Made by a program: the position numbers and the translations under genes. A stretch of DNA of 64,000 nucleotides from contig JAVEVH010000001.1 of the NCBI GenBank assembly GCA_034005145.1, forward strand, positions 1,899 to 65,898, in the 5' to 3' direction. The notes below the pieces were generated by a model. That model was not told where the DNA came from and ran no database searches. It worked only from the letters and a program-made list of their open reading frames with translations. Positions 1 through 64,000 of this stretch are shown piece after piece. This stretch comes from Candidatus Dojkabacteria bacterium. GTDB taxonomy: Bacteria > Patescibacteriota > Dojkabacteria > SC72. Within the stretch, counting starts at the first letter, position 1. Every line of letters starts with the position of its first letter.

Positions 1-234
1 AGAGAGGCTTGGTTAGAAGCTTTAAAAGAGAACTGTAAGGAAGATATATACAAACTTTCTAAAGATATATCAGAGAGTATTGTAGAGAGTGTAGAGAGTA
101 TAAAATGGTACAATAAAGATATTAAGAATGAAGTTAAAAGGATATTAGAATTAAATCCAGAGGTTCTATATGTATTCGAATATATGTACGGAGAAAGGTT
201 TTTAGTTAAATTCCTTAACTCTTTAAATGACTAA
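1..234 (+). CDS. 3' end of an upstream gene (partial, no start in window); product unknown
   Basis: Frame 1 is open from nt 1 to a TAA at 232-234 (77 codons). Its stop overlaps the nth start in an ATGACTAA arrangement. No recognisable motif. Confidence 0.3.
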   Translation, partial: REAWLEALKENCKEDIYKLSKDISESIVESVESIKWYNKDIKNEVKRILELNPEVLYVFEYMYGERFLVKFLNSLND

Positions 235-838
235 AAAGGAAAGGGCAATTAGATTACTTAGGATACTAGAAGATATGTATCCTAATGCTGATACTGAGCT
301 TAAAAATTGGAACACACCTTTCCAATTTCTTGTTTGTATAATGTTGAGTGCTCAAACTACTGATAAACAGGTAAATAAGATAACTGAACAGCTATTTACT
401 ATATACCCCGATACGTATACGATGGCATTGGCAGAAATAGAAGATATTGAGAAATATATATCCTCTGTTAATTACTTTCATACTAAGGCTAAACATATTA
501 AACAGACAGCTACAATATTACTAAAAAAGTACAACGGTGAGGTACCAATTACATTAGAGGAGTTACTAGAGCTTCCAGGAGTAGGGTATAAAACTGCTAA
601 TGTGTTTCTAAATGATCTTTACAAGGCTAATTTAGGTATAGCGGTAGATACTCATGTTAAAAAGACCGCTATTAAGTACCGTTTAACTAAAAATACAGAC
701 CCTAACAAAATATCTAAAGATTTAGAAAAGATATATCCCAAAGAGCAGTGGTGGAAGATTAATAGGTATTTTGTATTATATGGTAGATATGATTTTAAAA
801 TTGATTTAGACTTGGAAATAGATATAGTCAAAGAGTAA
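227..838 (+). CDS. nth: Endonuclease III-like HhH-GPD DNA glycosylase (no C-terminal 4Fe-4S Cys cluster)
   Basis: Helix-hairpin-helix motif LPGVGYKTANVFL followed by the catalytic D in DTHV. The C-terminus has no Cys residues. Confidence 0.8.
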   Translation: MTKKERAIRLLRILEDMYPNADTELKNWNTPFQFLVCIMLSAQTTDKQVNKITEQLFTIYPDTYTMALAEIEDIEKYISSVNYFHTKAKHIKQTATILLKKYNGEVPITLEELLELPGVGYKTANVFLNDLYKANLGIAVDTHVKKTAIKYRLTKNTDPNKISKDLEKIYPKEQWWKINRYFVLYGRYDFKIDLDLEIDIVKE

Positions 839-926
839 AGTAGGTGGTATAATCCTACTCGCAGTACTATTATTTTAGTGTATGTATGTAATACTGCTAA
901 TTCATACATCGCCATAGGATATATAT

Positions 927-2168
927 ATGGTAAATACAAAAGTTAAGAATACAGATGCTAAAGATAAGGCAATGTATTCAGAGTTAGATACATTTCTTTC
1001 AGATGATTCTCATAAGATTAAGCAATTAAGCAAAGGTGAGATTGTTGAGGGAGAAATCGTAAGTATTAATAACGGAGTTATCGTTGTTGATATAGGTTTC
1101 AAATCAGAGGGTATTATAGCTGGTAAAGAGCTTAAATCTGACATACTTGATTGGACAAAATTAAGTGTTGGAGACAAGATCTTGGTATATGTTGTAAAAC
1201 CTGAAGATGAGAAAGGACAGTTAGTACTTTCAATTAGAAGAACACAGCAAGCAAGTGCATGGTTAGCATTAGAGAATGCTAAAAAGAGCAATGAGGTAGT
1301 AGAGGCTACAGTTGTAGAGTCTAATAATGGAGGATTAATTGTTGAGATTGGTAAAGGTATTAGAGGCTTTATACCTACTTCTCAATTAGATGCAACTAGA
1401 GTGTATGCTAATGGAGTTAGACAGGTTGGTAAAGATATTTCATCTAGAGTACAAAAGAGATTAAATACCTTAATTGGTGAGAGTATTAAGACAAGAATTA
1501 TTGAGCTAGATAGAGAGAAGAATAGAATTATTCTTTCTGAAAAGATGGTTACCCAAGCTAGAGATTTAGAGAAGAGAGCACAAACTCTTAAGAAAGTTAA
1601 AGAGAGTGATGTACTTAAGGGTACAGTAAGTGGTATTACACCTTTTGGTATATTTGTTAATGCTCAAGGATTAGAAGGGTTAGTACATCTTTCGGAGCTC
1701 TCATGGGATAAGGTTGAAGATATTGGAGCTATATACAAAGTAGGAGATACTGTTGACGTTATGGTCATTGGTCTTTCTGATGGTGGTAAGAGAGTAGCTT
1801 ACAGTGTTAAGAGATTACAGCAAGATCCATGGTCTCAAGCTATTTCCCAATTTAAGGTTGGCGATGTAGTAGAGGGAGAGATTCAAAAGGTTGTTCCTTA
1901 CGGTGCATTTGTAAGAATAGGGGAAGGATTAAATGGGTTAATACATATCTCAGAGCTTTCTGATAAGTTGGTAAAAAATCCAGAAGATATAGTTAAGGTA
2001 GGGCAGGAAGTAAAGGTTAAAATCCTTTCTATATCATCTACTGAAAGACACTTAGGCTTAAGCCTTAAATCTGGTAGCACAACTACTGTGTCTACACCAT
2101 CTCCAAAGCTAAATGATGAGGAGTTGGCAGAGGCATTAGATGCTGCTATAGATTCAGAGATTAAGTAA
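927..2168 (+). CDS. rpsA: 30S ribosomal protein S1 (four S1 domains)
   Basis: Repeated S1 RNA-binding domains (GEIVEGEIV..., GTVSGITPFGIFV..., GDVVEGEIQKVVPYGAFV...). Length 413 aa is typical of the short S1 of low-GC/CPR lineages. Confidence 0.85.
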   Translation: MVNTKVKNTDAKDKAMYSELDTFLSDDSHKIKQLSKGEIVEGEIVSINNGVIVVDIGFKSEGIIAGKELKSDILDWTKLSVGDKILVYVVKPEDEKGQLVLSIRRTQQASAWLALENAKKSNEVVEATVVESNNGGLIVEIGKGIRGFIPTSQLDATRVYANGVRQVGKDISSRVQKRLNTLIGESIKTRIIELDREKNRIILSEKMVTQARDLEKRAQTLKKVKESDVLKGTVSGITPFGIFVNAQGLEGLVHLSELSWDKVEDIGAIYKVGDTVDVMVIGLSDGGKRVAYSVKRLQQDPWSQAISQFKVGDVVEGEIQKVVPYGAFVRIGEGLNGLIHISELSDKLVKNPEDIVKVGQEVKVKILSISSTERHLGLSLKSGSTTTVSTPSPKLNDEELAEALDAAIDSEIK

Positions 2169-2186
2169 TTTCTATTAAATAGAATA

Positions 2187-2215
2187 AAAAGAGGGTATTA
2201 ATACCCTCTTTTTTG
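2187..2215 (+). terminator. Rho-independent terminator after rpsA
   Basis: Hairpin aagagggtat-taa-taccctctt followed by tttttgg. Confidence 0.6.
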
Positions 2216-2222
2216 GTATAAT
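2214..2222 (+). promoter_or_regulatory. Extended -10 element TGGTATAAT 5 nt upstream of the clpC ATG (putative leaderless transcript)
   Basis: Exact TGnTATAAT match. The same 9-mer recurs at 845, 7841, 48368 and 51700. Confidence 0.4.
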
Positions 2223-2227
2223 GAGAT

Positions 2228-4699
2228 ATGGAGAAGGTTACTAAAAAACATATATTCACAAGACTATCTAAAAACTCTCGTATAGGGATAAGGAATGCAT
2301 CATTAATATCAGAGCATTTAAAAAGTAAAACAATAGAGCCAGAACATCTCTTAGTAGGAATACTTCTTAATGAGAATGCCCTTGCTACTAAGGTTATCAT
2401 TAGTATGGGGTTTAATGTAAAGGAGTTGATTACTAAGGTTTTAGGTAGTAAGAGTGTAGATGTAATTGTAGATGTTAATAAGCCAAAAGAGGTTAAATTT
2501 TCCTCTACTAGTAGGGAGATATTAAGAAGAGCTTTTGATTGGTCTCAAAGACTTGCTCATGTATATGTTGGTTCTGAGCATCTAATGTTGGGAATATTAG
2601 AATCTAAGGATTCCTTTATCGTTGATTTAGTTAATCAGGGTATTACCTCAAGAAGATTCCAAAAACATCTTTCAGAAATAGCGACATATCCTCTAGGTGT
2701 ATTAGCTAAGCCTGATATACAGGGTATGGGTCCTGATCAGGGTAGGATATTAGAGAGTATTGGTAAAGATTTAGTAGAGCTAGCTAGAACAGGGGATTTA
2801 GATCCTTTAGTAGGTAGGGAGGATGAGCTTTCTAACGTTATTAAAATTCTAAGTAGAAGGAAAAAGAATAACCCTATTATCGTTGGTGATGCTGGAGTAG
2901 GTAAGACTGTATTAATAGAGGGTTTAGCACAAAAGATTGCAGATGATAGAGTACCTCCATCTCTAAGAGATATGAAAATTGTAGAGTTAGATGTAGCTAG
3001 TATTATGGCAGGTAGTAGGATGAGGGGTGATGTAGAGGAGAAGGTTTTAGATATTGTAAATGAGGTAGTAGAGTCAAATAACACGATTCTTTTCATAGAT
3101 GAAATACATACCATTCTTAGCTCTGGCATCCCAGGAGGTGGTTCTGAGATTGCCTCTATACTTAAACCTGCATTACTTAAGGATGATTTTAGGTGTATTG
3201 GTGCTACTACTACAGATGAATATTCTGCATATTTTGAAAATGATAATGCTCTTGCTAGAAGGTTCCAACCAATATTTCTTAAAGAGCCTAGTATAGAGGA
3301 GAGTGTTCAAATATTAAAGAACTTAAAACCCATACTCGAAGCACATCACAATATTAGTATAGATGAGGAGGCTGTACAGTTAGCTGTTAGCTTGTCAGAT
3401 AGATATATTAGTGATAGGTATTTACCTGATAAGGCAATAGATTTGTTAGATGAAGCTAGTGCTACTAAGAGATTGAGTGTAGAGGGTGAGTATGAAAATA
3501 TCTCTTCTTTAATGGCAAAGTTAAGAAGTCTTCAAAATGCTAAAAAGGAGTATATATTACAGGGTAAGATGGAGAGAGCAGAGAAGTATAAGAAAAGTGA
3601 AGAGTCCATTATGAGAAAGATTAAGGTTTTAGAGAAAGAGAGAGAGGAGAGTAAAAAGAAAAGAGATAGTATTGTTAATACTGAGGATATTAGAAAGGTT
3701 GTTTCTAATTGGACAGGTATTCCTCTTAATACATTAGGTAGTAAAGAGAAAACAGCTTTGCTTAAATTAGATAGTAAGATTAATCTCTCCGTTATTGGTC
3801 AGAAAGAGGCTGTAGAGGGAGTAGTTTCTGCAATCAAGAGAGCAAGAACAGGTATTTCTGATGTTAGTAGGCCATGGGCATCATTTCTTTTTTTGGGTCC
3901 TACAGGAGTAGGTAAGACACAGTTAGCTAAGGTTTTAGCTCAAGAGCTTTTTGGTAAGGAAGAAAGATTAATACAAATAGATATGAGTGAGATGATGGAG
4001 ATGCATAGTGTATCTAAATTAATAGGTTCCCCTCCTGGTTATGTAGGGTATCAAGAGGGTGGTTGGTTAACAGAGAGTGTTAGAAGAAATCCACATAGTG
4101 TAATACTTTTTGATGAGATTGAAAAAGCACATCCTGATGTTTTAAATATACTTTTACAGATATTAGAGTATGGGCATCTTACTGATGGTAGGGGTAGGAG
4201 AGTTAATTTTAAAAATACCATAGTTATACTAACCTCAAATATTGGTGCAGAGGAAATTAGTAGAGATAAAGTGTTAGGGTTTTCTACCTCTAAAACTACA
4301 GGACGAAATGGTGGTAAGTCGGAACAAGCCTATAATTCTATGAAGTCTGAATTAATGAGTGAGTTAAGAAAAACATTGAGGCCAGAGCTATTAAATAGGT
4401 TAGATGATATTGTAATATTTAGAGCATTGAATACCAGAGATGCTAAAAAGATTGTAGAGTTACTTTTGGAGGAATTAAATGGTAGATTAAGTAATCAGAA
4501 TATTAAGATATCTTTAAGCAAGGAGTTACTTACTCATATTGTTAAGGAAGGGTTTAGTGAAGAGTATGGTGCTAGACCTCTTAGAAGAGTTCTTCAAGAT
4601 TTAGTAGAGAGTACTGTTGCAGATCGTATATTAAAAAATGATAGTGAGGGAGAGATATCTTTGGGAATAGAGAAGGGTAAGATTAAGATTTTAAACTAA
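2228..4699 (+). CDS. clpC: ATP-dependent Clp protease ATP-binding subunit ClpC-like (two AAA+ modules, Clp_N repeats)
   Basis: Clp N-domain repeats, Walker A GDAGVGKT and second GPTGVGKT, sensor/arginine-finger regions. 823 aa. Confidence 0.85.
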   Translation: MEKVTKKHIFTRLSKNSRIGIRNASLISEHLKSKTIEPEHLLVGILLNENALATKVIISMGFNVKELITKVLGSKSVDVIVDVNKPKEVKFSSTSREILRRAFDWSQRLAHVYVGSEHLMLGILESKDSFIVDLVNQGITSRRFQKHLSEIATYPLGVLAKPDIQGMGPDQGRILESIGKDLVELARTGDLDPLVGREDELSNVIKILSRRKKNNPIIVGDAGVGKTVLIEGLAQKIADDRVPPSLRDMKIVELDVASIMAGSRMRGDVEEKVLDIVNEVVESNNTILFIDEIHTILSSGIPGGGSEIASILKPALLKDDFRCIGATTTDEYSAYFENDNALARRFQPIFLKEPSIEESVQILKNLKPILEAHHNISIDEEAVQLAVSLSDRYISDRYLPDKAIDLLDEASATKRLSVEGEYENISSLMAKLRSLQNAKKEYILQGKMERAEKYKKSEESIMRKIKVLEKEREESKKKRDSIVNTEDIRKVVSNWTGIPLNTLGSKEKTALLKLDSKINLSVIGQKEAVEGVVSAIKRARTGISDVSRPWASFLFLGPTGVGKTQLAKVLAQELFGKEERLIQIDMSEMMEMHSVSKLIGSPPGYVGYQEGGWLTESVRRNPHSVILFDEIEKAHPDVLNILLQILEYGHLTDGRGRRVNFKNTIVILTSNIGAEEISRDKVLGFSTSKTTGRNGGKSEQAYNSMKSELMSELRKTLRPELLNRLDDIVIFRALNTRDAKKIVELLLEELNGRLSNQNIKISLSKELLTHIVKEGFSEEYGARPLRRVLQDLVESTVADRILKNDSEGEISLGIEKGKIKILN

Positions 4700-4716
4700 A
4701 TTATTTTCATATCTAG

Positions 4717-6063
4717 ATGAAATATATCTGTAGTTCATGTGGTAGTGAGTCACTTAGATGGTCTGGTAAGTGTAGTGTTTGTAATGAGTGGGGTACTTTA
4801 GAGGAACTAAGTGAGGAAATTGTAAATACCAATGGAAAAGCAGGTAGTAGTACAAAGGCTTCCTATAGGGCTATTACAGAATATAGAAGTGGTACCGATA
4901 GTAAAAAGGTCGCTAAGAATAGATTGAGTACGGGATATAAGGAGTTTGATAGGGTATTGGGTGGTGGATTAATATCTGGAGAGGTTGTATTAATGAGTGG
5001 AGAGCCAGGTGTAGGTAAATCTACCATTCTTTTACAAGTAGCTTTAAATATATCTTCTAAACTTCGTGTTTTGTATGTATGTGGAGAGGAATCTCCATCT
5101 CAGTTAGTATCTAGGTTAGATAGGTTAGCAAAAGAAAAAGACAATGTAGAGAATATATTTGTAACTAATGATGTAGTAGTCGAAAATATTTACAATCTTG
5201 TTTCAGAAGAGGAATTTGGATTAGTAATAGTAGATTCTGTACAGAGTGTAAGCTCTTTAACCTCTAAAGGATATCCTGGAAGCATCAGTCAGGTTCGAGC
5301 TTCAGGAGCTCTTTTAACACGTCTTTCTAAAGTAACTGGTGTACCATCTATACTTGTAGGACAAATAAATAAAGGGGGAGATATTGCTGGTCCAAAGATA
5401 TTAGAGCATATTGTAGACTGTGTTTTGTACATAGAGGGGGGAGAATTTAATCAGTACAGGATATTAAGGGGTATGAAAAACAGGTTTGGTTCCACGAATG
5501 AAATAGGGGTATTTGAGATGACATCCATGGGTTTGCAAGAGGTTGGTAATCCATCTCTAATATTTTTAGATTCTAAATCAGCTGTTTCAGGTAGCGCTAT
5601 TGGTGCAATACTTCAGGGTTCTCGTGTAGTTTTTGTAGAGGTACAGGCATTGGTTGTAGAAAGGGGTGCTGAGGTAGGTCCTTTGAGAAGGGTTGCTAAT
5701 GGTATTAAAAAACCAAGATTAGATATGCTTTGTGCTGTTTTATCTAGGAGAGCAGGTGTATTTTTAGGAGATAAGGATGTGTTTGTTAATATAGTTGGTG
5801 GTGTAACTGTATCAGATCCTGCTGTAGATTTAGCTGTTTGTGCTGCTATTAAGTCAGCAGTAAAGGATACTGTGTTGGAGAAAGAATCTATATATTTTGG
5901 TGAGGTAGGTTTAACTGGTGAGATTCGTGGTACATGGGGTTTAGATTCAGTTCTGTCTGAAGCTGCAAGAGTAGGGTATAAGAGTGCATATATAGGCAAT
6001 ACTTCTGTTAAAAGGAAGAGGGATTTAAAGGTTACTGTAGTAAAGAGTATAAAGACCCTCTAG
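4717..6063 (+). CDS. radA: DNA repair protein RadA/Sms
   Basis: N-terminal C4 zinc finger CSSCGSESLRWSGKCSVCNEWG, RecA-like Walker A GEPGVGKST, C-terminal Lon-protease-like domain. Confidence 0.9.
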   Translation: MKYICSSCGSESLRWSGKCSVCNEWGTLEELSEEIVNTNGKAGSSTKASYRAITEYRSGTDSKKVAKNRLSTGYKEFDRVLGGGLISGEVVLMSGEPGVGKSTILLQVALNISSKLRVLYVCGEESPSQLVSRLDRLAKEKDNVENIFVTNDVVVENIYNLVSEEEFGLVIVDSVQSVSSLTSKGYPGSISQVRASGALLTRLSKVTGVPSILVGQINKGGDIAGPKILEHIVDCVLYIEGGEFNQYRILRGMKNRFGSTNEIGVFEMTSMGLQEVGNPSLIFLDSKSAVSGSAIGAILQGSRVVFVEVQALVVERGAEVGPLRRVANGIKKPRLDMLCAVLSRRAGVFLGDKDVFVNIVGGVTVSDPAVDLAVCAAIKSAVKDTVLEKESIYFGEVGLTGEIRGTWGLDSVLSEAARVGYKSAYIGNTSVKRKRDLKVTVVKSIKTL

Positions 6064-6205
6064 TTATTGCAAATATCCGTTCACATTTTTCGTAACACTT
6101 AGTTCTATTATATATTTCCGTAACATCGATACCGTTTATAAGCCTAAAAGCCTTGGTATGTAATAACTTATATATTTATCCTCAGTGTGAATACTTCTTA
6201 TAGGG

Positions 6206-6235
6206 TTGACATATTACATACAAAGGGATTATAAT
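6206..6235 (+). promoter_or_regulatory. Sigma70-type promoter TTGACA-17-TATAAT
   Basis: ttgaca(6206-6211), 17-nt spacer, tataat(6230-6235). Lies in a 508-nt non-coding gap. Confidence 0.5.
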
Positions 6236-6241
6236 ATGTTG

Positions 6242-6482
6242 TTCATTTAATAACTGTGTGGATATCTTAATTTTCTCCCTTTGTCTGGGGTGCCACAAAC
6301 ACATCTGGGCAAAAGGAAAAGATTAAGATATTTCAAGTCTCTCTTTAGTATGAGTTTAGGGTAAACTCAAATAAAGGAAGATTTGGGAAGCACAGTGTGC
6401 TCTCCGATTTTATATTATTAGTTTCGCTAATAGTATGATACCGGGGTCGGTTGGGGCAGTACCGATCCCATCTTTCTTTTTT
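6242..6482 (+). ncRNA. Candidate ~240-nt structured small RNA of unknown class (own promoter and terminator)
   Basis: Bounded by the promoter at 6206-6235 and an intrinsic terminator at 6443-6482. No ORF above 20 codons. Internal complementary segments: atatcttaat/attaagatat, gggaagcaca...tgtgctctcc. Confidence 0.4.
6443..6482 (+). terminator. Rho-independent terminator (ggggtcggt-loop-accgatccc + U-run)
   Basis: 9-bp stem with one G-U pair, 9-nt loop, followed by atctttcttttttcat. Confidence 0.6.
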
Positions 6483-6487
6483 CATAG

Positions 6488-6516
6488 TTGACTTCTAATA
6501 TTTGATTGAATATACT
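6488..6516 (+). promoter_or_regulatory. Promoter for rho (TTGACT-17-TATACT)
   Basis: ttgact(6488-6493), 17-nt spacer, tatact(6511-6516), about 55 nt upstream of the rho ATG. Confidence 0.45.
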
Positions 6517-6571
6517 AAGAAAGATTGAAAGGCTTATTGCCCAAAATTATTAATTTCCCTGTTATATATAT

Positions 6572-7837
6572 ATGGTTAACAAAACAAAGAGTATTAAAGA
6601 GTATGAACAGATGACTCTCGCTATGCTTCGTGCTGAAGCAAAGAAATTAGGTATGGAGGACTTTATGGAACTCCAGAAAAGAGAGCTTATGATTGAAATA
6701 TTAAAGAAATCTACCTCCGATGAGGGGTATGTTTTTGTTGAAGGTATCCTAGAGGTACAAAAAGATGGCTCACATGGTGTATTAAGAACTGATGGAGTAC
6801 TTCCTGGAGATAATGATGTATATATAGGGGGGTCTCAGATTAAGAAGTTTAGTCTTAGAACAGGAGATGTAGTATCTGGTCCTGCTAGATTACCTAAAGA
6901 GAAAGAGAAGTATCTTAGTTTACTAAGAGTAGATACTGTATATGGTAAGCCTGCTGCAGAGGCAGCAAATAGACCTGTTTTTATGAAAATGACACCTATA
7001 TTTCCTAATAGACAGATTAAATTAGAAAGTAAACCAGAGGTTCTTTCTACTAGAATGATAGATTTACTCTCTCCAATTGGTTTTGGTCAAAGAGCTATGG
7101 TAGTTTCTCCTCCTAAGGCTGGTAAAACATGGTTACTCAAAGATATTGCAGATGGTATTGCAGCTAATAATCCTAAGGCTAAATTAATAGTAGTATTGGT
7201 TGGTGAGAGACCTGAAGAGGTTACTGATATGAAAAGATTTGTAAAAGGAGAGGTATATGCTTCTAACTTTGATGAGCTTCCTGAGCATAACTGTAGAGTT
7301 GCTGAGATGGCACTTCAAAAGGCTATGTGTATGGTAGAGTGGGGAGAGGATGTCATTATCTTAATGGATAGTATTACTAGATTAGCTAGAGCATACAATA
7401 TTACTATGCCTACATCAGGTAAGACTCTCTCTGGAGGTTTTGATCCTGTAGCTTTATATCCACCTAAGAGATTCTTTGGTGCTGCTAGAAACTTCGAAGA
7501 GGGTGGTAGTTTAACAATTATCGCTACTGCTTTAGTAGAAACTGGTAGTAGAATGGATGACTTAGTATATGAGGAGTTCAAAGGTACAGGTAATATGGAG
7601 CTACATTTAGATAGATCTTTGGCTAACAAGAGAATATATCCATCTATAGATGTAACTAAATCAGGTACTAGAAATGAAGAGCTACTTTTAGGTAAAGAGG
7701 TTTTGAATCAATCATGGAGAATTAGAAGGATGATAGAGATATTAGATCAAAACGAGAATCCTACTGAAGTGCTCGTAAGTCAGCTTAGAAAGACAAAATC
7801 TAACGAGGAATTCCTCGCAACACTACATGAGGCCTAA
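6572..7837 (+). CDS. rho: Transcription termination factor Rho
   Basis: Rho N-terminal domain, OB-fold/CSD-like RNA-binding region, Walker A PPKAGKT, Q- and R-loops. 421 aa. Confidence 0.9.
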   Translation: MVNKTKSIKEYEQMTLAMLRAEAKKLGMEDFMELQKRELMIEILKKSTSDEGYVFVEGILEVQKDGSHGVLRTDGVLPGDNDVYIGGSQIKKFSLRTGDVVSGPARLPKEKEKYLSLLRVDTVYGKPAAEAANRPVFMKMTPIFPNRQIKLESKPEVLSTRMIDLLSPIGFGQRAMVVSPPKAGKTWLLKDIADGIAANNPKAKLIVVLVGERPEEVTDMKRFVKGEVYASNFDELPEHNCRVAEMALQKAMCMVEWGEDVIILMDSITRLARAYNITMPTSGKTLSGGFDPVALYPPKRFFGAARNFEEGGSLTIIATALVETGSRMDDLVYEEFKGTGNMELHLDRSLANKRIYPSIDVTKSGTRNEELLLGKEVLNQSWRIRRMIEILDQNENPTEVLVSQLRKTKSNEEFLATLHEA

Positions 7838-7863
7838 TTTTGGTATAATGTGTAGTATTTCAA

Positions 7864-9219
7864 ATGGAAAGAAAAGATTCGCAACACAACATATCGGGTT
7901 TAAGCTTTAGGGACCTTTCTATAGATTCTCCGGAATCTAATCAAGAGGGTGATTTTATATTCTTAGATACTGATATTTCAAATGATTCTGATTTAAGTAG
8001 AGCAAGGAAAGTATTCCAGTTTATTGCTAAAAAGTTTAACCCTAGAAAAGGGTTTTTAGCATTTTTAATAGACTTTATTGAATACAACCTTTCTAGATTA
8101 AGAATAGTGTGGGTATTAACCTCTGTACTTTTCGATATATTCTTTAAGAGTTTTGAATCTGTAAAAAATAGTATTGTAAGAAGGATGTTCTGGGGTAGAG
8201 GAGCTTTTCTTAAGTATGTTATACAGATAGCTAGTATTGTATTAGCCTTTATATTAAGTATTTCATATATCTATAGGACACCAACTATAATAAATGCTAA
8301 TGAGGAAGAGTTAGACTATATATCTGTAGCAGAGAGTGATTTACTTGCTATGAATGCTACTCTTAATACCGCTATTCCAAAAGATAGGGAGAGAAGAGGT
8401 ACTGATACATATATAGTTATGAATGGTGATACCTTAAGTACCATAGCCAGCAAATATAATATTTCTGTTGCTACAATCAAATGGGCTAACAGTTTAGGTT
8501 CTGATTTAGTAAAGCCTGGGCAAGAGTTAGAGATTCCTCCTGCAGATGGTGTATTAATTAAGGTTAAGAGTGGTGATACACTCGCATCTTTAGCTAAGAA
8601 GTATGCTGGTAATGAACAATCTATTGCTGACTTTAACTGGTTAGATTACCCATTTACCTTAGTAGCAGGACAAGAGCTATTTATTCCTGATGGTAGAATG
8701 CCTGAGGCTCCAAAGCCTGTATATGCCGCTACACCTAAGTCATATTCCTCTGGTTCAAGTAATCCAACAAAATATACAACTTCATATGTAGATCCTAATG
8801 TAGGAAGATTTTTGGGATGGCCTGTTGCTGGAGGTAGTGCAAGGATATCACAATATTACAAAGGTACACTTCACAGAGGTGTAGATATTGCTGATAGGAG
8901 TTTACCAAATCTTAAGGCTGCTGCTGGTGGTACCATTATCTTTGCAGGTTGTGCAGGTTACTGTCCTCCTTTAGGTTCTACATATGGTGGCTCTGGATAC
9001 GCATGGTCTATACAAATTGATCACGGTAATGGATATACCACATGGTATGCTCACTTAAAGAATATCTATGTAAGGACTGGTCAGAAGGTAAGTAAGGGTC
9101 AAACTATTGGTCAGATGGGTTCTACTGGTAGATCTACTGGTCCTCACGTACACTTCGAGTTAAGAAGGGGTGCAGCATACGGTACTCAAATCAACCCCAT
9201 GCTATATACCAGTTGGTAA
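7864..9219 (+). CDS. Membrane-anchored peptidoglycan endopeptidase: 2x LysM + M23 (LytM) peptidase domain
   Basis: N-terminal TM segment. LysM repeats (GDTLSTIASKYNISVATIKWAN; GDTLASLAKKYAGNEQSIADFN). M23 motifs HRGVDIA ... HGNGYTTWYAHL ... GSTGRSTGPHVHFE. Confidence 0.85.
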   Translation: MERKDSQHNISGLSFRDLSIDSPESNQEGDFIFLDTDISNDSDLSRARKVFQFIAKKFNPRKGFLAFLIDFIEYNLSRLRIVWVLTSVLFDIFFKSFESVKNSIVRRMFWGRGAFLKYVIQIASIVLAFILSISYIYRTPTIINANEEELDYISVAESDLLAMNATLNTAIPKDRERRGTDTYIVMNGDTLSTIASKYNISVATIKWANSLGSDLVKPGQELEIPPADGVLIKVKSGDTLASLAKKYAGNEQSIADFNWLDYPFTLVAGQELFIPDGRMPEAPKPVYAATPKSYSSGSSNPTKYTTSYVDPNVGRFLGWPVAGGSARISQYYKGTLHRGVDIADRSLPNLKAAAGGTIIFAGCAGYCPPLGSTYGGSGYAWSIQIDHGNGYTTWYAHLKNIYVRTGQKVSKGQTIGQMGSTGRSTGPHVHFELRRGAAYGTQINPMLYTSW

Positions 9220-9243
9220 TATTTCAGGTATAATTCTCAGGTA

Positions 9244-9316
9244 GGGCTCATAGTTTAGTTGGGAGAACATCGCATTCGCATTGCGAAGGTCGCCGGTTCA
9301 ACTCCGGCTGAGTCCA
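9244..9316 (+). tRNA. tRNA-Ala (anticodon CGC)
   Basis: Cloverleaf folded by hand: acceptor GGGCUCA/UGAGUCC with G3:U70 (Ala identity), anticodon loop UUCGCAU, T-loop TTCAACT. 73 nt, no encoded CCA. Confidence 0.8.
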
Positions 9317-9325
9317 TATACATGT

Positions 9326-9399
9326 GGGCCTGTAGCTCAGTTGGCTAGAGCACATCGCTGGCAGCGATGGGGTCAGGGGTTCGAACCCCCTCAGGTCCA
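9326..9399 (+). tRNA. tRNA-Ala (anticodon GGC)
   Basis: Acceptor GGGCCUG/CAGGUCC with G3:U70, anticodon loop CUGGCAG, T-arm AGGGGTTCGAACCCCCT. 74 nt. Confidence 0.8.
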
Positions 9400-9536
9400 T
9401 TTTGTTTACATATGTACATCAGAAGGTTAGGGGGATTGAATACTTTTCACAGCTATGTAAAACGGCTTGTTAATGGGAACTTTTCAAATCACAATATTTA
9501 AAGTAAAATACTCACATAACTAATACACACATATAT

Positions 9537-11972
9537 ATGAGTAAGGAGTACAATCCAAAAGAGTTTGAGAAGAAGTGGCAAGACAAATGGTTTGAAGATC
9601 TTGCATATGAGGGTAAGGATTTCGATAGTAGGCCTAAGTACTACCTTTTAGTAGAATTTCCATATCCATCTGGTCCTGGTACACATATTGGTCATGCTAG
9701 AAACTACTCTATGATGGATGCTGTAGCAAGGCTTCGAAGAATGATGGGTTACAACGTTATGTACCCAATTGGTTGGGATGCTTTTGGTTTACCTACAGAA
9801 AACTACGCTATTAAAGTAAAAAGACCTCCTCAAGATATCACTACAGAAAATATTGATAACTTTAGAAGGCAGCTTAAGAGCTTAGGTCTTTCATTTGATT
9901 GGAGTAGGGAGATTAATACCTCTGATCCGTCATATTATAAATGGACACAGTGGATTTTCTTAAAGCTTTTTGAGAAAGGGCTAGCGTATAAGTCCGAATT
10001 ACCAATTAACTGGTGTCCGAAATGTAGAGTAGGATGTGCAAATGAGGAAGTAATTAACTCAGTACATGAAAGATGTGGTACTAAGGTAGAAGACAGAAAT
10101 ATTAGTCAGTGGGTACTAAAAATAACGGAGTATGCAGATAGATTAGATGATGATTTGGATATGGTAGACTTCCCAGACTCTGTAAAAGCATTACAAAAGA
10201 ATTGGATAGGGAGAAAGACTTGGTATGATATCAACTATAAAGTCGAAAATAGTGATACTGTAATTACTGTTTCTACTACTAGACCAGATACTCAATTTGG
10301 ATCTACCTTTGTAGTTATAGCACCTGACAGCGAGATTCTAGAGGGCCTAATGAGTGATATCCCTAAGGAAAATATTCAGGAGGTAAAGAGATATGTATCA
10401 GAGTGTAAAGAAAGCAGTGAAGAGGAGAGGCAAAGCTCTGATAGCGAGAAGAGTGGCGTCTTCACAGGGTTATACTGCGTCAATAGCATCACTAGTCAAA
10501 GACTGCCAATATGGGTTGCTAACTTCGTATTAACAAGCGTTGGTACAGGAGCAGTAGTGGGAGTCCCAGCTCATGATAAGAGAGATTTCGAATTCGCATC
10601 TAGGTATGGTATTCCAGTGGTTAGAGTGATTGAAGGTAATAATGGAGATAGATCGGATATATCTAAAGCAGAAGAAGTGTATGAAGACGAGGGAAGGGTT
10701 TTTAGCTCTGGCTTTTTAGATGGGATTAGCAGTGAGGAAGCTAGAGTGAAAGTAGGAGAATTCCTTAAGAAAAATAATGTGGGGGACGTTGTTACTAGAT
10801 ATCACCTACATGATTGGATATTTTCTAGGCAACATTACTGGGGTGAGCCCATTCCAATAGTTCATTGCCCTAAGTGTGGTATGGTTCCTGTACCTGAGGA
10901 TGAACTTCCAATAGAATTACCAAAAGTAGATAGCTATGAACCAACTCAAACGGGTGAATCTCCACTAGCTCAAATGACAGAGTGGGTAAATACTAAATGT
11001 CCGAAATGTGGAGGCTTAGCTAAACGAGAAACAGATACGATGCCTAACTGGGCAGGCTCTAGTTGGTACTACCTAAGATACTGTGATCCTAAAAATGAGA
11101 AAGAATTTGTTAAAAAGGAGTTAAGTGATTACTGGATGCAAGTAGACCACTATGAGGGTGGAGAGGAGCATATTACTCTTCACTTGCTTTATTCTAGGTT
11201 CTGGCACAAGGTTTTGTATGATTTAGGCTTAGTAAGAGACCCAGAGCCATACAAAGCTAGATCTATACATGGGATAGTGTTAGGAGAGGGTGGTGTTAAG
11301 ATGTCTAAGTCTCTTGGTAATGTAATTGGTCCTGATGATTTAGTAAAACAGTACGGTGTAGATGTTTCTAGAGGTTACCTAATGTTCATGGGTCCATATG
11401 ATGGCAATGTAGAGTGGAGTACTAGAACTATACAGGGAGTAAAGAGATTTGTGTCTAAATACTATACCTTCCTAAACGATTCTTATGAGAAAAAAGTACC
11501 TGAGAGTACTCATGAAGTGAAAGTAGGGGTAGAAAGATTGTTAGAGAGGGTAGAAAACAATATCTTAGACTTCAAATTTAATACCGCTATTGCTGCTTTA
11601 ATGGAATTTTATAATAGTTTTTCAAAATCTAGCTTTGATAGTAAAGACCTAGAGAAAATTATTTTAATTACAGCACCCATATTTCCTCATATTGCTGAGG
11701 AAATATGGTCAACAACTATGGGGAAGAGCTATTCCGTGCATAGCCAAAAATGGCCTAAGATTGATAAAAGTTTGTTAGTCGAAGATAATATTGAGATTCC
11801 TGTTCAAATTAATGGGAAAGTAAGGGGTACTATCACTATTCCTAAAAATAGTACTCAGGATCAAGTACAAGAATTAGTCCTTAAATCAGATACTCTAGGT
11901 CACCACTTATCTGGTGTATATATAGAGAAGTTTATCTATGTTCCCCAAAGGATAGTAAGTATCATTTTGTAG
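9537..11972 (+). CDS. leuS: Leucyl-tRNA synthetase
   Basis: HIGH motif (GTHIGHARNY) and KMSKS (VKMSKSLGN). Editing (CP1) domain and Leu-specific regions present. 811 aa. Confidence 0.9.
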   Translation: MSKEYNPKEFEKKWQDKWFEDLAYEGKDFDSRPKYYLLVEFPYPSGPGTHIGHARNYSMMDAVARLRRMMGYNVMYPIGWDAFGLPTENYAIKVKRPPQDITTENIDNFRRQLKSLGLSFDWSREINTSDPSYYKWTQWIFLKLFEKGLAYKSELPINWCPKCRVGCANEEVINSVHERCGTKVEDRNISQWVLKITEYADRLDDDLDMVDFPDSVKALQKNWIGRKTWYDINYKVENSDTVITVSTTRPDTQFGSTFVVIAPDSEILEGLMSDIPKENIQEVKRYVSECKESSEEERQSSDSEKSGVFTGLYCVNSITSQRLPIWVANFVLTSVGTGAVVGVPAHDKRDFEFASRYGIPVVRVIEGNNGDRSDISKAEEVYEDEGRVFSSGFLDGISSEEARVKVGEFLKKNNVGDVVTRYHLHDWIFSRQHYWGEPIPIVHCPKCGMVPVPEDELPIELPKVDSYEPTQTGESPLAQMTEWVNTKCPKCGGLAKRETDTMPNWAGSSWYYLRYCDPKNEKEFVKKELSDYWMQVDHYEGGEEHITLHLLYSRFWHKVLYDLGLVRDPEPYKARSIHGIVLGEGGVKMSKSLGNVIGPDDLVKQYGVDVSRGYLMFMGPYDGNVEWSTRTIQGVKRFVSKYYTFLNDSYEKKVPESTHEVKVGVERLLERVENNILDFKFNTAIAALMEFYNSFSKSSFDSKDLEKIILITAPIFPHIAEEIWSTTMGKSYSVHSQKWPKIDKSLLVEDNIEIPVQINGKVRGTITIPKNSTQDQVQELVLKSDTLGHHLSGVYIEKFIYVPQRIVSIIL

Positions 11973-11995
11973 GGTGTAAATATAGTCAAAAAGCT

Positions 11996-12024
11996 TTGAC
12001 AAACGTACACATTTCTACTATTAT
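11996..12024 (+). promoter_or_regulatory. Sigma70-type promoter upstream of the giant gene (TTGACA-17-TATTAT)
   Basis: ttgaca at 11996-12001, 17-nt spacer, tattat at 12019-12024, about 64 nt upstream of ATG 12088. AAAGG SD-like about 12 nt before the ATG. Confidence 0.5.
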
Positions 12025-12087
12025 TTTATCACAGATCATATAGCTCGAAAACACTGTCATATTAAAGAAAATAAAGGTCTGTGAAAT

Positions 12088-15000
12088 ATGATAAAAACTA
12101 ACTGCCCAAATATAGCAAAAAACTTATTCATTTTGCTGATAGTATCCTTTATTTTTGCTAGCTTAATCCTTACTCCAACATATGCTTTAACATCCGACAC
12201 TATTAACTTCCAAGGGAAGATAGTAAGAAATGATACAGGCTATGAGGGACTCAATGTCATACCAGGTACTCCAGCGTGTGTAGTAAGTGGTGCAAGTAAT
12301 GATACCTGTGACTTCCAAGTAGCATATTACACAGCATCAACAGGAGGTACCCTTCTTCTTACAGAAACATTCTTAAACAGAGAGATAGGGGAATATGAGG
12401 GTATATTTGAGCTTTCCTTAGGCAGTGGATCTGTGACTACTACTGGGCAGTGTAGGGATGGTACCTGTAATACCGTAGGTGAGGTAATTTCAGAGTATGG
12501 TGATATATATCTTGAATTAAAATTTGCTCCTGATGGTACAAACTTAACAGAGACCTTTAACAGGATGCCTTTAGAAGCAAGTGCATATTCAATTTTTTCT
12601 AAATATGCAGAGGGTGCACACGATGCTTTTAAACTAAGTACTTCCATTAGTTCTCAAACACAATCATCTCCTACAACAGGTATGGTGTATTACAATACCA
12701 CTGCAGGAGAGGTACAAGTCTACAATGGGAGTGGATGGGAGAACATTAGTGGTGAGTCCTTGTGGACAGATGCAGGAACATTTACCTACCTTACCTCGGC
12801 AAGTGATGATTTAGTACTTGGTGCTAATACTGTAGCTGGTTCTACATTTTTCTTTGATATGGATGGGAGTAGTGGAAGCTACTTTGAGATAGATAATGGT
12901 GCTAATACAGAAAGGCTTTTTACAATATTAGCTAATGGAAATGTTGGAATAGGTACAGCATCTCCCGGAGCTAAGTTGGAAGTGGCTGGGGCAAGTTCCA
13001 CGATTACAAATTCTACTGGTAACCTCACTATTTCGACTGGTGGGTTAAATGGAAATATCATATTTTCACCACATGGGACTGGTACTGTTCTAGTTGAGTC
13101 TACATTTGGGATTAAAGAGACGGGTACAACTCCAACCTACTACACATATTTTCAAGGTGGAGATCAGGGGGGTAACATTACTTATACATTACCAGTAAAT
13201 GATGGTGATGCTTCCCAAGTACTTACTTCAAATGGTAGTGGTGTTCTTAGTTGGAGTACAGTCCTAACAGGTGCTTCTAGATGGAATGAGATAGCGGCTC
13301 CTAATGGTAATACTTCAATGAGTCATGGTACATATACAACATCTTTTACATTTACAAATACAACAACATCATCATTTAGTTTAACGGGTAATAGTATATC
13401 TTCTGGTAAATTATTTTCTTTAGCTTCTTCTTCAGTAGGGTTAACAGGTTCAGTAGCGGATATTACATTGTCTGGTAGTAATGCAGCTAATACAGGGAGT
13501 TTGCTTAGTTTAAATAATACGGGGACTTTAAATACAGGTACTACAATGGTAATAAATCATTATGCTACTGGTACTAATAACTTAGCATTTAGAGTAAATG
13601 ATGTATCAGCAGATACTACACCATTTGTAATAGATGGGAATGGGAATGTGGGAATTGGGACAACTACCCCAGAAGGGTCACTGACTGTAAATGGTAGTGT
13701 TGGTATTGGTGATAATGCGAGTATAACGCAAGCCAGCCATTTTGTTGACATATATTCGACAACAGATTACGGTGGATCAAATGAATCTACTTTAAGAGTA
13801 AGAACAGCAGTAGAAGGTAATTTGACAGGTACTGAGATGGCTGCACTTGCATATAGAAATTCAAATTGGCGAGTTCTTTATGCTCAGCAGGGCAGTGCAG
13901 GTTCAGCACTCTATACAGATGGAAATGTCCATTTTATGAATGGAAGTGTTGGTCTTGGTACGACAAGTCCTCAGAGTATCTTTAACATATATCACGCAAC
14001 GGATCCTAAAATAACACTTCAGAACAGTACTACAGGAGTAACAAGTACAGATGGGTTCTATATTTCAGAAATTGGCTCCAATGCATATTTGTGGAATAGA
14101 GAAGACGGAGAGATGTATTTTGCAGTCAATAATGGCACTGCCTTGACTATTCAAGCGGATAAAGATGTAATTGTAAATTCCGGTAACGTAGGAATAGGTG
14201 ACACCACCCCCGCCTCTCTCTTCACAGTAGGTAACAATGATGTGTTCCAAGTAAGCAGTACAGGAGATTTAGTAAGTATAAAGGGAGTCTCTTATGTATG
14301 GCCAAGTGCTAATGCAACAGGAATGTTAACAAACAATGGAAGTGGAACATTATCATGGACAGATTTAAATGCAGGAGATGAATTATTACCAACAGGAACA
14401 GAAGGACAGATGTTATATAACAATGCAGGAGTATGGACAGCATATAGTGGAATGTATTGGGATGATGTAAATAGTAGATTGGGGATAGGGACTACGAGTC
14501 CAAGTACAAAGTTTGATTTGGTAGGAAATATGAAGACCTCAGGTTCAATATTTTCGGATGAGTCTGGTCCTCAACAAATAATCAAATTCCCAAATGTATA
14601 TGAGCCTGTGAATTTCGGTGCAAGTACTGGTGCAATAAAAATCAAGTTGCCAGCAAGAGCAGACAATGCAATGGTTAAAATAATAGTTGATATATATTCT
14701 TATAGCGGCAGTCAGTTAGCGGCTACATATGAGATAGGTGGGTATAATATTGGTGGGTCTTTTACTGCTAGCTATGCTTATACTCTTACTGGAAAGAGTT
14801 TCTTCCTCAATCTCCCAGTTAGATTTGGTGATGATTCTACCAATCTTATGTCATATATAATTATAGGGAATACTGATACCGCATGGGGGTCTTATTCTCC
14901 ATCTGTGGTTATTAGAGAAGTTCAGATTACAGGCTGGGGTGCTAGTACAAGTACAAATTGGCAAGATCCAAATAGTTATGAAATTACTATGACTACGGAT

Positions 15001-18000
15001 ACAACAGGTTTAACACTTTCAACGATAGCATCAACAACATCTCCAGCAGTGTTAGCGGGTAGTGTATCTGGTCTTACCGCTGGATCAATTCCGTATGCTT
15101 CTTCAGCAGGATCCCTTACTCAGAATAATGCGAATCTCTTCTGGGATGCTACCAATGCTAGAATAGGATTAGGAACAAATACTACAACAGCGAGAATTAC
15201 CTTAGGAGCCTCAACTGCTGCTACGGGAGGAATAGATTTTGGTGGAGATACTCCGTTATATAGATCCGCTGCAAGTATTCTTAAGACAAGACATTTATAT
15301 CCAGAAACGACAGGGACATATAATTTAGGTAATTCTTCCTTAGAGTGGCAATATATCTACGCTACAAGGATAATTGGTTCTGCGTATATAAATTCTGATT
15401 ATTTTGCTAGATATTCAGTAAATAATACTGCTTTTTTTGACTCGACTGCAGGAAATCCAGAATTGAGGGTTTATGGAAATGATGGTGCATTTAAATATGG
15501 ATATATGAAAGTTGATACTAACGGTGCATTTAATATTCTTTCTCAAACAGGTGAGGAGGTGAAATTGGGAGCTAATAATACTGTAGGTTTAACAATCGCG
15601 ACTTCAAATAACGTAGGAATAGGTGACACCTCCCCCGCCTCCCTCTTCACAGTAGGTAACAATGATGTGTTCCAAGTAAGCAGTACAGGAGATTTAGTAA
15701 GTATAAAGGGAGTCTCTTATGTATGGCCAAGTGCTAATGCAACAGGAATGTTAACAAACAATGGAAGTGGAACATTATCATGGACAGATTTAAATGCAGG
15801 AGATGAATTATTACCAACAGGAACAGAAGGACAGATGTTATATAACAATGCAGGGGCATGGACAGCATATAGTGGAATGTATTGGGATGATACAAATAGT
15901 AGGTTAGGGATAGGGACTACGAGTCCTGGAGCAAAATTACAAATAAATACAGGTGCAGACGCTACGAAGGGGTTAATAATAAGAGGGAATACCTCTCAAT
16001 CTGCCAATTTAACAGAATGGCAGAATAGTGGAGGGACAATTCTTGCAAGTGTAGATAGGATTGGTCATTTATCTGTTAATAATATACAGGCTTTATATGG
16101 AGGTTCTGCACAAGTAGATTCTATTGGAGGAACTTCATATTTGCCATATATGACGGATGCCTATTCAGATCAATTTATATTTAAACCTGTAACATCCTTA
16201 GAATATGACACAACAGGTTCTGGAAACTGGGTATCTCAAACAGCAAGCAATGCAAATGTTCTATTGGATAATTCTCAGAGTACATCATTAGCTATTCCAA
16301 CTGCTACTGCAAAAGGATTTAGGGTAGTTATCAATACAGGAGCTTGGTTGGCCCCTCAACTATTTGTTTTGGAGCAATCTTGGGCAAGCGGGAGCCCAAG
16401 TGGATCAGCACCACTTGAAATCACCCTTGAATCATCTCCCAATGGAACTGATACTTGGACTGTAAGAAAAGCTACTACAGCATTTGATTACCATGGTAGT
16501 AGTACAAATAAATATGTTTGGTTAACCGGTCATACAAGTGATCCTTATTGGAGAGTTACTGTTGTAAGGACAGATACTGGTACACAGGATCTTAGAGTTC
16601 AAAATATAAAGCTTTTGGCTTCATCAAATATGAGTTTTGGTTATACAAGGAGTTTACCATATGAATTTAACTATGATAAAAGTTTCAATTTCTACAATGA
16701 TAGTATGAAGATTAAATTAGCTAGTGGCCAAACAGCTAATGCGATTGAAATAAAGAATAGTTCAGGAACAGACCTTGCACTCATCTCCTCTGCTGGAGGT
16801 GCTTATTTTGCTAGCAACGTAGGAATAGGTGATACTACCCCCGCCTCTCTGTTTACAGTAGGTAATGGAGATCTATTCCAAGTAAACAGTAGTGGAGATT
16901 TAATAAAAATAAAAAATGTAACATACTCATGGCCAAGTGCTAATGCAAGTGGAGTATTAACAAACAATGGAAGTGGAACATTATCATGGACAGATTTAAA
17001 TGGAGGAGATGAATTATTACCAACAGGAACAGAAGGACAGATGTTATATAACAATGCAGGAACATGGACAGCATTTAATGGAATGTATTGGGAGGATGTA
17101 AATAGTAGGTTAGGGATAGGGACTACGAGTCCATTAAGCAGCTTAGACCTTAATAACGGAATTCTTTCTAGATATAACTCAAGTTGGACTGGTCTTAACA
17201 ATTCTGTAATAATTCCAACTCAAAACATTCTAGCTTTTGCAGATAAAAATTCTAATTATACAGTAACATTATCATCTCAGCCTGACTCAGGAAGTGTATC
17301 AAGTTTATTTGATGGTAATACGGGTACTACAGCTCTTTGGTATGATGCGAAATTGCCACTAACGATTCAGATAGATTTAGATAAACAGTACAATCTTAAT
17401 CATTTGTTTGGTGTAGGTTTTTATGGCCAATATTTTGCAAAGGATATAAAAATTGAAGTCTACAATGGAAATACTTCTACTTGGTATACAATTGTAGATA
17501 CTACTTCGAATGCTGATGATAGTTTTTCTTTCTACCAATATTATAACTACGTAACCAAGGTAAAGTTTACGTTCAATACATCAAATTCAAGTGGACGTAT
17601 AAATATCTCTACCCTCGTAGATGGTAATACCATGGATAGGAAGGGATATTATGTAAACAAGGGAGGGGATACTATGTATGGTGCTCTTACTATCAAGGGT
17701 ACAACCTCAGATAGTAGTGCTTTTGGACTTAACGTTACTGATTCAGCTAATGCTAGTAACTTTTATGTCAGAAATGATGGAAATGTTGGTATAGGGACTA
17801 CCACTCCTGGTTCAAGATTAGATGTTACAGCAAGTACCTCAAATGCTCTTGTAAATATTAATCAAACAAATACTTGGTCAGGATCGGAATGGGCATTATC
17901 GGTAACAGGGTATACAAATCTTAACGGGTTTAGAATAAATGCTGCAGATGGTATTAGGGCTCTTCATAAAGTGACTGCGGGTGGTGTAATGGGATTCTCA

Positions 18001-21000
18001 ACTCAAGGAGATGATCCTATCACATTCACGCAGTCTTCTAGCACTGAGAGAATGCGTATTGCTACTGGAGGTAATGTAGGAATCGGTGACACAACCCCCG
18101 CCTCTCTCTTTACAGTAGGTAGTGGAGACCTATTCCAAGTAAATAGTAGTGGAGATTTAATAAAGATTAAAAATGTAACATACTCCTGGCCAAGTAGTAA
18201 TAGTAGTGGAGTATTAACAAACAATGGAAGTGGAACATTAACATGGACAAACATAAGTAGTAGCTTATTACCAACAGGAACAGAAGGACAAATGTTGTAT
18301 AACAATGCAGGGACATGGACAGCATTTAATGGAATGTATTGGGATGATGTGAATAGTAGGTTAGGGATAGGGACTACGAGTCCTACTGCATATTTAGACA
18401 TAGAGTCTCCTGATGCAACTAGTTTACATCAAGAATGGAAAAGAGTAGATACAGGGAAAAGCTTTAATATTAGCCTTGCAGGTAGTGATTGGAGATTATC
18501 AGGTAGTGCAGGAGAAAACATCCTTCTAGCAGTTGATGCAAGCAGTTTAAATACAACAAACCTTGTAGGTATTGGAAGTAGTAACCCTGGTGCGAAATTA
18601 CAAATAGATACAGGAGCAGATGCTACTAAGGGTTTAATAGTCAAGGCGAATTCCGCAACTCAATCTGCAAATCTTACAGAATGGCAGAATAGTGCGGGTA
18701 CTGTATTAGGAGCAGTGACACCAACTGGAGCTTATTATATTGGTTCAAGCTCAAACTATACAACAGCTTTTACGGTTAAGGGCTCTTGGAGTGCTTCTAC
18801 TTACGGTATGATTTTAGACTTAGAACCAAGTGTAACTATTAGTGGATATGGTGGGTATGGCATATATTCAAATCCTTCAGTTACCCTTACAAACAGTAGT
18901 TGGAAAACAATTGAGAGTTCAATTAACAATCTCGTTGTTACAGGTACAAATGATTATAGAGGTTTCCATTTTAGTCAACCTGCGAATCTCACTGGAACAT
19001 TGACCAGCCAATACGGTATATATATTAACAGCTTAGACAAAGCAACCTCTAACTATGCTATTTATACAAACACAGGATTAAATAGGCTAGGTGATCAATT
19101 ATCTATTCTTGGTAGTGCAGATAGAACACAGTTAATAGTTAAGGCCAATTCTACACAAACTGTTAATCTTCAAGAATGGCAAAATAGTAGTGGAGTTGGA
19201 CTTTCTGTAATTAGTGGAAGCGGTTATTTAGGAGTAGGAGATTCAACCCCTGCCTCTCTCTTTACAGTAGGTAGTGGAGACCTATTCCAAGTAAATAGTA
19301 GTGGAGATTTAATAAAGATTAAAAATGTAACATACTCCTGGCCAAGTAGTAATAGTAGTGGAGTATTAACAAACAATGGAAGTGGAACATTAACATGGAC
19401 AAACATAAGTAGTAGCTTATTACCAACAGGAACAGAAGGACAGATGTTATACAACAATGCAGGAACCTGGACAGCATACAGTGGAATGTATTGGGATGAT
19501 GTGAATAGTAGGTTAGGGATAGGGACTACCAGTCCTCAGAGTACTGCACATGTATATGGAGCTTCCTCTATCAATACTATTTCAGGTATTTTTGGTAGGG
19601 GTTACCAAGTAGACAGTACAAACTATGGGTCCTTTGGTGCGAATTCTAGAGTAGGTCTTGTTGGAGCAACATACTATTCTAGCGTACCTAATTTACCCAT
19701 TAACCCCCTTGGTACACAGTATGCATCTGCTGGTTTGGTTGGTATAGGAGGGGGTACTAGTGGAGGTGGCTCGGGAATAGGAGTTTTTGGTTATGGACAA
19801 ACAGTTGATGCGAGAACTGGATTTACTGCAGGTGGTAGATTTATTGCTGAGACAAACGGAGATATCACAGCATATGAAGATTTGTATGGTGTTTATGCTA
19901 AAGCTAACGGTATTACTAATACTGTTGGGGCAGATAATTTATATGGTGTATATGGAGTTGCAACTGGGCAAGGTACGGATATTGCTTACGCAGGATATTT
20001 TTCAGCTACCGGGGGTGCTACTAATTATGGAATATATTCTGTAGCCGGTAACAACTATTTTAATGGTAGTGTTGGGATCGGCACAACCTCCCCAGACTAT
20101 ACCCTTCAAGTAAACGGAACCATAGCACCAGAGACAACAGATCAAGATCTAGGTACATCATCTTTAAGATGGGATGTATATGGTAATACAATAAATGCAG
20201 ACAGTACAGTAACCTTAACAGGCTTAGGAACAGGAACAGATAACTCAGTAGTAATATTAAACTCATCAAATCAATTAACAACAGATGAGATAGACAGTAG
20301 AGTATGGGGAACAAGCTTAGTAGATGGAAGTGGAACAACAGGTCAGTTATCCTACTGGGTAGATGCAAATACATTAGGCTCCCTAAGTTACTCAGGTTGG
20401 GATACAAATGCTAGTGATGATGTAACAGCATTCTTAGGTCTAACAGATACCCCAAGTGCATATACAGGCAATGGAGGATACTTAGTAAGAGTAAATTCAG
20501 GAGGAACAGCATTAGAGTTTGTAGCAGCTAGTACATATACAGATACCAATGACTATGTAGACTCAGTAGGATTTAATACAAGTAACGGAGTATTAACCCT
20601 AGGTAGAACAGGAGCATTACCAGACCTAACAACAGACTTAGATGGAAGATATTTACAATCAGAAGCAGATACCCTAGCTACAGTAACCGGTAGAGGAGCA
20701 AGTACAGCAACAGCACTCTCTCTAACCGGAGGAGCTACAGTAAGAGGTTTAACAGTAGATAATGCAACAGCAACCCATGACTTAATATCCATAACCGCAG
20801 CAGCAACAGGTGCCGCAAGATATACAGGAACCATAACTAATGCAGACCTAACAGCAGCACGTACATGGACATTCCCAAATAATACAGGTACTGTAGCACT
20901 AACTACTGATATACCAGCAGGAGCAACATATTGGACTAAGAATGCAGCAACCTTGTATCCTACAACCTCAGGAGATAGTGTAATACCTAATGGAACAGCA

Positions 21001-24000
21001 AGTATAGGAGCAAGTGGAACTAGATGGCAGTATGTATACGGTACATATGGAAACTTTAGTACAAGTACCACAACTCCATTGATAGTAGGTAGTACATCCT
21101 TAGCTTTAAGACCAAGTAGTAATGGAACAACAGCAATACAATTACAGAATGCAGCAGGCACAAGTATCTTAAACGTAGATACAACTAACAGTAGAGTAGG
21201 GATTGGTAAAAATGATCCAACAGTAGCTTTAGATGTAGTAGGTGATATTAAAGCAAGTGGCGTAATTAGAAATGTAACAGTTAGTGGTACTACTGATACC
21301 GCTGCAGCTACAGCAGCTAAAACTGCCACTATTTCTAACTATACATTAACTACTGGAGACTTACTCTCTATTACATTTACAAATGGTAACTCTGTCTCTA
21401 CACCAACCTTAAATATCAACTCTGTTGGAGCTGTTAATATTAGATTAGGAAATACTGATGTTAATACAACAAATATGACATTAGCAGCAGGCTCTACAGT
21501 ACTCATGTATTACGATGGTACATATTTCCAAATTATGGGTTCTCAAAGAACAGCAGATTCTAATACATATGATAGGACATATTGGGGTAATAATATTAGA
21601 GCAGGTGCAGCTATATATGATTACAAATTGTTAATGCAAAAAGCAGATGGTAAATGGTATCCATTAACATTAGAAGAAGGTACTGGAACTACTAAAACCG
21701 TATCTACAGAAGCATTTACAATTAATTCTCCAATTCTTTACTATGCAACAACTACGAATATAGCTGCTAATGGAACATTAAGTAATGTGTATAGTGAGAT
21801 ACCAACTACATATCTTAACTATACAGCTAACCAAGCTTCATGGACCACAGAGCTTCCTATATATCTTGTAGGTACGATAGATAGTAGTGGTAATTTTGTA
21901 TTAGACAACACCTCGTATACCAGCTTTATGACACAAACCTTACCTTCAACAGAAGATGGGAAGGTATATATACTCTTAGGACAGATGTACTCTACTACAG
22001 GGCTAAGACTATTCCAATATCACCCTATATATGAGTATAGGAATGGGGGAGTAAGACCGTATGCACCAGAAGCATCAGTAAAATGGAGTAGCCTATTTGC
22101 ACCAACTGATAACACCTCTATAGATCATTCTACATATACAACAGCATTCTCATTTGGAGCTACTAATACAACAGCATTTAGTATGACAGGTAATAGTTTA
22201 ACTACAGGGAAATTACTATCCCTCACCTCATCATATGCTGATGCAGGAAATGTCTTCTATGTAGGTGCTACAGGGGCACACACAGGTGCTGCAGCAGCAA
22301 TTGTTTCTGCTACAGCTACAGGAAATGCTTTAAATGTAACAGGAGACTCTATTACAAGTGGAGTAGTAACAAACATATCATCAACATCAACAGAGGGAAC
22401 AACAAGTGGTTCTTCAATAGTATTAAATATTGCAAGATCGGGAGTTAATACTTACGCAGATCATACTGCATACGGAGTATATTCAACAGTATCAAATACA
22501 AACGTTACTAGTGGTACTAATATTGCAGGTTACTTTAGTGCATCAGGAGCAACAACAGCCAACTACGGATTATTAGTCCCAGAAGGTTATGTAGGAATTG
22601 GAACTGGAACTCCAAGTAGGCTATTAGATATTGATGGAGATATGAGACTAAGAGGCTTTATATATGACGTCAATGATGAATCTGGTACCTCAGGACAAAT
22701 CCTTTCTAGATCTAGTTCTGGAGTAGATTGGATAGATGCAAGCGCTCTTAGTGGAGTAGATTGGGATGAAATAGGGGACCCTTCATCATCTTCTCAAATA
22801 GATCATGGAGCTACAAATACAATCTTTACCTTCAATGGATTAACAAGTGGAGCAGGATTCCAACTCTCTTCTAACTCTACTGCTGGAACAGCCAGCAGCT
22901 ATAGCAGGGTATTAGATATTACTAGGTCAGGGGTTAATGCTAATGCATCTCACACTGCCTACGGTGTATATTCTGCAGTAACAAATAGTGGGTCTTCATC
23001 AACTAATGTCGGTGGATATTTCTCTGCATCAGGTGGTACTAGTAACTTTGGATTAATTGTAGGAAATGGAAATGTAGGAATAGGAACAACCAATCCATCA
23101 ACATCTAAATTGGTAGTTAATACCTCCTCATACTCTACAATACAGTTACAGTATGGAGGAACAGCAGTAGTAGATATATATAGTAATGTATCAAGTAACA
23201 TCTTTATGGGATTAGCTTCTGGTCAAGCAGTTACTAGTGGTATTGAAAATGTAGCATATGGATTTAACGCATTAACTGCAAATACAACAGGTACAAGAAA
23301 TGTAGCAATTGGACACCAAACAATGACTACCAATGTAGCAAAGCAGGGTAGTACAGCAATTGGATACCAAGCTATGATGTATGCACATAATACTACAACA
23401 GGATCATTAACATACAATACCGCAATTGGATACCAAGCATTAGTAGGTAGTGCAACAGCAGCAAATAATACGGGAACAGGTAATACAGCAGTAGGACATC
23501 AAAGTTTAACATCAAATACCTCTGGTTCAAGTAATACAGCATTAGGTGTAAATGCATTGAATAGTAATGCTACAGGAGGTTCTAATGTAGCATTAGGATA
23601 CAATGCTGCATTTACAAATGTAGCTAAGGGAGGGATAGTAGCAATTGGTTATGAAGCTATGAGATATGCATATAGTAATAGTACAGTAGCAAGTACATAT
23701 AACATAGGTATTGGATATCAAGCATTAATGGGTAGTACAACAGCTGCAAATAACTCAGGAGTAGGTAATACTGCATTAGGATATCAAGCTGGTATGGATG
23801 TAACCTCTGGTAACTATAATACATTGATAGGATATATAGCAGGTGATGATTTAACAACTGGTATTAACAATACAATAATTGGATATAACGCTGGACAGAA
23901 TCTAACAACAGGAGGTAGTAATATCTTAATTGGTAATGGAACTTCTACTACAACTCCTGCAGCTGGTACAAGTAACTGGATGAATATTGGTAATGCAATA

Positions 24001-27000
24001 TATGCAAACCTTAGTACAGGTAATGTAGGAATAGATACAGGCTCTGCAGTTCCTGGAGCTAAATTACAAATAGGAGCAGGAACGTATGGACCAGGTGCTA
24101 ATCTGTCAGGTAATAGATTACAGATAAGCTCTAGCTCTGGTTGGGCATATATGACAATAGGTAATGCAGATGGTGCTAATACCCACAGATATATTGGTGG
24201 AGCAAGTGGAATACAGGCATTTGGTGTAGTATCTGATGCAGGATCTACTACAGAACATATGAGAATTACTTCTACAGGTAATGTAGGAATAGGGGATAGT
24301 AACCCTCTCTCACTACTTTCTGTAGGTACTGGTGGACTCTTTAGAGTAGATAGTGCAGGAGATTTAACTAGAGTAAAGGGAGTAACATACTCATGGCCAA
24401 GTGCAAATGCTACTGGTATATTAGCAAACAATGGTAGTGGTACACTCTCATGGTCATCACTAACAAGCTTAGGTGGAGCATTAGGTACAGGTGCAGCAGG
24501 TAGAGCAGCATTCTGGACAGATACCAATACCCTATCTAGTGATAGTAATTTTGCTTGGGATAATGTAAATAAGAGATTAGGTATTGGTACTAGTACACCA
24601 CAATATTCATTAGATATAGCTGGTTCTACATCAGAAATAGGTAATACAGCAGGAGATATTACTATTAATCCTACAGGTAATTTAATATTATCTGATGGTA
24701 GATTTGGTATAGGTACTACTAATCCTCAAGCCTCTATAGATATAGCAGGAGCTACATCAGAGATAAGTAATGTTAGTGGGGATATAACTATTAATCCTGC
24801 TGCTAACCTTATTATTACTGATGGAAATGTAGGGATAGGTGAGAGTACTCCTACAGGCGTTATAGATGCTATATATTCCACTTCTGCAGGTACTAGGAAA
24901 ATGGTTTTAACTAGTTCAGGACTTCGTTTTAGGAGGACTGGGGACACGGCTGCTTGGGCAATAAATGGCTATGGATTTAGTTCAAACAATGGTACGGATC
25001 TTGGTGGATTTGGGGCTTATGGTACAGAGACATCTCTTAATTATTACTATATAGGAACTACTTATTCCTCTCCTCTTATGTCTATTTCCAGTGGGGGAGC
25101 TGTTGGTATTGGAGTTGCTTCTGCTACCAAAACTCTTGAAGTAGCTGGTAATATGAAAATGTCCTACACAAACACAGGTACAGGTAGTACAGATATCTTT
25201 GATACTACATATACACAATCTGTAGCAGCTCCTGCAGGTACTATTAATGGTGGTATGTTTAAAGCTATCTTTAATACCACTGGTACTATGTATGATATGG
25301 CTGCTTTAAAAACAGATATTCAAAATACTAGTAGTGGTACAGTAAGTAGAATGTTTGGATTTAGAAATGAAATACATAATGAAAGTACAGGAACTGTTAC
25401 ATTAGCATCCTCTATATATGGTAGAGGATACCAAGCAGATGCAGCAGGTACTATCTCTGGATTACATACATTCTGGGCTGAGGGAGCATATAAAGGGGCC
25501 GCAGGTACTATCACTGGTCAAACAGGTTTAACAGTAAGTGGTTTAACTACTGCTACTAACAATACGCACATCTTATTAGGTACAGCATCTATACCTACAG
25601 GTAACTACGCTATATATAGTAGTACTTCCTCTGCTAGTTACTTCGCAGGGGATCTTACTACATCCAGAGCATTTGTAACAGGTTTATCTTCGAGCTGGGG
25701 TGTTACAAGTGGTGTAAATACAGGTGGTGTAAATGTGACTATGGGAACATCTTCAGCTGCAACATGGCTAATCTCTGGAACAAGTGGTGGGACTTTCCGT
25801 GCAGGTTTACAGGCACTTGATAGTAGTGGAATATTAAGAATATATTCTAATAGTAGTTATGTTTCTTTTGATGGAGGAGCTATCTCCGCTACAGGTGCAG
25901 TAAATGTAGGATCTTTACAAATTAATAGTACTACTCCAACATTAACATTCAATGAAACAGATCAAGTAGCTTGGACATACTCTATAGATGGAGATCAGTG
26001 GTTAGTTAAGAGAAGTGGTGTAGATAAGTTGGTAGTAAATAATGCAGGATCTTTAATTATTAAGGGAGATTTATCAAATAATGAGGATTCGACAGTATAT
26101 ATGGGTGCTACAGCTTCAAGCTCATCCTTAAGGCTTAAGAGTAATAATTCAGATACTCTTACTCTATACTCCAATGGTAATGTAGGTGTGGGTAATACTG
26201 CTCCTGCAGCTAAATTAACTGTAGGATCAAATATAACGGGAAGTGCTGCTAGTACAACCTTCCAGACTAATGCAGGATCTTTAGGGACAGCAATTTACAG
26301 CTCATTAAAATTAGCATCTATAGGGTTTACTTCCTCAAATCAATCATCTTTGACTATCTTGGGATATAGGCATACTGCTGGTACAAACTGGGACACAACC
26401 TCTATTGGTATAGGAATGAGTGTAGATTCGTCAACCTATGTAAATGATGCTGCATTATGGATTAGTCATCATGGGCACGTTGGAATAGGCGCTGGTGCTA
26501 TGTCATATAAATTTGAGGTAACTGATAACGATGCTGCATATACTACAATGTCCCAAAATACTTATACAGGAGCTAATAAGAAAAACTTATTAATAAGAAA
26601 TTATAGCTCTAATGGTAGTTTTGCTACCTCTGACTATCTCGTCGTATTCTCTAATACATATAACTGGGGTGTTAATGGAAGAATAAATGGTAATGGTACT
26701 GGAATTCAATATACGACATCATCAGATGCAAGACTTAAAACAAACGTTAGTTCCATTTCTAACGCACTTGATACTTTAATGAAGATGGATGCAGTCACCT
26801 ATAATTGGATTAATGGTGGGGCTAAAGATGCAGGTTTCTTAGCTCAAGACTTACAGCCACTCTATCCATTTGCAGTTAGTGGGAGTCCTGATGGAGATCC
26901 AATAATGGATCCAATGACTATTGATTACGGTAAATTAACACCAATAATTGTTGCTGCAATAAAGGATTTAAATAAGAAGGTGGATTCTAATGTATTAGGA

Positions 27001-28161
27001 ATCCAAAACCAGATAGAAGAAATAGAGGATTCCTTAGGCTTACTTCCAACTCCTACTTACAATATCTCTACCTCAGGTTGGTACCGTATATCTCAACTAA
27101 ACGGTCCTGATGATTACGCTAAGATAAAGGTAAATAATAGTACATTAGGATCATCACAAAACCTCATACTAAGTGTAGATACAGTAGGGGGAAATAATAA
27201 TGTAAATATAATATCTAACTTTACTACTGGAGGATATGACATTAGTAAAGCAAGAATAAATGAAGTAAGTGGTATTAAATACTTAGAAATATACTTAGAA
27301 AATGTAAATAATAATAGTATTAAGGTAGATATAGATGGAGATATAACTAACTGGATATCTACAAACATTACTAAAGTAGATGACACTCTAATAGTTGAAA
27401 AAGAGTATGAATTCAGTGGATTACTCTTTGGAGTAAGTGATACCCTAGAAGTAGAAGAAGGAAGTATGAGAGTAAAAGGAAATCTCTTAACAAACTCCGA
27501 TGAATTAAATAACATTGGAGAAGATACAAACAGATGGAATGATATATATGCTAAAGGTGCAATAAGGTTAGGAAGTGGAGTAGGAAATGAGGGAGCAATT
27601 AGATTTAATGTAGAAAATCAAGTATTAGAATTTAGTAATGACGGTACTACATGGGTACAACTAGGAGACCTAAGCTCTCAAACAGTAATATCTCCAGAAT
27701 ATCCAGGAGCCATACTCTTTGCAGACGGAAGTGATAACTTTGGAAATATGACATCTGATGCAGAAGAGAGTACAGGCTCATTCAGAAACTACTACGAATG
27801 GATATCAGACAGAGAAACACTTCAAGATTACGATATCTTAGTAAGAGTAACACTACCATCTGACTTTGTAAGTTGGAAAGATGATGCAATATATCTAGAC
27901 TTCATGACCGAAAACTCAGCCTCTATTAACAACAACAAAGTAGATATGTATTTAATGGGAAGTAACGGAATTGACGCTCAAGTAAATGATGGAATTAGTA
28001 AATTACCAGGAGCATGGGAAAGAGTAAGTATTAAAGCAATAGATATAAATGATTGTAATAACGCAGGAGATACATGTACTCTAAGAATCTCTCTAAGCTC
28101 TCTACAATCATACTTCGTAAGAGTAGGAGACATTACATTAAATTACAACAGAGGATTGTAA
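12088..28161 (+). CDS. Giant (5357 aa) secreted/membrane-anchored modular surface protein: tail-fibre-like Gly/Thr/Ser/Asn-rich repeats, Hep_Hag-like block, internal S74 intramolecular-chaperone autoprotease domain
   Basis: Single uninterrupted ORF with an N-terminal hydrophobic signal/anchor (LFILLIVSFIFASLILTPTYA). Repeated modules ...NVGIGDTTPASLFTVG...SWPSANATG.LTNNGSGTLSWT...LPTGTEGQMLYNNAG.WTA..GMYWDD.NSRLGIGTTSP. Hep_Hag-like N.A.G..AL repeats (aa ~3715-3950). S74-like motif TSSDARLKTNV...TIDYGKLTPIIVAAIKDL (aa ~4875-4985). Confidence 0.8.
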   Translation: MIKTNCPNIAKNLFILLIVSFIFASLILTPTYALTSDTINFQGKIVRNDTGYEGLNVIPGTPACVVSGASNDTCDFQVAYYTASTGGTLLLTETFLNREIGEYEGIFELSLGSGSVTTTGQCRDGTCNTVGEVISEYGDIYLELKFAPDGTNLTETFNRMPLEASAYSIFSKYAEGAHDAFKLSTSISSQTQSSPTTGMVYYNTTAGEVQVYNGSGWENISGESLWTDAGTFTYLTSASDDLVLGANTVAGSTFFFDMDGSSGSYFEIDNGANTERLFTILANGNVGIGTASPGAKLEVAGASSTITNSTGNLTISTGGLNGNIIFSPHGTGTVLVESTFGIKETGTTPTYYTYFQGGDQGGNITYTLPVNDGDASQVLTSNGSGVLSWSTVLTGASRWNEIAAPNGNTSMSHGTYTTSFTFTNTTTSSFSLTGNSISSGKLFSLASSSVGLTGSVADITLSGSNAANTGSLLSLNNTGTLNTGTTMVINHYATGTNNLAFRVNDVSADTTPFVIDGNGNVGIGTTTPEGSLTVNGSVGIGDNASITQASHFVDIYSTTDYGGSNESTLRVRTAVEGNLTGTEMAALAYRNSNWRVLYAQQGSAGSALYTDGNVHFMNGSVGLGTTSPQSIFNIYHATDPKITLQNSTTGVTSTDGFYISEIGSNAYLWNREDGEMYFAVNNGTALTIQADKDVIVNSGNVGIGDTTPASLFTVGNNDVFQVSSTGDLVSIKGVSYVWPSANATGMLTNNGSGTLSWTDLNAGDELLPTGTEGQMLYNNAGVWTAYSGMYWDDVNSRLGIGTTSPSTKFDLVGNMKTSGSIFSDESGPQQIIKFPNVYEPVNFGASTGAIKIKLPARADNAMVKIIVDIYSYSGSQLAATYEIGGYNIGGSFTASYAYTLTGKSFFLNLPVRFGDDSTNLMSYIIIGNTDTAWGSYSPSVVIREVQITGWGASTSTNWQDPNSYEITMTTDTTGLTLSTIASTTSPAVLAGSVSGLTAGSIPYASSAGSLTQNNANLFWDATNARIGLGTNTTTARITLGASTAATGGIDFGGDTPLYRSAASILKTRHLYPETTGTYNLGNSSLEWQYIYATRIIGSAYINSDYFARYSVNNTAFFDSTAGNPELRVYGNDGAFKYGYMKVDTNGAFNILSQTGEEVKLGANNTVGLTIATSNNVGIGDTSPASLFTVGNNDVFQVSSTGDLVSIKGVSYVWPSANATGMLTNNGSGTLSWTDLNAGDELLPTGTEGQMLYNNAGAWTAYSGMYWDDTNSRLGIGTTSPGAKLQINTGADATKGLIIRGNTSQSANLTEWQNSGGTILASVDRIGHLSVNNIQALYGGSAQVDSIGGTSYLPYMTDAYSDQFIFKPVTSLEYDTTGSGNWVSQTASNANVLLDNSQSTSLAIPTATAKGFRVVINTGAWLAPQLFVLEQSWASGSPSGSAPLEITLESSPNGTDTWTVRKATTAFDYHGSSTNKYVWLTGHTSDPYWRVTVVRTDTGTQDLRVQNIKLLASSNMSFGYTRSLPYEFNYDKSFNFYNDSMKIKLASGQTANAIEIKNSSGTDLALISSAGGAYFASNVGIGDTTPASLFTVGNGDLFQVNSSGDLIKIKNVTYSWPSANASGVLTNNGSGTLSWTDLNGGDELLPTGTEGQMLYNNAGTWTAFNGMYWEDVNSRLGIGTTSPLSSLDLNNGILSRYNSSWTGLNNSVIIPTQNILAFADKNSNYTVTLSSQPDSGSVSSLFDGNTGTTALWYDAKLPLTIQIDLDKQYNLNHLFGVGFYGQYFAKDIKIEVYNGNTSTWYTIVDTTSNADDSFSFYQYYNYVTKVKFTFNTSNSSGRINISTLVDGNTMDRKGYYVNKGGDTMYGALTIKGTTSDSSAFGLNVTDSANASNFYVRNDGNVGIGTTTPGSRLDVTASTSNALVNINQTNTWSGSEWALSVTGYTNLNGFRINAADGIRALHKVTAGGVMGFSTQGDDPITFTQSSSTERMRIATGGNVGIGDTTPASLFTVGSGDLFQVNSSGDLIKIKNVTYSWPSSNSSGVLTNNGSGTLTWTNISSSLLPTGTEGQMLYNNAGTWTAFNGMYWDDVNSRLGIGTTSPTAYLDIESPDATSLHQEWKRVDTGKSFNISLAGSDWRLSGSAGENILLAVDASSLNTTNLVGIGSSNPGAKLQIDTGADATKGLIVKANSATQSANLTEWQNSAGTVLGAVTPTGAYYIGSSSNYTTAFTVKGSWSASTYGMILDLEPSVTISGYGGYGIYSNPSVTLTNSSWKTIESSINNLVVTGTNDYRGFHFSQPANLTGTLTSQYGIYINSLDKATSNYAIYTNTGLNRLGDQLSILGSADRTQLIVKANSTQTVNLQEWQNSSGVGLSVISGSGYLGVGDSTPASLFTVGSGDLFQVNSSGDLIKIKNVTYSWPSSNSSGVLTNNGSGTLTWTNISSSLLPTGTEGQMLYNNAGTWTAYSGMYWDDVNSRLGIGTTSPQSTAHVYGASSINTISGIFGRGYQVDSTNYGSFGANSRVGLVGATYYSSVPNLPINPLGTQYASAGLVGIGGGTSGGGSGIGVFGYGQTVDARTGFTAGGRFIAETNGDITAYEDLYGVYAKANGITNTVGADNLYGVYGVATGQGTDIAYAGYFSATGGATNYGIYSVAGNNYFNGSVGIGTTSPDYTLQVNGTIAPETTDQDLGTSSLRWDVYGNTINADSTVTLTGLGTGTDNSVVILNSSNQLTTDEIDSRVWGTSLVDGSGTTGQLSYWVDANTLGSLSYSGWDTNASDDVTAFLGLTDTPSAYTGNGGYLVRVNSGGTALEFVAASTYTDTNDYVDSVGFNTSNGVLTLGRTGALPDLTTDLDGRYLQSEADTLATVTGRGASTATALSLTGGATVRGLTVDNATATHDLISITAAATGAARYTGTITNADLTAARTWTFPNNTGTVALTTDIPAGATYWTKNAATLYPTTSGDSVIPNGTASIGASGTRWQYVYGTYGNFSTSTTTPLIVGSTSLALRPSSNGTTAIQLQNAAGTSILNVDTTNSRVGIGKNDPTVALDVVGDIKASGVIRNVTVSGTTDTAAATAAKTATISNYTLTTGDLLSITFTNGNSVSTPTLNINSVGAVNIRLGNTDVNTTNMTLAAGSTVLMYYDGTYFQIMGSQRTADSNTYDRTYWGNNIRAGAAIYDYKLLMQKADGKWYPLTLEEGTGTTKTVSTEAFTINSPILYYATTTNIAANGTLSNVYSEIPTTYLNYTANQASWTTELPIYLVGTIDSSGNFVLDNTSYTSFMTQTLPSTEDGKVYILLGQMYSTTGLRLFQYHPIYEYRNGGVRPYAPEASVKWSSLFAPTDNTSIDHSTYTTAFSFGATNTTAFSMTGNSLTTGKLLSLTSSYADAGNVFYVGATGAHTGAAAAIVSATATGNALNVTGDSITSGVVTNISSTSTEGTTSGSSIVLNIARSGVNTYADHTAYGVYSTVSNTNVTSGTNIAGYFSASGATTANYGLLVPEGYVGIGTGTPSRLLDIDGDMRLRGFIYDVNDESGTSGQILSRSSSGVDWIDASALSGVDWDEIGDPSSSSQIDHGATNTIFTFNGLTSGAGFQLSSNSTAGTASSYSRVLDITRSGVNANASHTAYGVYSAVTNSGSSSTNVGGYFSASGGTSNFGLIVGNGNVGIGTTNPSTSKLVVNTSSYSTIQLQYGGTAVVDIYSNVSSNIFMGLASGQAVTSGIENVAYGFNALTANTTGTRNVAIGHQTMTTNVAKQGSTAIGYQAMMYAHNTTTGSLTYNTAIGYQALVGSATAANNTGTGNTAVGHQSLTSNTSGSSNTALGVNALNSNATGGSNVALGYNAAFTNVAKGGIVAIGYEAMRYAYSNSTVASTYNIGIGYQALMGSTTAANNSGVGNTALGYQAGMDVTSGNYNTLIGYIAGDDLTTGINNTIIGYNAGQNLTTGGSNILIGNGTSTTTPAAGTSNWMNIGNAIYANLSTGNVGIDTGSAVPGAKLQIGAGTYGPGANLSGNRLQISSSSGWAYMTIGNADGANTHRYIGGASGIQAFGVVSDAGSTTEHMRITSTGNVGIGDSNPLSLLSVGTGGLFRVDSAGDLTRVKGVTYSWPSANATGILANNGSGTLSWSSLTSLGGALGTGAAGRAAFWTDTNTLSSDSNFAWDNVNKRLGIGTSTPQYSLDIAGSTSEIGNTAGDITINPTGNLILSDGRFGIGTTNPQASIDIAGATSEISNVSGDITINPAANLIITDGNVGIGESTPTGVIDAIYSTSAGTRKMVLTSSGLRFRRTGDTAAWAINGYGFSSNNGTDLGGFGAYGTETSLNYYYIGTTYSSPLMSISSGGAVGIGVASATKTLEVAGNMKMSYTNTGTGSTDIFDTTYTQSVAAPAGTINGGMFKAIFNTTGTMYDMAALKTDIQNTSSGTVSRMFGFRNEIHNESTGTVTLASSIYGRGYQADAAGTISGLHTFWAEGAYKGAAGTITGQTGLTVSGLTTATNNTHILLGTASIPTGNYAIYSSTSSASYFAGDLTTSRAFVTGLSSSWGVTSGVNTGGVNVTMGTSSAATWLISGTSGGTFRAGLQALDSSGILRIYSNSSYVSFDGGAISATGAVNVGSLQINSTTPTLTFNETDQVAWTYSIDGDQWLVKRSGVDKLVVNNAGSLIIKGDLSNNEDSTVYMGATASSSSLRLKSNNSDTLTLYSNGNVGVGNTAPAAKLTVGSNITGSAASTTFQTNAGSLGTAIYSSLKLASIGFTSSNQSSLTILGYRHTAGTNWDTTSIGIGMSVDSSTYVNDAALWISHHGHVGIGAGAMSYKFEVTDNDAAYTTMSQNTYTGANKKNLLIRNYSSNGSFATSDYLVVFSNTYNWGVNGRINGNGTGIQYTTSSDARLKTNVSSISNALDTLMKMDAVTYNWINGGAKDAGFLAQDLQPLYPFAVSGSPDGDPIMDPMTIDYGKLTPIIVAAIKDLNKKVDSNVLGIQNQIEEIEDSLGLLPTPTYNISTSGWYRISQLNGPDDYAKIKVNNSTLGSSQNLILSVDTVGGNNNVNIISNFTTGGYDISKARINEVSGIKYLEIYLENVNNNSIKVDIDGDITNWISTNITKVDDTLIVEKEYEFSGLLFGVSDTLEVEEGSMRVKGNLLTNSDELNNIGEDTNRWNDIYAKGAIRLGSGVGNEGAIRFNVENQVLEFSNDGTTWVQLGDLSSQTVISPEYPGAILFADGSDNFGNMTSDAEESTGSFRNYYEWISDRETLQDYDILVRVTLPSDFVSWKDDAIYLDFMTENSASINNNKVDMYLMGSNGIDAQVNDGISKLPGAWERVSIKAIDINDCNNAGDTCTLRISLSSLQSYFVRVGDITLNYNRGL
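14185..19535 (+). repeat. Five near-identical ~311-317-bp direct repeats inside the giant gene (starts ~14185, 15610, 16816, 18073, 19236; spacing 1.16-1.43 kb)
   Basis: Copies 1/2 and 4/5 are about 97-99% identical at DNA level. They encode the conserved linker NVGIGDTTPASLFTVG...RLGIGTTSP between divergent ~300-aa modules. A sixth, diverged copy lies near 24290-24600. Confidence 0.8.
26701..27030 (+). other. Region encoding a peptidase-S74 / C-terminal intramolecular chaperone-like autoproteolytic domain (internal, about 480 aa from the C-terminus)
   Basis: Conserved S-D-x-R-L-K (SSDARLKTNVSS) followed by the ...DYGKLTPIIVAAIKDL... helix characteristic of phage endosialidase/tail-spike CIMCD domains. 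Confidence 0.6.
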
Positions 28162-31058
28162 TGAAGAAAGAAAATACCTTTAAAAAGATATTAGTATGTA
28201 CTACATACTTAGTACTAGCAATAGTATGTATCTTCGGTGTGTTCTTTTTAATATATAAAAGTAGTAATAGAGAAAATGACAATATTGTAAGAGCACAAGA
28301 TAGTGGTACATATTTAAGGAGTGTTAATCCTAAATTTCTAGTTGATTTTGTTAACGATGAATATATTAGGTTTGAAACAGTATCATCATACAGTAACCCA
28401 TTTGAAGGAACTAAGGGTAATATATGGCAAAAAATCCAATATATGCTTGGCATTAGACAACAGAGGAAAGGAATTGAGATATCACTAATAGATGTATCAT
28501 ATGACACAGAACTAAGAAATATACTAGAAGAAAGAGATATTAATATATCCGAATTTAATATTAACAGAAGCTTTGAATTAATATCTAGTGGGAGAGTAAT
28601 AGGGGAGGAAGGAGAAGAACCAGTATCTAAAGATACCGTAATATCAAGAAATATATATAGAGGGGTAGATTTAGAATATCAGATAATTGAAGGTAAGGGA
28701 TTAAAGGAAGAGATTGTACTAAGAGAAATACCCCAGTATGTAACAGAGTGTAGTAGTGGAGAGTGTACACTACCGGTAAATAGGTTTCTGTTTAAATTAG
28801 ACTTAGATGAAGGCCTAGAGATTAAAAGAAGTATAGAGGGCAATGACCAATATCCTTCTGGAGCTTTGTATATAGTGGATGGGGAGGGTAACTACTACGC
28901 ACATTTCTTACCTGAATACGCAGTTGATGCCGTTGGTAATAAAACGAGTAATGTTGTTTCAAATATATCTGTATCTGATAAAGGTGGATATATATTTGAA
29001 GTAATATTAGATTCAGAGTGGTTACTTAGTGAGGAAAGAGTCTTTCCCATTAGAATAGATCCAAGTATTGTACATGATAGTGAGATATCTTTTAACGAAG
29101 GGAAATATGACAGGGTATCTACTAATGAAGCTGTAATGCTCTCTCTAAATGAAGGGTACAAATCAGGATCATATACATCTGGTATTTTAGATTTAGGCTC
29201 TAATAGCAGGTTAAATGGAATCTCATGGGATGGTTACTCCCAAGCCACTGGAGATGGAGAAATCTCTTACTCTGTAGTAGGGTTGATACACCAAGAGGAT
29301 TTTAATGATTTAATCTCCTCTAAAACCAAATGGGGTAGTGGAGCATTACAACTAGATACCCTTACTGATACCCATACTGTACCAATTACTCCTAACGAAA
29401 CAGATTACTTTACCTTAGAGCTTTGGTCTAATAGTAGATATATACAAAATGAACAGTATATCCTTAAATCCAATCTAATTAATCTAAAGGTTAAAGAGGG
29501 TCTGTATATATTAGAAGATAGTGGGGGTATAGAGTATCCAACAGAATTACCTGCTAAGTACAACGATTGGGAATATATAGCGGTAATAATGGATATGCAA
29601 GGCTCAAGTATATCTTTGTATGTAAACGAATTAGAGTATGAAGTTGAGGTAATATATACAGATACACTGCTTAATACCTTAACCTTTACTCAAAGTATTG
29701 GATATATTGACTCTGTTAGAGTGTATGATAGGTTGGTACCTAGAAATGAGCTCTTAGGAAACTCACAATACAGTAATATATATCTACAATACTCACTTAG
29801 TGATGATGGTTTAACATGGTCAGATTGGTATACAAAAAATAAATATCTTCCAGAGAGTGTTGTAGGAGAGGGTAATATATCTCTTACCTCTGAAGTAGAA
29901 GATATGAGTATTTTTGATATCCTTACCTTTAAATATTTTACAGACACAGAACAAGAAATTACCCTTGGGATTAATAACTTTGTTAATGGTGTAGATGAAC
30001 AAGATATTACTAGGTTAGAAGAAATAGAGGGCATAATAGAGCTTACAGAAGACATTAAATATATGGATGTACTCTTTACTCCAGATGAGGTACAGAATGG
30101 CTGTATATTGGCTCTAGAGGGCTTAGAAATATATACATTAACCTCAGGTGAAGTAGGAATATATCTTAATGATGAAAACCTCTTAACAGAGGATATGTAT
30201 ATACCAAATACAACCAATATACTCTCCATTTCTCTTACCCCAACTAATACAGATATATATCTAAATGGAAATGTATTACAAAGTAGTACAATACATACAC
30301 TTACACCCCAAACATATACCGTAGGGGATGGATGTACTACGAGTTTGAGTACTCCTTTTGTAGGTGATATTAAGGGTGTAAGGCTCTCTACACAGGAAAA
30401 AAGTAGTATAGATATTCTAGAGTACAGTAATATATTAAATAGGACATATATATTAAAACCTGTGTTTAAAGCAGTATTACAATCTGATACACAGATTGTA
30501 GATATTAATGATACAACCTTCTCAATTGCTGAGATAGATTCCTCTCAATTAATATCTAATCTGTATGTAGGAGATACTGTGGTAATCTCTGAGGATGAAG
30601 AGTTCGTACAAGGTATTGTTTCTTCTTTAGACAGTGATACAGGTTTAGTTACTGTAGATGGTTGGCAAGAGGGTAGTACTGTCCCAGAGTTAGGCTTCTC
30701 TACCCTTGCCTCTATTGTAAAGTGGGAAGAGGAACATATATTTGTTAATACATTCTTAGAAAGAAATACCCCTATAAATACCCTGACTTTAGCTTCCGAT
30801 ATAGTAGGTAATATTAAAGATATTACTCTATTTAGTACGCAGGATATGGGTGATGAAGTACTCTTTGAGAATACAAATTCTAGATATCTTAAATACAAAT
30901 TCATATACATTACCTCTAGGCAGGGTATGTCTTCATACCTCTCTTCTGTTAATATTGATTTTGAGAGTGGGGGACCAGAGATGGATCAGATATTGCGACA
31001 TGGACAGTGGTTTAATGAGGGTAGTAAACAAGGTTTTTGGTGGGTAGAACAACAGTAA
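28161..31058 (+). CDS. Membrane-anchored (N-terminal TM) large protein of unknown function, translationally coupled to the giant gene
   Basis: ATG overlaps the giant gene's stop as TAATG (start taken at the internal Met of the listed ORF). TM helix KKILVCTTYLVLAIVCIFGVFFLIY. 965 aa, no recognised motif. Confidence 0.55.
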   Translation: MKKENTFKKILVCTTYLVLAIVCIFGVFFLIYKSSNRENDNIVRAQDSGTYLRSVNPKFLVDFVNDEYIRFETVSSYSNPFEGTKGNIWQKIQYMLGIRQQRKGIEISLIDVSYDTELRNILEERDINISEFNINRSFELISSGRVIGEEGEEPVSKDTVISRNIYRGVDLEYQIIEGKGLKEEIVLREIPQYVTECSSGECTLPVNRFLFKLDLDEGLEIKRSIEGNDQYPSGALYIVDGEGNYYAHFLPEYAVDAVGNKTSNVVSNISVSDKGGYIFEVILDSEWLLSEERVFPIRIDPSIVHDSEISFNEGKYDRVSTNEAVMLSLNEGYKSGSYTSGILDLGSNSRLNGISWDGYSQATGDGEISYSVVGLIHQEDFNDLISSKTKWGSGALQLDTLTDTHTVPITPNETDYFTLELWSNSRYIQNEQYILKSNLINLKVKEGLYILEDSGGIEYPTELPAKYNDWEYIAVIMDMQGSSISLYVNELEYEVEVIYTDTLLNTLTFTQSIGYIDSVRVYDRLVPRNELLGNSQYSNIYLQYSLSDDGLTWSDWYTKNKYLPESVVGEGNISLTSEVEDMSIFDILTFKYFTDTEQEITLGINNFVNGVDEQDITRLEEIEGIIELTEDIKYMDVLFTPDEVQNGCILALEGLEIYTLTSGEVGIYLNDENLLTEDMYIPNTTNILSISLTPTNTDIYLNGNVLQSSTIHTLTPQTYTVGDGCTTSLSTPFVGDIKGVRLSTQEKSSIDILEYSNILNRTYILKPVFKAVLQSDTQIVDINDTTFSIAEIDSSQLISNLYVGDTVVISEDEEFVQGIVSSLDSDTGLVTVDGWQEGSTVPELGFSTLASIVKWEEEHIFVNTFLERNTPINTLTLASDIVGNIKDITLFSTQDMGDEVLFENTNSRYLKYKFIYITSRQGMSSYLSSVNIDFESGGPEMDQILRHGQWFNEGSKQGFWWVEQQ

Positions 31059-31082
31059 TTAAATTAATAAATTTTAATATAT

Positions 31083-31709
31083 ATGGGAGTTAAAGATAGT
31101 TTAGGTAGTGATAACGGGAAGTTTCTACTACTAGCATTTGCACTACTACTGGTATCCATAGTAATTGTTTTTGTAATGAATTCTGGTATGTACGGTCTCT
31201 CTGGAGACCTTCTAAATGGTAAAAGTACATACAGTGAACCTAAAGATGTACTTGAGCAGGAGTATGATTACTCAATATTGATAAGTACCATATATGGTGA
31301 TATCCAGATAGATTTGTATGAGGAATTAGCTCCTAACAATGTAAATAGTTTGTTGTTTTTAATGGGAGAACGATACTATGAAGGTCTTACAATACATAAG
31401 GTAGTAAAGGATTTTGTAATACAAATGGGAGATGCTAAAGGAGATGGTACAGGTGATCCTGGATATACAGTAGAGCAGGAGAACTTAGTTTCTTTTGAGG
31501 ATTTTGAGGTAGGTATGGCAAACTCTTCTCAATTTTTCATAGTGTTAGAGGGAGCAGACAAGAGTACCTTAGATGGGAATTACAGTGTAGTTGGAAGAGT
31601 AACCCAAGGGTTTGCAGTATTAGAATCAATAGGGAAGGTAGAAGTCAATGGAGACTACAGGCCACTTAATGATATCGTAATTAAGAGTATTCAAATCCAA
31701 GAGAATTAA
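31083..31709 (+). CDS. ppiB: Peptidyl-prolyl cis-trans isomerase, cyclophilin type, N-terminal membrane anchor
   Basis: Cyclophilin core motifs (YEGLTIHKVVKDFVIQMGD, NSSQFFIV, GRV.QG..VL..I) after an N-terminal TM segment. Confidence 0.85.
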   Translation: MGVKDSLGSDNGKFLLLAFALLLVSIVIVFVMNSGMYGLSGDLLNGKSTYSEPKDVLEQEYDYSILISTIYGDIQIDLYEELAPNNVNSLLFLMGERYYEGLTIHKVVKDFVIQMGDAKGDGTGDPGYTVEQENLVSFEDFEVGMANSSQFFIVLEGADKSTLDGNYSVVGRVTQGFAVLESIGKVEVNGDYRPLNDIVIKSIQIQEN

Positions 31710-31747
31710 TACTACAGGATTTCTTACTTAAGATATATTTAATACCT

Positions 31748-31770
31748 CCCATTTAAAATATTTAAATGGG
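31748..31770 (+). promoter_or_regulatory. Perfect 10-bp-arm palindrome (cccatttaaa-ata-tttaaatggg) spanning the comEA start codon
   Basis: Arms at 31748-31757 and 31761-31770. The ATG (31766) lies in the 3' arm. Candidate operator or translation-occluding hairpin. Confidence 0.35.
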
Positions 31771-32467
31771 AAGTAAGGTAAAAGTAAAAAATATTTCAAT
31801 CCTTTTCCTCTTTTTTTGTTTAGGATATATCTCTAATATCCTTGTACTTAATTGGGGTGAAATAGATATATATCAATATATATCTAAATTAAGAGAGGAG
31901 AGTGTAATAACTGAGATAGAGGAAAATATTGTTGTAGAGAAAGAAATATGTGAACCAGAGGTAGTAATCGAAGAGGAGATAGATACATGCCCAATACTAG
32001 TTGATATTAGTGGGGCTGTTAAAACTCCGGGTGTTTACTGTTTTGAGAAAGGATCTAGTGTTGTAGATGCTGTTAAAAAGGCAAAAGGTTTTACATTAGA
32101 TGCTGGTTTTAAATATATATCAATGAGAATTAATCTAGCTACAGTAATGATAGATAACTCGAAGATATATATACCCTTTGAAATAGATTACGATTGTAAA
32201 CTCTTAACATTTAATCTCCCTAAAGATGTAATTGATATTACAATACCTGATATTGAGGATGATGAGGAAGATACTCAGCAACCCTCTGAGTGTATTAGTA
32301 TTAATACTGCTACACAACAAGAGTTAGAAACTCTAAGTGGTGTAGGGCCCTCTACAGCATTAAAGATAGTGGGGGGTAGGCCATATACTGTTTTAGAGGA
32401 TTTGTTGAATGTAAGCGGTATAGGGGATGCTACATTCAATGCTTTTAAGGATAGTATATGTCTTTAA
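31766..32467 (+). CDS. comEA: Competence protein ComEA-like (TM anchor, SLBB domain, tandem HhH DNA-binding motif)
   Basis: C-terminal ISINTATQQELETLSGVGPSTALKIV...LLNVSGIGDATF (HhH x2). Central SLBB-like VDISGAVKTPGVY. Confidence 0.75.
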   Translation: MGSKVKVKNISILFLFFCLGYISNILVLNWGEIDIYQYISKLREESVITEIEENIVVEKEICEPEVVIEEEIDTCPILVDISGAVKTPGVYCFEKGSSVVDAVKKAKGFTLDAGFKYISMRINLATVMIDNSKIYIPFEIDYDCKLLTFNLPKDVIDITIPDIEDDEEDTQQPSECISINTATQQELETLSGVGPSTALKIVGGRPYTVLEDLLNVSGIGDATFNAFKDSICL

Positions 32468-33975
32468 AAACATTAAAGGAGAGATATAGGGGGATATTAC
32501 TGTTTTTCATTGATTACAAAGCATTACTTTACTGTTTTACAATTTTAAGCACACTAATCTCGGGTAGTAATATCCTAGAAAGGATCATCTTTGAGGGAGA
32601 GATTTTAAGTTTAGGATTACTTTTCGATTTTTTACTACCCTCCTTAATTCTTCTTTTCTTCTTCACTGTTTCATACAAGCATTTTTGTGATGTGTATCTT
32701 TTTGGTACATTGCTAAAAGTCTTTCTAATATCATATCTTTTAACACTACCGTTACTCTCCCTTAAATTTGAGAATATTACTTCCCAGCTACAAAATGTCC
32801 AAAGTTTCACTGGCAAAAATGTGTGGATATCTGGGGTAGTGACCTCCCAAGAGAAGGAGAACACATTCCTGTTTCACTCTGATAGGGGAGGGTTGGGTAA
32901 TTCTTTAATACGTTTTAAACAGTATCCTGTTTTACATACAGGTCAAAGGTGTAAATTAGGTGTAAAAGTAGTGGAACCTAAGAGTTTTGAAGAGTTTGAT
33001 TACAAAAGATATCTCTTTAGAAAAGGAATATATTCAATATTAGAGGTAAATGAATATGAATGTAGTAATGGAGGTAATATGTTTTTAGAAATGAGATATG
33101 TATTAGAGAGAGTAGTAGAAAAGTCTCTTTCAGAACCAGAGGCTTCTCTTTTGATAGGGATAATGTTTGGTAGTAAGAGAGTATTTAGATCTGATTTTAA
33201 TACTGCATTAAATAGCTCTGGTGTATCTCATGTCATCGCAGCATCAGGATATAACGTAGCATTGGTTGGAGAGGGGGTAGAGAAGCTAACAAAGGGTATT
33301 AGGGGTAAGGGTGTAGTACTTTTTAAAATACTTTGTATATGGGGGTTCTCAGTATTCTCAGGCCTATCATCATCCTTAGTAAGAGCATCTAGTATGAGTA
33401 CTCTTTCTCTCTTTGCTCTTTTACTTGGTAGAGAGAGTAACAAGGGTGCTACATTAATCCTTTGTGCTACTGTATTAATATCTCTTAACCCATTCTTAAT
33501 ACATGATTTAGGTTTTCTTTTCTCTTTTGCATCAGTAACTGGTTTAATATTTCTTCCTAAATGTTTTGAAAATATTAAATCTAAATTCCTAAAAGAGAGT
33601 GTATTAACAACATTAACATGTATACTATTCACACTCCCAATCTCTGTAATATTCTTTGGTAAGGTTTCGGTGATATCGTTGGTGAGCAATATAATAGTGG
33701 TCCCTATAATTAACAGTACGATATTTTGGGGATTAGGGGTTACATTGATAAATATGTTGGTATCAATACCCATATTGTATCTAATACCATATATACAATT
33801 AAAAATATTTAAATATTTTGTATCAATATCCTCTAATATACAAATGGTAGAGATAGGGGTGAATAAGTATGTATTTGGAGTAGGCATATATTTACTTCTT
33901 TTCCTTTTCTGTTTATACAAATATCCTGTATCATCTAAAAACCACTATTTAAAAATATCTAAAAGGTATGAGTAA
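32458..33975 (+). CDS. comEC: ComEC/Rec2 DNA-uptake channel, membrane (competence) domain only
   Basis: Polytopic membrane protein with a DUF4131-like N-terminus and the ComEC competence domain (LLIGIMFGSKR...GVSHVIAASGYNVALV). Lacks the MBL domain, which is encoded by the next ORF. Confidence 0.75.
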   Translation: MSLKTLKERYRGILLFFIDYKALLYCFTILSTLISGSNILERIIFEGEILSLGLLFDFLLPSLILLFFFTVSYKHFCDVYLFGTLLKVFLISYLLTLPLLSLKFENITSQLQNVQSFTGKNVWISGVVTSQEKENTFLFHSDRGGLGNSLIRFKQYPVLHTGQRCKLGVKVVEPKSFEEFDYKRYLFRKGIYSILEVNEYECSNGGNMFLEMRYVLERVVEKSLSEPEASLLIGIMFGSKRVFRSDFNTALNSSGVSHVIAASGYNVALVGEGVEKLTKGIRGKGVVLFKILCIWGFSVFSGLSSSLVRASSMSTLSLFALLLGRESNKGATLILCATVLISLNPFLIHDLGFLFSFASVTGLIFLPKCFENIKSKFLKESVLTTLTCILFTLPISVIFFGKVSVISLVSNIIVVPIINSTIFWGLGVTLINMLVSIPILYLIPYIQLKIFKYFVSISSNIQMVEIGVNKYVFGVGIYLLLFLFCLYKYPVSSKNHYLKISKRYE

Positions 33976-34777
33976 CAATATATTAGAGAATTTAATATGG
34001 TTAATATTTGGATTAATATATTTAATTACGGTTAAGTATGAAGATACCGTTGTGTTTTTAGATGTAGGGCAGGGTGATTCCATATTAATACAGGAGGGTA
34101 ATATTCAAGTTTTAGTTGATGGAGGGCCAGATTCTTCAGTCCTTTACGAATTACAGAAATATATCCCTATGTATGATAGAGAGATTGAGTATGTAGTGCT
34201 TACTCATCCTCATGATGATCATCTTGTGGGTCTTTTAAAAGTGCTTGAGAGGTATGAAGTAGGTGAGATATTGTACTACCCTGTATGCTACGAGAATGAA
34301 AACTATGAGTTGCTCCTACAGCAATATCCTAACGCAAAAAAGTTAGGTCAAGGTGACACTATTAGGCTAAAAAATATTGACATCGATATACTTTGGCCTG
34401 TACTTAATAGTGGGGCAGAAGGGTGTGTAGCTCAGTATAACTCGGATGTAAACAATGACTCCTTAGTTTTAAGTTTTGAATTTTTAAAGAAAAAATTTCT
34501 TCTAATGGGAGACATTGAAAGTGACGTGGAGGAGGTGATGGTTAGGGAGGGTATCATAGGTAGTGAGTACGATGTACTCAAGGCTGGTCATCACTGTTCT
34601 AACTCCTCTAGTAGTGAAATATTTTTAGAAATTGTAAAACCAGATATCGCTGTATGTAGTGTGGGAGAAAGGAATTCCTTTGGTCATCCAGGGAGTGAAA
34701 CATTACAATCTTTTTTAAATTACAATGTTCAATATTTAATCACCTATGAGGAGGGAAATATACAGATAAAGGAGTGA
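33968..34777 (+). CDS. Metallo-beta-lactamase-fold protein = detached ComEC C-terminal nuclease-like domain
   Basis: HxHxDH motif LTHPHDDHLVGL and downstream His/Asp ligands. Start overlaps the comEC stop (ATGAGTAA). Ends with TGA, the only TGA stop noticed in the window. Confidence 0.7.
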   Translation: MSNNILENLIWLIFGLIYLITVKYEDTVVFLDVGQGDSILIQEGNIQVLVDGGPDSSVLYELQKYIPMYDREIEYVVLTHPHDDHLVGLLKVLERYEVGEILYYPVCYENENYELLLQQYPNAKKLGQGDTIRLKNIDIDILWPVLNSGAEGCVAQYNSDVNNDSLVLSFEFLKKKFLLMGDIESDVEEVMVREGIIGSEYDVLKAGHHCSNSSSSEIFLEIVKPDIAVCSVGERNSFGHPGSETLQSFLNYNVQYLITYEEGNIQIKE

Positions 34778-34802
34778 AATTGTGATAAAATCGATATATA
34801 AT

Positions 34803-34876
34803 GTACTTGTAGCTCAATTGGATAGAGCATTGGTTTGCGGAACCAAAGGTTGACAGTTCGATTCTGTCCAAGTACA
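34803..34876 (+). tRNA. tRNA-Arg (anticodon GCG)
   Basis: Acceptor GUACUUG/CAAGUAC, D-arm GCTCAATTGGATAGAGC, anticodon stem TTGGT/ACCAA with loop UUGCGGA (U33, G37), T-arm GACAGTTCGATTCTGTC. 74 nt. Confidence 0.7.
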
Positions 34877-34879
34877 TAC

Positions 34880-34953
<74 letters not shown>

Positions 34954-34977
34954 AATTTAATATATACTTAAATATAT

Positions 34978-36765
34978 ATGATAGAGGTTAAGGAAAAGAT
35001 TGCTGAGAATTTACATTCAATTGTTAAAGAAATGGGTGTAGATATACAGGATATTGTTGTTCAAGAACCTACAGATATTGCTCATGGGGACTTAACATCT
35101 AATATCGCTATGCAGCTTTCAAAAGCTCTTAAATCTAACCCTATGGATATTGCAAGTAAGATTGTAGAAGCTTTTCCTAAAGATGAGGATATTGAGAGAG
35201 TGGAGGTTGTTAAACCTGGCTTTATCAATTTCTTCCTTTCAAATGGATATCTTTTAAATATGCTTAAGAGTATTAATACTCAAAAAGAGCAATATTTTGA
35301 ATTAGATATTAAAAAGGGTAAGAGGTATGTAATAGAGTATACAGATCCAAACCCTTTTAAAACACTTCATATTGGTCATCTATATACCAACATAGTAGGT
35401 GAATCATTCGCACGTCTTGTAGAGGCTCTAGGAGCTTGCGTCACTAGAGCAAACTATCAAGGAGACGTTGGCTTACATGTTGCTAAAACTATGTGGGGAT
35501 TACTTAAGATGTTTGAAGATGAGGGTATTACTTTTGAAGATTTAAAGAGTAAAACCTTAGTAGAAAGGGTAAGATACCTAGGTGATGCATATATGTTAGG
35601 TTTTAAAATGTATGATGATCAAAAGGATGAGAGCGTAATTAAGGATGTAAAAGATATTAACTACTACATATTTTCATTGTATATACCCTCTTTAGAAAAG
35701 AAAGAATATTTTAAGGATTTAGAGAGTAAAAAGCTTAAAGATATATATTTTGAGGGTAGGGATTGGTGTTTAGAGTATTTTGAAAGGATATATGAAAGAA
35801 CAGATACTAAGTTTGATAAATACTATCTAGAGAGTGAGATGGGTGAGAAGGGAATGGAGATTGTAGATGGGAATATGAATGGAAAAGGAAAGAATATTTT
35901 TAAGGCAAGTGATGGAGCAGTAATATATGAGGGTGATGAGAGTAAGGGACTCCATACTCGTGTCTTTATTAACAGTGAGGGTCTTCCTACATATGAGGCA
36001 AAGGAGTTGGCATTGGCTTTTAAGAAATTTGAACAGCTCTCATTTGATGAGTCAGTAGTAATTACGGCAGACGAGCAAAGCTCCTACTTCAAGGTCGTTT
36101 TAGATGCTCTTTCGCACTTAAGGCCAGAGGTTGCCAGTATATACAAACACTTCTCTCATGGCTTAGTTAGACTCCCAGGTGCAGAAAAAATGTCTAGTAG
36201 GAAGGGAAAGATATTGGAGGGAGAGTGGTTACTAGATGAAACTAAAAAAAGAGTTGAGGAGATGATGAGATCTAATCAGAAGTGGAGTGAGGAACAAATT
36301 TTAGAAGTAAGTGATTTAATAGCGGTTGCATCTATTAAGTACTCTTTCTTAAAAGTAACAGTTGGTAAGGATGTAATCTTTGATTTTGATAAAGCTACAA
36401 GCTTTGATGGAGACACAGGACCATATCTTTTATATGTTTATGCTCGATGTAACTCCATATTAGAGAGTGGTAAGGATAAAATATCACCGGAGAGCAGTGC
36501 CGAGTTAAATGCTTATACTAAAGAACTTCTTAGGGCAATTAGCAGGTACGATACCATACTGCTATCATCTGCTCTAACATATTCACCTAGCACACTTTGT
36601 TCATATCTCTTTGATTTAGGTCAAACATTTAATACCTTCTATACCAATGTAAGAGTTTTGGATTCAGAGAACAAAGAGTTCCTCTTAGGAGTAGTAGATG
36701 CTACTGCACAAACAATGAAACATGGTTTAGATGTATTGGGTATTAAGGTAGTAGAGAGAATGTAA
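34978..36765 (+). CDS. argS: Arginyl-tRNA synthetase
   Basis: Class I HIGH motif (KTLHIGHLYTNIVGE), Arg_tRNA_synt_N-like N-terminus, DALR anticodon-binding C-terminus. 595 aa. Confidence 0.9.
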   Translation: MIEVKEKIAENLHSIVKEMGVDIQDIVVQEPTDIAHGDLTSNIAMQLSKALKSNPMDIASKIVEAFPKDEDIERVEVVKPGFINFFLSNGYLLNMLKSINTQKEQYFELDIKKGKRYVIEYTDPNPFKTLHIGHLYTNIVGESFARLVEALGACVTRANYQGDVGLHVAKTMWGLLKMFEDEGITFEDLKSKTLVERVRYLGDAYMLGFKMYDDQKDESVIKDVKDINYYIFSLYIPSLEKKEYFKDLESKKLKDIYFEGRDWCLEYFERIYERTDTKFDKYYLESEMGEKGMEIVDGNMNGKGKNIFKASDGAVIYEGDESKGLHTRVFINSEGLPTYEAKELALAFKKFEQLSFDESVVITADEQSSYFKVVLDALSHLRPEVASIYKHFSHGLVRLPGAEKMSSRKGKILEGEWLLDETKKRVEEMMRSNQKWSEEQILEVSDLIAVASIKYSFLKVTVGKDVIFDFDKATSFDGDTGPYLLYVYARCNSILESGKDKISPESSAELNAYTKELLRAISRYDTILLSSALTYSPSTLCSYLFDLGQTFNTFYTNVRVLDSENKEFLLGVVDATAQTMKHGLDVLGIKVVERM

Positions 36766-36788
36766 TTAATTTCTCAATATATTTATAT

Positions 36789-36968
36789 ATGTTTTTTAAA
36801 AAATATTGGATATTCTTTGTAGCCATTGTATATATTCTTCTTCCAACAGATCTAATACCAGATGTAATTCCTCTTTTTGGAGGAGTAGATGATTCCTTAC
36901 TCTTAGTATTAGGATTAATTAAGAGATATATTGATTACAAAAAAGAGAGAAAGAGTAACGGGGTGTAG
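36789..36968 (+). CDS. Small (59 aa) DUF1232/YkvA-like membrane protein (below ORF-track cutoff)
   Basis: ATG at 36789 to TAG at 36966-68. Translation MFFKKYWIFFVAIVYILLPTDLIPDVIPLFGGVDDSLLLVLGLIKRYIDYKKERKSNGV contains the DUF1232 signature DLIPD.IP..G..DD. The 3' 10 nt overlap tRNA-Pro. Confidence 0.45.
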   Translation: MFFKKYWIFFVAIVYILLPTDLIPDVIPLFGGVDDSLLLVLGLIKRYIDYKKERKSNGV

Positions 36969-37032
36969 TTCAGATGGCTAGAACGCTACGTTCGGGACGT
37001 AGAGGTCGTCCGTTCAAGTCGGATCACCCCGA
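36959..37032 (+). tRNA. tRNA-Pro (anticodon CGG)
   Basis: C1:G72 pair (CGGGGUG/CACCCCG) and A73 typical of bacterial tRNA-Pro. Anticodon loop UUCGGGA, T-arm GTCCGTTCAAGTCGGAT. 74 nt. Confidence 0.75.
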
Positions 37033-37091
37033 TATTGGACTGTAGGCCTTTTTAAATTAAGTAAGCAGACTTTAAATTAGGTTGCTAATAT

Positions 37092-37691
37092 ATGAACGAG
37101 ATGGTTAATCAGAAAGAAAAAACAACCAAAGAAGAAAAAGAGCTTTCTGATTTAGAGATTGTAGAAAGGGTAAGGGAAGATCTAAATGCGTATAGATATA
37201 TAATAGAGAGGTATGAATCTAAACTCCTTAGATATATTCAAAGGATACTATATATCTCTACAGAGGATGCAGAAGATATATTACAAGAGGTATTTTTAAA
37301 AGCATATAGGAATATTAATAGCTTTAATAGTAAATACTCATTCTCAAACTGGATATACAGGATAGCTCATAATGAGGCTATTTCTTTTCTAAGAAAGAAA
37401 AAGATTAGTATATCTAATACAGAAGATGAGGATATATTTGATAGAATACCATCAGAAGAAGATATAGAGGATGATTTTTTGGAGAGTATAAAAAGTAGTG
37501 AAGTAAGAGATATACTTTCTAAATTAGATAGGAAGTATAGGGAGGTGCTTGTACTAAGGTTTTTTGAAGAGAAAGAGTATAATGAGATAGCAGAGATATT
37601 ACATATATCTAGTGGAACAGTAGCTTCATTAATAAGTAGAGGTAAAGAAAAGTTTAAAATATTAATACAAAGATATGGGAAAAATATCTAA
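37092..37691 (+). CDS. ECF-family RNA polymerase sigma factor (sigma-70 regions 2 and 4)
   Basis: Region 2 (DILQEVFLKAYRNINSF...FSNWIYRIAHNEAISFLRKKK) and region 4 HTH (EKEYNEIAEILHISSGTVASLISRGKEKF). Confidence 0.8.
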   Translation: MNEMVNQKEKTTKEEKELSDLEIVERVREDLNAYRYIIERYESKLLRYIQRILYISTEDAEDILQEVFLKAYRNINSFNSKYSFSNWIYRIAHNEAISFLRKKKISISNTEDEDIFDRIPSEEDIEDDFLESIKSSEVRDILSKLDRKYREVLVLRFFEEKEYNEIAEILHISSGTVASLISRGKEKFKILIQRYGKNI

Positions 37692-38394
37692 AAAGGTATT
37701 AGAAAAGATAGAGAAAGAGAATATTAAACCAATAGGGAGATGGTCTTTTGTATTAAAGAACTCCGTTTTGTGGTCTCTTTTTGGATTAAATATACTGTTT
37801 GGATCAGTAGGTTTTGCAATATCAATATATCTTTTTGAATCAACAGATGTATTTGATTTAATACTTTCTGTAAATGACCTATTAGAAGCAGCTATCCTCG
37901 CTATACCAACCATTTGGATACTACTTACAATACTTTTTCTCTTAGTAGCATATCTTAACTTTAGATATACAGATAGAGGATATATACTCTCTTTTAGAAA
38001 GATATTTGTAATAAATACATTAGCAATATTAATACTTGGTGGTATATTACATCTCTCAGGAGTATCAGAGAGGCTTAATAGGGTGTTTTCTGAAAGCTTT
38101 TCTACATATGATATAACGCTAGATCCGAGATATAGGATATGGAGTAGTCCAGAGACAGGATATCTAGCAGGTACAATACTTTTGGTAAATAAGGAGAGTA
38201 TTGAGATAGAGGATTTAGATGGTGATATATGGAGTATAGACATCTTTGATGCTAAGGTAAGGAGAGCTGTAGGGTTGCTTAAAGGAGAGAAGGTAAAGAT
38301 AGTGGGGAATGTAGTAGATGAGAGTACATTTCAAGCCTTGGAGATACTTCCTTGGGAGGGTAGAGGAAGAAATATGCAAGAAAAACATTTCTAA
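37675..38394 (+). CDS. Putative anti-sigma factor / membrane protein (overlaps sigma gene 3' end)
   Basis: 17-nt overlap with the ECF sigma gene and three predicted TM helices. Position-based call only. Confidence 0.4.
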   Translation: MGKISKKVLEKIEKENIKPIGRWSFVLKNSVLWSLFGLNILFGSVGFAISIYLFESTDVFDLILSVNDLLEAAILAIPTIWILLTILFLLVAYLNFRYTDRGYILSFRKIFVINTLAILILGGILHLSGVSERLNRVFSESFSTYDITLDPRYRIWSSPETGYLAGTILLVNKESIEIEDLDGDIWSIDIFDAKVRRAVGLLKGEKVKIVGNVVDESTFQALEILPWEGRGRNMQEKHF

Positions 38395-38499
38395 TTTCGT
38401 AATACTTAGTAGAGAGGTAATTTATTCTCTTTGTAGATATATTTGTAGAGATATATATCTACTGTTCTCTACATATTTAACTTGTTAAATACTAGACAT

Positions 38500-38889
38500 A
38501 TGAAAAACACAGTATTAGCAATAGGGGTATTAGCAGTAGCACTTTTAGGAGTAATTGCTTTTACAACTAACGATGCAGATGCATACCAAGGAGAGTATAC
38601 TCAAGTAGGTCCAAATCATACAGCAGAAAGAGAAGCTGAGATGGAGCAAATCTTTGAATCAAAAGATTACGAAGCTTGGGTAGAGATAATGACTCAGGAT
38701 GGTAGAAAACCTGGTGTATTAAACAAAATAGATACACAAGCAGAGTTTGAACTATTCGTAGAGGCAAGAGAATTAGCACTAGAGGGTGATACCGATGGAG
38801 CTAATAAAATTAGAGCAGAATTAGGTCTTGGTCAAGGAAGTAGAAATGGAAATGGCCAAGGTAGAGGAATGGGTAATTGTAATAGATAA
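38500..38889 (+). CDS. Small secreted protein with Gly/Asn/Arg-rich C-terminal tail
   Basis: ATG at 38500 is preferred over the upstream TTG. Signal peptide MKNTVLAIGVLAVALLGVIAFTTNDADA. Tail GQGSRNGNGQGRGMGNCNR. Confidence 0.5.
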   Translation: MKNTVLAIGVLAVALLGVIAFTTNDADAYQGEYTQVGPNHTAEREAEMEQIFESKDYEAWVEIMTQDGRKPGVLNKIDTQAEFELFVEARELALEGDTDGANKIRAELGLGQGSRNGNGQGRGMGNCNR

Positions 38890-38912
38890 TTAGATTACAA
38901 TTTACTAAGTTA

Positions 38913-38940
38913 AACCCCCATATGGGGGTTTTTCTTTTTT
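38913..38940 (+). terminator. Rho-independent terminator (aaccccc-atat-gggggtt + T9)
   Basis: Perfect 7-bp GC-rich stem followed by tttttcttttttt. Confidence 0.7.
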
Positions 38941-38955
38941 AATGTATAATTAGGT

Positions 38956-39690
38956 ATGAGATATAACAGAGATTTTTTCAAATTGATATATAAATATTCC
39001 TTAAGGTACTCTAAGATTACAGGGGAGGGTATAGAGGATGTTTTACTTACTCAGACACCATTTTATTACGCTATTGGCAATCATACATGGGAGAGTGATA
39101 AGAAATCAAAACTGTGGTTACAGTACATAGATGGTATTAAGGGAGGTCAATCTCCAGATGACTTAGCATATGAGATGTATATTAAGCATTTAGAAAAAAC
39201 TAAACTAAAATGGTTTGGATGTTTTAGGTATAAAAATACTGTAGATAAAGAAGGAATACCCATTATTAAAATACATTTTGAAAACTATGATACCTCTCCA
39301 TACGGTCCTCTCTCTAAAGAAAGAAAAGAGGTAAGAGTAAAGGAATTAAAAGAGATGTTTACTGAGATAAAGAGTTTGTATCCTGATGTTAAGTTCGTAC
39401 AGGGAGGTAGTTGGCTTTATAACTACGAATCATATAGGCGTCTATTTCCCGAGTCATATACAAAAGATATGCAATCACAACCAGTTAAAGATACTCGTAT
39501 GTTTGTACCATGGGGTCCATTTGTAAGTAGTGAGGGAGGATTAAAAGAAGATTTAGTAGAAGAATTTTTAAAAAAGATTGAAGTAGCTAAAACAGTAGAT
39601 CAATTAAAAGAATCTTTTCCATTAAAAGGATATTTCCCTAGGGGTAGAATAGAGGAATTCTATGAATTTTATGATATTTCTAAGCTGTAA
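38956..39690 (+). CDS. Hypothetical protein (244 aa)
   Basis: Long ORF with local codon usage. TGTATAAT extended -10 ends 5 nt before the ATG (leaderless candidate). No recognised motif. Confidence 0.5.
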   Translation: MRYNRDFFKLIYKYSLRYSKITGEGIEDVLLTQTPFYYAIGNHTWESDKKSKLWLQYIDGIKGGQSPDDLAYEMYIKHLEKTKLKWFGCFRYKNTVDKEGIPIIKIHFENYDTSPYGPLSKERKEVRVKELKEMFTEIKSLYPDVKFVQGGSWLYNYESYRRLFPESYTKDMQSQPVKDTRMFVPWGPFVSSEGGLKEDLVEEFLKKIEVAKTVDQLKESFPLKGYFPRGRIEEFYEFYDISKL

Positions 39691-39740
39691 AGATACTTGA
39701 ATTCAAGATTATTTAATAATAGGTATGTACAATAGTATAT

Positions 39741-40280
39741 ATGCCTATTAGTAATAAAAACTTAAAGGATGTTGTTTACGCTTTCTTGGATAGTCAGAAT
39801 CTTAATCTTGGTACATTGAAGAATTTATATAAGGGAAGAAAGTTAATCTATAAAGGTTGGAAGCTAGATTTTAGGAAGTTTCGAATATATTTAAAAGAGA
39901 AATTGGGTGTAGATAGGGCGTTTTTATTTATTGGTTTCATTGAAGAGAATAAGTCTCTTTATAACAGATTAAGAGGATATGGATATGAGCTTGTTTTTAA
40001 AAAGATCATTAAAGGGGAGAAAGGGGAATTAAAAGGTAATATTGATGCAGATTTAGTCCTAAAGGTGCTACTTGAGATTGATAATTATGATAAAGCAATT
40101 ATTGTTTCGGGTGATGGAGACTTCTATAGCCTTTACAAATATTTGATTGAGGAGAACAAACTTAAGGGTATTGTTATTCCAAATAATAAATCAGAATCAT
40201 CACTACTTAAAGATTTTCAAAAATATAAGATATATTTGTGGAGGCATAGGGAGAGATTAGAAAAAAAATGGAGGGCGTAG
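39741..40280 (+). CDS. NYN-domain (LabA/PIN-like) putative ribonuclease
   Basis: NYN core: VVYAFLDSQNL..., DADLVLKVLLEIDNYDKAIIVSGDGDF. Confidence 0.65.
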   Translation: MPISNKNLKDVVYAFLDSQNLNLGTLKNLYKGRKLIYKGWKLDFRKFRIYLKEKLGVDRAFLFIGFIEENKSLYNRLRGYGYELVFKKIIKGEKGELKGNIDADLVLKVLLEIDNYDKAIIVSGDGDFYSLYKYLIEENKLKGIVIPNNKSESSLLKDFQKYKIYLWRHRERLEKKWRA

Positions 40281-40370
40281 CTCAGTACCACTAGGGTAAA
40301 GGGTCGTATTCCTCCTCATGATTAACCAAATTATATATCTTCCCAGCTACCAATGTAAAGAAGAAAAATA

Positions 40371-41360
40371 TTAACTAGCTAATTGCCCACAAGCACCCTT
40401 AATATCCTCTCCTAAAGATTTTCTAATAGTGCATGTAATACCTCTTTCCTGTAATATCCTTTGGAATAGGGGGGTATTTTTGGATTTCTTAAAAGGTAAA
40501 CACTCATTCTCATTGTAATTAATTAGGTTTACTAAGGCTAATCTATCCTTTAATAGGTTTGCTAACTCTTTAGCATGTTCTACACTATCATTTATATTTC
40601 TAAGTAATACATACTCATATGTTATCCTCTTGTTACTCTTTTTTGTGTATGAATCTAACGTCTCTAAAAGGTCTTTTAAAGAATTACTATTAGATACAGT
40701 AGGCATTAGCATATTTCTTAACTTTTGATTAGGTGCATGTAAACTAATCGCAATCTTAACTCCTAAGTTTTTGGCTAAAAAGGTCCTTAAATTTTGAACA
40801 TAGCCTGAAGTAGACAATGTTACACGCCTTTTAGAAAAGGCTAACATATCCTTAGCTGTTATAGCGATAATTGAGAGTGAAACATTCTCTAAATTGAGTA
40901 GGGGCTCTCCCATACCCATGTATACAATGTTTGTTACTCTCTCATTTTGAGATTTTAAAATTCTACAAAAGTACAGTATCTGATCTAATATCTGTTGAGA
41001 ATCTAGATTCTCATTTAAACCCATCTGACCAGTAGCACAGAATATACATCCTACAGGGCACCCACTCATACAGCTTACACATACAGTATTTCTACCTTTC
41101 TCTTTCATTAATACACTTTCAATATGATTCCCTTTTTCTGTTTTAAAAAGTACTTTTTGAGTATTACCATCTTTAGAGGTATTAGAGGATATATATATCA
41201 GTTTTGAGAAGGGTATTTCCTCTTTAAGTTGCTCTCTTAAATCCTTTGGTAGAGTAGACATTTCATCCCATGAAGACACAAAATCTTTGTAGTAATGGCT
41301 ATTAATTTGTGATATCCTATAGGTAGGTAAATTGTGTTTTTTAACAAAGGTTTTAAACAT
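40371..41360 (-). CDS. rlmN: 23S rRNA (adenine2503-C2)-methyltransferase RlmN (radical SAM)
   Basis: Radical-SAM CxxxCxxC in VSCMSGCPVGCIFCATGQMG plus the downstream conserved Cys. RlmN/Cfr family architecture. Confidence 0.85.
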   Translation of the reverse strand: MFKTFVKKHNLPTYRISQINSHYYKDFVSSWDEMSTLPKDLREQLKEEIPFSKLIYISSNTSKDGNTQKVLFKTEKGNHIESVLMKEKGRNTVCVSCMSGCPVGCIFCATGQMGLNENLDSQQILDQILYFCRILKSQNERVTNIVYMGMGEPLLNLENVSLSIIAITAKDMLAFSKRRVTLSTSGYVQNLRTFLAKNLGVKIAISLHAPNQKLRNMLMPTVSNSNSLKDLLETLDSYTKKSNKRITYEYVLLRNINDSVEHAKELANLLKDRLALVNLINYNENECLPFKKSKNTPLFQRILQERGITCTIRKSLGEDIKGACGQLAS

Positions 41361-41378
41361 ACTAAATTATATTTCAAT

Positions 41379-41876
41379 ATGAAAATGAAAGATAGTGGAG
41401 AGATATTAGAGAACTATGAATTTATAATAGTGGATGACTCCAGAGATAAAATAGATAATATTAGAAAAGAATTAACATCTTTAGAAGTGTTACCAAGAAT
41501 AGTAACGGGTGATGATGATTATATGGCAAGGACATTTCGGATTGTTAAAGAGGCATACAAAGAGGATAAAATACCCTTTTTGTTTTTAGATGAATATTTG
41601 GATATTCATTTCTCAGAATATGGTAGCAGTATCGCAGAAACCCTTATTGAATTCTTCGGAGAGAAGGGTGGAGTAATATTCCCGACTTCGGAATCTTTAA
41701 ACCATCAGCTTTGGAAGATTGATTTTTTAGTAAAAGATAGTAAAGATTGGTATATTGAAAGAGATTCTCATAGGGTAAAAGGAGAGAATCTCTCTAGTAA
41801 TATAAATGAGATTTGTAAAGAATATTTTTTCAAAAAAGATAAAGAAGAGAATAATTCAGAAATAAAGAATGGATAA
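41379..41876 (+). CDS. Hypothetical protein (start uncertain; the track's GTG at 41334 would overlap the divergent rlmN start)
   Basis: ORF only. First in-frame ATGs at 41379 and 41385. Confidence 0.3.
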   Translation: MKMKDSGEILENYEFIIVDDSRDKIDNIRKELTSLEVLPRIVTGDDDYMARTFRIVKEAYKEDKIPFLFLDEYLDIHFSEYGSSIAETLIEFFGEKGGVIFPTSESLNHQLWKIDFLVKDSKDWYIERDSHRVKGENLSSNINEICKEYFFKKDKEENNSEIKNG

Positions 41877-42369
41877 GAACAAGATTTCAAAATTTAGACC
41901 AATAATACCTGCTAGACTTCATACTGCTGCGTATATTGATTGGAGAAAGTATTTCTTTGCTCTTGGTACTGACTACCCTGTTTCTTACTTTGAGAGATTG
42001 GATCTTACTGCTGGGAATTTCGTAATATATTCCTGTTTAGAGAGTTGTGAAGAGAACAAAATACCCTTAATTGTAATGAATAGGGAGATTACTCTTAAGC
42101 CGTCATTGTATTTTAATACTACTTGGTTTAGAGATTTCTTTGGTACTTTAAAGCAGTTAAAAATAGCAGGAGTAATAGTCACAGATACAAGTGACGAGGG
42201 AAAGGAGCTAAATAGTGATATTAAAAGGATATTAGAGGAGGAAAAGAATAGGGATTGGATGGTAGAGAGTGTAGATAGGTTGGAAGATATAGAGGGTGTG
42301 TGTGAGAAATATATAGAAAAGATTGAATATATTAATCCAATCAGTATAGAATATAGGGAGAAGAAATAA
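41869..42369 (+). CDS. Hypothetical protein (166 aa), overlaps the previous ORF by 8 nt
   Basis: ORF only. Confidence 0.35.
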   Translation: MDKNKISKFRPIIPARLHTAAYIDWRKYFFALGTDYPVSYFERLDLTAGNFVIYSCLESCEENKIPLIVMNREITLKPSLYFNTTWFRDFFGTLKQLKIAGVIVTDTSDEGKELNSDIKRILEEEKNRDWMVESVDRLEDIEGVCEKYIEKIEYINPISIEYREKK

Positions 42370-42387
42370 ATTAAGTATTTACTGCCC

Positions 42388-43758
42388 ATGGCTGTTCAGT
42401 TTAATTACGTTGCCCCTAAGGGGTGGAGTCCTCCTAATGCAGATAAAGACTATTTAATCACATACCTAGATATTGAGTTAGCAGATGGGATATCAGATGA
42501 TAACTTTGAAGATGCTGCAGGTAGTTGTGCAGCTGAGAGTTCTACTGGTACATGGACTAAGGTAGATGAGGGAAAACACTCTGGTACTAAGTTAGCGGAT
42601 AAACTTAAGGCAGTAGCGTATGACTTAGATCCTAAGACAAAGACTTTTAAGATTGCATACAAGAAAGAGATCTTTGAAGAGGGTAATATGGCCGGATTGT
42701 TTGCTGGTATTGCGGGTAATATCGATAGTATGAAGATGTTAAAGGCATTTAGATTAATCGATGTCCGATTCCCTGAGAGTCTTGTTAAGAGCTTTCCTGG
42801 TCCTCAATTTGGTATTACTGGTGTAAGAGATTTTATGCAAATAGAAAGAGGTCCTTTAATGTGTACTGTACCTAAGCCTAAGGTAGGTAGAACTGCTAAA
42901 GAGCAGGCATATTTAGCTAAAATCCTCTTTACTGCAGCTAAGGGTGAGTTCCAGGGTATTAAGGATGATGAGAATCTAACTAGTTTGTATTTTAATAAGT
43001 TTGAAGATAGGTGTAAGTTAGTACATGAAGTACAAAGAGATATTGAGAAGAAGAGTGGTAAGAAGAAGTTGTATCTATGTAATACTACACACTCAGACTT
43101 AGACATTATGCTTGATAGGGCAGACCTAATCAAAAAGCATGGTGGTAGATGGATGATGATTGATGTTGTTACTACTGGGTTTACTGCAGTTCAAACAGTA
43201 AGAAAGCATAACCCTGGTTTAGCTATACATGCACATAGGGCTATGCACGGTCTTTTAGATAGAGAGTCAGGCCCTGGAGTACATGATAAAGGGGAGATAT
43301 TAGACTTCTCTATGTCTATGGTCGTAATTGCTAAAATCATGCGTTTACTAGGCGTAGATTCACTACATGGTGGAGCTCCTAAGACAAAGATGGAGAATTA
43401 CAATGAACCTAAATTAATACAGGAAGCCTTACAGGCAGATATTACACCAGAGAGTGATATGACACTTGGTCAAAATTGGTTTGGTATGAAAGGAGTTTGG
43501 CATACAGCTTCAGGTGGTTTACACTCTGGAACAATAGGGGACTCTATCCTTAAATTGGGTGAAGATATAATACTGCAAGCAGGTGGAGGAGTATTGGGTC
43601 ATCCATGGGGTATTGAAGCTGGTGTAGAAGCAATGGTTGAAGCTAGAGATATCGCTATGGAAAGGAAAGATTTAAAGCAATGGATATTAGATAATCCACA
43701 GAGTGCTCTTGCTAAGGCAGCCTCGCATTGGGGATTTGATCCTAGAATTGTATATTAG
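42388..43758 (+). CDS. rbcL: RuBisCO large-subunit, form II/III (archaeal/CPR) type
   Basis: Catalytic motifs: KPK.G (VPKPKVGRTAKE), carbamylated-Lys motif GIKDDENL, HAHRAMHG, and C-terminal SGGLHSGT...LQAGGGVLGHPWG. 456 aa, no small-subunit gene nearby. Confidence 0.85.
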   Translation: MAVQFNYVAPKGWSPPNADKDYLITYLDIELADGISDDNFEDAAGSCAAESSTGTWTKVDEGKHSGTKLADKLKAVAYDLDPKTKTFKIAYKKEIFEEGNMAGLFAGIAGNIDSMKMLKAFRLIDVRFPESLVKSFPGPQFGITGVRDFMQIERGPLMCTVPKPKVGRTAKEQAYLAKILFTAAKGEFQGIKDDENLTSLYFNKFEDRCKLVHEVQRDIEKKSGKKKLYLCNTTHSDLDIMLDRADLIKKHGGRWMMIDVVTTGFTAVQTVRKHNPGLAIHAHRAMHGLLDRESGPGVHDKGEILDFSMSMVVIAKIMRLLGVDSLHGGAPKTKMENYNEPKLIQEALQADITPESDMTLGQNWFGMKGVWHTASGGLHSGTIGDSILKLGEDIILQAGGGVLGHPWGIEAGVEAMVEARDIAMERKDLKQWILDNPQSALAKAASHWGFDPRIVY

Positions 43759-43783
43759 TAAAAAAGTATTGTACAATACCGCT

Positions 43784-45250
43784 ATGACAAACAAAGGTAT
43801 AACACCAAGAGAGAAAGATTACTCACAGTGGTATTTAGATATCATTGAAAGAGCAGAGTTAGCAGAAAACTCCTCAGTAAGAGGATGTATGGTGATAAAG
43901 CCATATGGTTTTGCAATATGGGAAAAGATTCAAGCTGAATTAAACAGAAGGATTAAGAGTATGGGAGTTAGTAATGCATACTTCCCCCTCTTTATCCCTA
44001 AATCATTCTTTTCTAAAGAGGCCCAACATATTAAGGGTTTTGCTAAAGAGTGTGCTGTAGTAACACATTACAGACTAAAAGAAACAGAGGATGGTAAGGG
44101 TGTAGAGGTAGATCCTGAGGCTAAATTAGAAGAAGAATTAATAGTTAGGCCTACCTCAGAAACCATTATGTATGATACCTTTTCAAGATGGGTTACCTCA
44201 TGGAGAGATTTACCTTTAAAGATTAATCAGTGGGCTAATATTGTTAGATGGGAAAAAAGAACGAGACCGTTTTTAAGAACTACTGAGTTTCTTTGGCAAG
44301 AGGGTCATACAGTTCATATGAGTCATGAGGAGTCCCAAAAGCAGGTTCTAGATGCACTAGAGATGTACAAAAGCTTTGCAAGAGAGGTCTTAGCGCTAGA
44401 TACATATACTGGTAAAAAGTCAGAGTCAGAGAAGTTTGCAGGGGCTTTAGATACCTATGGTGTAGAAGCACTCATGCAGGACGGTAAGGCTCTGCAGTTT
44501 GGAACCTCACATGACCTTGGTCAGAATTTTTCTAAATCTTTTGAAATTAAATATGCAGACAAAGATGGAGAGGTTAAATATCCTTGGCAAACAAGCTGGG
44601 GTGTAAGTACAAGAATGATGGGAGCTGTAATCATGTCTCATAGTGATGATTTAGGGTTAGTATTACCTCCAATAATAGCGCCTATAAAAGTAGTAGTGAT
44701 TCCTATATTTAAGGATGAAAATAAAGATGAGGTTATGAAATTCACTCAAAATATTACAGGTCAGATTACTAAAAAAATAGAGGATACTCACATAGATGAT
44801 AGGGAGTATCTATCTCCTGGCTTTAAATTTAATGAGTGGGAGAAGAAGGGAGTACCAATTAGAATAGAGATTGGGAAAAGAGATATAGAAAAAGATTCCG
44901 TTACTATAGTGAGAAGAGATATTAATGAGAAAAAAGAGATTAAAGTGGATGATATAGTAGGGGAGATTGAGAGAGTATTAATAGATATACAGGAATCTTT
45001 ACTAAGAAGATCTACAGAGATATTAAAGAAGGGTACACATACAGTAGAGTCATATGATGAGTTTAAAAAGATATTATTAGGAGATAAAGGTTTTATTAAA
45101 TCATACTGGTGTGGTAGTAAGGAGTGTGAAGATGGTATTAAATATGACAGTAAGGCTACGACTAGATGTTTTTCTAAGGAGGGTAGTGGCAAGTGTATAT
45201 ACTGTGGTAAAGAGAGTAAAAAGGAGTGGGTATTTGCCATTCCATATTAG
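43784..45250 (+). CDS. proS: Prolyl-tRNA synthetase, archaeal/eukaryote-like type (C-terminal Zn-binding domain)
   Basis: Class II core (motif 2/3 regions) and C-terminal Cys-rich tail CGSKECEDG...CIYCGKES...FAIPY. In-frame ATG at 43784 preferred over the track's GTG at 43703. Confidence 0.85.
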   Translation: MTNKGITPREKDYSQWYLDIIERAELAENSSVRGCMVIKPYGFAIWEKIQAELNRRIKSMGVSNAYFPLFIPKSFFSKEAQHIKGFAKECAVVTHYRLKETEDGKGVEVDPEAKLEEELIVRPTSETIMYDTFSRWVTSWRDLPLKINQWANIVRWEKRTRPFLRTTEFLWQEGHTVHMSHEESQKQVLDALEMYKSFAREVLALDTYTGKKSESEKFAGALDTYGVEALMQDGKALQFGTSHDLGQNFSKSFEIKYADKDGEVKYPWQTSWGVSTRMMGAVIMSHSDDLGLVLPPIIAPIKVVVIPIFKDENKDEVMKFTQNITGQITKKIEDTHIDDREYLSPGFKFNEWEKKGVPIRIEIGKRDIEKDSVTIVRRDINEKKEIKVDDIVGEIERVLIDIQESLLRRSTEILKKGTHTVESYDEFKKILLGDKGFIKSYWCGSKECEDGIKYDSKATTRCFSKEGSGKCIYCGKESKKEWVFAIPY

Positions 45251-45448
45251 TGAAACGTGGAGAAATTTCAAATGTTACACAATCCTAATTCTGTTCCAAT
45301 GGCATGAACATCAGTGTCAATATTTTTGAACACACCTATACAAATTAGTACCTTTAATAGGCATTTTTAAGAGGTGAGCTATTTTACACAAGGGGTTGTC
45401 ATAGAAAGTGGAAGGGGTCTCTCAATTACTGCTTACGGAATTTTCACT

Positions 45449-48307
45449 CTAAAAACCATTTCTCCTTAACCATTCTCCAGTGTAACTTTGAGTACCATTT
45501 TTTACATCATCGAGTGTACCTTGGGCTACAATCTCTCCACCCTTGTCTCCACCATCTGGTCCGAGGTCTATAATCCAATCTGAGAATTTTATAATGTCTA
45601 AGTTATGCTCAATAACCAGTACTGTGTTACCCTTGGTTACTAATTTTTTAAGTAAGTTTAATAGCTTATCAGTATCGTAGAAGTGAAGACCTGTAGTGGG
45701 TTCGTCTAATATATATATTGTATGACCTCTAGTTTGTTTAGAGAGCTCTTTAGCTAACTTAATTCTTTGAGATTCTCCTCCAGAGAGTGTTAGTGCTGAT
45801 TGACCTAGTTTAATATATCCTAAACCAACGTCTTGTAGTATGGAGAGTTTATTTTTTAATGATGGTATATCTTTAAATATATTAAGGGCCTGGTCTACAG
45901 TCATATCTAATATCTCTGCTATATTCTTACCCTTATAGTCGATACTTAATGCTTCCTCATTGTATCTTTTACCATTACATTCATCACATGTAATATACAT
46001 ATCTGGAAGAAATTGCATCTCTACTTTAATCTCTCCATCTCCCTTACACTTCTCACATCTGCCACCTTTTACATTGAAACTAAATCTTCCACTCTTATAC
46101 CCCCTTGCTCTAGCTTCCTGTGTCTGAGAAAACATATCTCTAATGTAAGTGAATATTCCTGTATATGTTGCGGGGTTAGATCTAGGTGTTCTTCCTATTG
46201 GTTTTTGGTCTATACCAATTACCTTATCAATATGTTCTAAACCAGTTATATCCTCATATTTACCCTCTATCTGTTTACCATTCATTTTTCTATTCATTAG
46301 TACAGGGTAGAGAGTATCGTTTATTAATGAAGACTTACCACTTCCTGATACACCTGTTATACATGTAAATGTATTAAGTGGTATATCGAGGTTAATATTT
46401 TTCAGATTGTTTGTAGTAATACCCTTTAGAGAGATATATTTAGGCTTTGTATTTAACTCTAGGCCCTTATTTATATCCTCTCCAATATTTAATCTCTTAG
46501 AAAGGTACTTACCAGTTAGTGAATCAGATTTTTTAATATCATCTATCTTACCTTGTGCTACAACCTCACCACCATGCTCTCCTGCCTTAGGACCTATATC
46601 TATTATCCAATCAGCTCTCTCCATCGTTTCTTGGTCATGCTCTACTATTACAACACTATTACCGGTATCTCTAAGAGACTCTATTGATGTTAGTAATTTA
46701 TCAATATCTTTAGGATGGAGACCAATGGAGGGTTCATCTAGTACATACAGTACTCCTGTTAACCCTGTTCCTATCTGTGATGCTAACCTAATTCTTTGTG
46801 ATTCACCTCCAGAGAGTGTATTTGCTTTTCTAGAGAGAGTTATATAGTTGAGTCCTACATTAACTAGAAACTGTAATCTACTACTAACTTCTTTAAGTAT
46901 TGGTTGTGCTATCTGTTTTTTGTTTCCATCTAATGAGAGTGTTTCTATATATCCTTTTAATGTATCTATTGGTAAGTTGCTCATCTCAATGATATTGTAC
47001 TTACCTATGGTTACAGCTAGTGAGTACGGTTTTAATCTATCTCCATTACAGCTATCACATACTCTTTCTGCCATATATTTCTCAATATCAACCTTCCTAT
47101 ACTCTGAATCAGTCTCTTTATACAATCTTTCTAACTCATTAGTAACTCCCTCATACTGTACATCATATATTCTCTCTTTACCGAAACGATTTGTATATTG
47201 AATTCTATATGACTCTTTAGCATTACTTCCAAAGAGTATTAGATCTAATATCTCTTTAGGATATTTGCCTAACTGAGTTTGTAAATCAAAGTTATGTTCC
47301 TTAGCTACGCTTTCTAATATTCTTCTTGTCCAGGAGTCTTTAGTAGTCCTATTACCCCAAGGAAAGATTCCTCCCTCTGATATTGTTAAGTTAGGATTAT
47401 ATATCTTAGTTATATCTATCTCATTTATAATACCCAAGCCAGAGCACTTAGGACATGCTCCTTCTGGTGCATTGAATGAGAAAGAGGCAGGTGTAATTTT
47501 AGGGTATGAGATTTGACACTTAAAACATGTATTCTTTTCAGAGAAGAAATATTCTTTTTTATCTATTAATACCTTTATCTCACCATCTGAAAGAGATGTA
47601 GCTAACTCTAAGGAGTCTATTAATCTCTTCTTAAATGACTCTTTATCATCCTCTAGCATCTTGTAAGTTAACCTATCTACTACTAAATCTATTGTATGTT
47701 TAATATTGGAATCTAGATTTAAATCCTCTATATCATCTAAATGATATGTATCTCCATCTATTATCACTCTAGAAAAACCTTTACTATGCAATTTTGAGAG
47801 TAGGGCAGTATATTCTCCTTTTCTACTTTTTACTAAGGGAGAGAGTAGTTGGATATTCTCTTTATCTTTTTTAATTAGGTTTAATATTCTCTGTGATATC
47901 TGTTGAATACTCTGAGATGATATTTCACTACCACATGTAGGACAGTGGGGTTGCCCTATATGCCCGTACAGTAATCTTAAATATCCATATATCTCTGTAA
48001 TGGTACCTACAGTGGATCTAGGGTTACTACTTGTTGTTTTTTGGTCTATTGATATTGCTGGAGAAAGACCTGTAATGGAATCTACATCAGGCTTATGCAT
48101 TAGTCCTAGAAACTGTCTAGCGTATGAAGAGAGAGACTCTACATATCTTCTCTGTCCTTCTGCATACAGTGTATCGAATGCTAGAGATGATTTACCACTT
48201 CCAGATACTCCTGTTAATACAACTAACTTATTTTTAGGTATATCTAAAGAAATATCCTTAAGATTATGCTCTTTAGCTCCCTTTATTTCTATATATTCTT
48301 TGTTCAT
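45449..48307 (-). CDS. uvrA: Excinuclease ABC subunit A
   Basis: Two ABC ATPase modules (GVSGSGKSSL x2, signature LSGGESQRI x2) and zinc-finger Cys pairs. 952 aa. Confidence 0.9.
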   Translation of the reverse strand: MNKEYIEIKGAKEHNLKDISLDIPKNKLVVLTGVSGSGKSSLAFDTLYAEGQRRYVESLSSYARQFLGLMHKPDVDSITGLSPAISIDQKTTSSNPRSTVGTITEIYGYLRLLYGHIGQPHCPTCGSEISSQSIQQISQRILNLIKKDKENIQLLSPLVKSRKGEYTALLSKLHSKGFSRVIIDGDTYHLDDIEDLNLDSNIKHTIDLVVDRLTYKMLEDDKESFKKRLIDSLELATSLSDGEIKVLIDKKEYFFSEKNTCFKCQISYPKITPASFSFNAPEGACPKCSGLGIINEIDITKIYNPNLTISEGGIFPWGNRTTKDSWTRRILESVAKEHNFDLQTQLGKYPKEILDLILFGSNAKESYRIQYTNRFGKERIYDVQYEGVTNELERLYKETDSEYRKVDIEKYMAERVCDSCNGDRLKPYSLAVTIGKYNIIEMSNLPIDTLKGYIETLSLDGNKKQIAQPILKEVSSRLQFLVNVGLNYITLSRKANTLSGGESQRIRLASQIGTGLTGVLYVLDEPSIGLHPKDIDKLLTSIESLRDTGNSVVIVEHDQETMERADWIIDIGPKAGEHGGEVVAQGKIDDIKKSDSLTGKYLSKRLNIGEDINKGLELNTKPKYISLKGITTNNLKNINLDIPLNTFTCITGVSGSGKSSLINDTLYPVLMNRKMNGKQIEGKYEDITGLEHIDKVIGIDQKPIGRTPRSNPATYTGIFTYIRDMFSQTQEARARGYKSGRFSFNVKGGRCEKCKGDGEIKVEMQFLPDMYITCDECNGKRYNEEALSIDYKGKNIAEILDMTVDQALNIFKDIPSLKNKLSILQDVGLGYIKLGQSALTLSGGESQRIKLAKELSKQTRGHTIYILDEPTTGLHFYDTDKLLNLLKKLVTKGNTVLVIEHNLDIIKFSDWIIDLGPDGGDKGGEIVAQGTLDDVKNGTQSYTGEWLRRNGF

Positions 48308-48386
48308 GACAACTTACATTATATCATGATTTTCTTAATCTATTACCTTAAATTAGAGGTATGGAGATGGTATAATAACGGGGATT

Positions 48387-48460
48387 GCACCCGTAGCTCA
48401 ATTGGATAGAGCAACGCACTCCTAACGCGTAGGTTACTGGTTCGATTCCGGTCGGGTGCA
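48387..48460 (+). tRNA. tRNA-Arg (anticodon CCU)
   Basis: Acceptor GCACCCG/CGGGUGC, D-arm identical to the other two tRNA-Arg genes, anticodon loop CUCCUAA (one A-C mismatch closing the anticodon stem), T-arm ACTGGTTCGATTCCGGT. TGGTATAAT -10 lies 10 nt upstream. Confidence 0.65.
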
Positions 48461-48491
48461 TACCGTTAATATTTCTTACATATATACATAT

Positions 48492-50102
48492 ATGAATATG
48501 ACAGTAGATGAGCTTAAACCACCAGATAGGAAGGATGGATATCCATCTCAAACACCTATATGGTTAAGAAGAGTATTAGAGATATTACCAGGTAGTTTAA
48601 TATGGTTCTTTGTTCTATCTCCACTAATCTTTGCAATTTTTGGTTGGGAAGAGGTATTCGTATTCTATATTTCATACCTTATAATATATTGGGTTTATAG
48701 GGGGATTAAGTTTGTAGTAGGTATCGCTATTGGAGTAAAAAGAATGGAAAGGGACCTTAAGACAGACTTTCTTAAGTTAATAAAAGAAACAGATCAGAAG
48801 AGATTTGATGAACTTAAATATATATATTTATGTCCTGTATACAAAGAGGGTTTAGATGTTTTAGAGCCATCCTTTGAGGCATGGAGTAAGAGTGATGTAG
48901 GAGCTAAAAAGATACACGTTATTGTTGCAATGGAAGAGAGAAGTGCTAAGGATATTCAGATTCCTAATTTTGAAGTATTAAAGAAAAAATATGGTCATCT
49001 ATTCGCTAGTATGGAGTATTTTGTACATCCTACTGGTATTGAGGGAGAGGCTGCTGGTGTTAAGGGAGCCAATATTAATTGGGCTATGAGGAAGTATGTA
49101 AAGAGGTTAGAAGAGGAGGGGGAGGATATTCATAACTATATGCTAATTACATGTGATTGTGATTTAAGACCTAATCCTAAATATCTATCGGGTATTACTT
49201 ATAAATATCTTACTGTAGAAGATCCAGATCATAGGTACTATACAAGTGCTGTATATACACTGAATAATAATATATGGAGAGTACCAATATTAATAAGGGT
49301 ACAATCTACTATGTTAACTTTAGTTACATTACATAACTGGACTACAGAAAAGTATGAGACTATACCTTTCTCAAGTAGTGTATTTAGTTCTAAAGCCACA
49401 TTTTCTTCATATGTAGTTAATCTAAAGACATTAAAAGAGGTACATTACTGGGATCCACAGTTAGGTATAGATGATACGACATTTTTCTGGAATGCAGTAG
49501 TAAGGTATAAAGGGAACTTTAGAGGTGAAGAGGTATATTTGCCTAGTAATAGTGATGCAGTAGAGAATGAAACTATGCTTAAGTCGTATAAATCATTTTA
49601 TAAGCAGCAACATAGATGGGGGTGGGGTATTATTATATTCCCAACGACATTAGCAGCATTGATATATGAGAAGAATATGTCTATTGCATGGAAATTACAT
49701 ATGGTATTTGCCATTATTAAAAATTACATACTCTTTTTTACAGTAGTGTATCTCATGACTATCGGTTTAGATTTATTGGGAGTATTTAGTAATGACTATG
49801 CTTATAGCTCTGCTGCTTACAATCTACCTACTGCTATGAGTTTCCTTTTGAGCTTACTAATTATATGTAACCTATTCCTTATCTACTTTAGAAGAAAGTT
49901 AATCCCTATACCAAAGGAGTGGCCTCTATGGAGGAATATATTAGACTTTGGAGAGGTGGCATTAATTGCGGTACAGATGCTTACATTTGGTTTTATTCCT
50001 TACCTTCAAGCACATACAGAAATGATGTTTGGTAGAGGTTTTAAAAAGAATTTCTATGCTACAGAGAAAGTAAAAATGAAGAAGAGTAGGTTATCTAAAT
50101 AG
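48492..50102 (+). CDS. Family-2 glycosyltransferase, polytopic membrane (processive synthase-like, QxxRW motif)
   Basis: DxD-like TCDCD and Q(Q)HRWGWG motif, multiple TM helices at both ends. ATG at 48492 preferred over the upstream GTG, which would overlap the tRNA. Confidence 0.6.
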   Translation: MNMTVDELKPPDRKDGYPSQTPIWLRRVLEILPGSLIWFFVLSPLIFAIFGWEEVFVFYISYLIIYWVYRGIKFVVGIAIGVKRMERDLKTDFLKLIKETDQKRFDELKYIYLCPVYKEGLDVLEPSFEAWSKSDVGAKKIHVIVAMEERSAKDIQIPNFEVLKKKYGHLFASMEYFVHPTGIEGEAAGVKGANINWAMRKYVKRLEEEGEDIHNYMLITCDCDLRPNPKYLSGITYKYLTVEDPDHRYYTSAVYTLNNNIWRVPILIRVQSTMLTLVTLHNWTTEKYETIPFSSSVFSSKATFSSYVVNLKTLKEVHYWDPQLGIDDTTFFWNAVVRYKGNFRGEEVYLPSNSDAVENETMLKSYKSFYKQQHRWGWGIIIFPTTLAALIYEKNMSIAWKLHMVFAIIKNYILFFTVVYLMTIGLDLLGVFSNDYAYSSAAYNLPTAMSFLLSLLIICNLFLIYFRRKLIPIPKEWPLWRNILDFGEVALIAVQMLTFGFIPYLQAHTEMMFGRGFKKNFYATEKVKMKKSRLSK

Positions 50103-51662
50103 GTAGGAATCTATATATATGTCATCAGAAGTATCCTTATTTTCGGAGTAGAAAGTATATACCTTATCACTAGATATTGTTATTACAAAATATTTAAGTG
50201 TATCTAACTCTTTAAGTATCTCTACTTGGTTATCTCCATCCTTATCTGCAATATACAGTACATTATCCTTCTCGTACCATATATATGAGGAGTTAGATAT
50301 CCAATTTACATTTGTACTATCAGTATCCAAACCTTTGATATTTTTTGAACCTAACTCAACAGTATGATCACCATCTTGTTTATTAAATGTAAATACGTTG
50401 TATCCCTGTGTATCTTTAAATATTAATTTATAGTTATCTGGTGAGAATTGTACAAACTGTGAAGGGTAGGGGGATATTAAATAGTATTTCTGGTTATCCA
50501 TACTATACCAGTATGCAGAGGTTTCAGTTCTTAGATATATACCTTTAGCTCCTTGGTGTATTCTAATACTTTGTAATTTGCCTACACTCTTAGTACTTTG
50601 AGGAGAGTTAGTAAATGGAGCATACTTTCCTTCCTTACTATCATCTTTATACTGATCTATATATCCTTTATCTTTTTGAAAATACAAATCATCTACTAAT
50701 ACCTTACTATTAGATCCATCCATTTGTTGTTGTATTAAGAGATATGCATATACATCCTCATTTTGATTCTCGGTATTTTCATCCACCTTATAGAAGTATC
50801 CCTGTTCATCTGTACTCCATATATAGCTTTTGTCTTCCTCTTTCTTTATTAAAAGATATCTAGTTTGTCTAGAGATATCATATGAGATTAAGTCTGTATT
50901 AGAATCAAACATAAGGTACTGATTGTTTAGAGACCAACTCATTTTGTATGAAGAGAGTGCAGAGATATTTAGTTCGTCCATACTAGCTAAATTACTACTT
51001 TGAGTAGAATCAAGGAGGTAGCTTTTTGTAGAGGTTGCGTCTGTAATCTGTAATACTGCTAATATACCATTAGGAGAGAGATCTAAACCTATTTCACTCT
51101 CTTGGGGTAAGTCTAGTGTAAGTACTATCTTAGGATTAGAGCCTAGGTCCCAGAATGTTGTATTAATATCAAACCTATACAGTTCATACCTGTATAGTAG
51201 GCCCGTAGTAAGTGGTTGCTTAGTTAAGAAATATATATAGTTTTGGGATTCATTTATCCAGCTATTAACATATGTCTTTTGTGAGAGAGAGAACATATTA
51301 GATTCCAAAATCTTCTCCTTTATCAACCAAGGATGTACTGGAGTAGATTTCTCTTCCTTAATCTCAATATTCTTTTCCCATTGTACATACCCACTTCTGT
51401 AAGCAGAGATATTGTATGTGCCTACAGGTAAACTAACACTTTTAGGAGTTCTACCTTCCTGCTTACCCTCAATATATATGTTAGCAAGAGAGGGGTCGGA
51501 TTGTACTGTGAGTACACCTGTTTTGATAAAGATTTCTCCTTGTGGGTCTAATCTCCACCCATTTGCATAGAAATATATAGCTACTGCTCCTGTATATACG
51601 AATATGGAGGCGAGTATAGAGATCAATGTAAACAATCTTTTGTTGTATCCTGTGCTTTTCAT
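50091..51662 (-). CDS. Membrane-anchored PEGA-domain protein with large beta-rich extracytoplasmic domain
   Basis: N-terminal TM, PEGA motif (VQSDPSLANIYIEGKQEGRTPKSVSLPVGTYNISAYRSGY). The rest is unassigned. Confidence 0.5.
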   Translation of the reverse strand: MKSTGYNKRLFTLISILASIFVYTGAVAIYFYANGWRLDPQGEIFIKTGVLTVQSDPSLANIYIEGKQEGRTPKSVSLPVGTYNISAYRSGYVQWEKNIEIKEEKSTPVHPWLIKEKILESNMFSLSQKTYVNSWINESQNYIYFLTKQPLTTGLLYRYELYRFDINTTFWDLGSNPKIVLTLDLPQESEIGLDLSPNGILAVLQITDATSTKSYLLDSTQSSNLASMDELNISALSSYKMSWSLNNQYLMFDSNTDLISYDISRQTRYLLIKKEEDKSYIWSTDEQGYFYKVDENTENQNEDVYAYLLIQQQMDGSNSKVLVDDLYFQKDKGYIDQYKDDSKEGKYAPFTNSPQSTKSVGKLQSIRIHQGAKGIYLRTETSAYWYSMDNQKYYLISPYPSQFVQFSPDNYKLIFKDTQGYNVFTFNKQDGDHTVELGSKNIKGLDTDSTNVNWISNSSYIWYEKDNVLYIADKDGDNQVEILKELDTLKYFVITISSDKVYTFYSENKDTSDDIYIDSYLFR

Positions 51663-51714
51663 TTCTGTCTAGTATATCATATCCCAATCACCATATAATT
51701 GGTATAATCTGGTC

Positions 51715-52731
51715 ATGTTAGGAAAGAAAATAGGTATCGATTTAGGTACTGCCAATTCAATAGTTTTTGTACAAGGAGAAGGTATTTCTTTTGTAGAACC
51801 TACTGTTGTTGCAATAGATGTAAATACATACAAAGTAATATCTGTTGGATCAGAGGCTAAGAAAATGATTGGTAAGACTCCAGACAATATAATTGCTAAA
51901 AGACCTCTTAAAAATGGTGTAATAGCGGATAGTAGAGTAACAGAGGCTTTACTCAAATATTTTTTAAATAAAGCATTAGGTAAATCTAGATTTTTAAAAC
52001 CAGATGTAGTAATTAGTGTACCTGCTGGTATAACTACGGTAGAACAAAGAGCTGTAGTAAAGGCAGCTACTAATGCTGGTGCTAGGCAAATCACTATGTT
52101 ACCAGAGCCGTTACTAGCAGCCTTAGGGGCAGGTCTCCCTATAGAAACCTCTTCAGGTAATATGATTGTTAACTTAGGTGGTGGTACTGCAGAGATAGCT
52201 GTAATGTCTTTGGATGGGATAGTGGAGTATGATTCTTTAAGGATAGCTGGTGACGCTATTAACGAAGCCATTATCAACTATATGAAAAAGAAAAAGGGTG
52301 TATTAATTGGAGAACAGACTGCAGAAAATATTAAGATTAGGATAGGGTCTGCAATAGAAACTAAAAATCCTAAGAGTATGGAAGTGAGAGGTAGAGATTT
52401 TGGAGCAGGGTTACCTAAAGCTATTACTGTAGATTCTAACGATATAGCTGCTGCGGTCAAGAGGCCTTTACTAAGTATAATTAATAGTATAAAAGGAGTA
52501 CTTGAGAGAACTCCTCCTGAGCTTTCTGCAGATATAATGGATAGGGGAATAGCTATGAGTGGTGGTACATCTAAATTAAGGAATTTAGATAAGCTTTTTG
52601 CAAAGGCAATAGGGGTACCTGCGTACGTTGCTGATGAACCTATGTATTGTGTTGTAAAGGGTACTGGTATTGCATTAGAATTAATGGCAACTGGTGAGCG
52701 TACGTTTACATTTAATAAATCAATTACATAA
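51715..52731 (+). CDS. mreB: Actin-like rod-shape protein MreB
   Basis: KIGIDLGTANS phosphate-1 motif and actin/Hsp70 fold motifs throughout. 338 aa. TGGTATAAT -10 ends 6 nt before the ATG. Confidence 0.85.
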   Translation: MLGKKIGIDLGTANSIVFVQGEGISFVEPTVVAIDVNTYKVISVGSEAKKMIGKTPDNIIAKRPLKNGVIADSRVTEALLKYFLNKALGKSRFLKPDVVISVPAGITTVEQRAVVKAATNAGARQITMLPEPLLAALGAGLPIETSSGNMIVNLGGGTAEIAVMSLDGIVEYDSLRIAGDAINEAIINYMKKKKGVLIGEQTAENIKIRIGSAIETKNPKSMEVRGRDFGAGLPKAITVDSNDIAAAVKRPLLSIINSIKGVLERTPPELSADIMDRGIAMSGGTSKLRNLDKLFAKAIGVPAYVADEPMYCVVKGTGIALELMATGERTFTFNKSIT

Positions 52732-52733
52732 AT

Positions 52734-53897
52734 ATGGGTATTTTTACTAAATCAGGAAAGTCATCTATGAAACTAAGTGAGGTTACTACCTTACTTTCTA
52801 AACTTAAGATACCTACTAGTTTAGTATTTACACCAATAAATCTTACTCAAGAGAAAGAGAAATTCTTAAACTCTGATACATATGAGCCTCAGTTTGAGTA
52901 CAAGATTGTTAAAAATAGGAATAGTGAGATATTAAAAGAGCTTTCATCAGTAAGAGAGATTACTGATGTAGATCCAAGAATCTCCTCCTTCTACCTCCAA
53001 TTAATAGAGTCTAAAAAAGATACAAACGATTTAATGCATGCTGTTGGTAATAATGAGTTAGTAACAGAGATATCCTTAAAGAAATATGGTAAACCATCTG
53101 CATTACTTTTTAGAAATGCTTCTAGAGTACTAAGGGGTGTAGTAGATGGATACAATCTTACTAAATATCCTAAGTTAGAGAAGGGGGATATTTTAGGATA
53201 TGAAGAGATAGTAGAGGTATTCAATACTGTCTTTGAGGAGCTTAATTTAGATGGATGGAGTGTAGCTAAGTCACAAAATATTGCTAAAAATGGTGTTAAG
53301 GTGGGTATTAAAAGAAAACAGATATTAGTAGACGCAGGTATAGAGAGGAGTAAATTCAAATTAAAGAAAACATTAGTACATGAGGTAGGTACACATGTAC
53401 TTAGGTCTGTTAATGGAGTTAAGAGTGGGTTCGAGGCCCTTAGTAAGGCTAACCTTCCAGAGTATTTAGATATTGAAGAGGGTTTAGCTACTTGGAATGA
53501 ATCTAATATGGATCTTTTAACATTGGGATGGTTAAAAGAGAAAGCTGCTTTAACATGGGCTATATATATTGGAGAGAAGCTTACCTTTAGGCAGCTGTAT
53601 AATAGTGTGTTAGGGGTATTGCCTCCTAAATCAGCATTTAGTGTTACATATAGGGTTAAGAGAGGACTAGGGGATACTAGTTATCCAGGTATATACTGTA
53701 AAGATATAGTGTACTTCAGGGGTTTTAGAAAGGTAAAAAAACAGTTAGAGAAAGACAAATCTATATATGAGAAACTATATGCTGGTAAAATAGATTTTAA
53801 GCAGTGTGAATGGGTAGATGAGGGATTAATTCCTAAAGCAGGATTAGTTCCTTCTAAAGAATTATGGAAGGGTATATTTAAAAAGGCTGGTATCTAA
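52734..53897 (+). CDS. DUF1704 / QEGLA-motif family putative zinc (tyrosine-type) carboxypeptidase
   Basis: HExxH (LVHEVGTHV) followed about 30 aa later by IEEGLA (QEGLA-like). Starts 2 nt after the mreB stop. Confidence 0.55.
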   Translation: MGIFTKSGKSSMKLSEVTTLLSKLKIPTSLVFTPINLTQEKEKFLNSDTYEPQFEYKIVKNRNSEILKELSSVREITDVDPRISSFYLQLIESKKDTNDLMHAVGNNELVTEISLKKYGKPSALLFRNASRVLRGVVDGYNLTKYPKLEKGDILGYEEIVEVFNTVFEELNLDGWSVAKSQNIAKNGVKVGIKRKQILVDAGIERSKFKLKKTLVHEVGTHVLRSVNGVKSGFEALSKANLPEYLDIEEGLATWNESNMDLLTLGWLKEKAALTWAIYIGEKLTFRQLYNSVLGVLPPKSAFSVTYRVKRGLGDTSYPGIYCKDIVYFRGFRKVKKQLEKDKSIYEKLYAGKIDFKQCEWVDEGLIPKAGLVPSKELWKGIFKKAGI

Positions 53898-54847
53898 TTA
53901 TCCTTAAATGCAGTAATAATTTCTTGAGCTATATTAATAGGATTTTCTGTTTTATTCTCGTATGCCTTAAATCCAGGATGTAAACTTATTTCCTGTAGTA
54001 ATGGTTTGTCTTTCATCATCATAATATCTACTGCTAAAAAGTCTGCCTCAAGGATTCGTGAAACATTTTGGGCCAAGGCTTTTAATTTTCCCTCAGGATT
54101 ATTGTAAGCATGGTATTCCCCCTTGCTCACTGTCATGAAACTATCCGTTGCTTCTCGTCTCCATCCTGCTATTACTTTGCCTAACTTAATAAATATACGT
54201 ATATCCTGGGCACTATCCGAGAACTCCTGTATAAACATCCTAGAGTGATCTAAATCTTTTAAATACTCCTGCCTATATCCATCTTCATTATCAATTTTAA
54301 ATACATTCTTTTTTACTTTCTCTTCACCATTTATATTTTCTAATCTATTAGCTCCAGAGTAATCTTTAATTATTAATGGGAATGCATTTAATATATCTCT
54401 GTGTGCAGAGTAATTACCATCTGTTCTAAAGTATGAGTCAAAGTAGGGGATATTATGTTTGGAGCAAAATAGAGCTAGCTCTATTTTATTGTAATATGGT
54501 AATTTTTTAATAGCTTGAGAATTTTGTACCAATATTTTGTTATCTGGATTGTCTGAGTTATGTTGATCAATGTAATCTACTATATATTTTTTAAATTGGT
54601 ACTGTATTGGATTATGTAAATCATGTCCTCTAAGTAGTATATGACTATATTTTCTAATATCCATACCTTTCGCTTTTATCACTGTTTCACCATTTATGAA
54701 CTCAAATTCGAGCTCATCAAAGTATGCTAAGGAGTGGGGTATATCTTTTTTGTCCAGTTCCTCAGTTAGTCGTAAATTGGTAGTGGCAATATTGTTCTCA
54801 TTTTCTGTTTTTACCCTCTGTTTTTTATCGATTATTAAGTAATTCAT
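53894..54847 (-). CDS. RimK-like ATP-grasp amino-acid ligase
   Basis: C-terminal half aligns to RimK: DIRIFIKLGKVIAGWRRE...VDIMMMKDKPLLQEISLHPGF vs DIRCLVVGDEVVAAIERR...[21 protein letters not shown]. Confidence 0.6.
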   Translation of the reverse strand: MNYLIIDKKQRVKTENENNIATTNLRLTEELDKKDIPHSLAYFDELEFEFINGETVIKAKGMDIRKYSHILLRGHDLHNPIQYQFKKYIVDYIDQHNSDNPDNKILVQNSQAIKKLPYYNKIELALFCSKHNIPYFDSYFRTDGNYSAHRDILNAFPLIIKDYSGANRLENINGEEKVKKNVFKIDNEDGYRQEYLKDLDHSRMFIQEFSDSAQDIRIFIKLGKVIAGWRREATDSFMTVSKGEYHAYNNPEGKLKALAQNVSRILEADFLAVDIMMMKDKPLLQEISLHPGFKAYENKTENPINIAQEIITAFKDN

Positions 54848-54851
54848 ATGT

Positions 54852-56540
54852 TTATATTTTCCTTATATTATCTATTAATTTCATCCTTTTATACCTCTTT
54901 AATATTTTCATATACTCTTTGTTTGTACTCATATCTTTTGTAATGAATACGGTATTAATATGATCAAAGCCCAGTCCGTACTCCTTTACATCATCCCAAT
55001 CTCTATGATGTATTACTATTACATCAAGTAGAGCATTACATTTTATAGATTCAAAGGATCTCCATCTTTGGGATTGTTCATTCATTAACATACCGTTAAT
55101 GTAATATCTTTCCTGTACGATTTCTCCTACAGTATCTTCCTTTTTAATCATCCATTTCCTTCTTAGTAGAGTAGGTAGGTCATCTTTACTTTGTCCAATT
55201 ACTACGAATTTCTTACATACATTTTCTTTAAGTAAAGCCTTTATATATGTTTCTGCTACATAGCTTCTCTGTTTACCAAGTATTGGATAGAAGTTAAGGT
55301 ATGATTCTGGCATTGTATTTACTTCTAGGATAGCGCCATTCTCTTTGGTTAATGGTTTAGAGAGATCTAGACACATTACATCTACACCTAAGGTAAAGGC
55401 GTGTAATGAGTTAGCTAGGCTCTCTACAATGGTTTTAATTTCCTTACTAACGGAATCTGTAAAGTCTTCTGTTATACCTCCCTGACTCATACTAGCGATC
55501 TTTCTTACCTGTATCTTTTCTTCCTTGCTAGGCACAGAGCTAAGTGTAAGCCCTTGTTCTTTAATGTAATCTTTAAGGGGTTCATCTATGTCTATGGGCT
55601 TTAATATATGGGCTGGGTTTGTAGTATCTCTTCTTGGATCTTTATTTTCTTTCTCTATTAATTCTTTAATAGTTAATTTACCATCACCGATTATAAAGGC
55701 AGGTATTCTTTTAGTAGCTATTTCTAACTTACCGTTAATAACTAGAAGCCTGTAATCTTCTCCCTGGACCTGTTCCTGTATCATTACTTTTGTTTGCCAT
55801 GTAGCTTTACCCTCTCCTGCCTCTTTAGCAAATTTAAATGCTTTTTTAGCCTCCTCTAATGTATTAATACCTACTACAACACCATGTCCACCTGTTAAAC
55901 CAGTAGGTTTAATTACGACTGGTTTCTCATACTCTGAAAATACTTCTTCTAAATGATTTAGGCTATCTATAACTTCCCACTTAGGAAGAGGAAGATTTAA
56001 TCTCTTAATCATTGTATTCGTAGACCATTTATCTCTTTGAAGATTTTGGGATATATATGCATCCTTAGAGGAAGCTATTGAACCTGTAATCTGAGAGCCC
56101 TTACCACATCCTAGAAGGTAGTATCTATTAAATATCCTCCTATATCCCTGTTTAAGATCTTTAATCATTAAATCGTCTAATACAGCTGGTGTAGTTTCAA
56201 TATTTTGATTATGTGCAGACTCTAGTACTGGGATTGTAGACATTGATTTAATTCTTCTTCCTATTACTTCTTCTATTACATACTGTTGTGCTTTTTCTAA
56301 TGTAATTTTACTTTTAGAAAGATTTACAAAGCTTTCTGCAGACTCTCTCCAAAGAAATGGTAATTTAGACCTTATAGTGAGGAGAGTGGGGGATATTGAG
56401 TATTCTTTAATAAAAAGAGGGTGGAAAGTAACAATTTTGTCTAGTATGGTAGTAATATCTCCAATATTATCTCCTTCTAAGGATATCTTTACTGTTGTAA
56501 ACTGTGATTCTAGATTTAGACCCTGTACTGTTTGTACCAT
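54852..56540 (-). CDS. Cyanophycin-synthetase-N-terminal-like ATP-grasp ligase (no Mur-ligase domain), with unique N- and C-terminal extensions
   Basis: YRLLVINGKLEIATKRIPAFIIGDGKLTIKELIEKENKDPRR ... SQGGI ... GVDVMCLDLSKPL...ILEVNTMP closely parallels the CphA ATP-grasp core. Confidence 0.65.
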   Translation of the reverse strand: MVQTVQGLNLESQFTTVKISLEGDNIGDITTILDKIVTFHPLFIKEYSISPTLLTIRSKLPFLWRESAESFVNLSKSKITLEKAQQYVIEEVIGRRIKSMSTIPVLESAHNQNIETTPAVLDDLMIKDLKQGYRRIFNRYYLLGCGKGSQITGSIASSKDAYISQNLQRDKWSTNTMIKRLNLPLPKWEVIDSLNHLEEVFSEYEKPVVIKPTGLTGGHGVVVGINTLEEAKKAFKFAKEAGEGKATWQTKVMIQEQVQGEDYRLLVINGKLEIATKRIPAFIIGDGKLTIKELIEKENKDPRRDTTNPAHILKPIDIDEPLKDYIKEQGLTLSSVPSKEEKIQVRKIASMSQGGITEDFTDSVSKEIKTIVESLANSLHAFTLGVDVMCLDLSKPLTKENGAILEVNTMPESYLNFYPILGKQRSYVAETYIKALLKENVCKKFVVIGQSKDDLPTLLRRKWMIKKEDTVGEIVQERYYINGMLMNEQSQRWRSFESIKCNALLDVIVIHHRDWDDVKEYGLGFDHINTVFITKDMSTNKEYMKILKRYKRMKLIDNIRKI

Positions 56541-56546
56541 GTTTTT

Positions 56547-57527
56547 TTATATTATCTTAGATATATACTCTATTATTGGAATTGCTACTTTAACTGTTTC
56601 TCCCTCATCTACTTTGTAGTGTACTCTTAATCCTGGATTGTAATTTATTTCATTTATTGCACACTTAGCAGGTTTAGTAATATCAGGAGTAATTATATCT
56701 ACGCCTCCAAACTGTGTCCCTATTGCTTTAACTGCTTTAACAGCAATATCTTTGTAGTATTGGTGTGTCTGTTTAGAACACTCCTGTGTAGTTCCTCCTG
56801 TAGAAAGATTACAGTTATATCTTAATATTACCTCTTCATTTACTTTGGGTATATAGCTAAGAGAGATATTTAAATTTTGGAGTCTCTGTTTAACCTCATT
56901 ATCTATTGTAATTGGTTTTAATATTTCTTTCTTTCTATCAATATTTTTATTCTCAATTAACTTCTTTATACTATCTTTACCATTACCTATTACATATGCT
57001 GATTTTCTTCTCACAATACCTATGACTTTATCTCCTAGAACTAAGAGCCTGTAGTTTTCTCCCTCTATGAATTCTTCTCCTATTACTTTGTAATCACTCT
57101 TAGCTTTAGATTCCTTTAATGCATATTTATATGCCTTTAGTACCTGTCCCTTATCTTTGGGTAATAGTGTTACTCCCTTTCCTCCTAACTGTTGAGAGGG
57201 TTTTATTACGATGTTTGTATACTGTTTAAAGAACTCTAATGCATCCTGTTTGTTTAATAGTGGTGTTTGCTTTGGTACAGGTATATCAAAATCAGAAAGT
57301 ACCATATTAGTAAGATTCTTTCTCTTAGCTATGGTTGTACTTGTTGTATTGGTTAATGGTGTTGCAGTATTAATTATGTACCAATGCTTACCATTACTTT
57401 CAAATTTAGCCATTAAAGATGGTACTACAATATTATATTTAATATTTAATATATCTGCTGCCTCAATGTAGTAGGCTAGATGTACATTACCAGCTATTTT
57501 TAAGTACTCTTCATATGTTTTAGACAT
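56547..57527 (-). CDS. Cyanophycin-synthetase-N-terminal-like ATP-grasp ligase (stand-alone, 326 aa)
   Basis: NYRLLVLGDKVIGIVRRKSAYVIGNGKDSIKKLIE ... NLSTGGT ... GVDIITPDITKP...INEINYNPG matches the CphA ATP-grasp signature blocks. Confidence 0.65.
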   Translation of the reverse strand: MSKTYEEYLKIAGNVHLAYYIEAADILNIKYNIVVPSLMAKFESNGKHWYIINTATPLTNTTSTTIAKRKNLTNMVLSDFDIPVPKQTPLLNKQDALEFFKQYTNIVIKPSQQLGGKGVTLLPKDKGQVLKAYKYALKESKAKSDYKVIGEEFIEGENYRLLVLGDKVIGIVRRKSAYVIGNGKDSIKKLIENKNIDRKKEILKPITIDNEVKQRLQNLNISLSYIPKVNEEVILRYNCNLSTGGTTQECSKQTHQYYKDIAVKAVKAIGTQFGGVDIITPDITKPAKCAINEINYNPGLRVHYKVDEGETVKVAIPIIEYISKII

Positions 57528-57546
57528 ATATTGATATATTTAAATA

Positions 57547-59022
57547 TTAAAAAGTATTACTTGTATCTATTAGATATCCTGTTAGATCGCTCCTACCAAT
57601 TGTAACTTGGTAAGGAGTATCAGAGTATTGAGTAGATACAAACTCAGTTATCTTTACTTTATCTAATATCTTTATTGGTATCTCAAATACTGGTCTAACG
57701 GTTATATCTCCATCTTCTACTATCTTTGCTAACCTCTTTATATCCTTACTTTCAGATATTTTTTCTTCATACTTATCTATGTACTCTTGTGCCTGTTTAA
57801 AACTTTCGAACTTCTTGGGTACCTCTAACTTAGTAAACTCTTTATGAGCATTAATATATCCAATACGGTTGGCTAGCTTAGAATCTATTCTAGATGTAAG
57901 TACACCTGTATCCATGAATGCTTTTACTAACTCTTTTTTAATTTTTTGAGACTTACCAATCTTACTTATATCTGTACTCTTGTCATACAGAGATATTTTC
58001 TCTGTAATATTGAGTACCTGTCTACCGCTAATAGCTTCTATACTTTCTTCAATTTCACCACCAAAGAGGTTTTTAGAGACTCTCATACCGTGTCTAATAC
58101 CCTTAATCTTTAGATCTTTTACTTTCTCTAATCTCCATCTTAAACCTGCTTGATTAGCTACTTGAATACCTAGTCCTGGTCTAGCATTTATTTCAAATAC
58201 AACAGGTCCTTTATCTATATCTAATGCAATATCTACACCTATATATCCTAAACCACTTACTTTCTGACACTTCAAAGCTATTTCTAATATCTTATCCCAG
58301 TTAGGAATTTGAATACCACTTAATGGTTTATTATCTTTTAAATCAACAGTAGAGTCTATTAATTCGTATGTATCACTTAAAAAGATATTCTTTTTCATTT
58401 GCATAGAGTAGGTAGTAATACCTGTACCAATATCTATACCGGTACATATGGCTCCTGAGTGTAAATTGGCAGTACCATTACTTCTTCTTGTTGGAAGTCT
58501 TAGCATAGCCATAACGGGGACTGAATTAAAACATATTATTCTAATATCAGGTACCCCTCTATATGAATACTGTTTAAGTAGAGGGTCTGTTTTAATCCTT
58601 TCTTCAATGATAGCGGTGTCTGTTTTAGATCCCATTGAGAATCTACCCTCTAGTATATTTTCTATATGCAATATTATATCCCTTTGGTTCATAGTTGTAC
58701 CGTTAGGTCTAATCCATTCTAATTCTCCCTTCTTCTTACCGTAAAAAACGATAATACCGTTACCACCTGTACCTTGGTTAGGTTTGATTACGAAACTTTT
58801 AGGAAGGCTCTCCCAATCTAGAAACTGTAACTGTTTCTTACTCCTTATTAATTTGTATACCTCTGGAGTTTGTATTAACTCCTTTCTAAGAACCCTTTTA
58901 GTTAATATCTTGTTATCAGCAATAGCTTTGGATGAGGGAGGGTTATAAGGTCTTACATACTCTTGGTTTCTCCTGTTTAGACCTAATACCTCCTTATTTA
59001 GTTTTAATATACTACTTGTCAT
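57547..59022 (-). CDS. Alpha-L-glutamate-ligase-related (RimK-related) ATP-grasp protein with ~190-aa C-terminal extension
   Basis: N-terminal signature LGLNRRNQEYVRPYNPP...DNKILTKRVL typical of this RimK-related family. ATP-grasp core follows, then a C-terminal region of unknown fold. Confidence 0.6.
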   Translation of the reverse strand: MTSSILKLNKEVLGLNRRNQEYVRPYNPPSSKAIADNKILTKRVLRKELIQTPEVYKLIRSKKQLQFLDWESLPKSFVIKPNQGTGGNGIIVFYGKKKGELEWIRPNGTTMNQRDIILHIENILEGRFSMGSKTDTAIIEERIKTDPLLKQYSYRGVPDIRIICFNSVPVMAMLRLPTRRSNGTANLHSGAICTGIDIGTGITTYSMQMKKNIFLSDTYELIDSTVDLKDNKPLSGIQIPNWDKILEIALKCQKVSGLGYIGVDIALDIDKGPVVFEINARPGLGIQVANQAGLRWRLEKVKDLKIKGIRHGMRVSKNLFGGEIEESIEAISGRQVLNITEKISLYDKSTDISKIGKSQKIKKELVKAFMDTGVLTSRIDSKLANRIGYINAHKEFTKLEVPKKFESFKQAQEYIDKYEEKISESKDIKRLAKIVEDGDITVRPVFEIPIKILDKVKITEFVSTQYSDTPYQVTIGRSDLTGYLIDTSNTF

Positions 59023-59689
59023 CGTCTCTACCAGTAAATCTAAATCTAAAGTAATCCTTTATCCTCAAACCTTTAAACATACCAATTAAGATATTTAAGA
59101 TTGCAAGTAGAGGTATTAACCATAGATTGTTTAGGAAGTAGTCAGAGATTATCTCTCTAGTTATTACAAACCATCCAAATACTGCTACTAAGATTGTAGT
59201 AAGTAGAGTCATTACAGATGATTGTAGGGACTTTTTGACATACTGCTTTGTAAAAAAGTCAGAGAGAGCCGCTATTGATATGAAAGCGAGTGGGGGGATA
59301 TTAGACATATTCTCTAAACCTAATCCTAAGGTATCTATTAATACAAAGAAAAGAACTAATACCATTGAGAGGACAATATAGTTGGTAGCAATACGAGTAA
59401 TGTAATGTATTCTTACCTTTTTAAGTACAGAGTAGGAGAGTAAAGAGGTTAATATTACAATCAATGTTACTGCTAAACCGTATTTTAATCCTGTATATGA
59501 GTATGCAATTGAAAGAAGTACTGGAGCATATATACCGTATGTCTTACCTCCTACAAGATATCTAGAGATACTTACAATGGTTGCTACAATACACATAGCT
59601 ATGAGTATTTCTAATACCATTTGTGATATACCATGATCAATTATCCACTCTGTTAACTTGGATGTTTCAAACATATATATATTGATCAA
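59012..59689 (-). CDS. Polytopic membrane protein (6-7 TM), first gene of the ATP-grasp operon
   Basis: Hydrophobic helices throughout. Stop overlaps the next gene's start by 11 nt. The start is more likely the ATG at 59674 than the TTG at 59689. Confidence 0.5.
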   Translation of the reverse strand: MINIYMFETSKLTEWIIDHGISQMVLEILIAMCIVATIVSISRYLVGGKTYGIYAPVLLSIAYSYTGLKYGLAVTLIVILTSLLSYSVLKKVRIHYITRIATNYIVLSMVLVLFFVLIDTLGLGLENMSNIPPLAFISIAALSDFFTKQYVKKSLQSSVMTLLTTILVAVFGWFVITREIISDYFLNNLWLIPLLAILNILIGMFKGLRIKDYFRFRFTGRDDDK

Positions 59690-59740
59690 AAATTAGAATA
59701 TTTAACCCTCCATTATACTTTGTATATGTATATTTTGTCG

Positions 59741-59771
59741 ATGAAAAGAAAAGAGAGCCTTTCGGCTCTCT
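59741..59771 (-). terminator. Rho-independent terminator after rplL (minus strand)
   Basis: Hairpin agagagcc-tttc-ggctctct preceded on the + strand by an A-run (U-run on the minus-strand transcript). Confidence 0.6.
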
Positions 59772-59796
59772 TTAAGATACTTTTTAAAGATTTAGA

Positions 59797-60204
59797 TTAC
59801 TCTAATTCTACTTTTGCACCAGCTTCCTCAAATTTTGCTTTGAAAGCCTCTGCATCTTCTTTCTTTACTCCCTCTTTTACTGTCTGAGGAGCTGCTTCTA
59901 CAAGATCCTTAGCCTCTTTAAGACCAAGTTCTGTAATCTCTCTTACTACCTTGATTACACCAATCTTGTTACTACCTGCCTCCTTTAAAACAATATTGAA
60001 GACTGATTTCTCTACTACTTCTTCAGCTGCTGCTGCTGGAGCTGCTGCTACTGCCATAGGGGCTGCTGCACTTACTCCAAACTTGTCTTCCATTACCTTA
60101 ACAAGATCAGCTAGTTCTAAAACGGTCATTTTCTCAACCATTTCGATAACTTTTTGAGCATTGTCAGATAACTTTGGAAGCTCTTTGTTTACTTCGTCTG
60201 CCAT
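59797..60204 (-). CDS. rplL: 50S ribosomal protein L7/L12
   Basis: N-terminal dimerisation helix, Ala/Pro-rich hinge ([17 protein letters not shown]), conserved C-terminal domain. 135 aa. Confidence 0.9.
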
Positions 60205-60238
60205 TGTATGTATATATTAAATAATTTAATTATTAATG

Positions 60239-60757
60239 TTATTTCTTTTCAGAAATTCCTTTTAATACCATTGTTAAACCTCTTACGTTCCCAGTTACTG
60301 CGTTCATAAAGCCTGTTAGAGGTGCATTCATAGTACCAACAAGTCTAGATAGTAATACTTCCTTAGATGGTATGTCTGCTAATTGCATTACTCGCTCTGC
60401 TGTTAAGAATTCTCCTTCATATACTCCACTTCTTGGTTCTAAGAGTTCTGCATCTTTTTGAATCTTTTTTACTAATTTTGCTGGTTCTGTTGGATCTTGT
60501 TCAAATGCTATTAATGCTGTTGGTCCATCAAAATCTTGTGTTTGTAATGGTTGTTTTGTATCTTGTAATGCTACTTTAAATATACTGTTTTTAAGTACAG
60601 TAAAATTAGCACCTACATCCTTTAATTGGATTTTAAGTGTAGTTACAGTAGCTGTATCTATCTTATCTGAGTTAACTAAAAGGTATCCTGATTTACTTTC
60701 TATTAAATCTTTATACTTTTTAAGCAACTCTTCTTTCTGAGTACGACTTTTAGACAT
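60239..60757 (-). CDS. rplJ: 50S ribosomal protein L10
   Basis: L10 family N-terminus MSKSRTQKEELLKKYKDLIESKSGYLLV... 172 aa, immediately upstream of rplL. Confidence 0.9.
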   Translation of the reverse strand: MSKSRTQKEELLKKYKDLIESKSGYLLVNSDKIDTATVTTLKIQLKDVGANFTVLKNSIFKVALQDTKQPLQTQDFDGPTALIAFEQDPTEPAKLVKKIQKDAELLEPRSGVYEGEFLTAERVMQLADIPSKEVLLSRLVGTMNAPLTGFMNAVTGNVRGLTMVLKGISEKK

Positions 60758-60884
60758 CTCTATGTTTATTTAATTAATATTGAATTACTATTTACCTCGT
60801 ATGGATTTATTTATATACCATACTTCTTCGGTTAAATACTAAAGGTGATTATATACAAAGTAAGAGTAGGGGTCAAGGGCTTTA

Positions 60885-60945
60885 CAGAAGGGAACTATTT
60901 ATATACTCATACGAGATATATTTTGAACTACATAGTTCCCTTCTG
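60885..60945 (-). promoter_or_regulatory. Perfect 14-bp inverted repeat (cagaagggaactat ... atagttcccttctg, 33-nt spacer) in the rplJ 5' leader: candidate L10(L12)4 autoregulatory leader structure
   Basis: Located between the inserted gene (ends 60975) and the rplJ start (60757). No U-run on the transcribed strand, so not an intrinsic terminator. Confidence 0.35.
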
Positions 60946-60974
60946 TTGTTTAAGCCTACCGAGTTTTTAAAATT

Positions 60975-61355
60975 TTACCAATTGGGGTCTGCTATAAGTT
61001 TTGGGGGGAGTTTACCAATAAAAATTTTAATACATTCCTGACAATCAGGCCTCCCTTCTTTCTGGGGCCTTGTTTTAACAATCTTTGTTAAAACAATTGT
61101 CTTATCTTTCAATTCTCTGACGTGGAAGCGAAAACCCTCTTTGGTTTCTATTATTGATTTTTGTGGCATTCCCTTACCTTCGATAACGTCTGAAATTTGA
61201 AAGGATCGACCTTTATGGTGCAAATGTTCGTCAGAAATGTAAACGCAATTGTTTTTTTGAGACCTACAATTGTAATCAGAAGCAATTACCTCTGGTGGTT
61301 CTTGCTCTTCTTTACAATCCTTGCAATATTGCTTAAACTCGCAAAAGTCACACAT
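60975..61355 (-). CDS. Cys-rich hypothetical protein (126 aa; CxxC...CxxC at both termini), inserted in the rplKAJL cluster
   Basis: Four CxxC-type pairs (CDFCEF, CKDC, CQEC...). Codon third positions visibly more G/C-rich than neighbouring genes. Confidence 0.45.
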   Translation of the reverse strand: MCDFCEFKQYCKDCKEEQEPPEVIASDYNCRSQKNNCVYISDEHLHHKGRSFQISDVIEGKGMPQKSIIETKEGFRFHVRELKDKTIVLTKIVKTRPQKEGRPDCQECIKIFIGKLPPKLIADPNW

Positions 61356-61466
61356 TTTGTTCTCCCTTTTTAACTACTGACACTTTTTTAATGAACAACG
61401 ATGGTCTCGGTAGACCTATTAACAAGCCACATTATATGCCTATAGGGTTAAAAATATCAAGTGTAA

Positions 61467-62786
61467 TTATATTCCCCAATCATCAAGATGTTTATATCTA
61501 TTAGATATCCTGTAAGTATCTTTCCCATTATGTGTAACTTTTTGTATGACCTCTGGCTTCTCTTTCCATATATTTCGCAACCTCTCTTGGTTGTATGTAA
61601 TAAGATTATTGTATATCTCTACAAGTTTTCTTAAGTTATTGGCAAAGACTGAGTCTTTTTCAGTTAATTCATACATATCCGCACGAAATTCAAAAGTATG
61701 TATGTCACTAAGATAGGGGGGCTCTCGTAGTGCTTGCGGATTCTCTTTAAGAATAGATGCAAATTTTGTAAGTTCATGTAAATCATCTAGGTAATCTTTT
61801 TTATGTTCGGCTTTTACATAAGGAGAACCGAGTAGAGTGTTTTCTAATAGTTTTGATTCTCCTAAATCACCCTTATTGGCGGTTTTTTCTGAAATAAAGG
61901 TCTCTCTCATACCCACTGCACTTATTTTTTCTTGTAGTTCTGGAACTATTGTTGGGTGATATTTAACGTCTTTTGAGGGCTCTATTGAAGCTTTTACTAC
62001 TTTCCAAAAAATATCTTGATCTTTGAAGTTACCAGGTAAAATTCTGAAATGCATATTTAAATACTCTGCGAGATCAATATTTAACATCTCTGCTCTTGCC
62101 TTTATATCTGGAAGTAAATCTCTGAGATCATATTCATTAAGGAAAATAATACCTTTCTCTAGTGGGATACTTACTCCTTCCTCATTGTATGCTGCCATAG
62201 CACTACCACTAGAAGCAATATCATTAGAGATTCTAGTACCTTCTAGGCCTGATACAGGTATTGCAAAAAATGCTCCAAATATGTAACTACCTCCACCTTC
62301 TCCATCTGTTTCTCTACCAGTTCTTGCTTCAAAACATACTCTATCTACATCAAAATAGGCTTCTCCATATCGAATCAGTTCTTGGCGAGTAAGCTCTCTT
62401 TTGCTTGGTGAGACTACTGCTCCCTGTTTAATTATTTTTCTTAGTACATCTTTATCCCAAGATATACCAAGTTCTCTTTTGTCAGAAGCTGGTAGGTTAC
62501 TATCGAAACCATGGATAAGGATGGATCCTTCTAATGGATTTCTAAGCCGTTCTGCATGTACCTTTTCTAATAGATCAGAGTAGGTGGGGTAATTATTTCT
62601 GAAATCGGAGGAATTTTCATAGTATCTTTTATATCTGTCTTTATCGGGAATATGGTAATGTTCCAGTTCTAACTCTTTAACCTTGGTAAATAGTTCTTCT
62701 CTAATCTTTTCTTCCTCTGGAGTGTATAGGTTCTCTGTTGTAATAGTTTCCATATTATTTATTCTATACATATTTAGTATAAACAA
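61467..62786 (-). CDS. Hypothetical protein (439 aa), inserted between rplA and rplJ
   Basis: Long ORF, no recognised motif, slightly elevated GC. Confidence 0.45.
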   Translation of the reverse strand: MFILNMYRINNMETITTENLYTPEEEKIREELFTKVKELELEHYHIPDKDRYKRYYENSSDFRNNYPTYSDLLEKVHAERLRNPLEGSILIHGFDSNLPASDKRELGISWDKDVLRKIIKQGAVVSPSKRELTRQELIRYGEAYFDVDRVCFEARTGRETDGEGGGSYIFGAFFAIPVSGLEGTRISNDIASSGSAMAAYNEEGVSIPLEKGIIFLNEYDLRDLLPDIKARAEMLNIDLAEYLNMHFRILPGNFKDQDIFWKVVKASIEPSKDVKYHPTIVPELQEKISAVGMRETFISEKTANKGDLGESKLLENTLLGSPYVKAEHKKDYLDDLHELTKFASILKENPQALREPPYLSDIHTFEFRADMYELTEKDSVFANNLRKLVEIYNNLITYNQERLRNIWKEKPEVIQKVTHNGKDTYRISNRYKHLDDWGI

Positions 62787-62831
62787 AAAGACCTCTTTTC
62801 AGAGGTCTTAATTATTGCTATTTATGATTAT

Positions 62832-63521
62832 TTACTCAGCTTTTTTATAATCTATCTTAAAGCTAGGACCCATTGTAGGAGCTATATGCATTCTCTCTAC
62901 AACCTGGTTATATGGTTTGCCTAATACATCTTCTACTGCTGAAATAGCTACTGAGATATTCTCTAATAGTTTTTCATCATCTAAATCTAATCTACCTGCT
63001 TTAATATGTATTACACCAGAGGTATCACAAGCAAATGTTTGTTTACCTTTCTTGTATTCCTCTATTGCAGATTTAAAATCATCAGTTACTGTTCCATTCT
63101 TAGGATTAGGCATTAATCCCTTAGGACCTAACTCTTTACCAAGTACAGCTATCTTAGCCATTACAGAAGGCATAGCTATAGCTACATCAAATGTAATTTT
63201 GTTTGCCTTAATATCTTTTATTAATGTATCTAAACCTACAAAGTCTGCACCTGCTTCCTTTGCTTCTTTCTCTTTCTCTGGTGTTGTAAATACTGCTATA
63301 GTAACACTCTTTACATCTGTAGAGTGGGGGAGTGATACTGCACCCTTAATAGATTTAGGATCTTTATCCTTAGATACTTTAATATCAAAATGTAACTCTA
63401 AACTACCTACAAAAGAGCTATATGAGGTCTTCTTAGCCTCTTTAATACCATCTTGTATAGAGTATGTCTTACTCCTATCTAAATCTTTTACTATCTTGTT
63501 ATATTTCTTTCCTCTTTTCAT
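62832..63521 (-). CDS. rplA: 50S ribosomal protein L1
   Basis: L1 family throughout (MKRGKKYNK...GAVSLPHSTDVKSVTIAVF...GLMPNPKNGTVT). 229 aa. Confidence 0.9.
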   Translation of the reverse strand: MKRGKKYNKIVKDLDRSKTYSIQDGIKEAKKTSYSSFVGSLELHFDIKVSKDKDPKSIKGAVSLPHSTDVKSVTIAVFTTPEKEKEAKEAGADFVGLDTLIKDIKANKITFDVAIAMPSVMAKIAVLGKELGPKGLMPNPKNGTVTDDFKSAIEEYKKGKQTFACDTSGVIHIKAGRLDLDDEKLLENISVAISAVEDVLGKPYNQVVERMHIAPTMGPSFKIDYKKAE

Positions 63522-63541
63522 TCTGTATTATTTTTTAAACA

Positions 63542-63967
63542 TTATATTTCAGTCTCTATACCCATCTGTCTTGCTGTACCAGCAATTATCTTTGCTGCTT
63601 GATCAGGATCTGATGTGTTTAGGTCTGGCATCTTAATTTCTACAATCTTTTTAATCTGCTCTTTAGAAAGTTTTCCTACTTTATCTAAGTTAGGTCTAGC
63701 AGAACCCTTCTTAATCTTTAACTCTCTCCTAATTAATTCTGATGTTGGAGGAGTCTTAGTTATGAAGTCAAAAGATCTATCATCATATATTGTAATGATT
63801 ACTGGTGTTAATATGCCTCCTGCTTCTCTAGTTTTTTCGTTAAACTGAGCACAGAACTCCTGTGTAGAGATACCGTATGGTGCTAATGTAGGACCAATTG
63901 GAGGTGCAGGTGTTGCTTGTCCTGCTGGTATTGTTATCTTAATTATTGCTTTTACTGGTTTTGCCAT
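63542..63967 (-). CDS. rplK: 50S ribosomal protein L11
   Basis: L11 N-terminal domain PAGQATPAPPIGPTLAPYGI and C-terminal RNA-binding domain. 141 aa. Confidence 0.9.
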   Translation of the reverse strand: MAKPVKAIIKITIPAGQATPAPPIGPTLAPYGISTQEFCAQFNEKTREAGGILTPVIITIYDDRSFDFITKTPPTSELIRRELKIKKGSARPNLDKVGKLSKEQIKKIVEIKMPDLNTSDPDQAAKIIAGTARQMGIETEI

Positions 63968-64000
63968 ATTAATATCTCAAATATTTTAAAGTTTACTTAC

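What the first reader, a model, noticed from the sequence alone, without database searches (positions are those of the whole stretch)
12088..34777. Co-directional 22.7-kb locus: giant fibre, TAATG-coupled anchored 965-aa protein, anchored cyclophilin, ComEA, split ComEC. Possible attachment-plus-DNA-uptake module
Seen: all seven genes are on the + strand with short gaps. The giant gene's stop and the next gene's start share TAATG (translational coupling). A membrane-anchored cyclophilin (extracytoplasmic folding catalyst) follows, then ComEA (DNA receptor) and ComEC (channel) with its nuclease-like MBL domain. Established: CPR bacteria largely lack de novo nucleotide synthesis and are thought to scavenge DNA/nucleotides from hosts. 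Inference: a genomic coupling of a host-attachment fibre with the DNA import machinery.
Basis: inference. Interest (0 to 1): 0.5.

Follow-up and report, generated by a model that had tools for sequence, protein, structure and literature searches.

The report
Surface fibre beside separately controlled DNA-uptake genes
In an uncultured Dojkabacteria (CPR) genome, a variable two-gene surface-fibre cassette sits next to a conserved DNA-uptake gene set, but the two look like separate units with their own control signals, not one attachment-plus-import machine.

Summary
The genes are real and mostly as described. There are six + strand ORFs, not seven. The giant stop and the next start overlap in TAATG. 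The cyclophilin, ComEA, ComEC and separate MBL identifications hold.

The organism is a Candidatus Dojkabacteria (WS6) bacterium. The adjacency is conserved: 51 of 80 ComEC-seeded loci from related species carry the fibre/partner pair upstream.

The functional-module reading is weak for five reasons.
- All genes from 227 to 40280 are co-directional.
- The housekeeping flanks (rho, lysM-M23, leuS, argS) are conserved in the same order.
- In 14 species leuS abuts the cyclophilin directly, and cyp-comEA-comEC-mbl stays intact.
- The giant gene has its own conserved near-consensus promoter.
- comEA carries a conserved element specific to it: 11-nt-spaced TT[AC]AT repeats, a -10 hexamer 5-7 nt before the ATG, and a covarying hairpin over the start codon.

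Best reading: an accessory, hypervariable lectin-tipped fibre cassette sits at a variable site next to an independently regulated competence unit with a split ComEC.

Interest is moderate. The new items are the comEA control element, the class-wide ComEC|MBL split, and an undescribed C-terminal fibre domain family.

The parts
11996..12024 (+). Near-consensus sigma-70 promoter (TTGACA-17-TATTAT) in the 115-nt leuS-giant spacer
   Evidence: It scores 11/12. The same element is conserved in 8 related loci while the rest of the spacer diverges.
12088..28161 (+). Giant secreted fibre protein, 5357 aa. It is T/G/S/N-rich (45%), has a signal peptide, about 13 'GIGTTSP' tail-fibre-like module starts, an S74 chaperone domain and a conserved C-terminal domain pair.
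   Evidence: ORF. Composition and motifs. PHROG tail-fibre/tail-spike partial hits. Conserved N-terminal ~315 aa and C-terminal ~365 aa versus 1494-1788-aa relatives.
14169..20375 (+). Five tandem 1.15-1.43-kb modules inside the giant gene, with a sixth diverged copy near 24280. These intragenic duplications explain the gene's size.
   Evidence: copies start at 14169, 15594, 16800, 18070 and 19222. Some 300-nt stretches are 95-96% identical. End coordinate is approximate.
26722..26877 (+). Peptidase_S74 intramolecular-chaperone domain. The Ser-Lys motif S4879-D-A-R-L-K4884 begins at nt 26719.
   Evidence: Pfam gives 51 bits against a cut-off of 22. Motif position. About 478 aa follow the putative cleavage site.
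27055..28158 (+). Conserved C-terminal region of the giant protein: two beta-sandwich domains, the last a CBM-like jelly roll. No Pfam family matches it.
28161..31058 (+). Membrane-anchored 965-aa partner protein: a TM helix, an N-terminal beta domain and tandem LamG/ConA-like lectin domains. Its start overlaps the giant's stop (TAATG).
31083..31709 (+). Membrane-anchored cyclophilin-type PPIase. The active site is conserved except that Arg55 is Lys.
   Evidence: Pfam gives 104 bits. Active-site columns. It lies upstream of comEA-comEC in 73 of 80 loci, with or without the fibre cassette.
31728..31775 (+). comEA control element. Direct repeats are TTAAG (31728-31732) and TTAAT (31739-31743). 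The -10-like TAAAAT is at 31754-31759, 6 nt before the ATG at 31766. A hairpin at 31743-31775 includes the start codon.
   Evidence: The full motif occurs 62 times in 1.27 Mb, against 0-1 in shuffles; 58 of the 59 matches followed by an ORF of at least 60 aa are at comEA. Hairpin mean z is -3.14, against about 0 at other gene starts. No Rfam family matches.
31766..32467 (+). ComEA: TM anchor, SLBB domain and helix-hairpin-helix DNA-binding domain
32458..33975 (+). ComEC channel part: DUF4131/OB fold plus Competence domain
   Evidence: The start overlaps comEA by 10 nt, with an SD-like AAGGA.
33968..34777 (+). Separately encoded ComEC C-terminal metallo-beta-lactamase domain, with its own TM helix and an intact HPHDDH metal motif
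   Evidence: It is a separate ORF in 72 of 80 loci, and the frame relation to comEC varies.
34774..34802 (+). Promoter-like site (GTGAAA-17-TATAAT) directly after mbl and before two tRNA-Arg genes and argS. It probably starts the next unit.
   Evidence: 10/12 match. tRNAs.

Best explanation
The interval is not one module. It holds two separable units plus a cyclophilin gene whose unit membership is unresolved, all on a conserved housekeeping backbone of a Dojkabacteria genome (rho, lysM-M23, tRNA-Ala x2, leuS ... tRNA-Arg x2, argS).

Unit 1 (11996-31058) is an accessory two-gene surface cassette with its own strong promoter.
- The first gene encodes a Sec-exported tail-fibre-like protein. In this genome it has grown to 5357 aa by tandem module duplication. 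It carries an S74-type intramolecular chaperone and ends in a conserved CBM-like domain.
- The second gene is translationally coupled to the first. It encodes a membrane-anchored protein made of ConA/LamG lectin-like domains.
- Inferred: the pair forms a glycan-binding cell-surface fibre with the 965-aa protein as its membrane-side partner. It probably serves cell or host contact.

The cyclophilin gene (31083-31709) encodes an anchored extracytoplasmic PPIase. It belongs to the conserved backbone, not to the cassette.

Unit 2 (31728-34777) is comEA-comEC-mbl, a standard DNA-uptake set.
- ComEA binds dsDNA outside the membrane.
- The separately anchored MBL nuclease is expected to degrade one strand.
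- ComEC imports the other strand.
- The unit has a class-wide conserved, comEA-specific control region. It looks like an activator-dependent leaderless promoter: two 11-nt-spaced repeats end 10 nt before a -10 hexamer.
- A hairpin on top of this would mask the comEA start codon in any transcript reading through from upstream.

The fibre cassette lies at a variable site between leuS and cyp. Its closeness to the com genes is most simply inherited gene order.

Shown: the gene identities, the synteny pattern, and the conserved sequence and structure elements. Inferred: adhesion, the partner role of the 965-aa protein, leaderless initiation, activator control and the hairpin's function.
For: Organism and backbone.

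Synteny, from 80 ComEC-seeded loci:
- 73 have cyp-comEA-comEC adjacent.
- 72 have a separate mbl ORF.
- 51 have the cassette.
- 14 have leuS abutting cyp with a gap of 3-136 nt.
- A nested cassette-less clade in the ComEC tree indicates loss.
- Other cargo occupies the same site in some loci.

Cassette variability: the giant homologue is 1494-5357 aa and the partner 788-2624 aa. S74 is replaced by a different, Peptidase_G2-like region in some relatives.

Cassette coupling and promoter.

comEA element:
- A -10 hexamer lies 4-9 nt before the start in 63 of 75 loci. The figure is 9% at random positions, 3% at comEC, 8% at mbl and 10% at the 965-aa gene.
- Repeat columns are 83-97% conserved.
- The motif is specific to comEA.
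- The hairpin z-scores are strongly negative only at comEA.
- (TGn)TATAAT 5-7 nt before the ATG is common in this genome, for example at clpC, mreB and 38956.

Folds. No viral relatives were found.
Against: - No transcript data exist, so read-through from the giant promoter into cyp and the com genes cannot be excluded.
- No convincing terminator lies anywhere in the interval.
- The p965-cyp gap is only 24 nt here, with no clear promoter.
- The cassette has stayed next to the com genes across deep divergence (ComEC identity down to about 30%). That could reflect selection.
- The related loci share ancestry, so the counts are not independent events.
- The hairpin and the leaderless promoter are partly in tension. 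A transcript starting at the ATG lacks the 5' arm. The dual-role explanation is my inference.
- Adhesion and glycan binding are inferred from fold only.
Confidence: 0.6

Rival explanations
1. The six genes form one co-transcribed functional module: the fibre attaches to a host or prey cell, and ComEA/ComEC import the DNA released there.
For: - All genes are co-directional with gaps of 56 nt or less, and no terminator signal exceeds chance.
- The fibre cassette lies directly upstream of cyp-comEA-comEC-mbl in 51 of 80 related loci spanning deep divergence.
- Both sets of products are extracytoplasmic.
- DNA scavenging by CPR bacteria has been proposed (PMC6744442).
Against: - The housekeeping flanks show the same conservation.
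- 14 species keep the com block without the cassette.
- comEA has its own specific conserved promoter-like element, and a hairpin that would mask its start codon in read-through RNA.
- The giant gene's promoter is of a different type and lacks the repeats.
- The site upstream of cyp carries unrelated cargo elsewhere.
- comEC is dispensable for epibiotic growth in Saccharibacteria (PMC10633639).
Confidence: 0.12
2. The cyclophilin belongs to the fibre unit (operon giant-p965-cyp). It would act as the extracytoplasmic folding helper for the very large beta-rich fibre and the lectin protein, and only comEA-comEC-mbl would be separate.
For: - The p965-cyp gap is 16-25 nt in the closest relatives and 24 nt here, with no clear promoter in this window.
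- The strong boundary signals lie after cyp, not before it.
Against: - cyp is retained next to comEA in every cassette-less locus, directly after leuS.
- About 41% of relatives have a -10-like hexamer just before the cyp ATG, and several have a full TTGnnn-17-TAnnnT there.
- Arg55 is Lys in this genome, so catalytic strength is uncertain.
Confidence: 0.25
3. The giant gene and its partner are remnants of a prophage tail-fibre module and are not a cellular surface structure.
For: An S74 chaperone domain and partial PHROG tail-fibre/tail-spike hits. Sources label some relatives 'tail fiber domain-containing' or 'T4-like proximal tail fiber'.
Against: - No other phage genes lie nearby; the context is housekeeping.
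- The giant protein has a signal peptide and the partner a TM anchor.
- The chromosomal position and promoter are fixed across many species.
- IMG/VR holds no relative of the C-terminal domain and only one marginal 57-aa hit to the partner.
Confidence: 0.03

Closest known systems
comE-type competence locus (ComEA plus ComEC/Rec2), as in Bacillus subtilis comEA-comEC
   Same: ComEA has a membrane anchor and an HhH DNA-binding domain. ComEC has OB/DUF4131, Competence and MBL parts. The genes are adjacent with overlapping starts and stops.
   Different: - The MBL domain is a separate, self-anchored ORF in nearly all Dojkabacteria. Earlier surveys scored CPR ComEC simply as lacking the fusion (PMC6744442; PMC6299819 does not mention adjacent or split MBL genes).
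- There is no comEB.
- An anchored cyclophilin precedes comEA.
- The control region (TT[AC]AT repeats, leaderless-type -10, start-codon hairpin) matches no known competence regulator site that I could identify and no Rfam family.
Phage tail fibres and tailspikes with a C-terminal intramolecular chaperone (Peptidase_S74, e.g. endosialidase, T5 L-shaped fibre)
   Same: An S74 domain with the Ser-x4-Lys motif, a T/G/S/N-rich fibrous body, and PHROG tail-fibre similarity.
   Different: - The gene is cellular and chromosomal, and the protein has a signal peptide.
- S74 is not terminal. About 430 aa (two beta-sandwich domains) follow it.
- Some orthologues carry a different region in place of S74.
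- The gene is paired with a membrane-anchored lectin-like protein.
Fibrillar adhesins and large repeat-containing surface proteins of bacteria, including the large surface proteins and adhesins required for epibiotic growth in Saccharibacteria (PMC10633639)
   Same: A secreted, very long protein with a repeat-expanded stalk, conserved ends, a variable middle, lectin/CBM-like terminal domains, and high variability between species.
   Different: No sequence family is shared with known adhesins. The C-terminal domain has no Pfam model, and no sortase, LPXTG or other known anchoring signal was seen. No functional data exist for Dojkabacteria.
PhoB/OmpR-type activator-dependent promoters (Pho box)
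   Same: Two or three short direct repeats with an 11-nt period, the last ending 10 nt upstream of the -10 hexamer and replacing a -35 element. The comparison with Pho-box geometry rests on my own knowledge.
   Different: The repeat sequence TT[AC]AT is short and AT-rich. No cognate regulator was identified and no other regulon members were seen in the sequence held. The transcript would be leaderless.

Membership tests
ComEC/Rec2 DNA-uptake channel | Competence (PF03772) transmembrane domain | tested here: met
   122.8 bits against a cut-off of 23, covering residues 236-488
ComEC/Rec2 DNA-uptake channel | N-terminal OB-fold (DUF4131) and C-terminal MBL nuclease domain in one polypeptide (the B. 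subtilis-type DCL architecture) | tested here: not met
   DUF4131 is present (41.7 bits). The MBL domain lies in a separate overlapping ORF, 33968-34777. TIGR00361 matches in two halves, each below the 190-bit cut-off (88.2 and 103.9 bits). The split is conserved in 72 of 80 loci.
ComEC/Rec2 DNA-uptake channel | MBL metal-binding motif HxHxDH | tested here: met
   HPHDDH is visible in the translation. Lactamase_B scores 62.6 bits.
ComEA DNA receptor | Membrane anchor plus C-terminal helix-hairpin-helix DNA-binding domain (with SLBB) | tested here: met
   HHH_3 46.5 bits and SLBB 30.3 bits. An N-terminal hydrophobic segment is present. TIGR01259 scores only 57.9 against a cut-off of 152, so this is a divergent member.
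Cyclophilin-type PPIase | Pro_isomerase domain | tested here: met
   104.3 bits against a cut-off of 21.7
Cyclophilin-type PPIase | Catalytic residues (human CypA numbering: R55, F60, Q63, N102, F113, H126) | tested here: inconclusive
   H54, F60, Q63, A101, N102, Q111 and F113 are conserved. R55 is Lys here and in 30 of 78 relatives. H126 is Tyr, as in active E. coli PpiB. Activity was not tested.
Peptidase_S74 intramolecular chaperone (self-cleaving) | S74 domain with the Ser/Lys dyad spaced by five residues | tested here: met
   51 bits against a cut-off of 22. S4879-D-A-R-L-K4884 is present.
Peptidase_S74 intramolecular chaperone (self-cleaving) | The domain sits at the extreme C-terminus and is released after trimer folding | tested here: not met
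   About 430 aa follow the Pfam match. Cleavage cannot be tested here.
Single operon (one transcription unit, giant gene to mbl) | No internal promoters or boundaries; one primary 5' end | tested here: inconclusive
   No terminators exceed chance. A conserved promoter-like element and a start-codon hairpin lie at comEA, and a promoter lies at the giant gene. Transcript mapping is needed.
Conserved functional gene cluster (fibre plus com genes) | Co-occurrence beyond the background synteny | tested here: not met
   The com block is intact without the cassette in 14 loci. The housekeeping flanks are equally conserved, and other cargo occupies the same site.
Leaderless mRNA promoter | -10 hexamer ending about 5-8 nt upstream of the start codon, with no SD | tested here: met
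   TAAAAT ends 6 nt before the ATG. This holds in 63 of 75 relatives, and the same geometry occurs at several other genes in the window. The actual 5' end cannot be tested here.
LamG/ConA-like lectin fold (965-aa protein) | Jelly-roll domain recognised by sequence and by structure | tested here: met

The most novel reading that the evidence does not exclude
The fibre cassette's long-standing position directly upstream of the competence genes is selected. The lectin-tipped fibre would hold a host or prey cell at the envelope site where ComEA, the MBL nuclease and ComEC are inserted. Contact and DNA capture would then be physically coupled even though their transcription is controlled separately.
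Probability: 0.08. Interest if true: 0.75.

Novelty: new variant of a known kind. Interest (0 to 1): 0.4.

Why it matters
Dojkabacteria are uncultured, and nothing is known about how they contact other cells or control DNA uptake. This analysis makes three things testable:
- A compact, class-wide control element at comEA implies that competence is regulated and not constitutive.
- The reported absence of the ComEC nuclease domain in CPR bacteria is, in this class, a gene split and not a loss.
- A large undescribed family of secreted fibres shares one C-terminal domain and a lectin-like membrane partner. These are candidate host-contact structures.

It also warns against reading function from adjacency in small genomes where long runs of genes share one strand and keep the same order between species, as in this window and its related loci.

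Tried and rejected
- Exact look-up of the window's 965-aa protein found no contig on record.
- Word-indexed searches with the giant's C-terminal 957 aa and 368 aa returned few hits, mostly fragments. The profile search was needed.
- RNAalifold found no consensus for the comEA hairpin, because stem register and length differ between clades. I used per-sequence z-scores with control gene starts instead.
- Rfam matched only tRNAs in the window and nothing credible at 31000-32000.
- NCBIfam gave nothing for the giant or partner proteins. PHROGs gave nothing for the partner and only partial tail-fibre/tail-spike hits for the giant.
- Literature searches for Dojkabacteria surface or giant proteins, and for leaderless mRNAs in CPR, gave nothing relevant.
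- Programmed frameshifting at the ComEC|MBL junction is rejected. The frame relation is +1 in some loci and -1 in others, with ordinary start/stop overlaps (coordinates).
- Prophage origin is rejected.
- A diversity-generating retroelement was considered for the fibre, but no reverse-transcriptase domain appeared among the 41 window ORFs scanned; rho and lysM-M23 were identified only from the Pfam labels of their relatives.
I therefore could not check whether cassette-less genomes carry the cassette elsewhere.
Full report
**Observation.** The interval 12088-34777 holds six + strand ORFs, not seven:
- 12088-28161, 5357 aa
- 28161-31058, 965 aa
- 31083-31709, 208 aa
- 31766-32467, 233 aa
- 32458-33975, 505 aa
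- 33968-34777, 269 aa

The giant gene's TAA (28159-28161) and the next ATG (28161-28163) share a base as TAATG. An SD-like AGAGGA lies in the giant's last codons. Homologue lengths of 953-973 aa and the N-terminal TM helix favour the ATG at 28161 over the upstream in-frame ATG at 28074. The gaps are -1, 24, 56, -10 and -8 nt.

Pfam and NCBIfam confirm the domain assignments:
- Peptidase_S74 at aa 4879-4930 of the giant
- Laminin_G_3 in the 965-aa protein
- a cyclophilin
- ComEA (SLBB plus HHH_3)
- ComEC (DUF4131 plus Competence)
- an MBL protein that matches the C-terminal third of the ComEC_Rec2 model

Co-directionality carries no weight, because every gene from 227 to 40280 is on the + strand. 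Promoter-like and terminator-like hits inside the interval do not exceed shuffled expectation.

**Organism and context.** A scan of species-representative genomes with a ComEC alignment returned 80 loci. Many are named Candidatus Dojkabacteria or candidate division WS6. Many others carry generic labels such as 'uncultured Candidatus Saccharibacteria', which I take to be mislabels because they share the same locus. The rest of the window is housekeeping:
- Nth, S1, ClpC-like, RadA, rho and LysM-M23
- two tRNA-Ala genes, LeuRS, two tRNA-Arg genes, ArgRS and tRNA-Pro
- an ECF sigma factor, RlmN-like, form III-like RuBisCO, ProRS, UvrA, MreB and ribosomal proteins

No type IV pilus genes and no other competence genes lie in the window.

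**Synteny.** Homologues of the 965-aa protein at 34-41% identity sit in the same order everywhere: leuS, a large protein (1494 to more than 4117 aa), the partner, cyclophilin, comEA, comEC, a separate mbl, argS. The 80 loci seeded on ComEC are unbiased with respect to the fibre. Among them:
- 73 have cyp-comEA-comEC adjacent.
- 72 have a separate mbl ORF.
- 51 have a partner homologue upstream of cyp.
- 14 have leuS directly abutting cyp, with a gap of 3-136 nt.
- 15 are undetermined.

A rough neighbour-joining tree of ComEC places one cassette-less clade inside cassette-bearing clades, which indicates loss. Basal lineages lack the cassette. In L042 and L066 the space upstream of cyp holds AbiE-like genes. 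In L070 a 1-kb insertion separates the fibre gene from its partner.

So the adjacency is conserved, but so are the housekeeping flanks. The com block does not depend on the cassette, and the site between leuS and cyp behaves as a variable site.

**Transcription and translation signals.** The 115-nt leuS-giant spacer contains TTGACA-17-TATTAT (11/12 match). This element is conserved in eight relatives while the surrounding spacer diverges. A hairpin downstream in the 5' leader shows compensatory changes in those relatives, but it is weak in the window itself. The fibre-to-partner junction is -1 to +7 nt in 17 of 24 loci.

The cyp-comEA spacer carries three superimposed conserved features.
- **Repeats.** Two (sometimes three) direct repeats TT[AC]A[T/G] have an 11-nt period. 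The proximal repeat ends 10 nt before the hexamer described next. Its columns are 83-97% conserved.
- **Hexamer.** A TAnn[AT]T hexamer ends 5-7 nt before the comEA start codon. It is found 4-9 nt upstream in 63 of 75 distinct loci. The comparison figures are 9% at random positions, 3% at comEC, 8% at mbl, 10% at the partner gene, 41% at cyp and 38% at argS.
- **Hairpin.** A hairpin includes the start codon. For positions -30 to +15 the mean z-score is -3.14, and 77% of loci fall below -2. At the cyp, comEC, mbl and argS starts the mean lies between -0.44 and +0.12. The stem sequences differ completely between clades.

The full repeat-hexamer-start pattern occurs 62 times in 1.27 Mb on both strands, against 0-1 in shuffles. 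Of the 59 matches followed by an ORF of at least 60 aa, 58 are at comEA. In the window it is unique on the + strand. It matches no Rfam family.

(TGn)TATAAT 5-7 nt before the ATG is common in this genome, for example at the ClpC-like gene, mreB, 38956, 39741 and 40371. Internal operon genes such as comEC and the partner gene have SD-like motifs instead. I therefore read the comEA hexamer as a leaderless-type promoter. Its upstream repeats have the geometry of an OmpR/PhoB-type activator site. That comparison comes from my own knowledge, and no regulator was identified.

A transcript starting at the ATG would lack the hairpin's 5' arm. The hairpin can then act only on RNA arriving from upstream, where it would mask the comEA start. 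This dual reading is inference. Either way, a conserved boundary lies between cyp and comEA. A promoter-like site immediately after mbl precedes the tRNA-Arg genes.

**The fibre pair.** The giant protein is 45% Thr, Gly, Ser and Asn. It contains about 13 GIGTTSP-type motifs and has patchy PHROG tail-fibre and tail-spike similarity.
- Its first ~315 aa, including a signal peptide with an AxA-like site, are conserved with the 1494-1788-aa relatives. So are its last ~365 aa.
- The middle is expanded by tandem 1.15-1.43-kb modules. Some 300-nt stretches in them are 95-96% identical.
- The S74 motif S4879-D-A-R-L-K4884 is intact. If cleaved, it would release a 478-aa C-terminal fragment.
- In several orthologues a different region replaces S74. 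Pfam weakly calls it Peptidase_G2.
- Only the last ~220 aa are conserved in all orthologues.
- A profile of this region finds 1527 cluster representatives at E<=1e-10. In each of the 150 best hits listed, the match ends at or within a few residues of the C-terminus. The named hits are from WS6. No Pfam family covers this region.

The 965-aa partner models well (pLDDT 81, pTM 0.72). It has a TM helix, an N-terminal beta domain and tandem LamG/ConA-like jelly rolls. Its invariant aromatic C-terminal tail (RHG.WF...FWW) is predicted to be disordered.

IMG/VR holds no relative of the fibre C-terminal domain and one marginal hit to the partner. Together these data fit a cellular, secreted, glycan-binding fibre with a membrane-side partner. 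Adhesion itself is inferred.

**The cyclophilin and the com genes.** The cyclophilin keeps the substrate-pocket residues but has Lys for Arg55, as do 30 of 78 relatives. The MBL protein has its own TM helix and an intact HPHDDH motif. The frame relation between comEC and mbl differs among loci, so the split is an ordinary gene split and not a frameshifting site. In L071 comEA, comEC and mbl are one 1018-aa ORF. Méheust et al. reported that the ComEC-MBL fusion is essentially absent from CPR genomes (PMC6744442). Pimentel and Zhang treat such cases as domain loss and do not mention adjacent MBL genes (PMC6299819). Here the domain is present as a neighbouring gene.

**Mechanism and rivals.**
- **Most likely (0.6).** An accessory fibre cassette with its own promoter, a backbone cyclophilin, and an independently regulated comEA-comEC-mbl unit acting in the standard way: dsDNA capture, one-strand degradation, ssDNA import.
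- **One functional module (0.12).** This is not excluded, because there are no transcripts and no terminators, and the adjacency is old.
- **Cyclophilin serves the fibre (0.25).** This is a variant compatible with the main reading.
- **Prophage origin (0.03).** This is rejected.

The nucleotide-scavenging premise is weakened by Saccharibacteria genetics. There comEC is not needed for growth on the host but is needed for transformation (PMC10633639).

**Novelty.** The gene kinds are known. Three things are new: the comEA control element, the class-wide split of ComEC, and the fibre/partner family with its undescribed C-terminal domain. I rate this a new variant of known kinds, with moderate interest.

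Noticed in passing
window 12025-12087; L001, L002, L005, L025-L028 leuS-giant spacers: The 5' leader of the giant gene contains a hairpin with a TAGAAA-like loop in relatives. All six predicted pairs show double compensatory changes (n=8). The hairpin is weak in the window's own sequence.
   Followed up: partly
window 14169-20375 and 24280-24500: Recent tandem duplication of 1.15-1.43-kb modules inside the giant gene, with up to 96% identity over 300 nt. It explains the length of 5357 aa against about 1500-1900 aa in relatives. Copy number could be prone to assembly error.
   Followed up: partly
window 31083-31709: The cyclophilin has Lys in place of the catalytic Arg55 (human CypA numbering). 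So do 30 of 78 Dojkabacteria relatives, while 43 keep Arg.
   Followed up: partly
L071:3254-6310: In candidate division WS6 GWC2_36_7, comEA, comEC and the MBL domain form a single 1018-aa ORF. In nearly all relatives they are three genes.
   Followed up: no
L042:164-3065, L066:3-1293, L070:1313-2390: Unrelated cargo sits at or in the cassette site. L042 and L066 have AbiE-like toxin-antitoxin genes directly upstream of cyp. L070 has a 1-kb insertion between the fibre gene and its partner. This suggests an insertion-prone site.
   Followed up: partly
window 2228, 7864, 38956, 39741, 51715 (+) and 41360 (-) gene starts: (TGn)TATAAT or TACAAT lies 5-7 nt before the ATG of several genes with no SD motif. 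This suggests that leaderless mRNAs are common in this organism.
   Followed up: partly
window 34802-34953 and 34978-36765; 9244-9400: Two tRNA-Arg genes lie immediately upstream of arginyl-tRNA synthetase. Two tRNA-Ala genes precede leuS.
   Followed up: no
window 52734-59689: A cluster of a MATCAP-like peptidase, four ATP-grasp (RimK, GARS_A-like and sugar-transfer types) proteins and a 7TM_transglut membrane protein, on both strands. It may be a peptide-ligation or modification system.
   Followed up: no
window 42388-43758: A RuBisCO large-subunit homologue of the kind linked to nucleoside salvage in CPR bacteria. A RuBisCO gene also lies downstream of argS in one relative (L002).
   Followed up: no
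window 30995-31055 (C-terminal 20 aa of the 965-aa protein): An invariant aromatic tail (R946 H947 G948 W950 F951 ... W960 W961) is predicted disordered in the monomer model. It may be a docking peptide.
   Followed up: no

What the first reader, a model, noticed from the sequence alone, without database searches (positions are those of the whole stretch)
42388..45250. Form II/III-type RuBisCO large subunit next to an archaeal-type ProRS in a heterotroph-like context (nucleoside-salvage RuBisCO)
Seen: all catalytic motifs of RuBisCO large subunit (KPK.G, GIKDDENL with the carbamylated Lys, HAHRAMHG, SGG.H, LQAGGGVLGHPWG). No small subunit, phosphoribulokinase or carboxysome genes are in the window. 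Established: form III and II/III RuBisCOs of archaea and CPR bacteria work with AMP phosphorylase and ribose-1,5-bisphosphate isomerase to channel nucleoside ribose into glycolysis. Two small overlapping unknown ORFs (41379-42369) sit directly upstream and might be pathway partners. This also supports the CPR-like lineage call.
Basis: partly seen in the sequence, partly recalled or inferred. Interest (0 to 1): 0.5.

Follow-up and report, generated by a model that had tools for sequence, protein, structure and literature searches.

The report
Form III-like RuBisCO of a Dojkabacterium
The gene is a real, intact RuBisCO large subunit of the already described "Form III-like" type carried by tiny Dojkabacteria (CPR) bacteria, so the finding is correct in outline but ordinary, and two of its details (the Form II/III label and the upstream "partner" genes) do not hold.

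Summary
Window 42388-43758 (+) encodes a 456-aa RuBisCO large subunit with every catalytic residue, followed 25 nt later by an archaeal-type ProRS. The classification in the title is wrong. The protein is not Form II/III but "Form III-like" (Wrighton 2016; Jaffe 2019). It is 96-97% identical to deposited sequences with that label. It falls in a clade with 100/100 bootstrap support and carries that clade's 11-residue insertion. It scores 377 bits on the form III model and 173 on the form II model. The host is a Candidatus Dojkabacteria (WS6) bacterium. rbcL lies in a fixed housekeeping slot (argS-rlmN-rbcL-proS-uvrA) in all 35 distinct Dojkabacteria loci examined. It has the lowest dN/dS of the block (0.03). 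The two upstream ORFs are a fast-evolving, lineage-restricted tandem pair. They are missing from at least 13 related loci, so they are not conserved pathway partners. No AMP phosphorylase, R15P isomerase, PRK or small subunit lies in the window or within 10 kb of rbcL in relatives. The nucleoside-salvage role therefore rests on the literature, and I did not test it. One caveat: recombinant WS6 enzymes showed no detectable activity in the 2016 study. Verdict: already known, low interest.

The parts
42388..43758 (+). rbcL: Form III-like RuBisCO large subunit, 456 aa
   Evidence: Pfam and NCBIfam. Best solved-structure match is T. kodakarensis type III. 96-97% identical to nr entries named 'RuBisCO long chain, Form III-like'. 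Clade support 100/100. dN/dS 0.031.
43279..43311 (+). 11-codon insertion (VHDKGEILDFS, aa 298-308) between the H294/H298 and H327 equivalents; signature of the Form III-like clade
   Evidence: It appears as a gap in the alignment to Tk RuBisCO. It is present in all 15 clade members and in none of 97 other representatives. [quoted passage not shown] It has low pLDDT in the AF2 monomer model.
42955..42978 (+). RuBisCO motif GIKDDENL with the carbamylated Lys (K192 = K201 in spinach numbering) and the Mg ligands D194 and E195
   Evidence: All three are invariant in 119 Form III-like sequences.
43784..45250 (+). proS: archaeal/eukaryal-type prolyl-tRNA synthetase, 488 aa from ATG 43784 (the mechanical ORF begins at GTG 43703)
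   Evidence: TIGR00408 547 bits, ProRS-C_1. Start inferred from the 488-aa orthologs. It follows rbcL on the same strand in 25 of 25 loci with at least 1.5 kb downstream.
41379..41876 (+). orfA: small protein of unknown function, 165 aa, first copy of a variable tandem pair
   Evidence: 100% identical to an NCBI 'hypothetical protein [Candidatus Dojkabacteria bacterium]'; only 4 homologs in the 5.8-billion-protein search. Family alignment A1. dN/dS 0.21. No Pfam or NCBIfam family. AF2 pLDDT 58, and the fold search gave no meaningful match.
41869..42369 (+). orfB: diverged second copy of the same small-protein family, 166 aa, overlapping orfA by 8 nt
   Evidence: Joined to the orfA family by single-linkage BLAST and by alignment. 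Found only in 4 close relatives (L013, L014, L029, L030). dN/dS 0.21.
40371..41360 (-). rlmN: radical-SAM rRNA/tRNA methyltransferase, the conserved divergent upstream neighbour
   Evidence: TIGR00048 334 bits. It lies directly next to rbcL (39-170 nt gap) in 13 related loci.

Best explanation
This is the large-subunit-only Form III-like RuBisCO of a Candidatus Dojkabacteria (WS6, CPR) bacterium. It is an intact enzyme under strong purifying selection, with the full carboxylase active site. It most likely carboxylates ribulose-1,5-bisphosphate made from nucleotide ribose. In that pathway AMP phosphorylase makes ribose-1,5-bisphosphate and an e2b2-type isomerase converts it to RuBP. Both enzymes would be encoded elsewhere in the genome. 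The reaction yields two 3-phosphoglycerate, which enter lower glycolysis for substrate-level ATP formation. Shown here: the gene's identity, its form, its lineage, active-site conservation, the strength of selection, and its fixed position in the argS-rlmN-rbcL-proS-uvrA block. Inferred from literature only: the substrate supply route and the physiological role. The adjacency to proS is conserved synteny, possibly with co-transcription, and not a known functional link. The two upstream ORFs are an accessory, lineage-restricted cassette.
For: Both RuBisCO domains are present. The form III model is the best match. The AF2 model (pLDDT 89) superposes on T. kodakarensis type III RuBisCO at TM 0.87-0.93. 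All 21 catalytic and RuBP-binding positions are intact in the window and in at least 96% of 119 clade members. The clade has 100/100 bootstrap support and a clade-specific 11-aa insertion. The protein is 96% identical to the nr entry named 'Form III-like' (97% to the closest, unnamed hit) and 83-84% identical to the rbcL of WS6 GW2011_GWE2_33_157, a genome listed as III-like in Wrighton 2016. dN/dS is 0.031, the lowest of the block and below ProRS, ArgRS and RlmN. RbcL divergence tracks that of the flanking housekeeping genes across 35 distinct loci. Wrighton 2016 states that all RubisCO-bearing CPR genomes it studied, including WS6, encode AMP phosphorylase and R15P isomerase, lack PRK, and that WS6 keeps only the 3-PGA-to-acetate part of glycolysis.
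Against: No AMP phosphorylase or R15P isomerase lies in the 64-kb window, within 10 kb of rbcL in 51 related loci, or in 12 kb beyond the window end in a relative. My attempt to show co-occurrence in a Dojkabacteria genome failed. Wrighton 2016 reports that recombinant WS6 proteins gave no detectable RuBP-dependent CO2 fixation and calls their annotation uncertain. I found no paper that clearly reports carboxylase activity for a Form III-like enzyme.
Confidence: 0.7

Rival explanations
1. The same enzyme is fed by the alternative archaeal route. Nucleoside phosphorylases make ribose-1-phosphate, an ADP-dependent R1P kinase makes ribose-1,5-bisphosphate, and the isomerase makes RuBP. AMP phosphorylase is not involved.
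For: Wrighton 2016 describes this route and found weak support for it in some CPR genomes. No AMP phosphorylase is linked to rbcL in any locus examined.
Against: Wrighton 2016 reports AMP phosphorylase homologs in all RubisCO-bearing CPR genomes, and support for the kinase route only in Microgenomates and Peregrinibacteria, not WS6. The window contains no nucleoside phosphorylase or ribokinase-family gene.
Confidence: 0.12
2. The protein is not a working RuBP carboxylase in vivo. It has an RLP-like or otherwise different activity, or it needs a partner or assembly state that is missing in heterologous hosts.
For: Recombinant WS6 proteins showed no detectable RuBP-dependent CO2 fixation. The clade has a unique insertion near the active-site barrel and the L335M change in 118 of 119 members.
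Against: Every catalytic residue is conserved, including K175, K177, the carbamylated K201, D203, E204, H294, H327 and K334. RLP models score only 105-151 bits against 377 for form III. In the tree the protein lies with Form III-b, not with the RLP representatives. The 'missing catalytic residues' reported in 2016 may be an assembly artefact: the GW2011_GWE2_33_157 rbcL has two frameshifts and 5 N exactly at loop 6. Form III enzymes generally express poorly in E. coli, with about 30% soluble.
Confidence: 0.1
3. The enzyme works in a PRK-dependent CBB-like or reductive hexulose-phosphate type cycle, that is, in CO2 assimilation.
For: Jaffe 2019 found PRK in some CPR (Gottesmanbacteria with III-like or III-c enzymes, and Peregrinibacteria).
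Against: The window has no PRK. PRK was not reported in Dojkabacteria. [quoted passage not shown]
Confidence: 0.04
4. orfA and orfB are functional partners of RuBisCO (regulators, chaperones or pathway enzymes).
For: Wherever this family occurs it lies immediately upstream of rbcL on the same strand, with gaps of 18 nt or less and no terminator-like site. Both genes are under purifying selection (dN/dS 0.21). The N-terminal half resembles a receiver-type beta-alpha fold, and 3 of 23 members weakly match PF20274 cREC_REC (E 0.024).
Against: They are absent from 13 of 23 loci with rlmN upstream, including relatives at 85-91% RbcL identity, and from all relatives below about 82% and all DPANN loci. 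They diverge about seven times faster than RbcL. The 5.8-billion-protein search returned only 4 homologs. No family or fold assignment was significant.
Confidence: 0.1

Closest known systems
Form III-like RuBisCO of CPR bacteria and DPANN archaea (Wrighton et al. 2016, ISME J, PMC5113843; Jaffe et al. 2019, MBE, PMC6389311)
   Same: Same clade (100/100 bootstrap), same 11-aa insertion, same hosts (Dojkabacteria), no small subunit. The window protein is 96-97% identical to deposited sequences carrying this label.
   Different: Nothing of substance. This is another strain-level copy.
Form III-b RuBisCO of Thermococcus kodakarensis (AMP pathway, Sato et al. 2007; PDB 1GEH, 3A12, 3WQP)
   Same: Same fold (TM 0.87-0.93). 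All catalytic residues are shared, including V at the T173 position. Large subunit only. The proposed role in the nucleotide-ribose to 3-PGA pathway is the same.
   Different: Only 37% identity. The 11-aa insertion is absent in Tk. The host here is a mesophilic bacterium. The window protein scores below the TIGR03326 cutoff (377 against 497). Activity has not been demonstrated for the III-like clade.
Form II/III RuBisCO (Methanococcoides burtonii PDB 5MAC; Peregrinibacteria, SR1, some WS6)
   Same: Also found in CPR, also assigned to the AMP pathway, also lacks a small subunit.
   Different: It is a different clade, closest to form II. The window protein scores 173 bits on the form II model against 377 on form III. 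There is no RAD insertion between alpha6 and beta7: the K334-to-S379 spacing is 41 aa here and 69 aa in MbR. No form II or II/III structure appears among the top 60 sequence hits or top 50 fold hits.
Form III-c RuBisCO of CPR (Jaffe 2019), often clustered with or fused to e2b2 and deoA
   Same: CPR host and the same inferred pathway.
   Different: About 38-42% identity and no 11-aa insertion. In III-c the partners are adjacent or fused (P0130 and P0131 fusions; the L052 cluster). Here they are not within 10 kb in any locus examined.

Membership tests
Bona fide RuBisCO large subunit (forms I-III) | N-terminal and C-terminal (TIM-barrel) RuBisCO domains | tested here: met
   PF02788 E 1.6e-25 and PF00016 E 4.9e-56. 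AF2 model with pLDDT 89, TM 0.87-0.93 to type III structures.
Bona fide RuBisCO large subunit (forms I-III) | Complete catalytic and RuBP-binding set (E60, T65, W66, N123, K175, K177, K201, D203, E204, H294, R295, H298, H327, K334, S379, G380, G381, G403, G404) | tested here: met
   All are present in the window protein. L335 is M, and T173 is V as in active Tk RuBisCO.
Bona fide RuBisCO large subunit (forms I-III) | RuBP-dependent CO2 fixation | not testable with these tools
   Needs biochemistry. Wrighton 2016 found no detectable activity for recombinant WS6 proteins.
Form III-like RuBisCO | Monophyly with named Form III-like sequences, separate from III-a, III-b and III-c | tested here: met
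   NJ tree of 112 sequences with 100/100 bootstrap for the clade. 96-97% identical to nr 'Form III-like' entries. 83-84% identical to WS6 GW2011_GWE2_33_157, listed as III-like. HMMER score drops from 508 to 282 bits outside the clade.
Form III-like RuBisCO | Characteristic insertion of about 11 residues | tested here: met
   aa 298-308. Present in 15 of 15 clade members and 0 of 97 others. Described in Jaffe 2019.
Form III-like RuBisCO | Restricted to CPR bacteria and DPANN archaea | tested here: met
   The GTDB scan returned Dojkabacteria MAGs at 74-97% identity and Woese-/Nanoarchaeota at 53-55%. orfA is identical to a Candidatus Dojkabacteria protein.
Form II/III RuBisCO | Phylogenetic affinity to form II | tested here: not met
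   Form II model PRK13475 scores 173 bits against 377 for form III. None of the 20 labelled representatives among the 150 closest 50%-identity clusters scored best on the form II model, and their PRK13475 scores ranged from 129 to 285 bits, all below that model's 489-bit cutoff. Top sequence and fold hits are type III.
Form II/III RuBisCO | 29-aa RAD insertion between alpha6 and beta7 (present in archaeal and SR1 members, absent in PER) | tested here: not met
   K334 to S375 spacing is 41 residues. In M. burtonii the K330-to-S399 spacing is 69 residues, with the RAD at 361-389.
Form IV RuBisCO-like proteins | Loss of catalytic residues and best match to RLP families | tested here: not met
   RLP models score 105-151 bits against 377. 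Catalytic residues are intact.
CO2-incorporating AMP pathway (Sato 2007) | AMP phosphorylase (deoA-like) and R15P isomerase (e2b2) in the same genome | not testable with these tools
   They are absent from the window and from 10-kb flanks of 51 related loci. The co-occurrence attempt was inconclusive. Wrighton 2016 asserts presence for WS6 genomes.
CBB cycle | Phosphoribulokinase and a small subunit | tested here: not met
   Neither is in the window by Pfam. This covers the window only.

The most novel reading that the evidence does not exclude
The enzyme is under tighter constraint than the neighbouring aminoacyl-tRNA synthetases, and its active site is fully conserved, yet the only published assay of WS6 enzymes found no carboxylase activity. 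The Dojkabacteria Form III-like protein might therefore need a factor or assembly state specific to the clade to be active, for example one mediated by the 11-aa insertion or, in some strains, by the upstream receiver-like cassette. Alternatively it might act on a substrate other than RuBP.
Probability: 0.08. Interest if true: 0.6.

Novelty: already known. Interest (0 to 1): 0.18.

Why it matters
Dojkabacteria have some of the smallest known metabolic repertoires. RuBisCO is proposed to be the step that turns scavenged nucleotide ribose into 3-PGA, and from there into ATP. This analysis adds small points to that picture. The gene occupies one fixed housekeeping slot throughout the sampled Dojkabacteria and diverges in step with its neighbours, which is consistent with vertical descent after a single acquisition. 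It is also the most strongly constrained gene in that block, which fits a central role. None of this changes what is already published. The real open question is biochemical: the activity of the Form III-like enzyme and the function of its insertion.

Tried and rejected
(1) Exact look-up of the window RbcL and of a gene near the window end found nothing on record.

(2) To show that e2b2 co-occurs in a Dojkabacteria genome, I took the isomerase domain of two IF-2B::RuBisCO fusions as a seed. None of the top 120 hits carried a Dojkabacteria label. None sat on a contig whose length matched an rbcL-bearing contig. The contig of the one hit I followed (P0335) was a different CPR lineage with a Form III-b/c-type cluster.

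(3) A metagenome scan with a 38-mer from the window end gave relatives at 80-88% DNA identity. One extends 12 kb beyond the window and carries no AMP phosphorylase or e2b2.

(4) Motif regexes for the thymidine-phosphorylase, IF-2B and PRK families hit only the UvrA Walker A motifs.

The permitted 5-sequence alignment gave pLDDT 58. Foldseek then returned only generic Rossmann-like matches with TM below 0.4, so no fold was assigned.

(6) A Pfam scan of all 23 orfA-family members at E <= 5 gave only three weak cREC_REC hits. This is a lead, not a result.

(7) Supplementary tables of Wrighton 2016 and of the 2026 Nature Communications survey are not held as text.

(8) Promoter and terminator scans were at shuffle level, and the Rfam gathering-threshold scan found only tRNAs, so no riboswitch lies upstream of rbcL.

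(9) I considered a pseudogene or decaying gene and rejected it (dN/dS 0.03).
Full report
**Observation.** The window has an ATG-initiated ORF at 42388-43758 (+) of 456 aa. It matches both RuBisCO large-subunit Pfam domains (PF02788 E 1.6e-25; PF00016 E 4.9e-56). In spinach numbering, the window protein has these equivalents:
- E60, T65, W66: E50, T55, W56
- N123: N111
- K175, K177: K163, K165
- carbamylated K201, D203, E204: K192, D194, E195
- H294, R295, H298: H283, R284, H287
- H327: H327
- K334: K334
- S379, G380, G381: S375, G376, G377
- G403, G404: G399, G400

Position 173 is Val, as in the active T. kodakarensis enzyme, and position 335 is Met. The next ORF (mechanical start GTG 43703, end 45250) is a ProRS of the archaeal/eukaryal type (TIGR00408, 547 bits against a cutoff of 437; ProRS-C_1 domain). 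Its orthologs are 488 aa, which fixes the start at ATG 43784, 25 nt after the rbcL stop.

**Which form.** NCBIfam ranks the type III model first (TIGR03326, 376.7 bits, below its 497 cutoff). The form II model scores 173 bits and the RLP models 105-151 bits. By sequence, the best solved structures are the type III enzymes of T. kodakarensis and P. horikoshii (E about 1e-77 to 1e-76). No form II or II/III entry is among the 60 listed. An AlphaFold model built on 48 homologs (pLDDT 89, pTM 0.91) superposes best on the same type III structures (TM 0.87-0.93, 37% identity).

In the 5.8-billion-protein collection the closest sequences are 94-97% identical. Two of them (96% and 94% identical) carry the nr name "RuBisCO long chain, Form III-like [uncultured bacterium]", and relatives at about 70% are from Dojkabacteria/WS6. 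An exhaustive HMMER search of 1.84 billion representatives found only two full-length 50%-identity clusters near the query (54-56% identity, 508-561 bits). The next score is 282 bits.

I built a neighbour-joining tree of 112 sequences. They were the window protein, Dojkabacteria and DPANN relatives, the Tk sequence read, and the full-length representatives. Twenty representatives were labelled with NCBIfam. The window protein falls in a clade of Dojkabacteria and DPANN sequences with 100/100 bootstrap support. That clade is sister to the Tk Form III-b group, with 65/100 support.

An 11-residue insertion (VHDKGEILDFS, aa 298-308, nt 43279-43311) is present in all 15 clade members. It is absent from all 97 other aligned sequences. 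Jaffe et al. [quoted passage not shown] The Form II/III hallmark is a 29-aa RAD insertion between alpha6 and beta7 (M. burtonii residues 361-389). It is absent here: K334 to S375 is 41 residues, against 69 in M. burtonii. The title's "Form II/III-type" is therefore wrong. The protein is Form III-like, a clade first described by Wrighton et al. 2016.

**Lineage and surroundings.** orfA (41379-41876) is 100% identical to an NCBI protein of "Candidatus Dojkabacteria bacterium". A scan of one genome per GTDB species returned 35 loci. About 29 are Dojkabacteria MAGs at 74-97% identity, some mislabelled Saccharibacteria. Six are Woese-/Nanoarchaeota at 53-55%. One locus is WS6 GW2011_GWE2_33_157, which Wrighton 2016 lists as carrying a III-like enzyme.

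The window otherwise holds bacterial housekeeping genes: S1, ClpB/C-like, RadA, Rho, LeuRS, ComEC, ArgRS, sigma factor, RlmN, UvrA, MreB, L10, L7/L12. The window holds no small subunit, PRK, carboxysome gene, AMP phosphorylase or IF-2B-family gene.

I examined 35 distinct Dojkabacteria rbcL loci. A ProRS gene follows rbcL on the same strand in all 25 that have at least 1.5 kb downstream. rlmN lies divergently upstream in 23, and argS and uvrA flank the block. RbcL divergence tracks that of the neighbours. Examples are 89/78/81/73% identity for RbcL/ProRS/UvrA/ArgRS in one relative and 69/68/68/53% in the most distant one. This pattern is what vertical descent from one acquisition predicts. Against the closest relative, rbcL has dN/dS 0.031, the lowest of the block. 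The others are ProRS 0.041, RlmN 0.096, ArgRS 0.098. The gene is clearly functional and important.

**The upstream ORFs.** orfA and orfB overlap by 8 nt. orfB ends 18 nt before rbcL, and no terminator-like site separates them. They are not conserved partners, for four reasons:
- Among loci with rlmN upstream, 13 have rlmN directly next to rbcL (39-170 nt), 9 have a cassette of about 1 kb, and one has a 450-nt gap. Three further loci and the window also carry the cassette.
- Loci lacking the cassette include relatives at 85-91% RbcL identity, every relative below about 82%, and all DPANN loci.
- The cassette ORFs form one family of tandem duplicates that diverges very fast. They are 30-37% identical where RbcL is 87-89%, with dN/dS 0.21.
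- The large protein search returned only four homologs.

No Pfam or NCBIfam family matches. Three of 23 members weakly match PF20274 cREC_REC (E 0.024). That would fit the receiver-like "FxFIIVDD ... PxIFLDE" pattern in the alignment, but it is not significant. These are real genes of unknown function, accessory to the locus.

**Pathway context.** tblastn searches used a CPR AMP phosphorylase and three CPR R15P isomerase domains. These came from the L052 cluster and from the IF-2B::RuBisCO fusions P0130 and P0131. The searches found nothing at E <= 1 in the window or in 51 related loci, 734 kb in total. They also found nothing in 12 kb beyond the window end in a relative. In Form III-like loci the partners are therefore not linked to rbcL, unlike Form III-c, where they are adjacent or fused.

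I could not reach the rest of any Dojkabacteria genome. My indirect attempt through e2b2 homologs was inconclusive. The nucleoside-salvage role therefore rests on Wrighton 2016. That paper states that all RubisCO-bearing CPR genomes it studied, WS6 included, encode both AMP-pathway enzymes and no PRK. It also states that WS6 retains only the route from 3-PGA to pyruvate and acetate.

There is one caveat. The same paper reports that recombinant WS6 proteins gave no detectable RuBP-dependent CO2 fixation. It links this to "missing catalytic residues". In my alignment of 119 Form III-like sequences every catalytic position is conserved in at least 96%. The public rbcL of GW2011_GWE2_33_157 has two frameshifts and five N exactly at loop 6. 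The "missing" residues may therefore be assembly artefacts, though this is my inference. A 2025 survey found form III enzymes hard to express in E. coli, with about 30% soluble. A 2026 survey gives a melting temperature for a Kerfeldbacteria III-like enzyme. It also says the insertion forms a beta-sheet shared with an Asgard-related clade. I found no clear published carboxylase rate for the clade.

**Verdict.** The finding is a correct recognition of a known object: the Form III-like RuBisCO of Dojkabacteria, nearly identical to deposited sequences. The form label in the title and the "pathway partner" idea for the small ORFs are not supported. The salvage-pathway function is the best explanation but remains untested here. 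Novelty: already known. Interest: low.

Noticed in passing
window 12088-28161 (+): A single giant ORF of 5357 aa. Its only Pfam hits are a weak F5/8 type C domain and a Peptidase_S74 intramolecular-chaperone domain near the C-terminus. Relatives carry giant Laminin_G_3 proteins at the same position, so it is probably a huge surface or adhesion protein.
   Followed up: partly
L048-L051 (rbcL relatives at 73% identity), compared with window 43784-45250: At the same rlmN-rbcL-proS-uvrA slot these genomes carry a bacterial-type ProRS (572 aa with the tRNA_edit/INS domain). The other 24 loci carry the archaeal-type enzyme. This looks like an in-place replacement of one synthetase type by the other.
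   Followed up: partly
window 52734-59689: A MATCAP-like peptidase gene (+) lies next to a minus-strand run of four ATP-grasp genes (RimK-like, GARS_A-like, ATPgrasp_ST) and a 7TM_transglut membrane protein. It may be a peptide-ligase or peptide-modification system. The start of the cluster is conserved in relative L048.
   Followed up: no
L047 (WS6 GW2011_GWE2_33_157) 3008-4263: The public rbcL of this reference WS6 genome has two frameshifts and a run of 5 N exactly at loop 6 (the K334 equivalent). This may explain the 'missing catalytic residues' reported for WS6 in 2016.
   Followed up: partly
proteins P0229, P0161, P0130, P0131 (representatives; not in the window): RuBisCO fusion proteins exist in public data: TIR::RuBisCO (583 aa), RuBisCO::APH-type kinase (1265 aa) and IF-2B(e2b2)::RuBisCO (726-742 aa). 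The last kind is already reported for Form III-c.
   Followed up: partly
window 41379-42369 and the equivalent position in 12 related loci: A tandem pair of small, rapidly diverging paralogous genes of about 1 kb shows presence/absence polymorphism, always between rlmN and rbcL. The N-terminal half looks receiver-like, and 3 of 23 members weakly match cREC_REC.
   Followed up: yes
window 38956-40280: orf244 (no family) and a NYN-domain protein lie between the sigma-factor block and rlmN. Each was found in only a few relatives: orf244 in L013, L029 and L030, and NYN in L015. This is another variable spot in an otherwise syntenic block.
   Followed up: no
window 9244-9400, 34802-34953, 36959-37032, 48386-48461: There are six tRNA genes. 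tRNA-Arg(gcg) and tRNA-Arg(tcg) lie immediately upstream of argS. ARAGORN also called tRNA-Pro(cgg), which the Rfam gathering-threshold scan did not list.
   Followed up: no

What the first reader, a model, noticed from the sequence alone, without database searches (positions are those of the whole stretch)
52734..59689. Operon of four ATP-grasp amino-acid ligases plus a polytopic membrane protein, convergent on an mreB-linked DUF1704/QEGLA-type putative carboxypeptidase: candidate undescribed ligation/trimming system
Seen in sequence: on the minus strand five tightly packed genes (59689 to 53894; overlaps of 11 nt and gaps of 4-19 nt). They encode a 6-7-TM membrane protein, an alpha-L-glutamate-ligase-related ATP-grasp protein (N-terminal GLNRRNQEYVRPYNP signature) with a ~190-aa extension, two cyanophycin-synthetase-N-terminal-like ATP-grasp proteins (YRLLV.NGK...GDGK.TI.ELIE..N.DPRR; NLSTGG/SQGG; GVD...PDITKP...E.N..PG) that both lack the Mur-ligase half, and a RimK-like ATP-grasp protein. 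The cluster ends 4 nt inside the stop of a convergent + strand gene encoding an HExxH...EEGLA protein (DUF1704/QEGLA family). Established knowledge: RimK adds poly-Glu tails to ribosomal S6. CphA ATP-grasp modules extend poly-Asp backbones. The bacterial three-gene association (alpha-L-glutamate-ligase-related protein, 7TM membrane protein, QEGLA/DUF1704 zinc peptidase) is a described but functionally unsolved system. To my recollection the eukaryotic tubulin detyrosinase MATCAP is a DUF1704 member. Inference: this locus expands that triad to four ligases of two distinct chemistries (RimK-type and CphA-type). This suggests stepwise synthesis of a branched or hetero-poly-amino-acid chain (cyanophycin-like or a protein C-terminal tail) at the membrane, with a dedicated trimming peptidase. 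Nothing like a four-ATP-grasp plus DUF1704 cassette is a standard annotated pathway.
Basis: partly seen in the sequence, partly recalled or inferred. Interest (0 to 1): 0.8.

Follow-up and report, generated by a model that had tools for sequence, protein, structure and literature searches.

The report
Expanded Rlo-type peptide ligation/trimming module
A candidate-phylum bacterium (Dojkabacteria) carries a phylum-wide gene cluster that enlarges the recently described but biochemically unsolved "Rlo" envelope-stress system with three extra peptide ligases and a second peptidase, probably to build and trim an acidic peptide chain at the membrane.

Summary
In detail: five tightly packed minus-strand genes lie convergent on a MATCAP/DUF1704 peptidase gene. 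The interpretation needs correcting.

- The core (7TM protein plus "alpha-L-glutamate-ligase-like" ATP-grasp) matches RloB and RloC of the Pseudomonas rlo system (mBio 2025).
- The ligase's ~190-aa "extension" is a fused RloA/RimB-like retropepsin with an invariant DTG. The locus therefore encodes two peptidases.
- The 562-aa "CphA-like" protein is a full structural homolog of cyanophycin synthetase 2 (N + G + truncated, P-loop-less M).
- The 326-aa protein is a bare CphA G domain that keeps all Asp-binding residues.
- The 317-aa protein is a very divergent RimK-like ligase.

The six-gene layout is syntenic in about 60 Dojkabacteria species. Other CPR lineages keep 7TM plus the ligase::retropepsin fusion in different contexts, with zero to five extra genes, so the ligases form a variable add-on set. 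MATCAP occurs only in Dojkabacteria.

The recalled "ligase-7TM-QEGLA triad" was not reproduced. No acceptor protein was identified.

Verdict: a new, elaborate variant of a known but unsolved system. Product unknown; moderately high interest.

The parts
59012..59689 (-). Polytopic membrane protein, RloB-like 7TM module without the transglutaminase domain (225 aa)
   Evidence: PF14402 7TM_transglut at 60 bits. NF052267 RloB matched only over model positions 311-503 of 508. A crude hydropathy scan gives 5-7 hydrophobic segments. It is the first gene of the operon in all loci.
58117..58998 (-). RloC-like ATP-grasp ligase domain (residues 9-302 of the 491-aa protein)
   Evidence: TIGR02291 at 297 bits (cutoff 314) and PF14397 at 231 bits. 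Invariant residues include K80, E140/E141, R161, D264, E277 and N279.
57550..58011 (-). RloA/RimB-like retropepsin domain fused to the ligase C-terminus (residues ~338-491), with a ~45-aa helical insert
   Evidence: D371-T372-G373, T376 and R378 are invariant, as is the C-terminal IGRxxL motif. 14 of 16 orthologs hit the NCBIfam RloA3 and RloA2 models (best E 2.9e-8). The domain aligns to PDB 9g59/9g58 at MDTGxxTS and RPV…IG. Orthologous fusions in L076 and L075 hit PF05618 (E 3e-11 and 4.5e-7). In the AF2 model this domain has pLDDT ~70-89.
56547..57527 (-). Stand-alone CphA G-domain-like ATP-grasp ligase (326 aa)
   Evidence: NF010623 at 215 bits over model positions 192-470. PDB CphA1 7lgn at E 1e-34. 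It keeps the equivalents of R309, R323, N394, S396, R458, D431 and E450, but E215 is replaced by T and H267 by G.
54852..56540 (-). CphA2-like protein: N domain + G (ATP-grasp) domain + truncated M domain without a P-loop (562 aa)
   Evidence: AF2 pLDDT 86. The Foldseek top hit is CphA2 7ta5 (E 1.7e-39, TM 0.69/0.67, ~590 aligned columns). The profile aligns to CphA1 and CphA2 through residue ~537, and GTNGKT is replaced by GQSKDD. K211, R264, R278, D387, E406 and N408 are kept, while N394 becomes S, G456 becomes E and R458 becomes Y.
53894..54847 (-). Highly divergent RimK-like ATP-grasp ligase (317 aa)
   Evidence: PF08443 at 43 bits; TIGR00768 at 50 bits (cutoff 143). K161, G165, Q207, D215, R217, R231, D274 and E286 are invariant in 59 orthologs. 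The Asn of the E-x-N motif is Ser in 52 of 59.
52734..53897 (+). MATCAP/DUF1704-family metallopeptidase (387 aa), convergent on the ligase operon and 2 nt downstream of mreB
   Evidence: PF08014 at 99 bits. It aligns to human MATCAP 7z5g with HEVGTH matched to HEIGTH and with EEGLA. H216 and E248-E249-G-L-A are invariant in 52 orthologs.
51715..52731 (+). mreB (context gene; probably co-transcribed with the MATCAP gene)
   Evidence: PF06723 in the orthologous loci. Adjacency is conserved across Dojkabacteria, including OLB20 where MATCAP is missing. The C-terminus is neither acidic nor conserved.
59712..59773 (-). Terminator-like hairpin after rplL (59773-59750), followed by the best promoter-like site (59741-59712), upstream of the 7TM gene
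   Evidence: The hairpin has a 10-bp stem followed by a T-run. The promoter-like site is TCGACA-18-TATAAT, 11 of 12 matches. These are consensus matches only.

Best explanation
The locus encodes the Dojkabacteria form of an Rlo-type system: a RimK-like peptide ligase working with a 7TM membrane partner and a retropepsin.

Proposed mechanism, step by step:
1. The RloC-like ATP-grasp, held at the membrane by the RloB-like 7TM protein, makes an acidic alpha-linked chain. The chain is probably poly-Glu-like, either free or on an unidentified acceptor.
2. The retropepsin domain fused to the ligase cuts over-long acidic runs from within.
3. Three accessory ligases add further residues to the chain's C-terminal carboxylate.
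   - The 326-aa CphA-G-type enzyme has an intact Asp pocket and probably adds Asp or a similar residue.
   - The 562-aa CphA2-type enzyme shares the polymerase scaffold and, like CphA2, has Tyr in place of the Arg that holds a single incoming Asp. It probably adds a larger unit or acts processively.
   - The 317-aa RimK-like enzyme has unknown specificity.
4. The MATCAP-type metallopeptidase probably removes C-terminal residues, giving a ligation/trimming cycle.

What is shown: domain identities, intact catalytic residues, operon structure, conservation across the phylum, and recurrence of the core in other CPR lineages.

What is inferred: the chemistry, the order of steps, the membrane role, and MATCAP's participation.
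For: - Family and fold assignments.
- Catalytic and substrate-site conservation.
- Identical six-gene synteny in about 60 Dojkabacteria species.
- The 7TM + RloC::retropepsin core recurs in Microgenomates-type CPR genomes with unrelated flanks and a varying ligase complement. L094 has none. L091-L093 have two RimK-type ligases. L075 has two RimK-type ligases, a CphA-G-like ligase and two unknown proteins. L076 has LAL, Mur-like and CphA-G-like ligases. This shows a functional module with add-on ligases.
- The operon has its own promoter-like site after a terminator-like hairpin.
- Published genetics (PMC12239564): loss of rloB or rloC suppresses the lethality of losing the RloA proteases; RloA cleaves runs of at least 8 Glu; the phenotypes concern the envelope and cell shape.
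- MATCAP-family genes sit next to ATP-grasp ligases in Pararhizobium.
- Relatives of the 326-aa ligase occur as multi-ATP-grasp fusions with PGA_cap and acylphosphatase domains.
Against: - No product or acceptor is known, even for the Pseudomonas system.
- The Dojkabacteria 7TM protein lacks the transglutaminase domain.
- The protease is cytoplasmic and fused, not secreted, so the topology differs from RloABC.
- MATCAP is probably transcribed with mreB. It is absent from all non-Dojkabacteria versions, from WS6 OLB20, and from next to the operon in L058.
- The housekeeping flanks (rplKAJL, mreB) are as syntenic as the module within the phylum, so conservation inside Dojkabacteria alone does not prove linkage.
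- The 317-aa ligase has Ser in place of the metal-binding Asn.
- Substrate assignments rest on residue mapping from alignments, not on assays.
Confidence: 0.5

Rival explanations
1. Post-translational tail code. The ligases add Glu, Asp or other residues to the C-terminus of a specific protein, as RimK does on S6 or TTL/TTLL enzymes do on tubulin. The retropepsin and MATCAP remove them. The target would be a neighbour such as MreB or L7/L12.
For: - RimK and RimB do exactly this on RpsF (PMC12239564, PMC4741518).
- MATCAP is a tubulin detyrosinase homolog with an intact active site.
- The MATCAP gene starts 2 nt after mreB.
- The module abuts rplL in Dojkabacteria and, in the opposite orientation, in L093.
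Against: - MreB C-termini are neither acidic nor conserved (…KSIT, …FRR, …SW).
- The last residue of L7/L12 varies (A, E, K, Q, V).
- No window ORF of at least 100 aa has an acidic C-terminus.
- A dedicated 7TM partner and a CphA2-type polymerase scaffold fit a free or exported chain better.
- S6 could not be examined.
Confidence: 0.2
2. Cyanophycin-like storage polymer. The CphA2-like and CphA-G-like enzymes make a cyanophycin-type reserve polymer and the peptidases mobilise it.
For: - The 562-aa protein is a full-length structural homolog of CphA2 and CphA1.
- The 326-aa protein keeps all Asp-recognition residues of the CphA1 G domain.
- WS6 OLB20 pairs a CphA-G-like ligase with a Mur-ligase-like protein, resembling a split G + M.
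Against: - There is no active M domain: the P-loop is lost.
- The acidic residue that binds the primer's Arg side chain (E215 in CphA1, D212 in CphA2) is T in the 326-aa protein and N/K/E in the 562-aa family.
- N394 is changed to Ser in the 562-aa protein.
- Scores are far below the CphA model cutoffs (233-242 versus 850-877 bits).
- No cyanophycinase is present in the cluster.
- The genes are embedded in an Rlo-type module.
Confidence: 0.1
3. Small peptide osmolyte or metabolite. The ligases make a di-, tri- or tetrapeptide (as in NAGGN or glutathione synthesis) that is handled by the membrane protein, and the peptidases degrade it.
For: - Both CphA-like proteins also match GshAB and N-acetylglutaminylglutamine synthetase models (E 1e-30 to 1e-51).
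- Rlo phenotypes are osmotic (PMC12239564).
- A QEGLA/MATCAP gene is induced 27-fold at low salinity in Photobacterium.
Against: - RloA-type retropepsins need at least 8 Glu to cleave (PMC12239564).
- The CphA N domain and truncated M scaffold of the 562-aa protein are polymerase features.
- Two peptidases of protein/peptide type are unnecessary for a dipeptide.
Confidence: 0.12
4. No common function. The genes are neighbours only because gene order is frozen in this small-genome phylum.
For: The flanking housekeeping genes (rplKAJL, mreB, the PEGA protein, the GT2 gene) are equally syntenic within Dojkabacteria.
Against: - The genes overlap or are separated by only 4-19 nt.
- The 7TM + fusion + extra ATP-grasp ligases recur in other CPR lineages with different flanks.
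- The Pseudomonas homologs interact genetically (PMC12239564).
Confidence: 0.05

Closest known systems
RloABC (retropepsin-like osmotic stress tolerance) operon of Pseudomonas aeruginosa (Lormand et al., mBio 2025, PMC12239564)
   Same: Both have an RloC-type ATP-grasp (TIGR02291/PF14397), the 7TM module of RloB (PF14402), and an RloA-type retropepsin with DTG, encoded together. The product is unknown in both.
   Different: - Here the retropepsin is fused to the ligase C-terminus, has no signal peptide, and carries a ~45-aa insert.
- The 7TM protein lacks the inactive transglutaminase domain.
- Three further ligases and a MATCAP peptidase are attached.
- The host is a CPR bacterium, whereas RloB was reported as 96% proteobacterial.
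RimK/RimB (ribosomal protein S6 poly-glutamylation and trimming)
   Same: Both pair a cytoplasmic ATP-grasp alpha-L-Glu ligase with a cytoplasmic retropepsin that trims poly-Glu. The fusion here mimics the RimK-RimB complex.
   Different: - The 491-aa ligase belongs to the RloC subfamily, not RimK proper.
- The 317-aa protein scores far below the RimK family cutoff and has Ser at the E-x-N position.
- A membrane partner is present.
- No S6-like acceptor was identified.
Cyanophycin synthetase 2 (CphA2; PDB 7ta5, 8fxh/8fxi)
   Same: The 562-aa protein shares the N + G + truncated inactive M architecture, has lost the M-domain P-loop, and has Tyr at the position of CphA1 R458.
   Different: - Sequence identity is about 21-23%.
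- The primer Arg-binding Asp (D212) and the large-loop Asn are not conserved.
- The genomic context is Rlo-type, not cyanophycin metabolism.
- It is about 70-80 residues shorter.
MATCAP / DUF1704 / QEGLA family (PF08014; human MATCAP 7z5g; TIGR02421)
   Same: HExxH and the EEGLA glutamate are conserved, and the Pfam score is well above the gathering threshold. Elsewhere the family also neighbours ATP-grasp ligases (Pararhizobium).
   Different: - This is a stand-alone 387-aa form. The proteobacterial QEGLA proteins examined are ~630-660 aa, and in Vibrio the N-terminal part is an FGase domain.
- It scores 115 bits against a cutoff of 338 for TIGR02421.
- It is paired with mreB and an Rlo-type operon, an arrangement seen only in Dojkabacteria.

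Membership tests
Rlo system (RloABC) | RloC-type ATP-grasp (alpha-L-glutamate ligase-like, TIGR02291 / PF14397) | tested here: met
   PF14397 at 231 bits (gathering threshold 31). TIGR02291 at 297 bits over positions 9-290 of 317, just under its 314-bit equivalog cutoff.
Rlo system (RloABC) | RloB: inactive transglutaminase domain fused to 7 TM helices | tested here: not met
   Only the 7TM half is present. NF052267 matches model positions 311-503 of 508 at 32 bits (cutoff 900), and the protein is 225 aa.
Rlo system (RloABC) | RloA: retropepsin-like aspartic peptidase with a DTG motif | tested here: met
   DTG is invariant. 14 of 16 orthologs hit the RloA3/RloA2 models. PF05618 hits in the orthologous fusions of L075 and L076.
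Rlo system (RloABC) | RloA is a separate, secreted protein with an N-terminal signal peptide | tested here: not met
   The domain is fused C-terminally to the cytoplasmic ligase (residues ~338-491), so it has no signal peptide of its own.
Rlo system (RloABC) | Role in hypo-osmotic tolerance, with epistasis of rloB/rloC over rloA | not testable with these tools
   This needs genetics. Only the published Pseudomonas data exist (PMC12239564).
RimK family (TIGR00768) | Score above the family cutoff and the canonical D…E-x-N Mg-binding motif (tested on the 317-aa protein) | tested here: not met
   50 bits against a cutoff of 143. The motif is E-I-S in 52 of 59 orthologs. The other ATP-grasp residues are invariant.
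Cyanophycin synthetase 1 (CphA1) | N + G + catalytically active MurE-like M domain, with a score above the equivalog cutoff | tested here: not met
   233-242 bits against cutoffs of 850-877. In the 562-aa protein the M domain is truncated and GTNGKT is replaced by GQSKDD. The 326-aa protein has a G domain only.
Cyanophycin synthetase 2 (CphA2) | N domain + G domain + truncated inactive M domain | tested here: met
   Foldseek top hit 7ta5, E 1.7e-39, TM 0.69/0.67 over the full length. The profile alignment reaches StCphA2 residue 576.
Cyanophycin synthetase 2 (CphA2) | Residues that bind the beta-Asp-Arg primer and substrate (D212, the large-loop Asn) | tested here: not met
   The D212 position is N, K or E in the family, and the large-loop Asn is Ser (ASMSQGG). 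The equivalent of R308 and the Tyr at the R458 site are kept.
Cyanophycin synthetase 2 (CphA2) | Polymerises beta-Asp-Arg into cyanophycin | not testable with these tools
   This needs an enzyme assay.
MATCAP / DUF1704 (PF08014) | Pfam score above the gathering threshold, and the gluzincin HExxH plus the EGLA glutamate | tested here: met
   99 bits (gathering threshold 27). HEVGTH and EEGLA align to human MATCAP and are invariant in 52 orthologs.
QEGLA protein (TIGR02421 equivalog) | Score above the equivalog cutoff | tested here: not met
   115 bits against a cutoff of 339. The proteobacterial members examined are ~630-660 aa, and the Vibrio one has an FGase N-terminal domain.

The most novel reading that the evidence does not exclude
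Dojkabacteria make a previously unknown non-ribosomal hetero-poly(amino acid). An acidic chain is started by an RloC-type ligase and extended by a CphA2-derived polymerase together with CphA-G-type and RimK-type ligases. It is handled by a 7TM protein for an envelope or cell-shape role, and its length is set by a built-in endo-peptidase (retropepsin) and a MATCAP-type C-terminal exo-peptidase. This would be a bacterial ligation/trimming cycle built from the same enzyme families as the eukaryotic tubulin code, and a second natural product class for the cyanophycin synthetase lineage.
Probability: 0.2. Interest if true: 0.8.

Novelty: new variant of a known kind. Interest (0 to 1): 0.6.

Why it matters
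- **The Rlo system is unsolved.** It affects antibiotic tolerance, biofilm formation, cell shape and hypo-osmotic survival in Pseudomonas, yet its chemical product is unknown.
- **The CPR versions could help solve it.** They fuse ligase and protease and add different sets of defined peptide ligases. This natural series could reveal what the core makes and how it is elaborated.
- **The module is probably important to these cells.** A phylum with roughly 1-Mb genomes keeps about 7 kb for it in nearly every species examined.
- **It places cyanophycin-synthetase-derived enzymes in a new context.** They appear outside nitrogen storage and alongside a bacterial MATCAP homolog and RimK/TTL-like ligases.
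- **This gives a tractable prokaryotic model** for reversible C-terminal amino-acid ligation and trimming.

Tried and rejected
1. **Fold search of the full 491-aa model.** The model was poor overall (pLDDT 60) and the hits were all ATP-grasp enzymes. The C-terminal domain had to be identified from profiles and orthologs instead.
2. **Direct Pfam scan of the window's C-terminal domain.** It gave only a faint Asp_protease_2 hint (E 0.16).
3. **First genome scan with a 26-sequence alignment.** It failed because no stretch was conserved enough, so it was repeated with 10 sequences.
Four proteobacterial QEGLA loci were examined and none has the other two genes within 8 kb.
5. **MreB as acceptor.** Rejected as unsupported, because its C-termini are not acidic and not conserved.
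6. **L7/L12 as acceptor.** Its last residue varies.
7. **Acidic C-termini among window ORFs.** None was found.
8. **The closest non-CPR relatives of the 326-aa ligase** (Calditrichia, Cytophagia, Deltaproteobacteria; 31-34% identity). They carry none of the other module genes, so they say nothing about the system.
9. **Literature searches** for MATCAP + ATP-grasp + bacteria, DUF1704 + ATP-grasp, and Dojkabacteria + cyanophycin returned nothing. Iyer et al. 2009 (PMC3268129), the likely first computational description of these families, is not held.

Full report
**1. Observation**

- Minus strand: 59012-59689 (225 aa), 57547-59022 (491 aa), 56547-57527 (326 aa), 54852-56540 (562 aa) and 53894-54847 (317 aa). 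They are spaced by an 11-nt overlap and gaps of 19, 6 and 4 nt.
- Plus strand: 52734-53897 (387 aa). Its stop overlaps the stop of the 317-aa gene by 4 nt, and it begins 2 nt after mreB (51715-52731).
- A terminator-like hairpin (59773-59750) follows rplL. The strongest promoter-like site in the region (59741-59712, 11 of 12 matches) precedes the first gene (consensus matches only). The five genes therefore look like their own transcription unit, while the MATCAP gene looks co-transcribed with mreB.
- Base composition is uniform with the rest of the window.
- The 491-aa protein is 100% identical to an NCBI protein of a Candidatus Dojkabacteria (WS6, CPR) MAG.

**2. What each protein is**

*7TM protein (225 aa).* It matches PF14402 (7TM_transglut). 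It matches only the C-terminal 7TM part of the NCBIfam RloB model, so it lacks the transglutaminase domain.

*491-aa protein, ligase half.* It is an RloC-type ATP-grasp (PF14397 231 bits; TIGR02291 297 bits against a cutoff of 314), and all ATP-grasp residues are invariant.

It is an RloA/RimB-like retropepsin.
- D371-T372-G373, T376 and R378 are invariant, as is a C-terminal IGRxxL motif.
- 14 of 16 orthologs hit the RloA3 and RloA2 models, with a best E-value of 2.9e-8.
- It aligns to PDB 9g59/9g58 at MDTGxxTS and at RPV…IG.
- The orthologous fusions in L076 and L075 hit Pfam PF05618 directly, at E 3e-11 and 4.5e-7.
- A ~45-aa helical insert explains why the window copy escapes Pfam.

*326-aa protein.* It is a bare CphA G domain. 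I mapped it onto the TeCphA1 residues defined in PMC9427784.
- It keeps the primer-carboxylate Arg (R309→R160).
- It keeps the whole incoming-Asp pocket (R323→R174, N394→N240, S396→S242, R458→R301).
- It keeps the Mg ligands.
- It loses the Glu that binds the primer's Arg side chain (E215→T65).

*562-aa protein.* It is not just an ATP-grasp.
- A confident model (pLDDT 86) matches cyanophycin synthetase 2 over its full length. The top hit is 7ta5, at E 1.7e-39 and TM 0.69/0.67 over ~590 columns, followed by the CphA1 structures.
- The profile aligns through the start of the M domain, where GTNGKT is replaced by GQSKDD. StCphA2 has also lost this P-loop.
- Like StCphA2, it has Tyr at the position of CphA1 R458.
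- Unlike both CphA1 and CphA2, its large-loop Asn is Ser, and the primer Arg-binding acidic residue is not conserved.

*317-aa protein.* It is a very divergent RimK-like ligase, at 43-50 bits and far below the family cutoff.
- K161, G165, Q207, D215, R217, R231, D274 and E286 are invariant in 59 orthologs.
- The Asn of the E-x-N motif is Ser in 52 of 59.

*387-aa protein.* It is a MATCAP/DUF1704 member (99 bits), with HEVGTH and EEGLA aligned to human MATCAP and invariant in 52 orthologs.

**3. Conservation and context**

*Within Dojkabacteria.* Neighbourhoods of 562-aa orthologs at 54-67% identity, together with 80 loci from GTDB species genomes, show one layout. It appears in essentially every Dojkabacteria locus that is long enough:

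rplL > 7TM > RloC::retropepsin > 326 > 562 > 317 | < MATCAP < mreB | PEGA protein >

Because the housekeeping flanks are equally syntenic, this alone does not prove functional linkage.

*Outside the crown group.* These loci carry the decisive evidence.
- **WS6 OLB20 (L076):** it has the 7TM gene, the fusion, an LAL-type ATP-grasp, a Mur-ligase-like protein and a CphA-G-like ligase, and then mreB. It has no 562-aa gene, no 317-aa gene and no MATCAP.
- **L075 (a MAG labelled Beckwithbacteria, with unrelated flanks):** it has the 7TM gene, the fusion, an unknown protein, a RimK-like ligase, an unknown 611-aa protein, RimK and a CphA-G-like ligase.
- **Relatives of the L075 fusion** are common in Microgenomates-type CPR lineages.
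- **L094:** it has only the 7TM gene and the fusion.
- **L091, L092 and L093:** each adds two RimK-type ligases. In L093 the module is convergent on rplL-rplJ-rplA-rplK.
- **None of these loci has MATCAP.**

The stable core is therefore 7TM + RloC::retropepsin. The extra ligases are a lineage-specific add-on set, and the window carries the most elaborate version seen here.

*Fusion relatives.* Relatives of the 326-aa ligase also occur as giant multi-ATP-grasp fusions with PGA_cap, YheC/D, LPG_synthase_C and acylphosphatase domains. This shows that multi-ligase assemblies of this subfamily exist elsewhere.

**4. Link to known systems**

NCBIfam names led to Lormand et al. 2025 (PMC12239564). 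Their main findings on the P. aeruginosa rlo system are:
- rloABC encodes a secreted retropepsin (RloA), an inactive-transglutaminase-7TM protein (RloB) and an ATP-grasp (RloC).
- A triple RloA-protease mutant dies in hypo-osmotic medium, has cell-shape, biofilm and antibiotic defects, and is rescued by deleting rloB or rloC.
- RloA cleaves runs of at least 8 Glu.
- The product of RloB and RloC is unknown.
- The paper reports RloB as 96% proteobacterial and does not mention MATCAP.

Other observations:
- A Shewanella RloB-like mutant over-produces membrane vesicles (PMC12096838).
Four proteobacterial QEGLA loci have neither of the other genes within 8 kb.
- The QEGLA proteins in those loci are ~630-660 aa. 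The Vibrio one has an FGase (N-formylglutamate amidohydrolase) N-terminal domain.
- In Pararhizobium the neighbours are a separate FGase and a GshB-like ATP-grasp, so MATCAP-family genes do associate with ATP-grasp ligases elsewhere.
- A Photobacterium QEGLA gene is induced 27-fold at low salinity.

**5. Mechanism**

The best-supported reading, at a confidence of about 0.5, is as follows.
- A membrane-associated RloC-type ligase builds an acidic alpha-linked chain.
- The fused retropepsin limits the length of acidic runs.
- The CphA-G-type, CphA2-type and RimK-like ligases add further residues or units to the C-terminal carboxylate.
- MATCAP probably trims C-terminal residues.

Domain identities, intact active sites, operon structure and recurrence of the module are shown. 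The chemistry, the order of steps, export and MATCAP's participation are inferred.

Rival explanations:

| Rival | Confidence | Main evidence against |
|---|---|---|
| Protein C-terminal tail code | 0.2 | MreB and L7/L12 tails are not conserved acceptors |
| Small peptide osmolyte | 0.12 | Retropepsin needs ≥8 Glu; the 562-aa protein has polymerase features |
| Cyanophycin-like storage polymer | 0.1 | No active M domain, no Arg-binding residue, no cyanophycinase |
| Mere synteny | 0.05 | The core recurs in other CPR lineages with different flanks |

**6. Novelty and score**

This is a new variant of a known kind. It is an Rlo-type system with a fused cytoplasmic protease and a 7TM protein lacking the transglutaminase domain. 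It also has three extra ligases, one of them CphA2-derived, and a MATCAP peptidase. It is conserved across a CPR phylum.

I found no description of it in the searchable literature. The foundational paper, Iyer et al. 2009, could not be read.

Interest is 0.6. The finding is surprising in its combination of parts and useful for an open question (what Rlo systems make). However, the product and the acceptor are unknown, and MATCAP's membership is unproven.

Noticed in passing
window 12088-28161 (+): A single 5357-aa open reading frame, about a quarter of the window. It was not examined.
   Followed up: no
window 60975-61355 (-) and 61467-62786 (-): A 126-aa Cys-rich ORF and a 439-aa ORF lie between rplA and rplJ, interrupting the rplKAJL cluster. 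Neither has a Pfam match. Other Dojkabacteria loci (L003, L005) also carry small unknown ORFs at this spot.
   Followed up: partly
P0250, P0264, P0266, P0279, P0296 (representative-library hits to the 326-aa ligase): Giant proteins of 1,300-2,300 aa fuse two or three CphA-G-like ATP-grasp modules with acylphosphatase, PGA_cap (poly-gamma-glutamate capsule), YheC/D ATP-grasp, LPG_synthase_C or TPR domains. These look like uncharacterised multi-ligase megaenzymes.
   Followed up: partly
L076 4244-11032 (WS6 bacterium OLB20): A variant operon in which an L-amino-acid-ligase-type ATP-grasp (ATP-grasp_4 + LAL_C2) and a Mur-ligase-like protein replace the CphA2-like ligase, the RimK-like ligase and the MATCAP gene. 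The CphA-G-like ligase plus the Mur-like protein resemble a split cyanophycin synthetase.
   Followed up: partly
L075 2417-3241 and 4116-5951: Two ORFs (274 and 611 aa) with no Pfam match sit inside the ligase operon of the MAG labelled Beckwithbacteria. They may be further unrecognised components.
   Followed up: partly
L003, L013, L022, L027, L053 (upstream of rplKAJL): A second MreB paralog (43-49% identity to the window MreB) lies upstream of the ribosomal protein cluster in several Dojkabacteria, so these genomes carry two mreB genes flanking the region.
   Followed up: no
L087 5101-7092; L088 4394-8165: Proteobacterial QEGLA/MATCAP proteins are ~630-660 aa. The Vibrio one has an N-formylglutamate amidohydrolase (FGase) N-terminal domain. 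In Pararhizobium the gene lies between a separate FGase and a GshB-like ATP-grasp. A Photobacterium damselae QEGLA gene is reported as 27-fold induced at low salinity (PMC10308900).
   Followed up: partly
window 48456-50102 (+) and 50091-51662 (-): A polytopic GT2-family glycosyltransferase and a PEGA-domain protein flank mreB and are syntenic with the module in most Dojkabacteria. This is possibly a wider envelope or cell-shape neighbourhood.
   Followed up: partly
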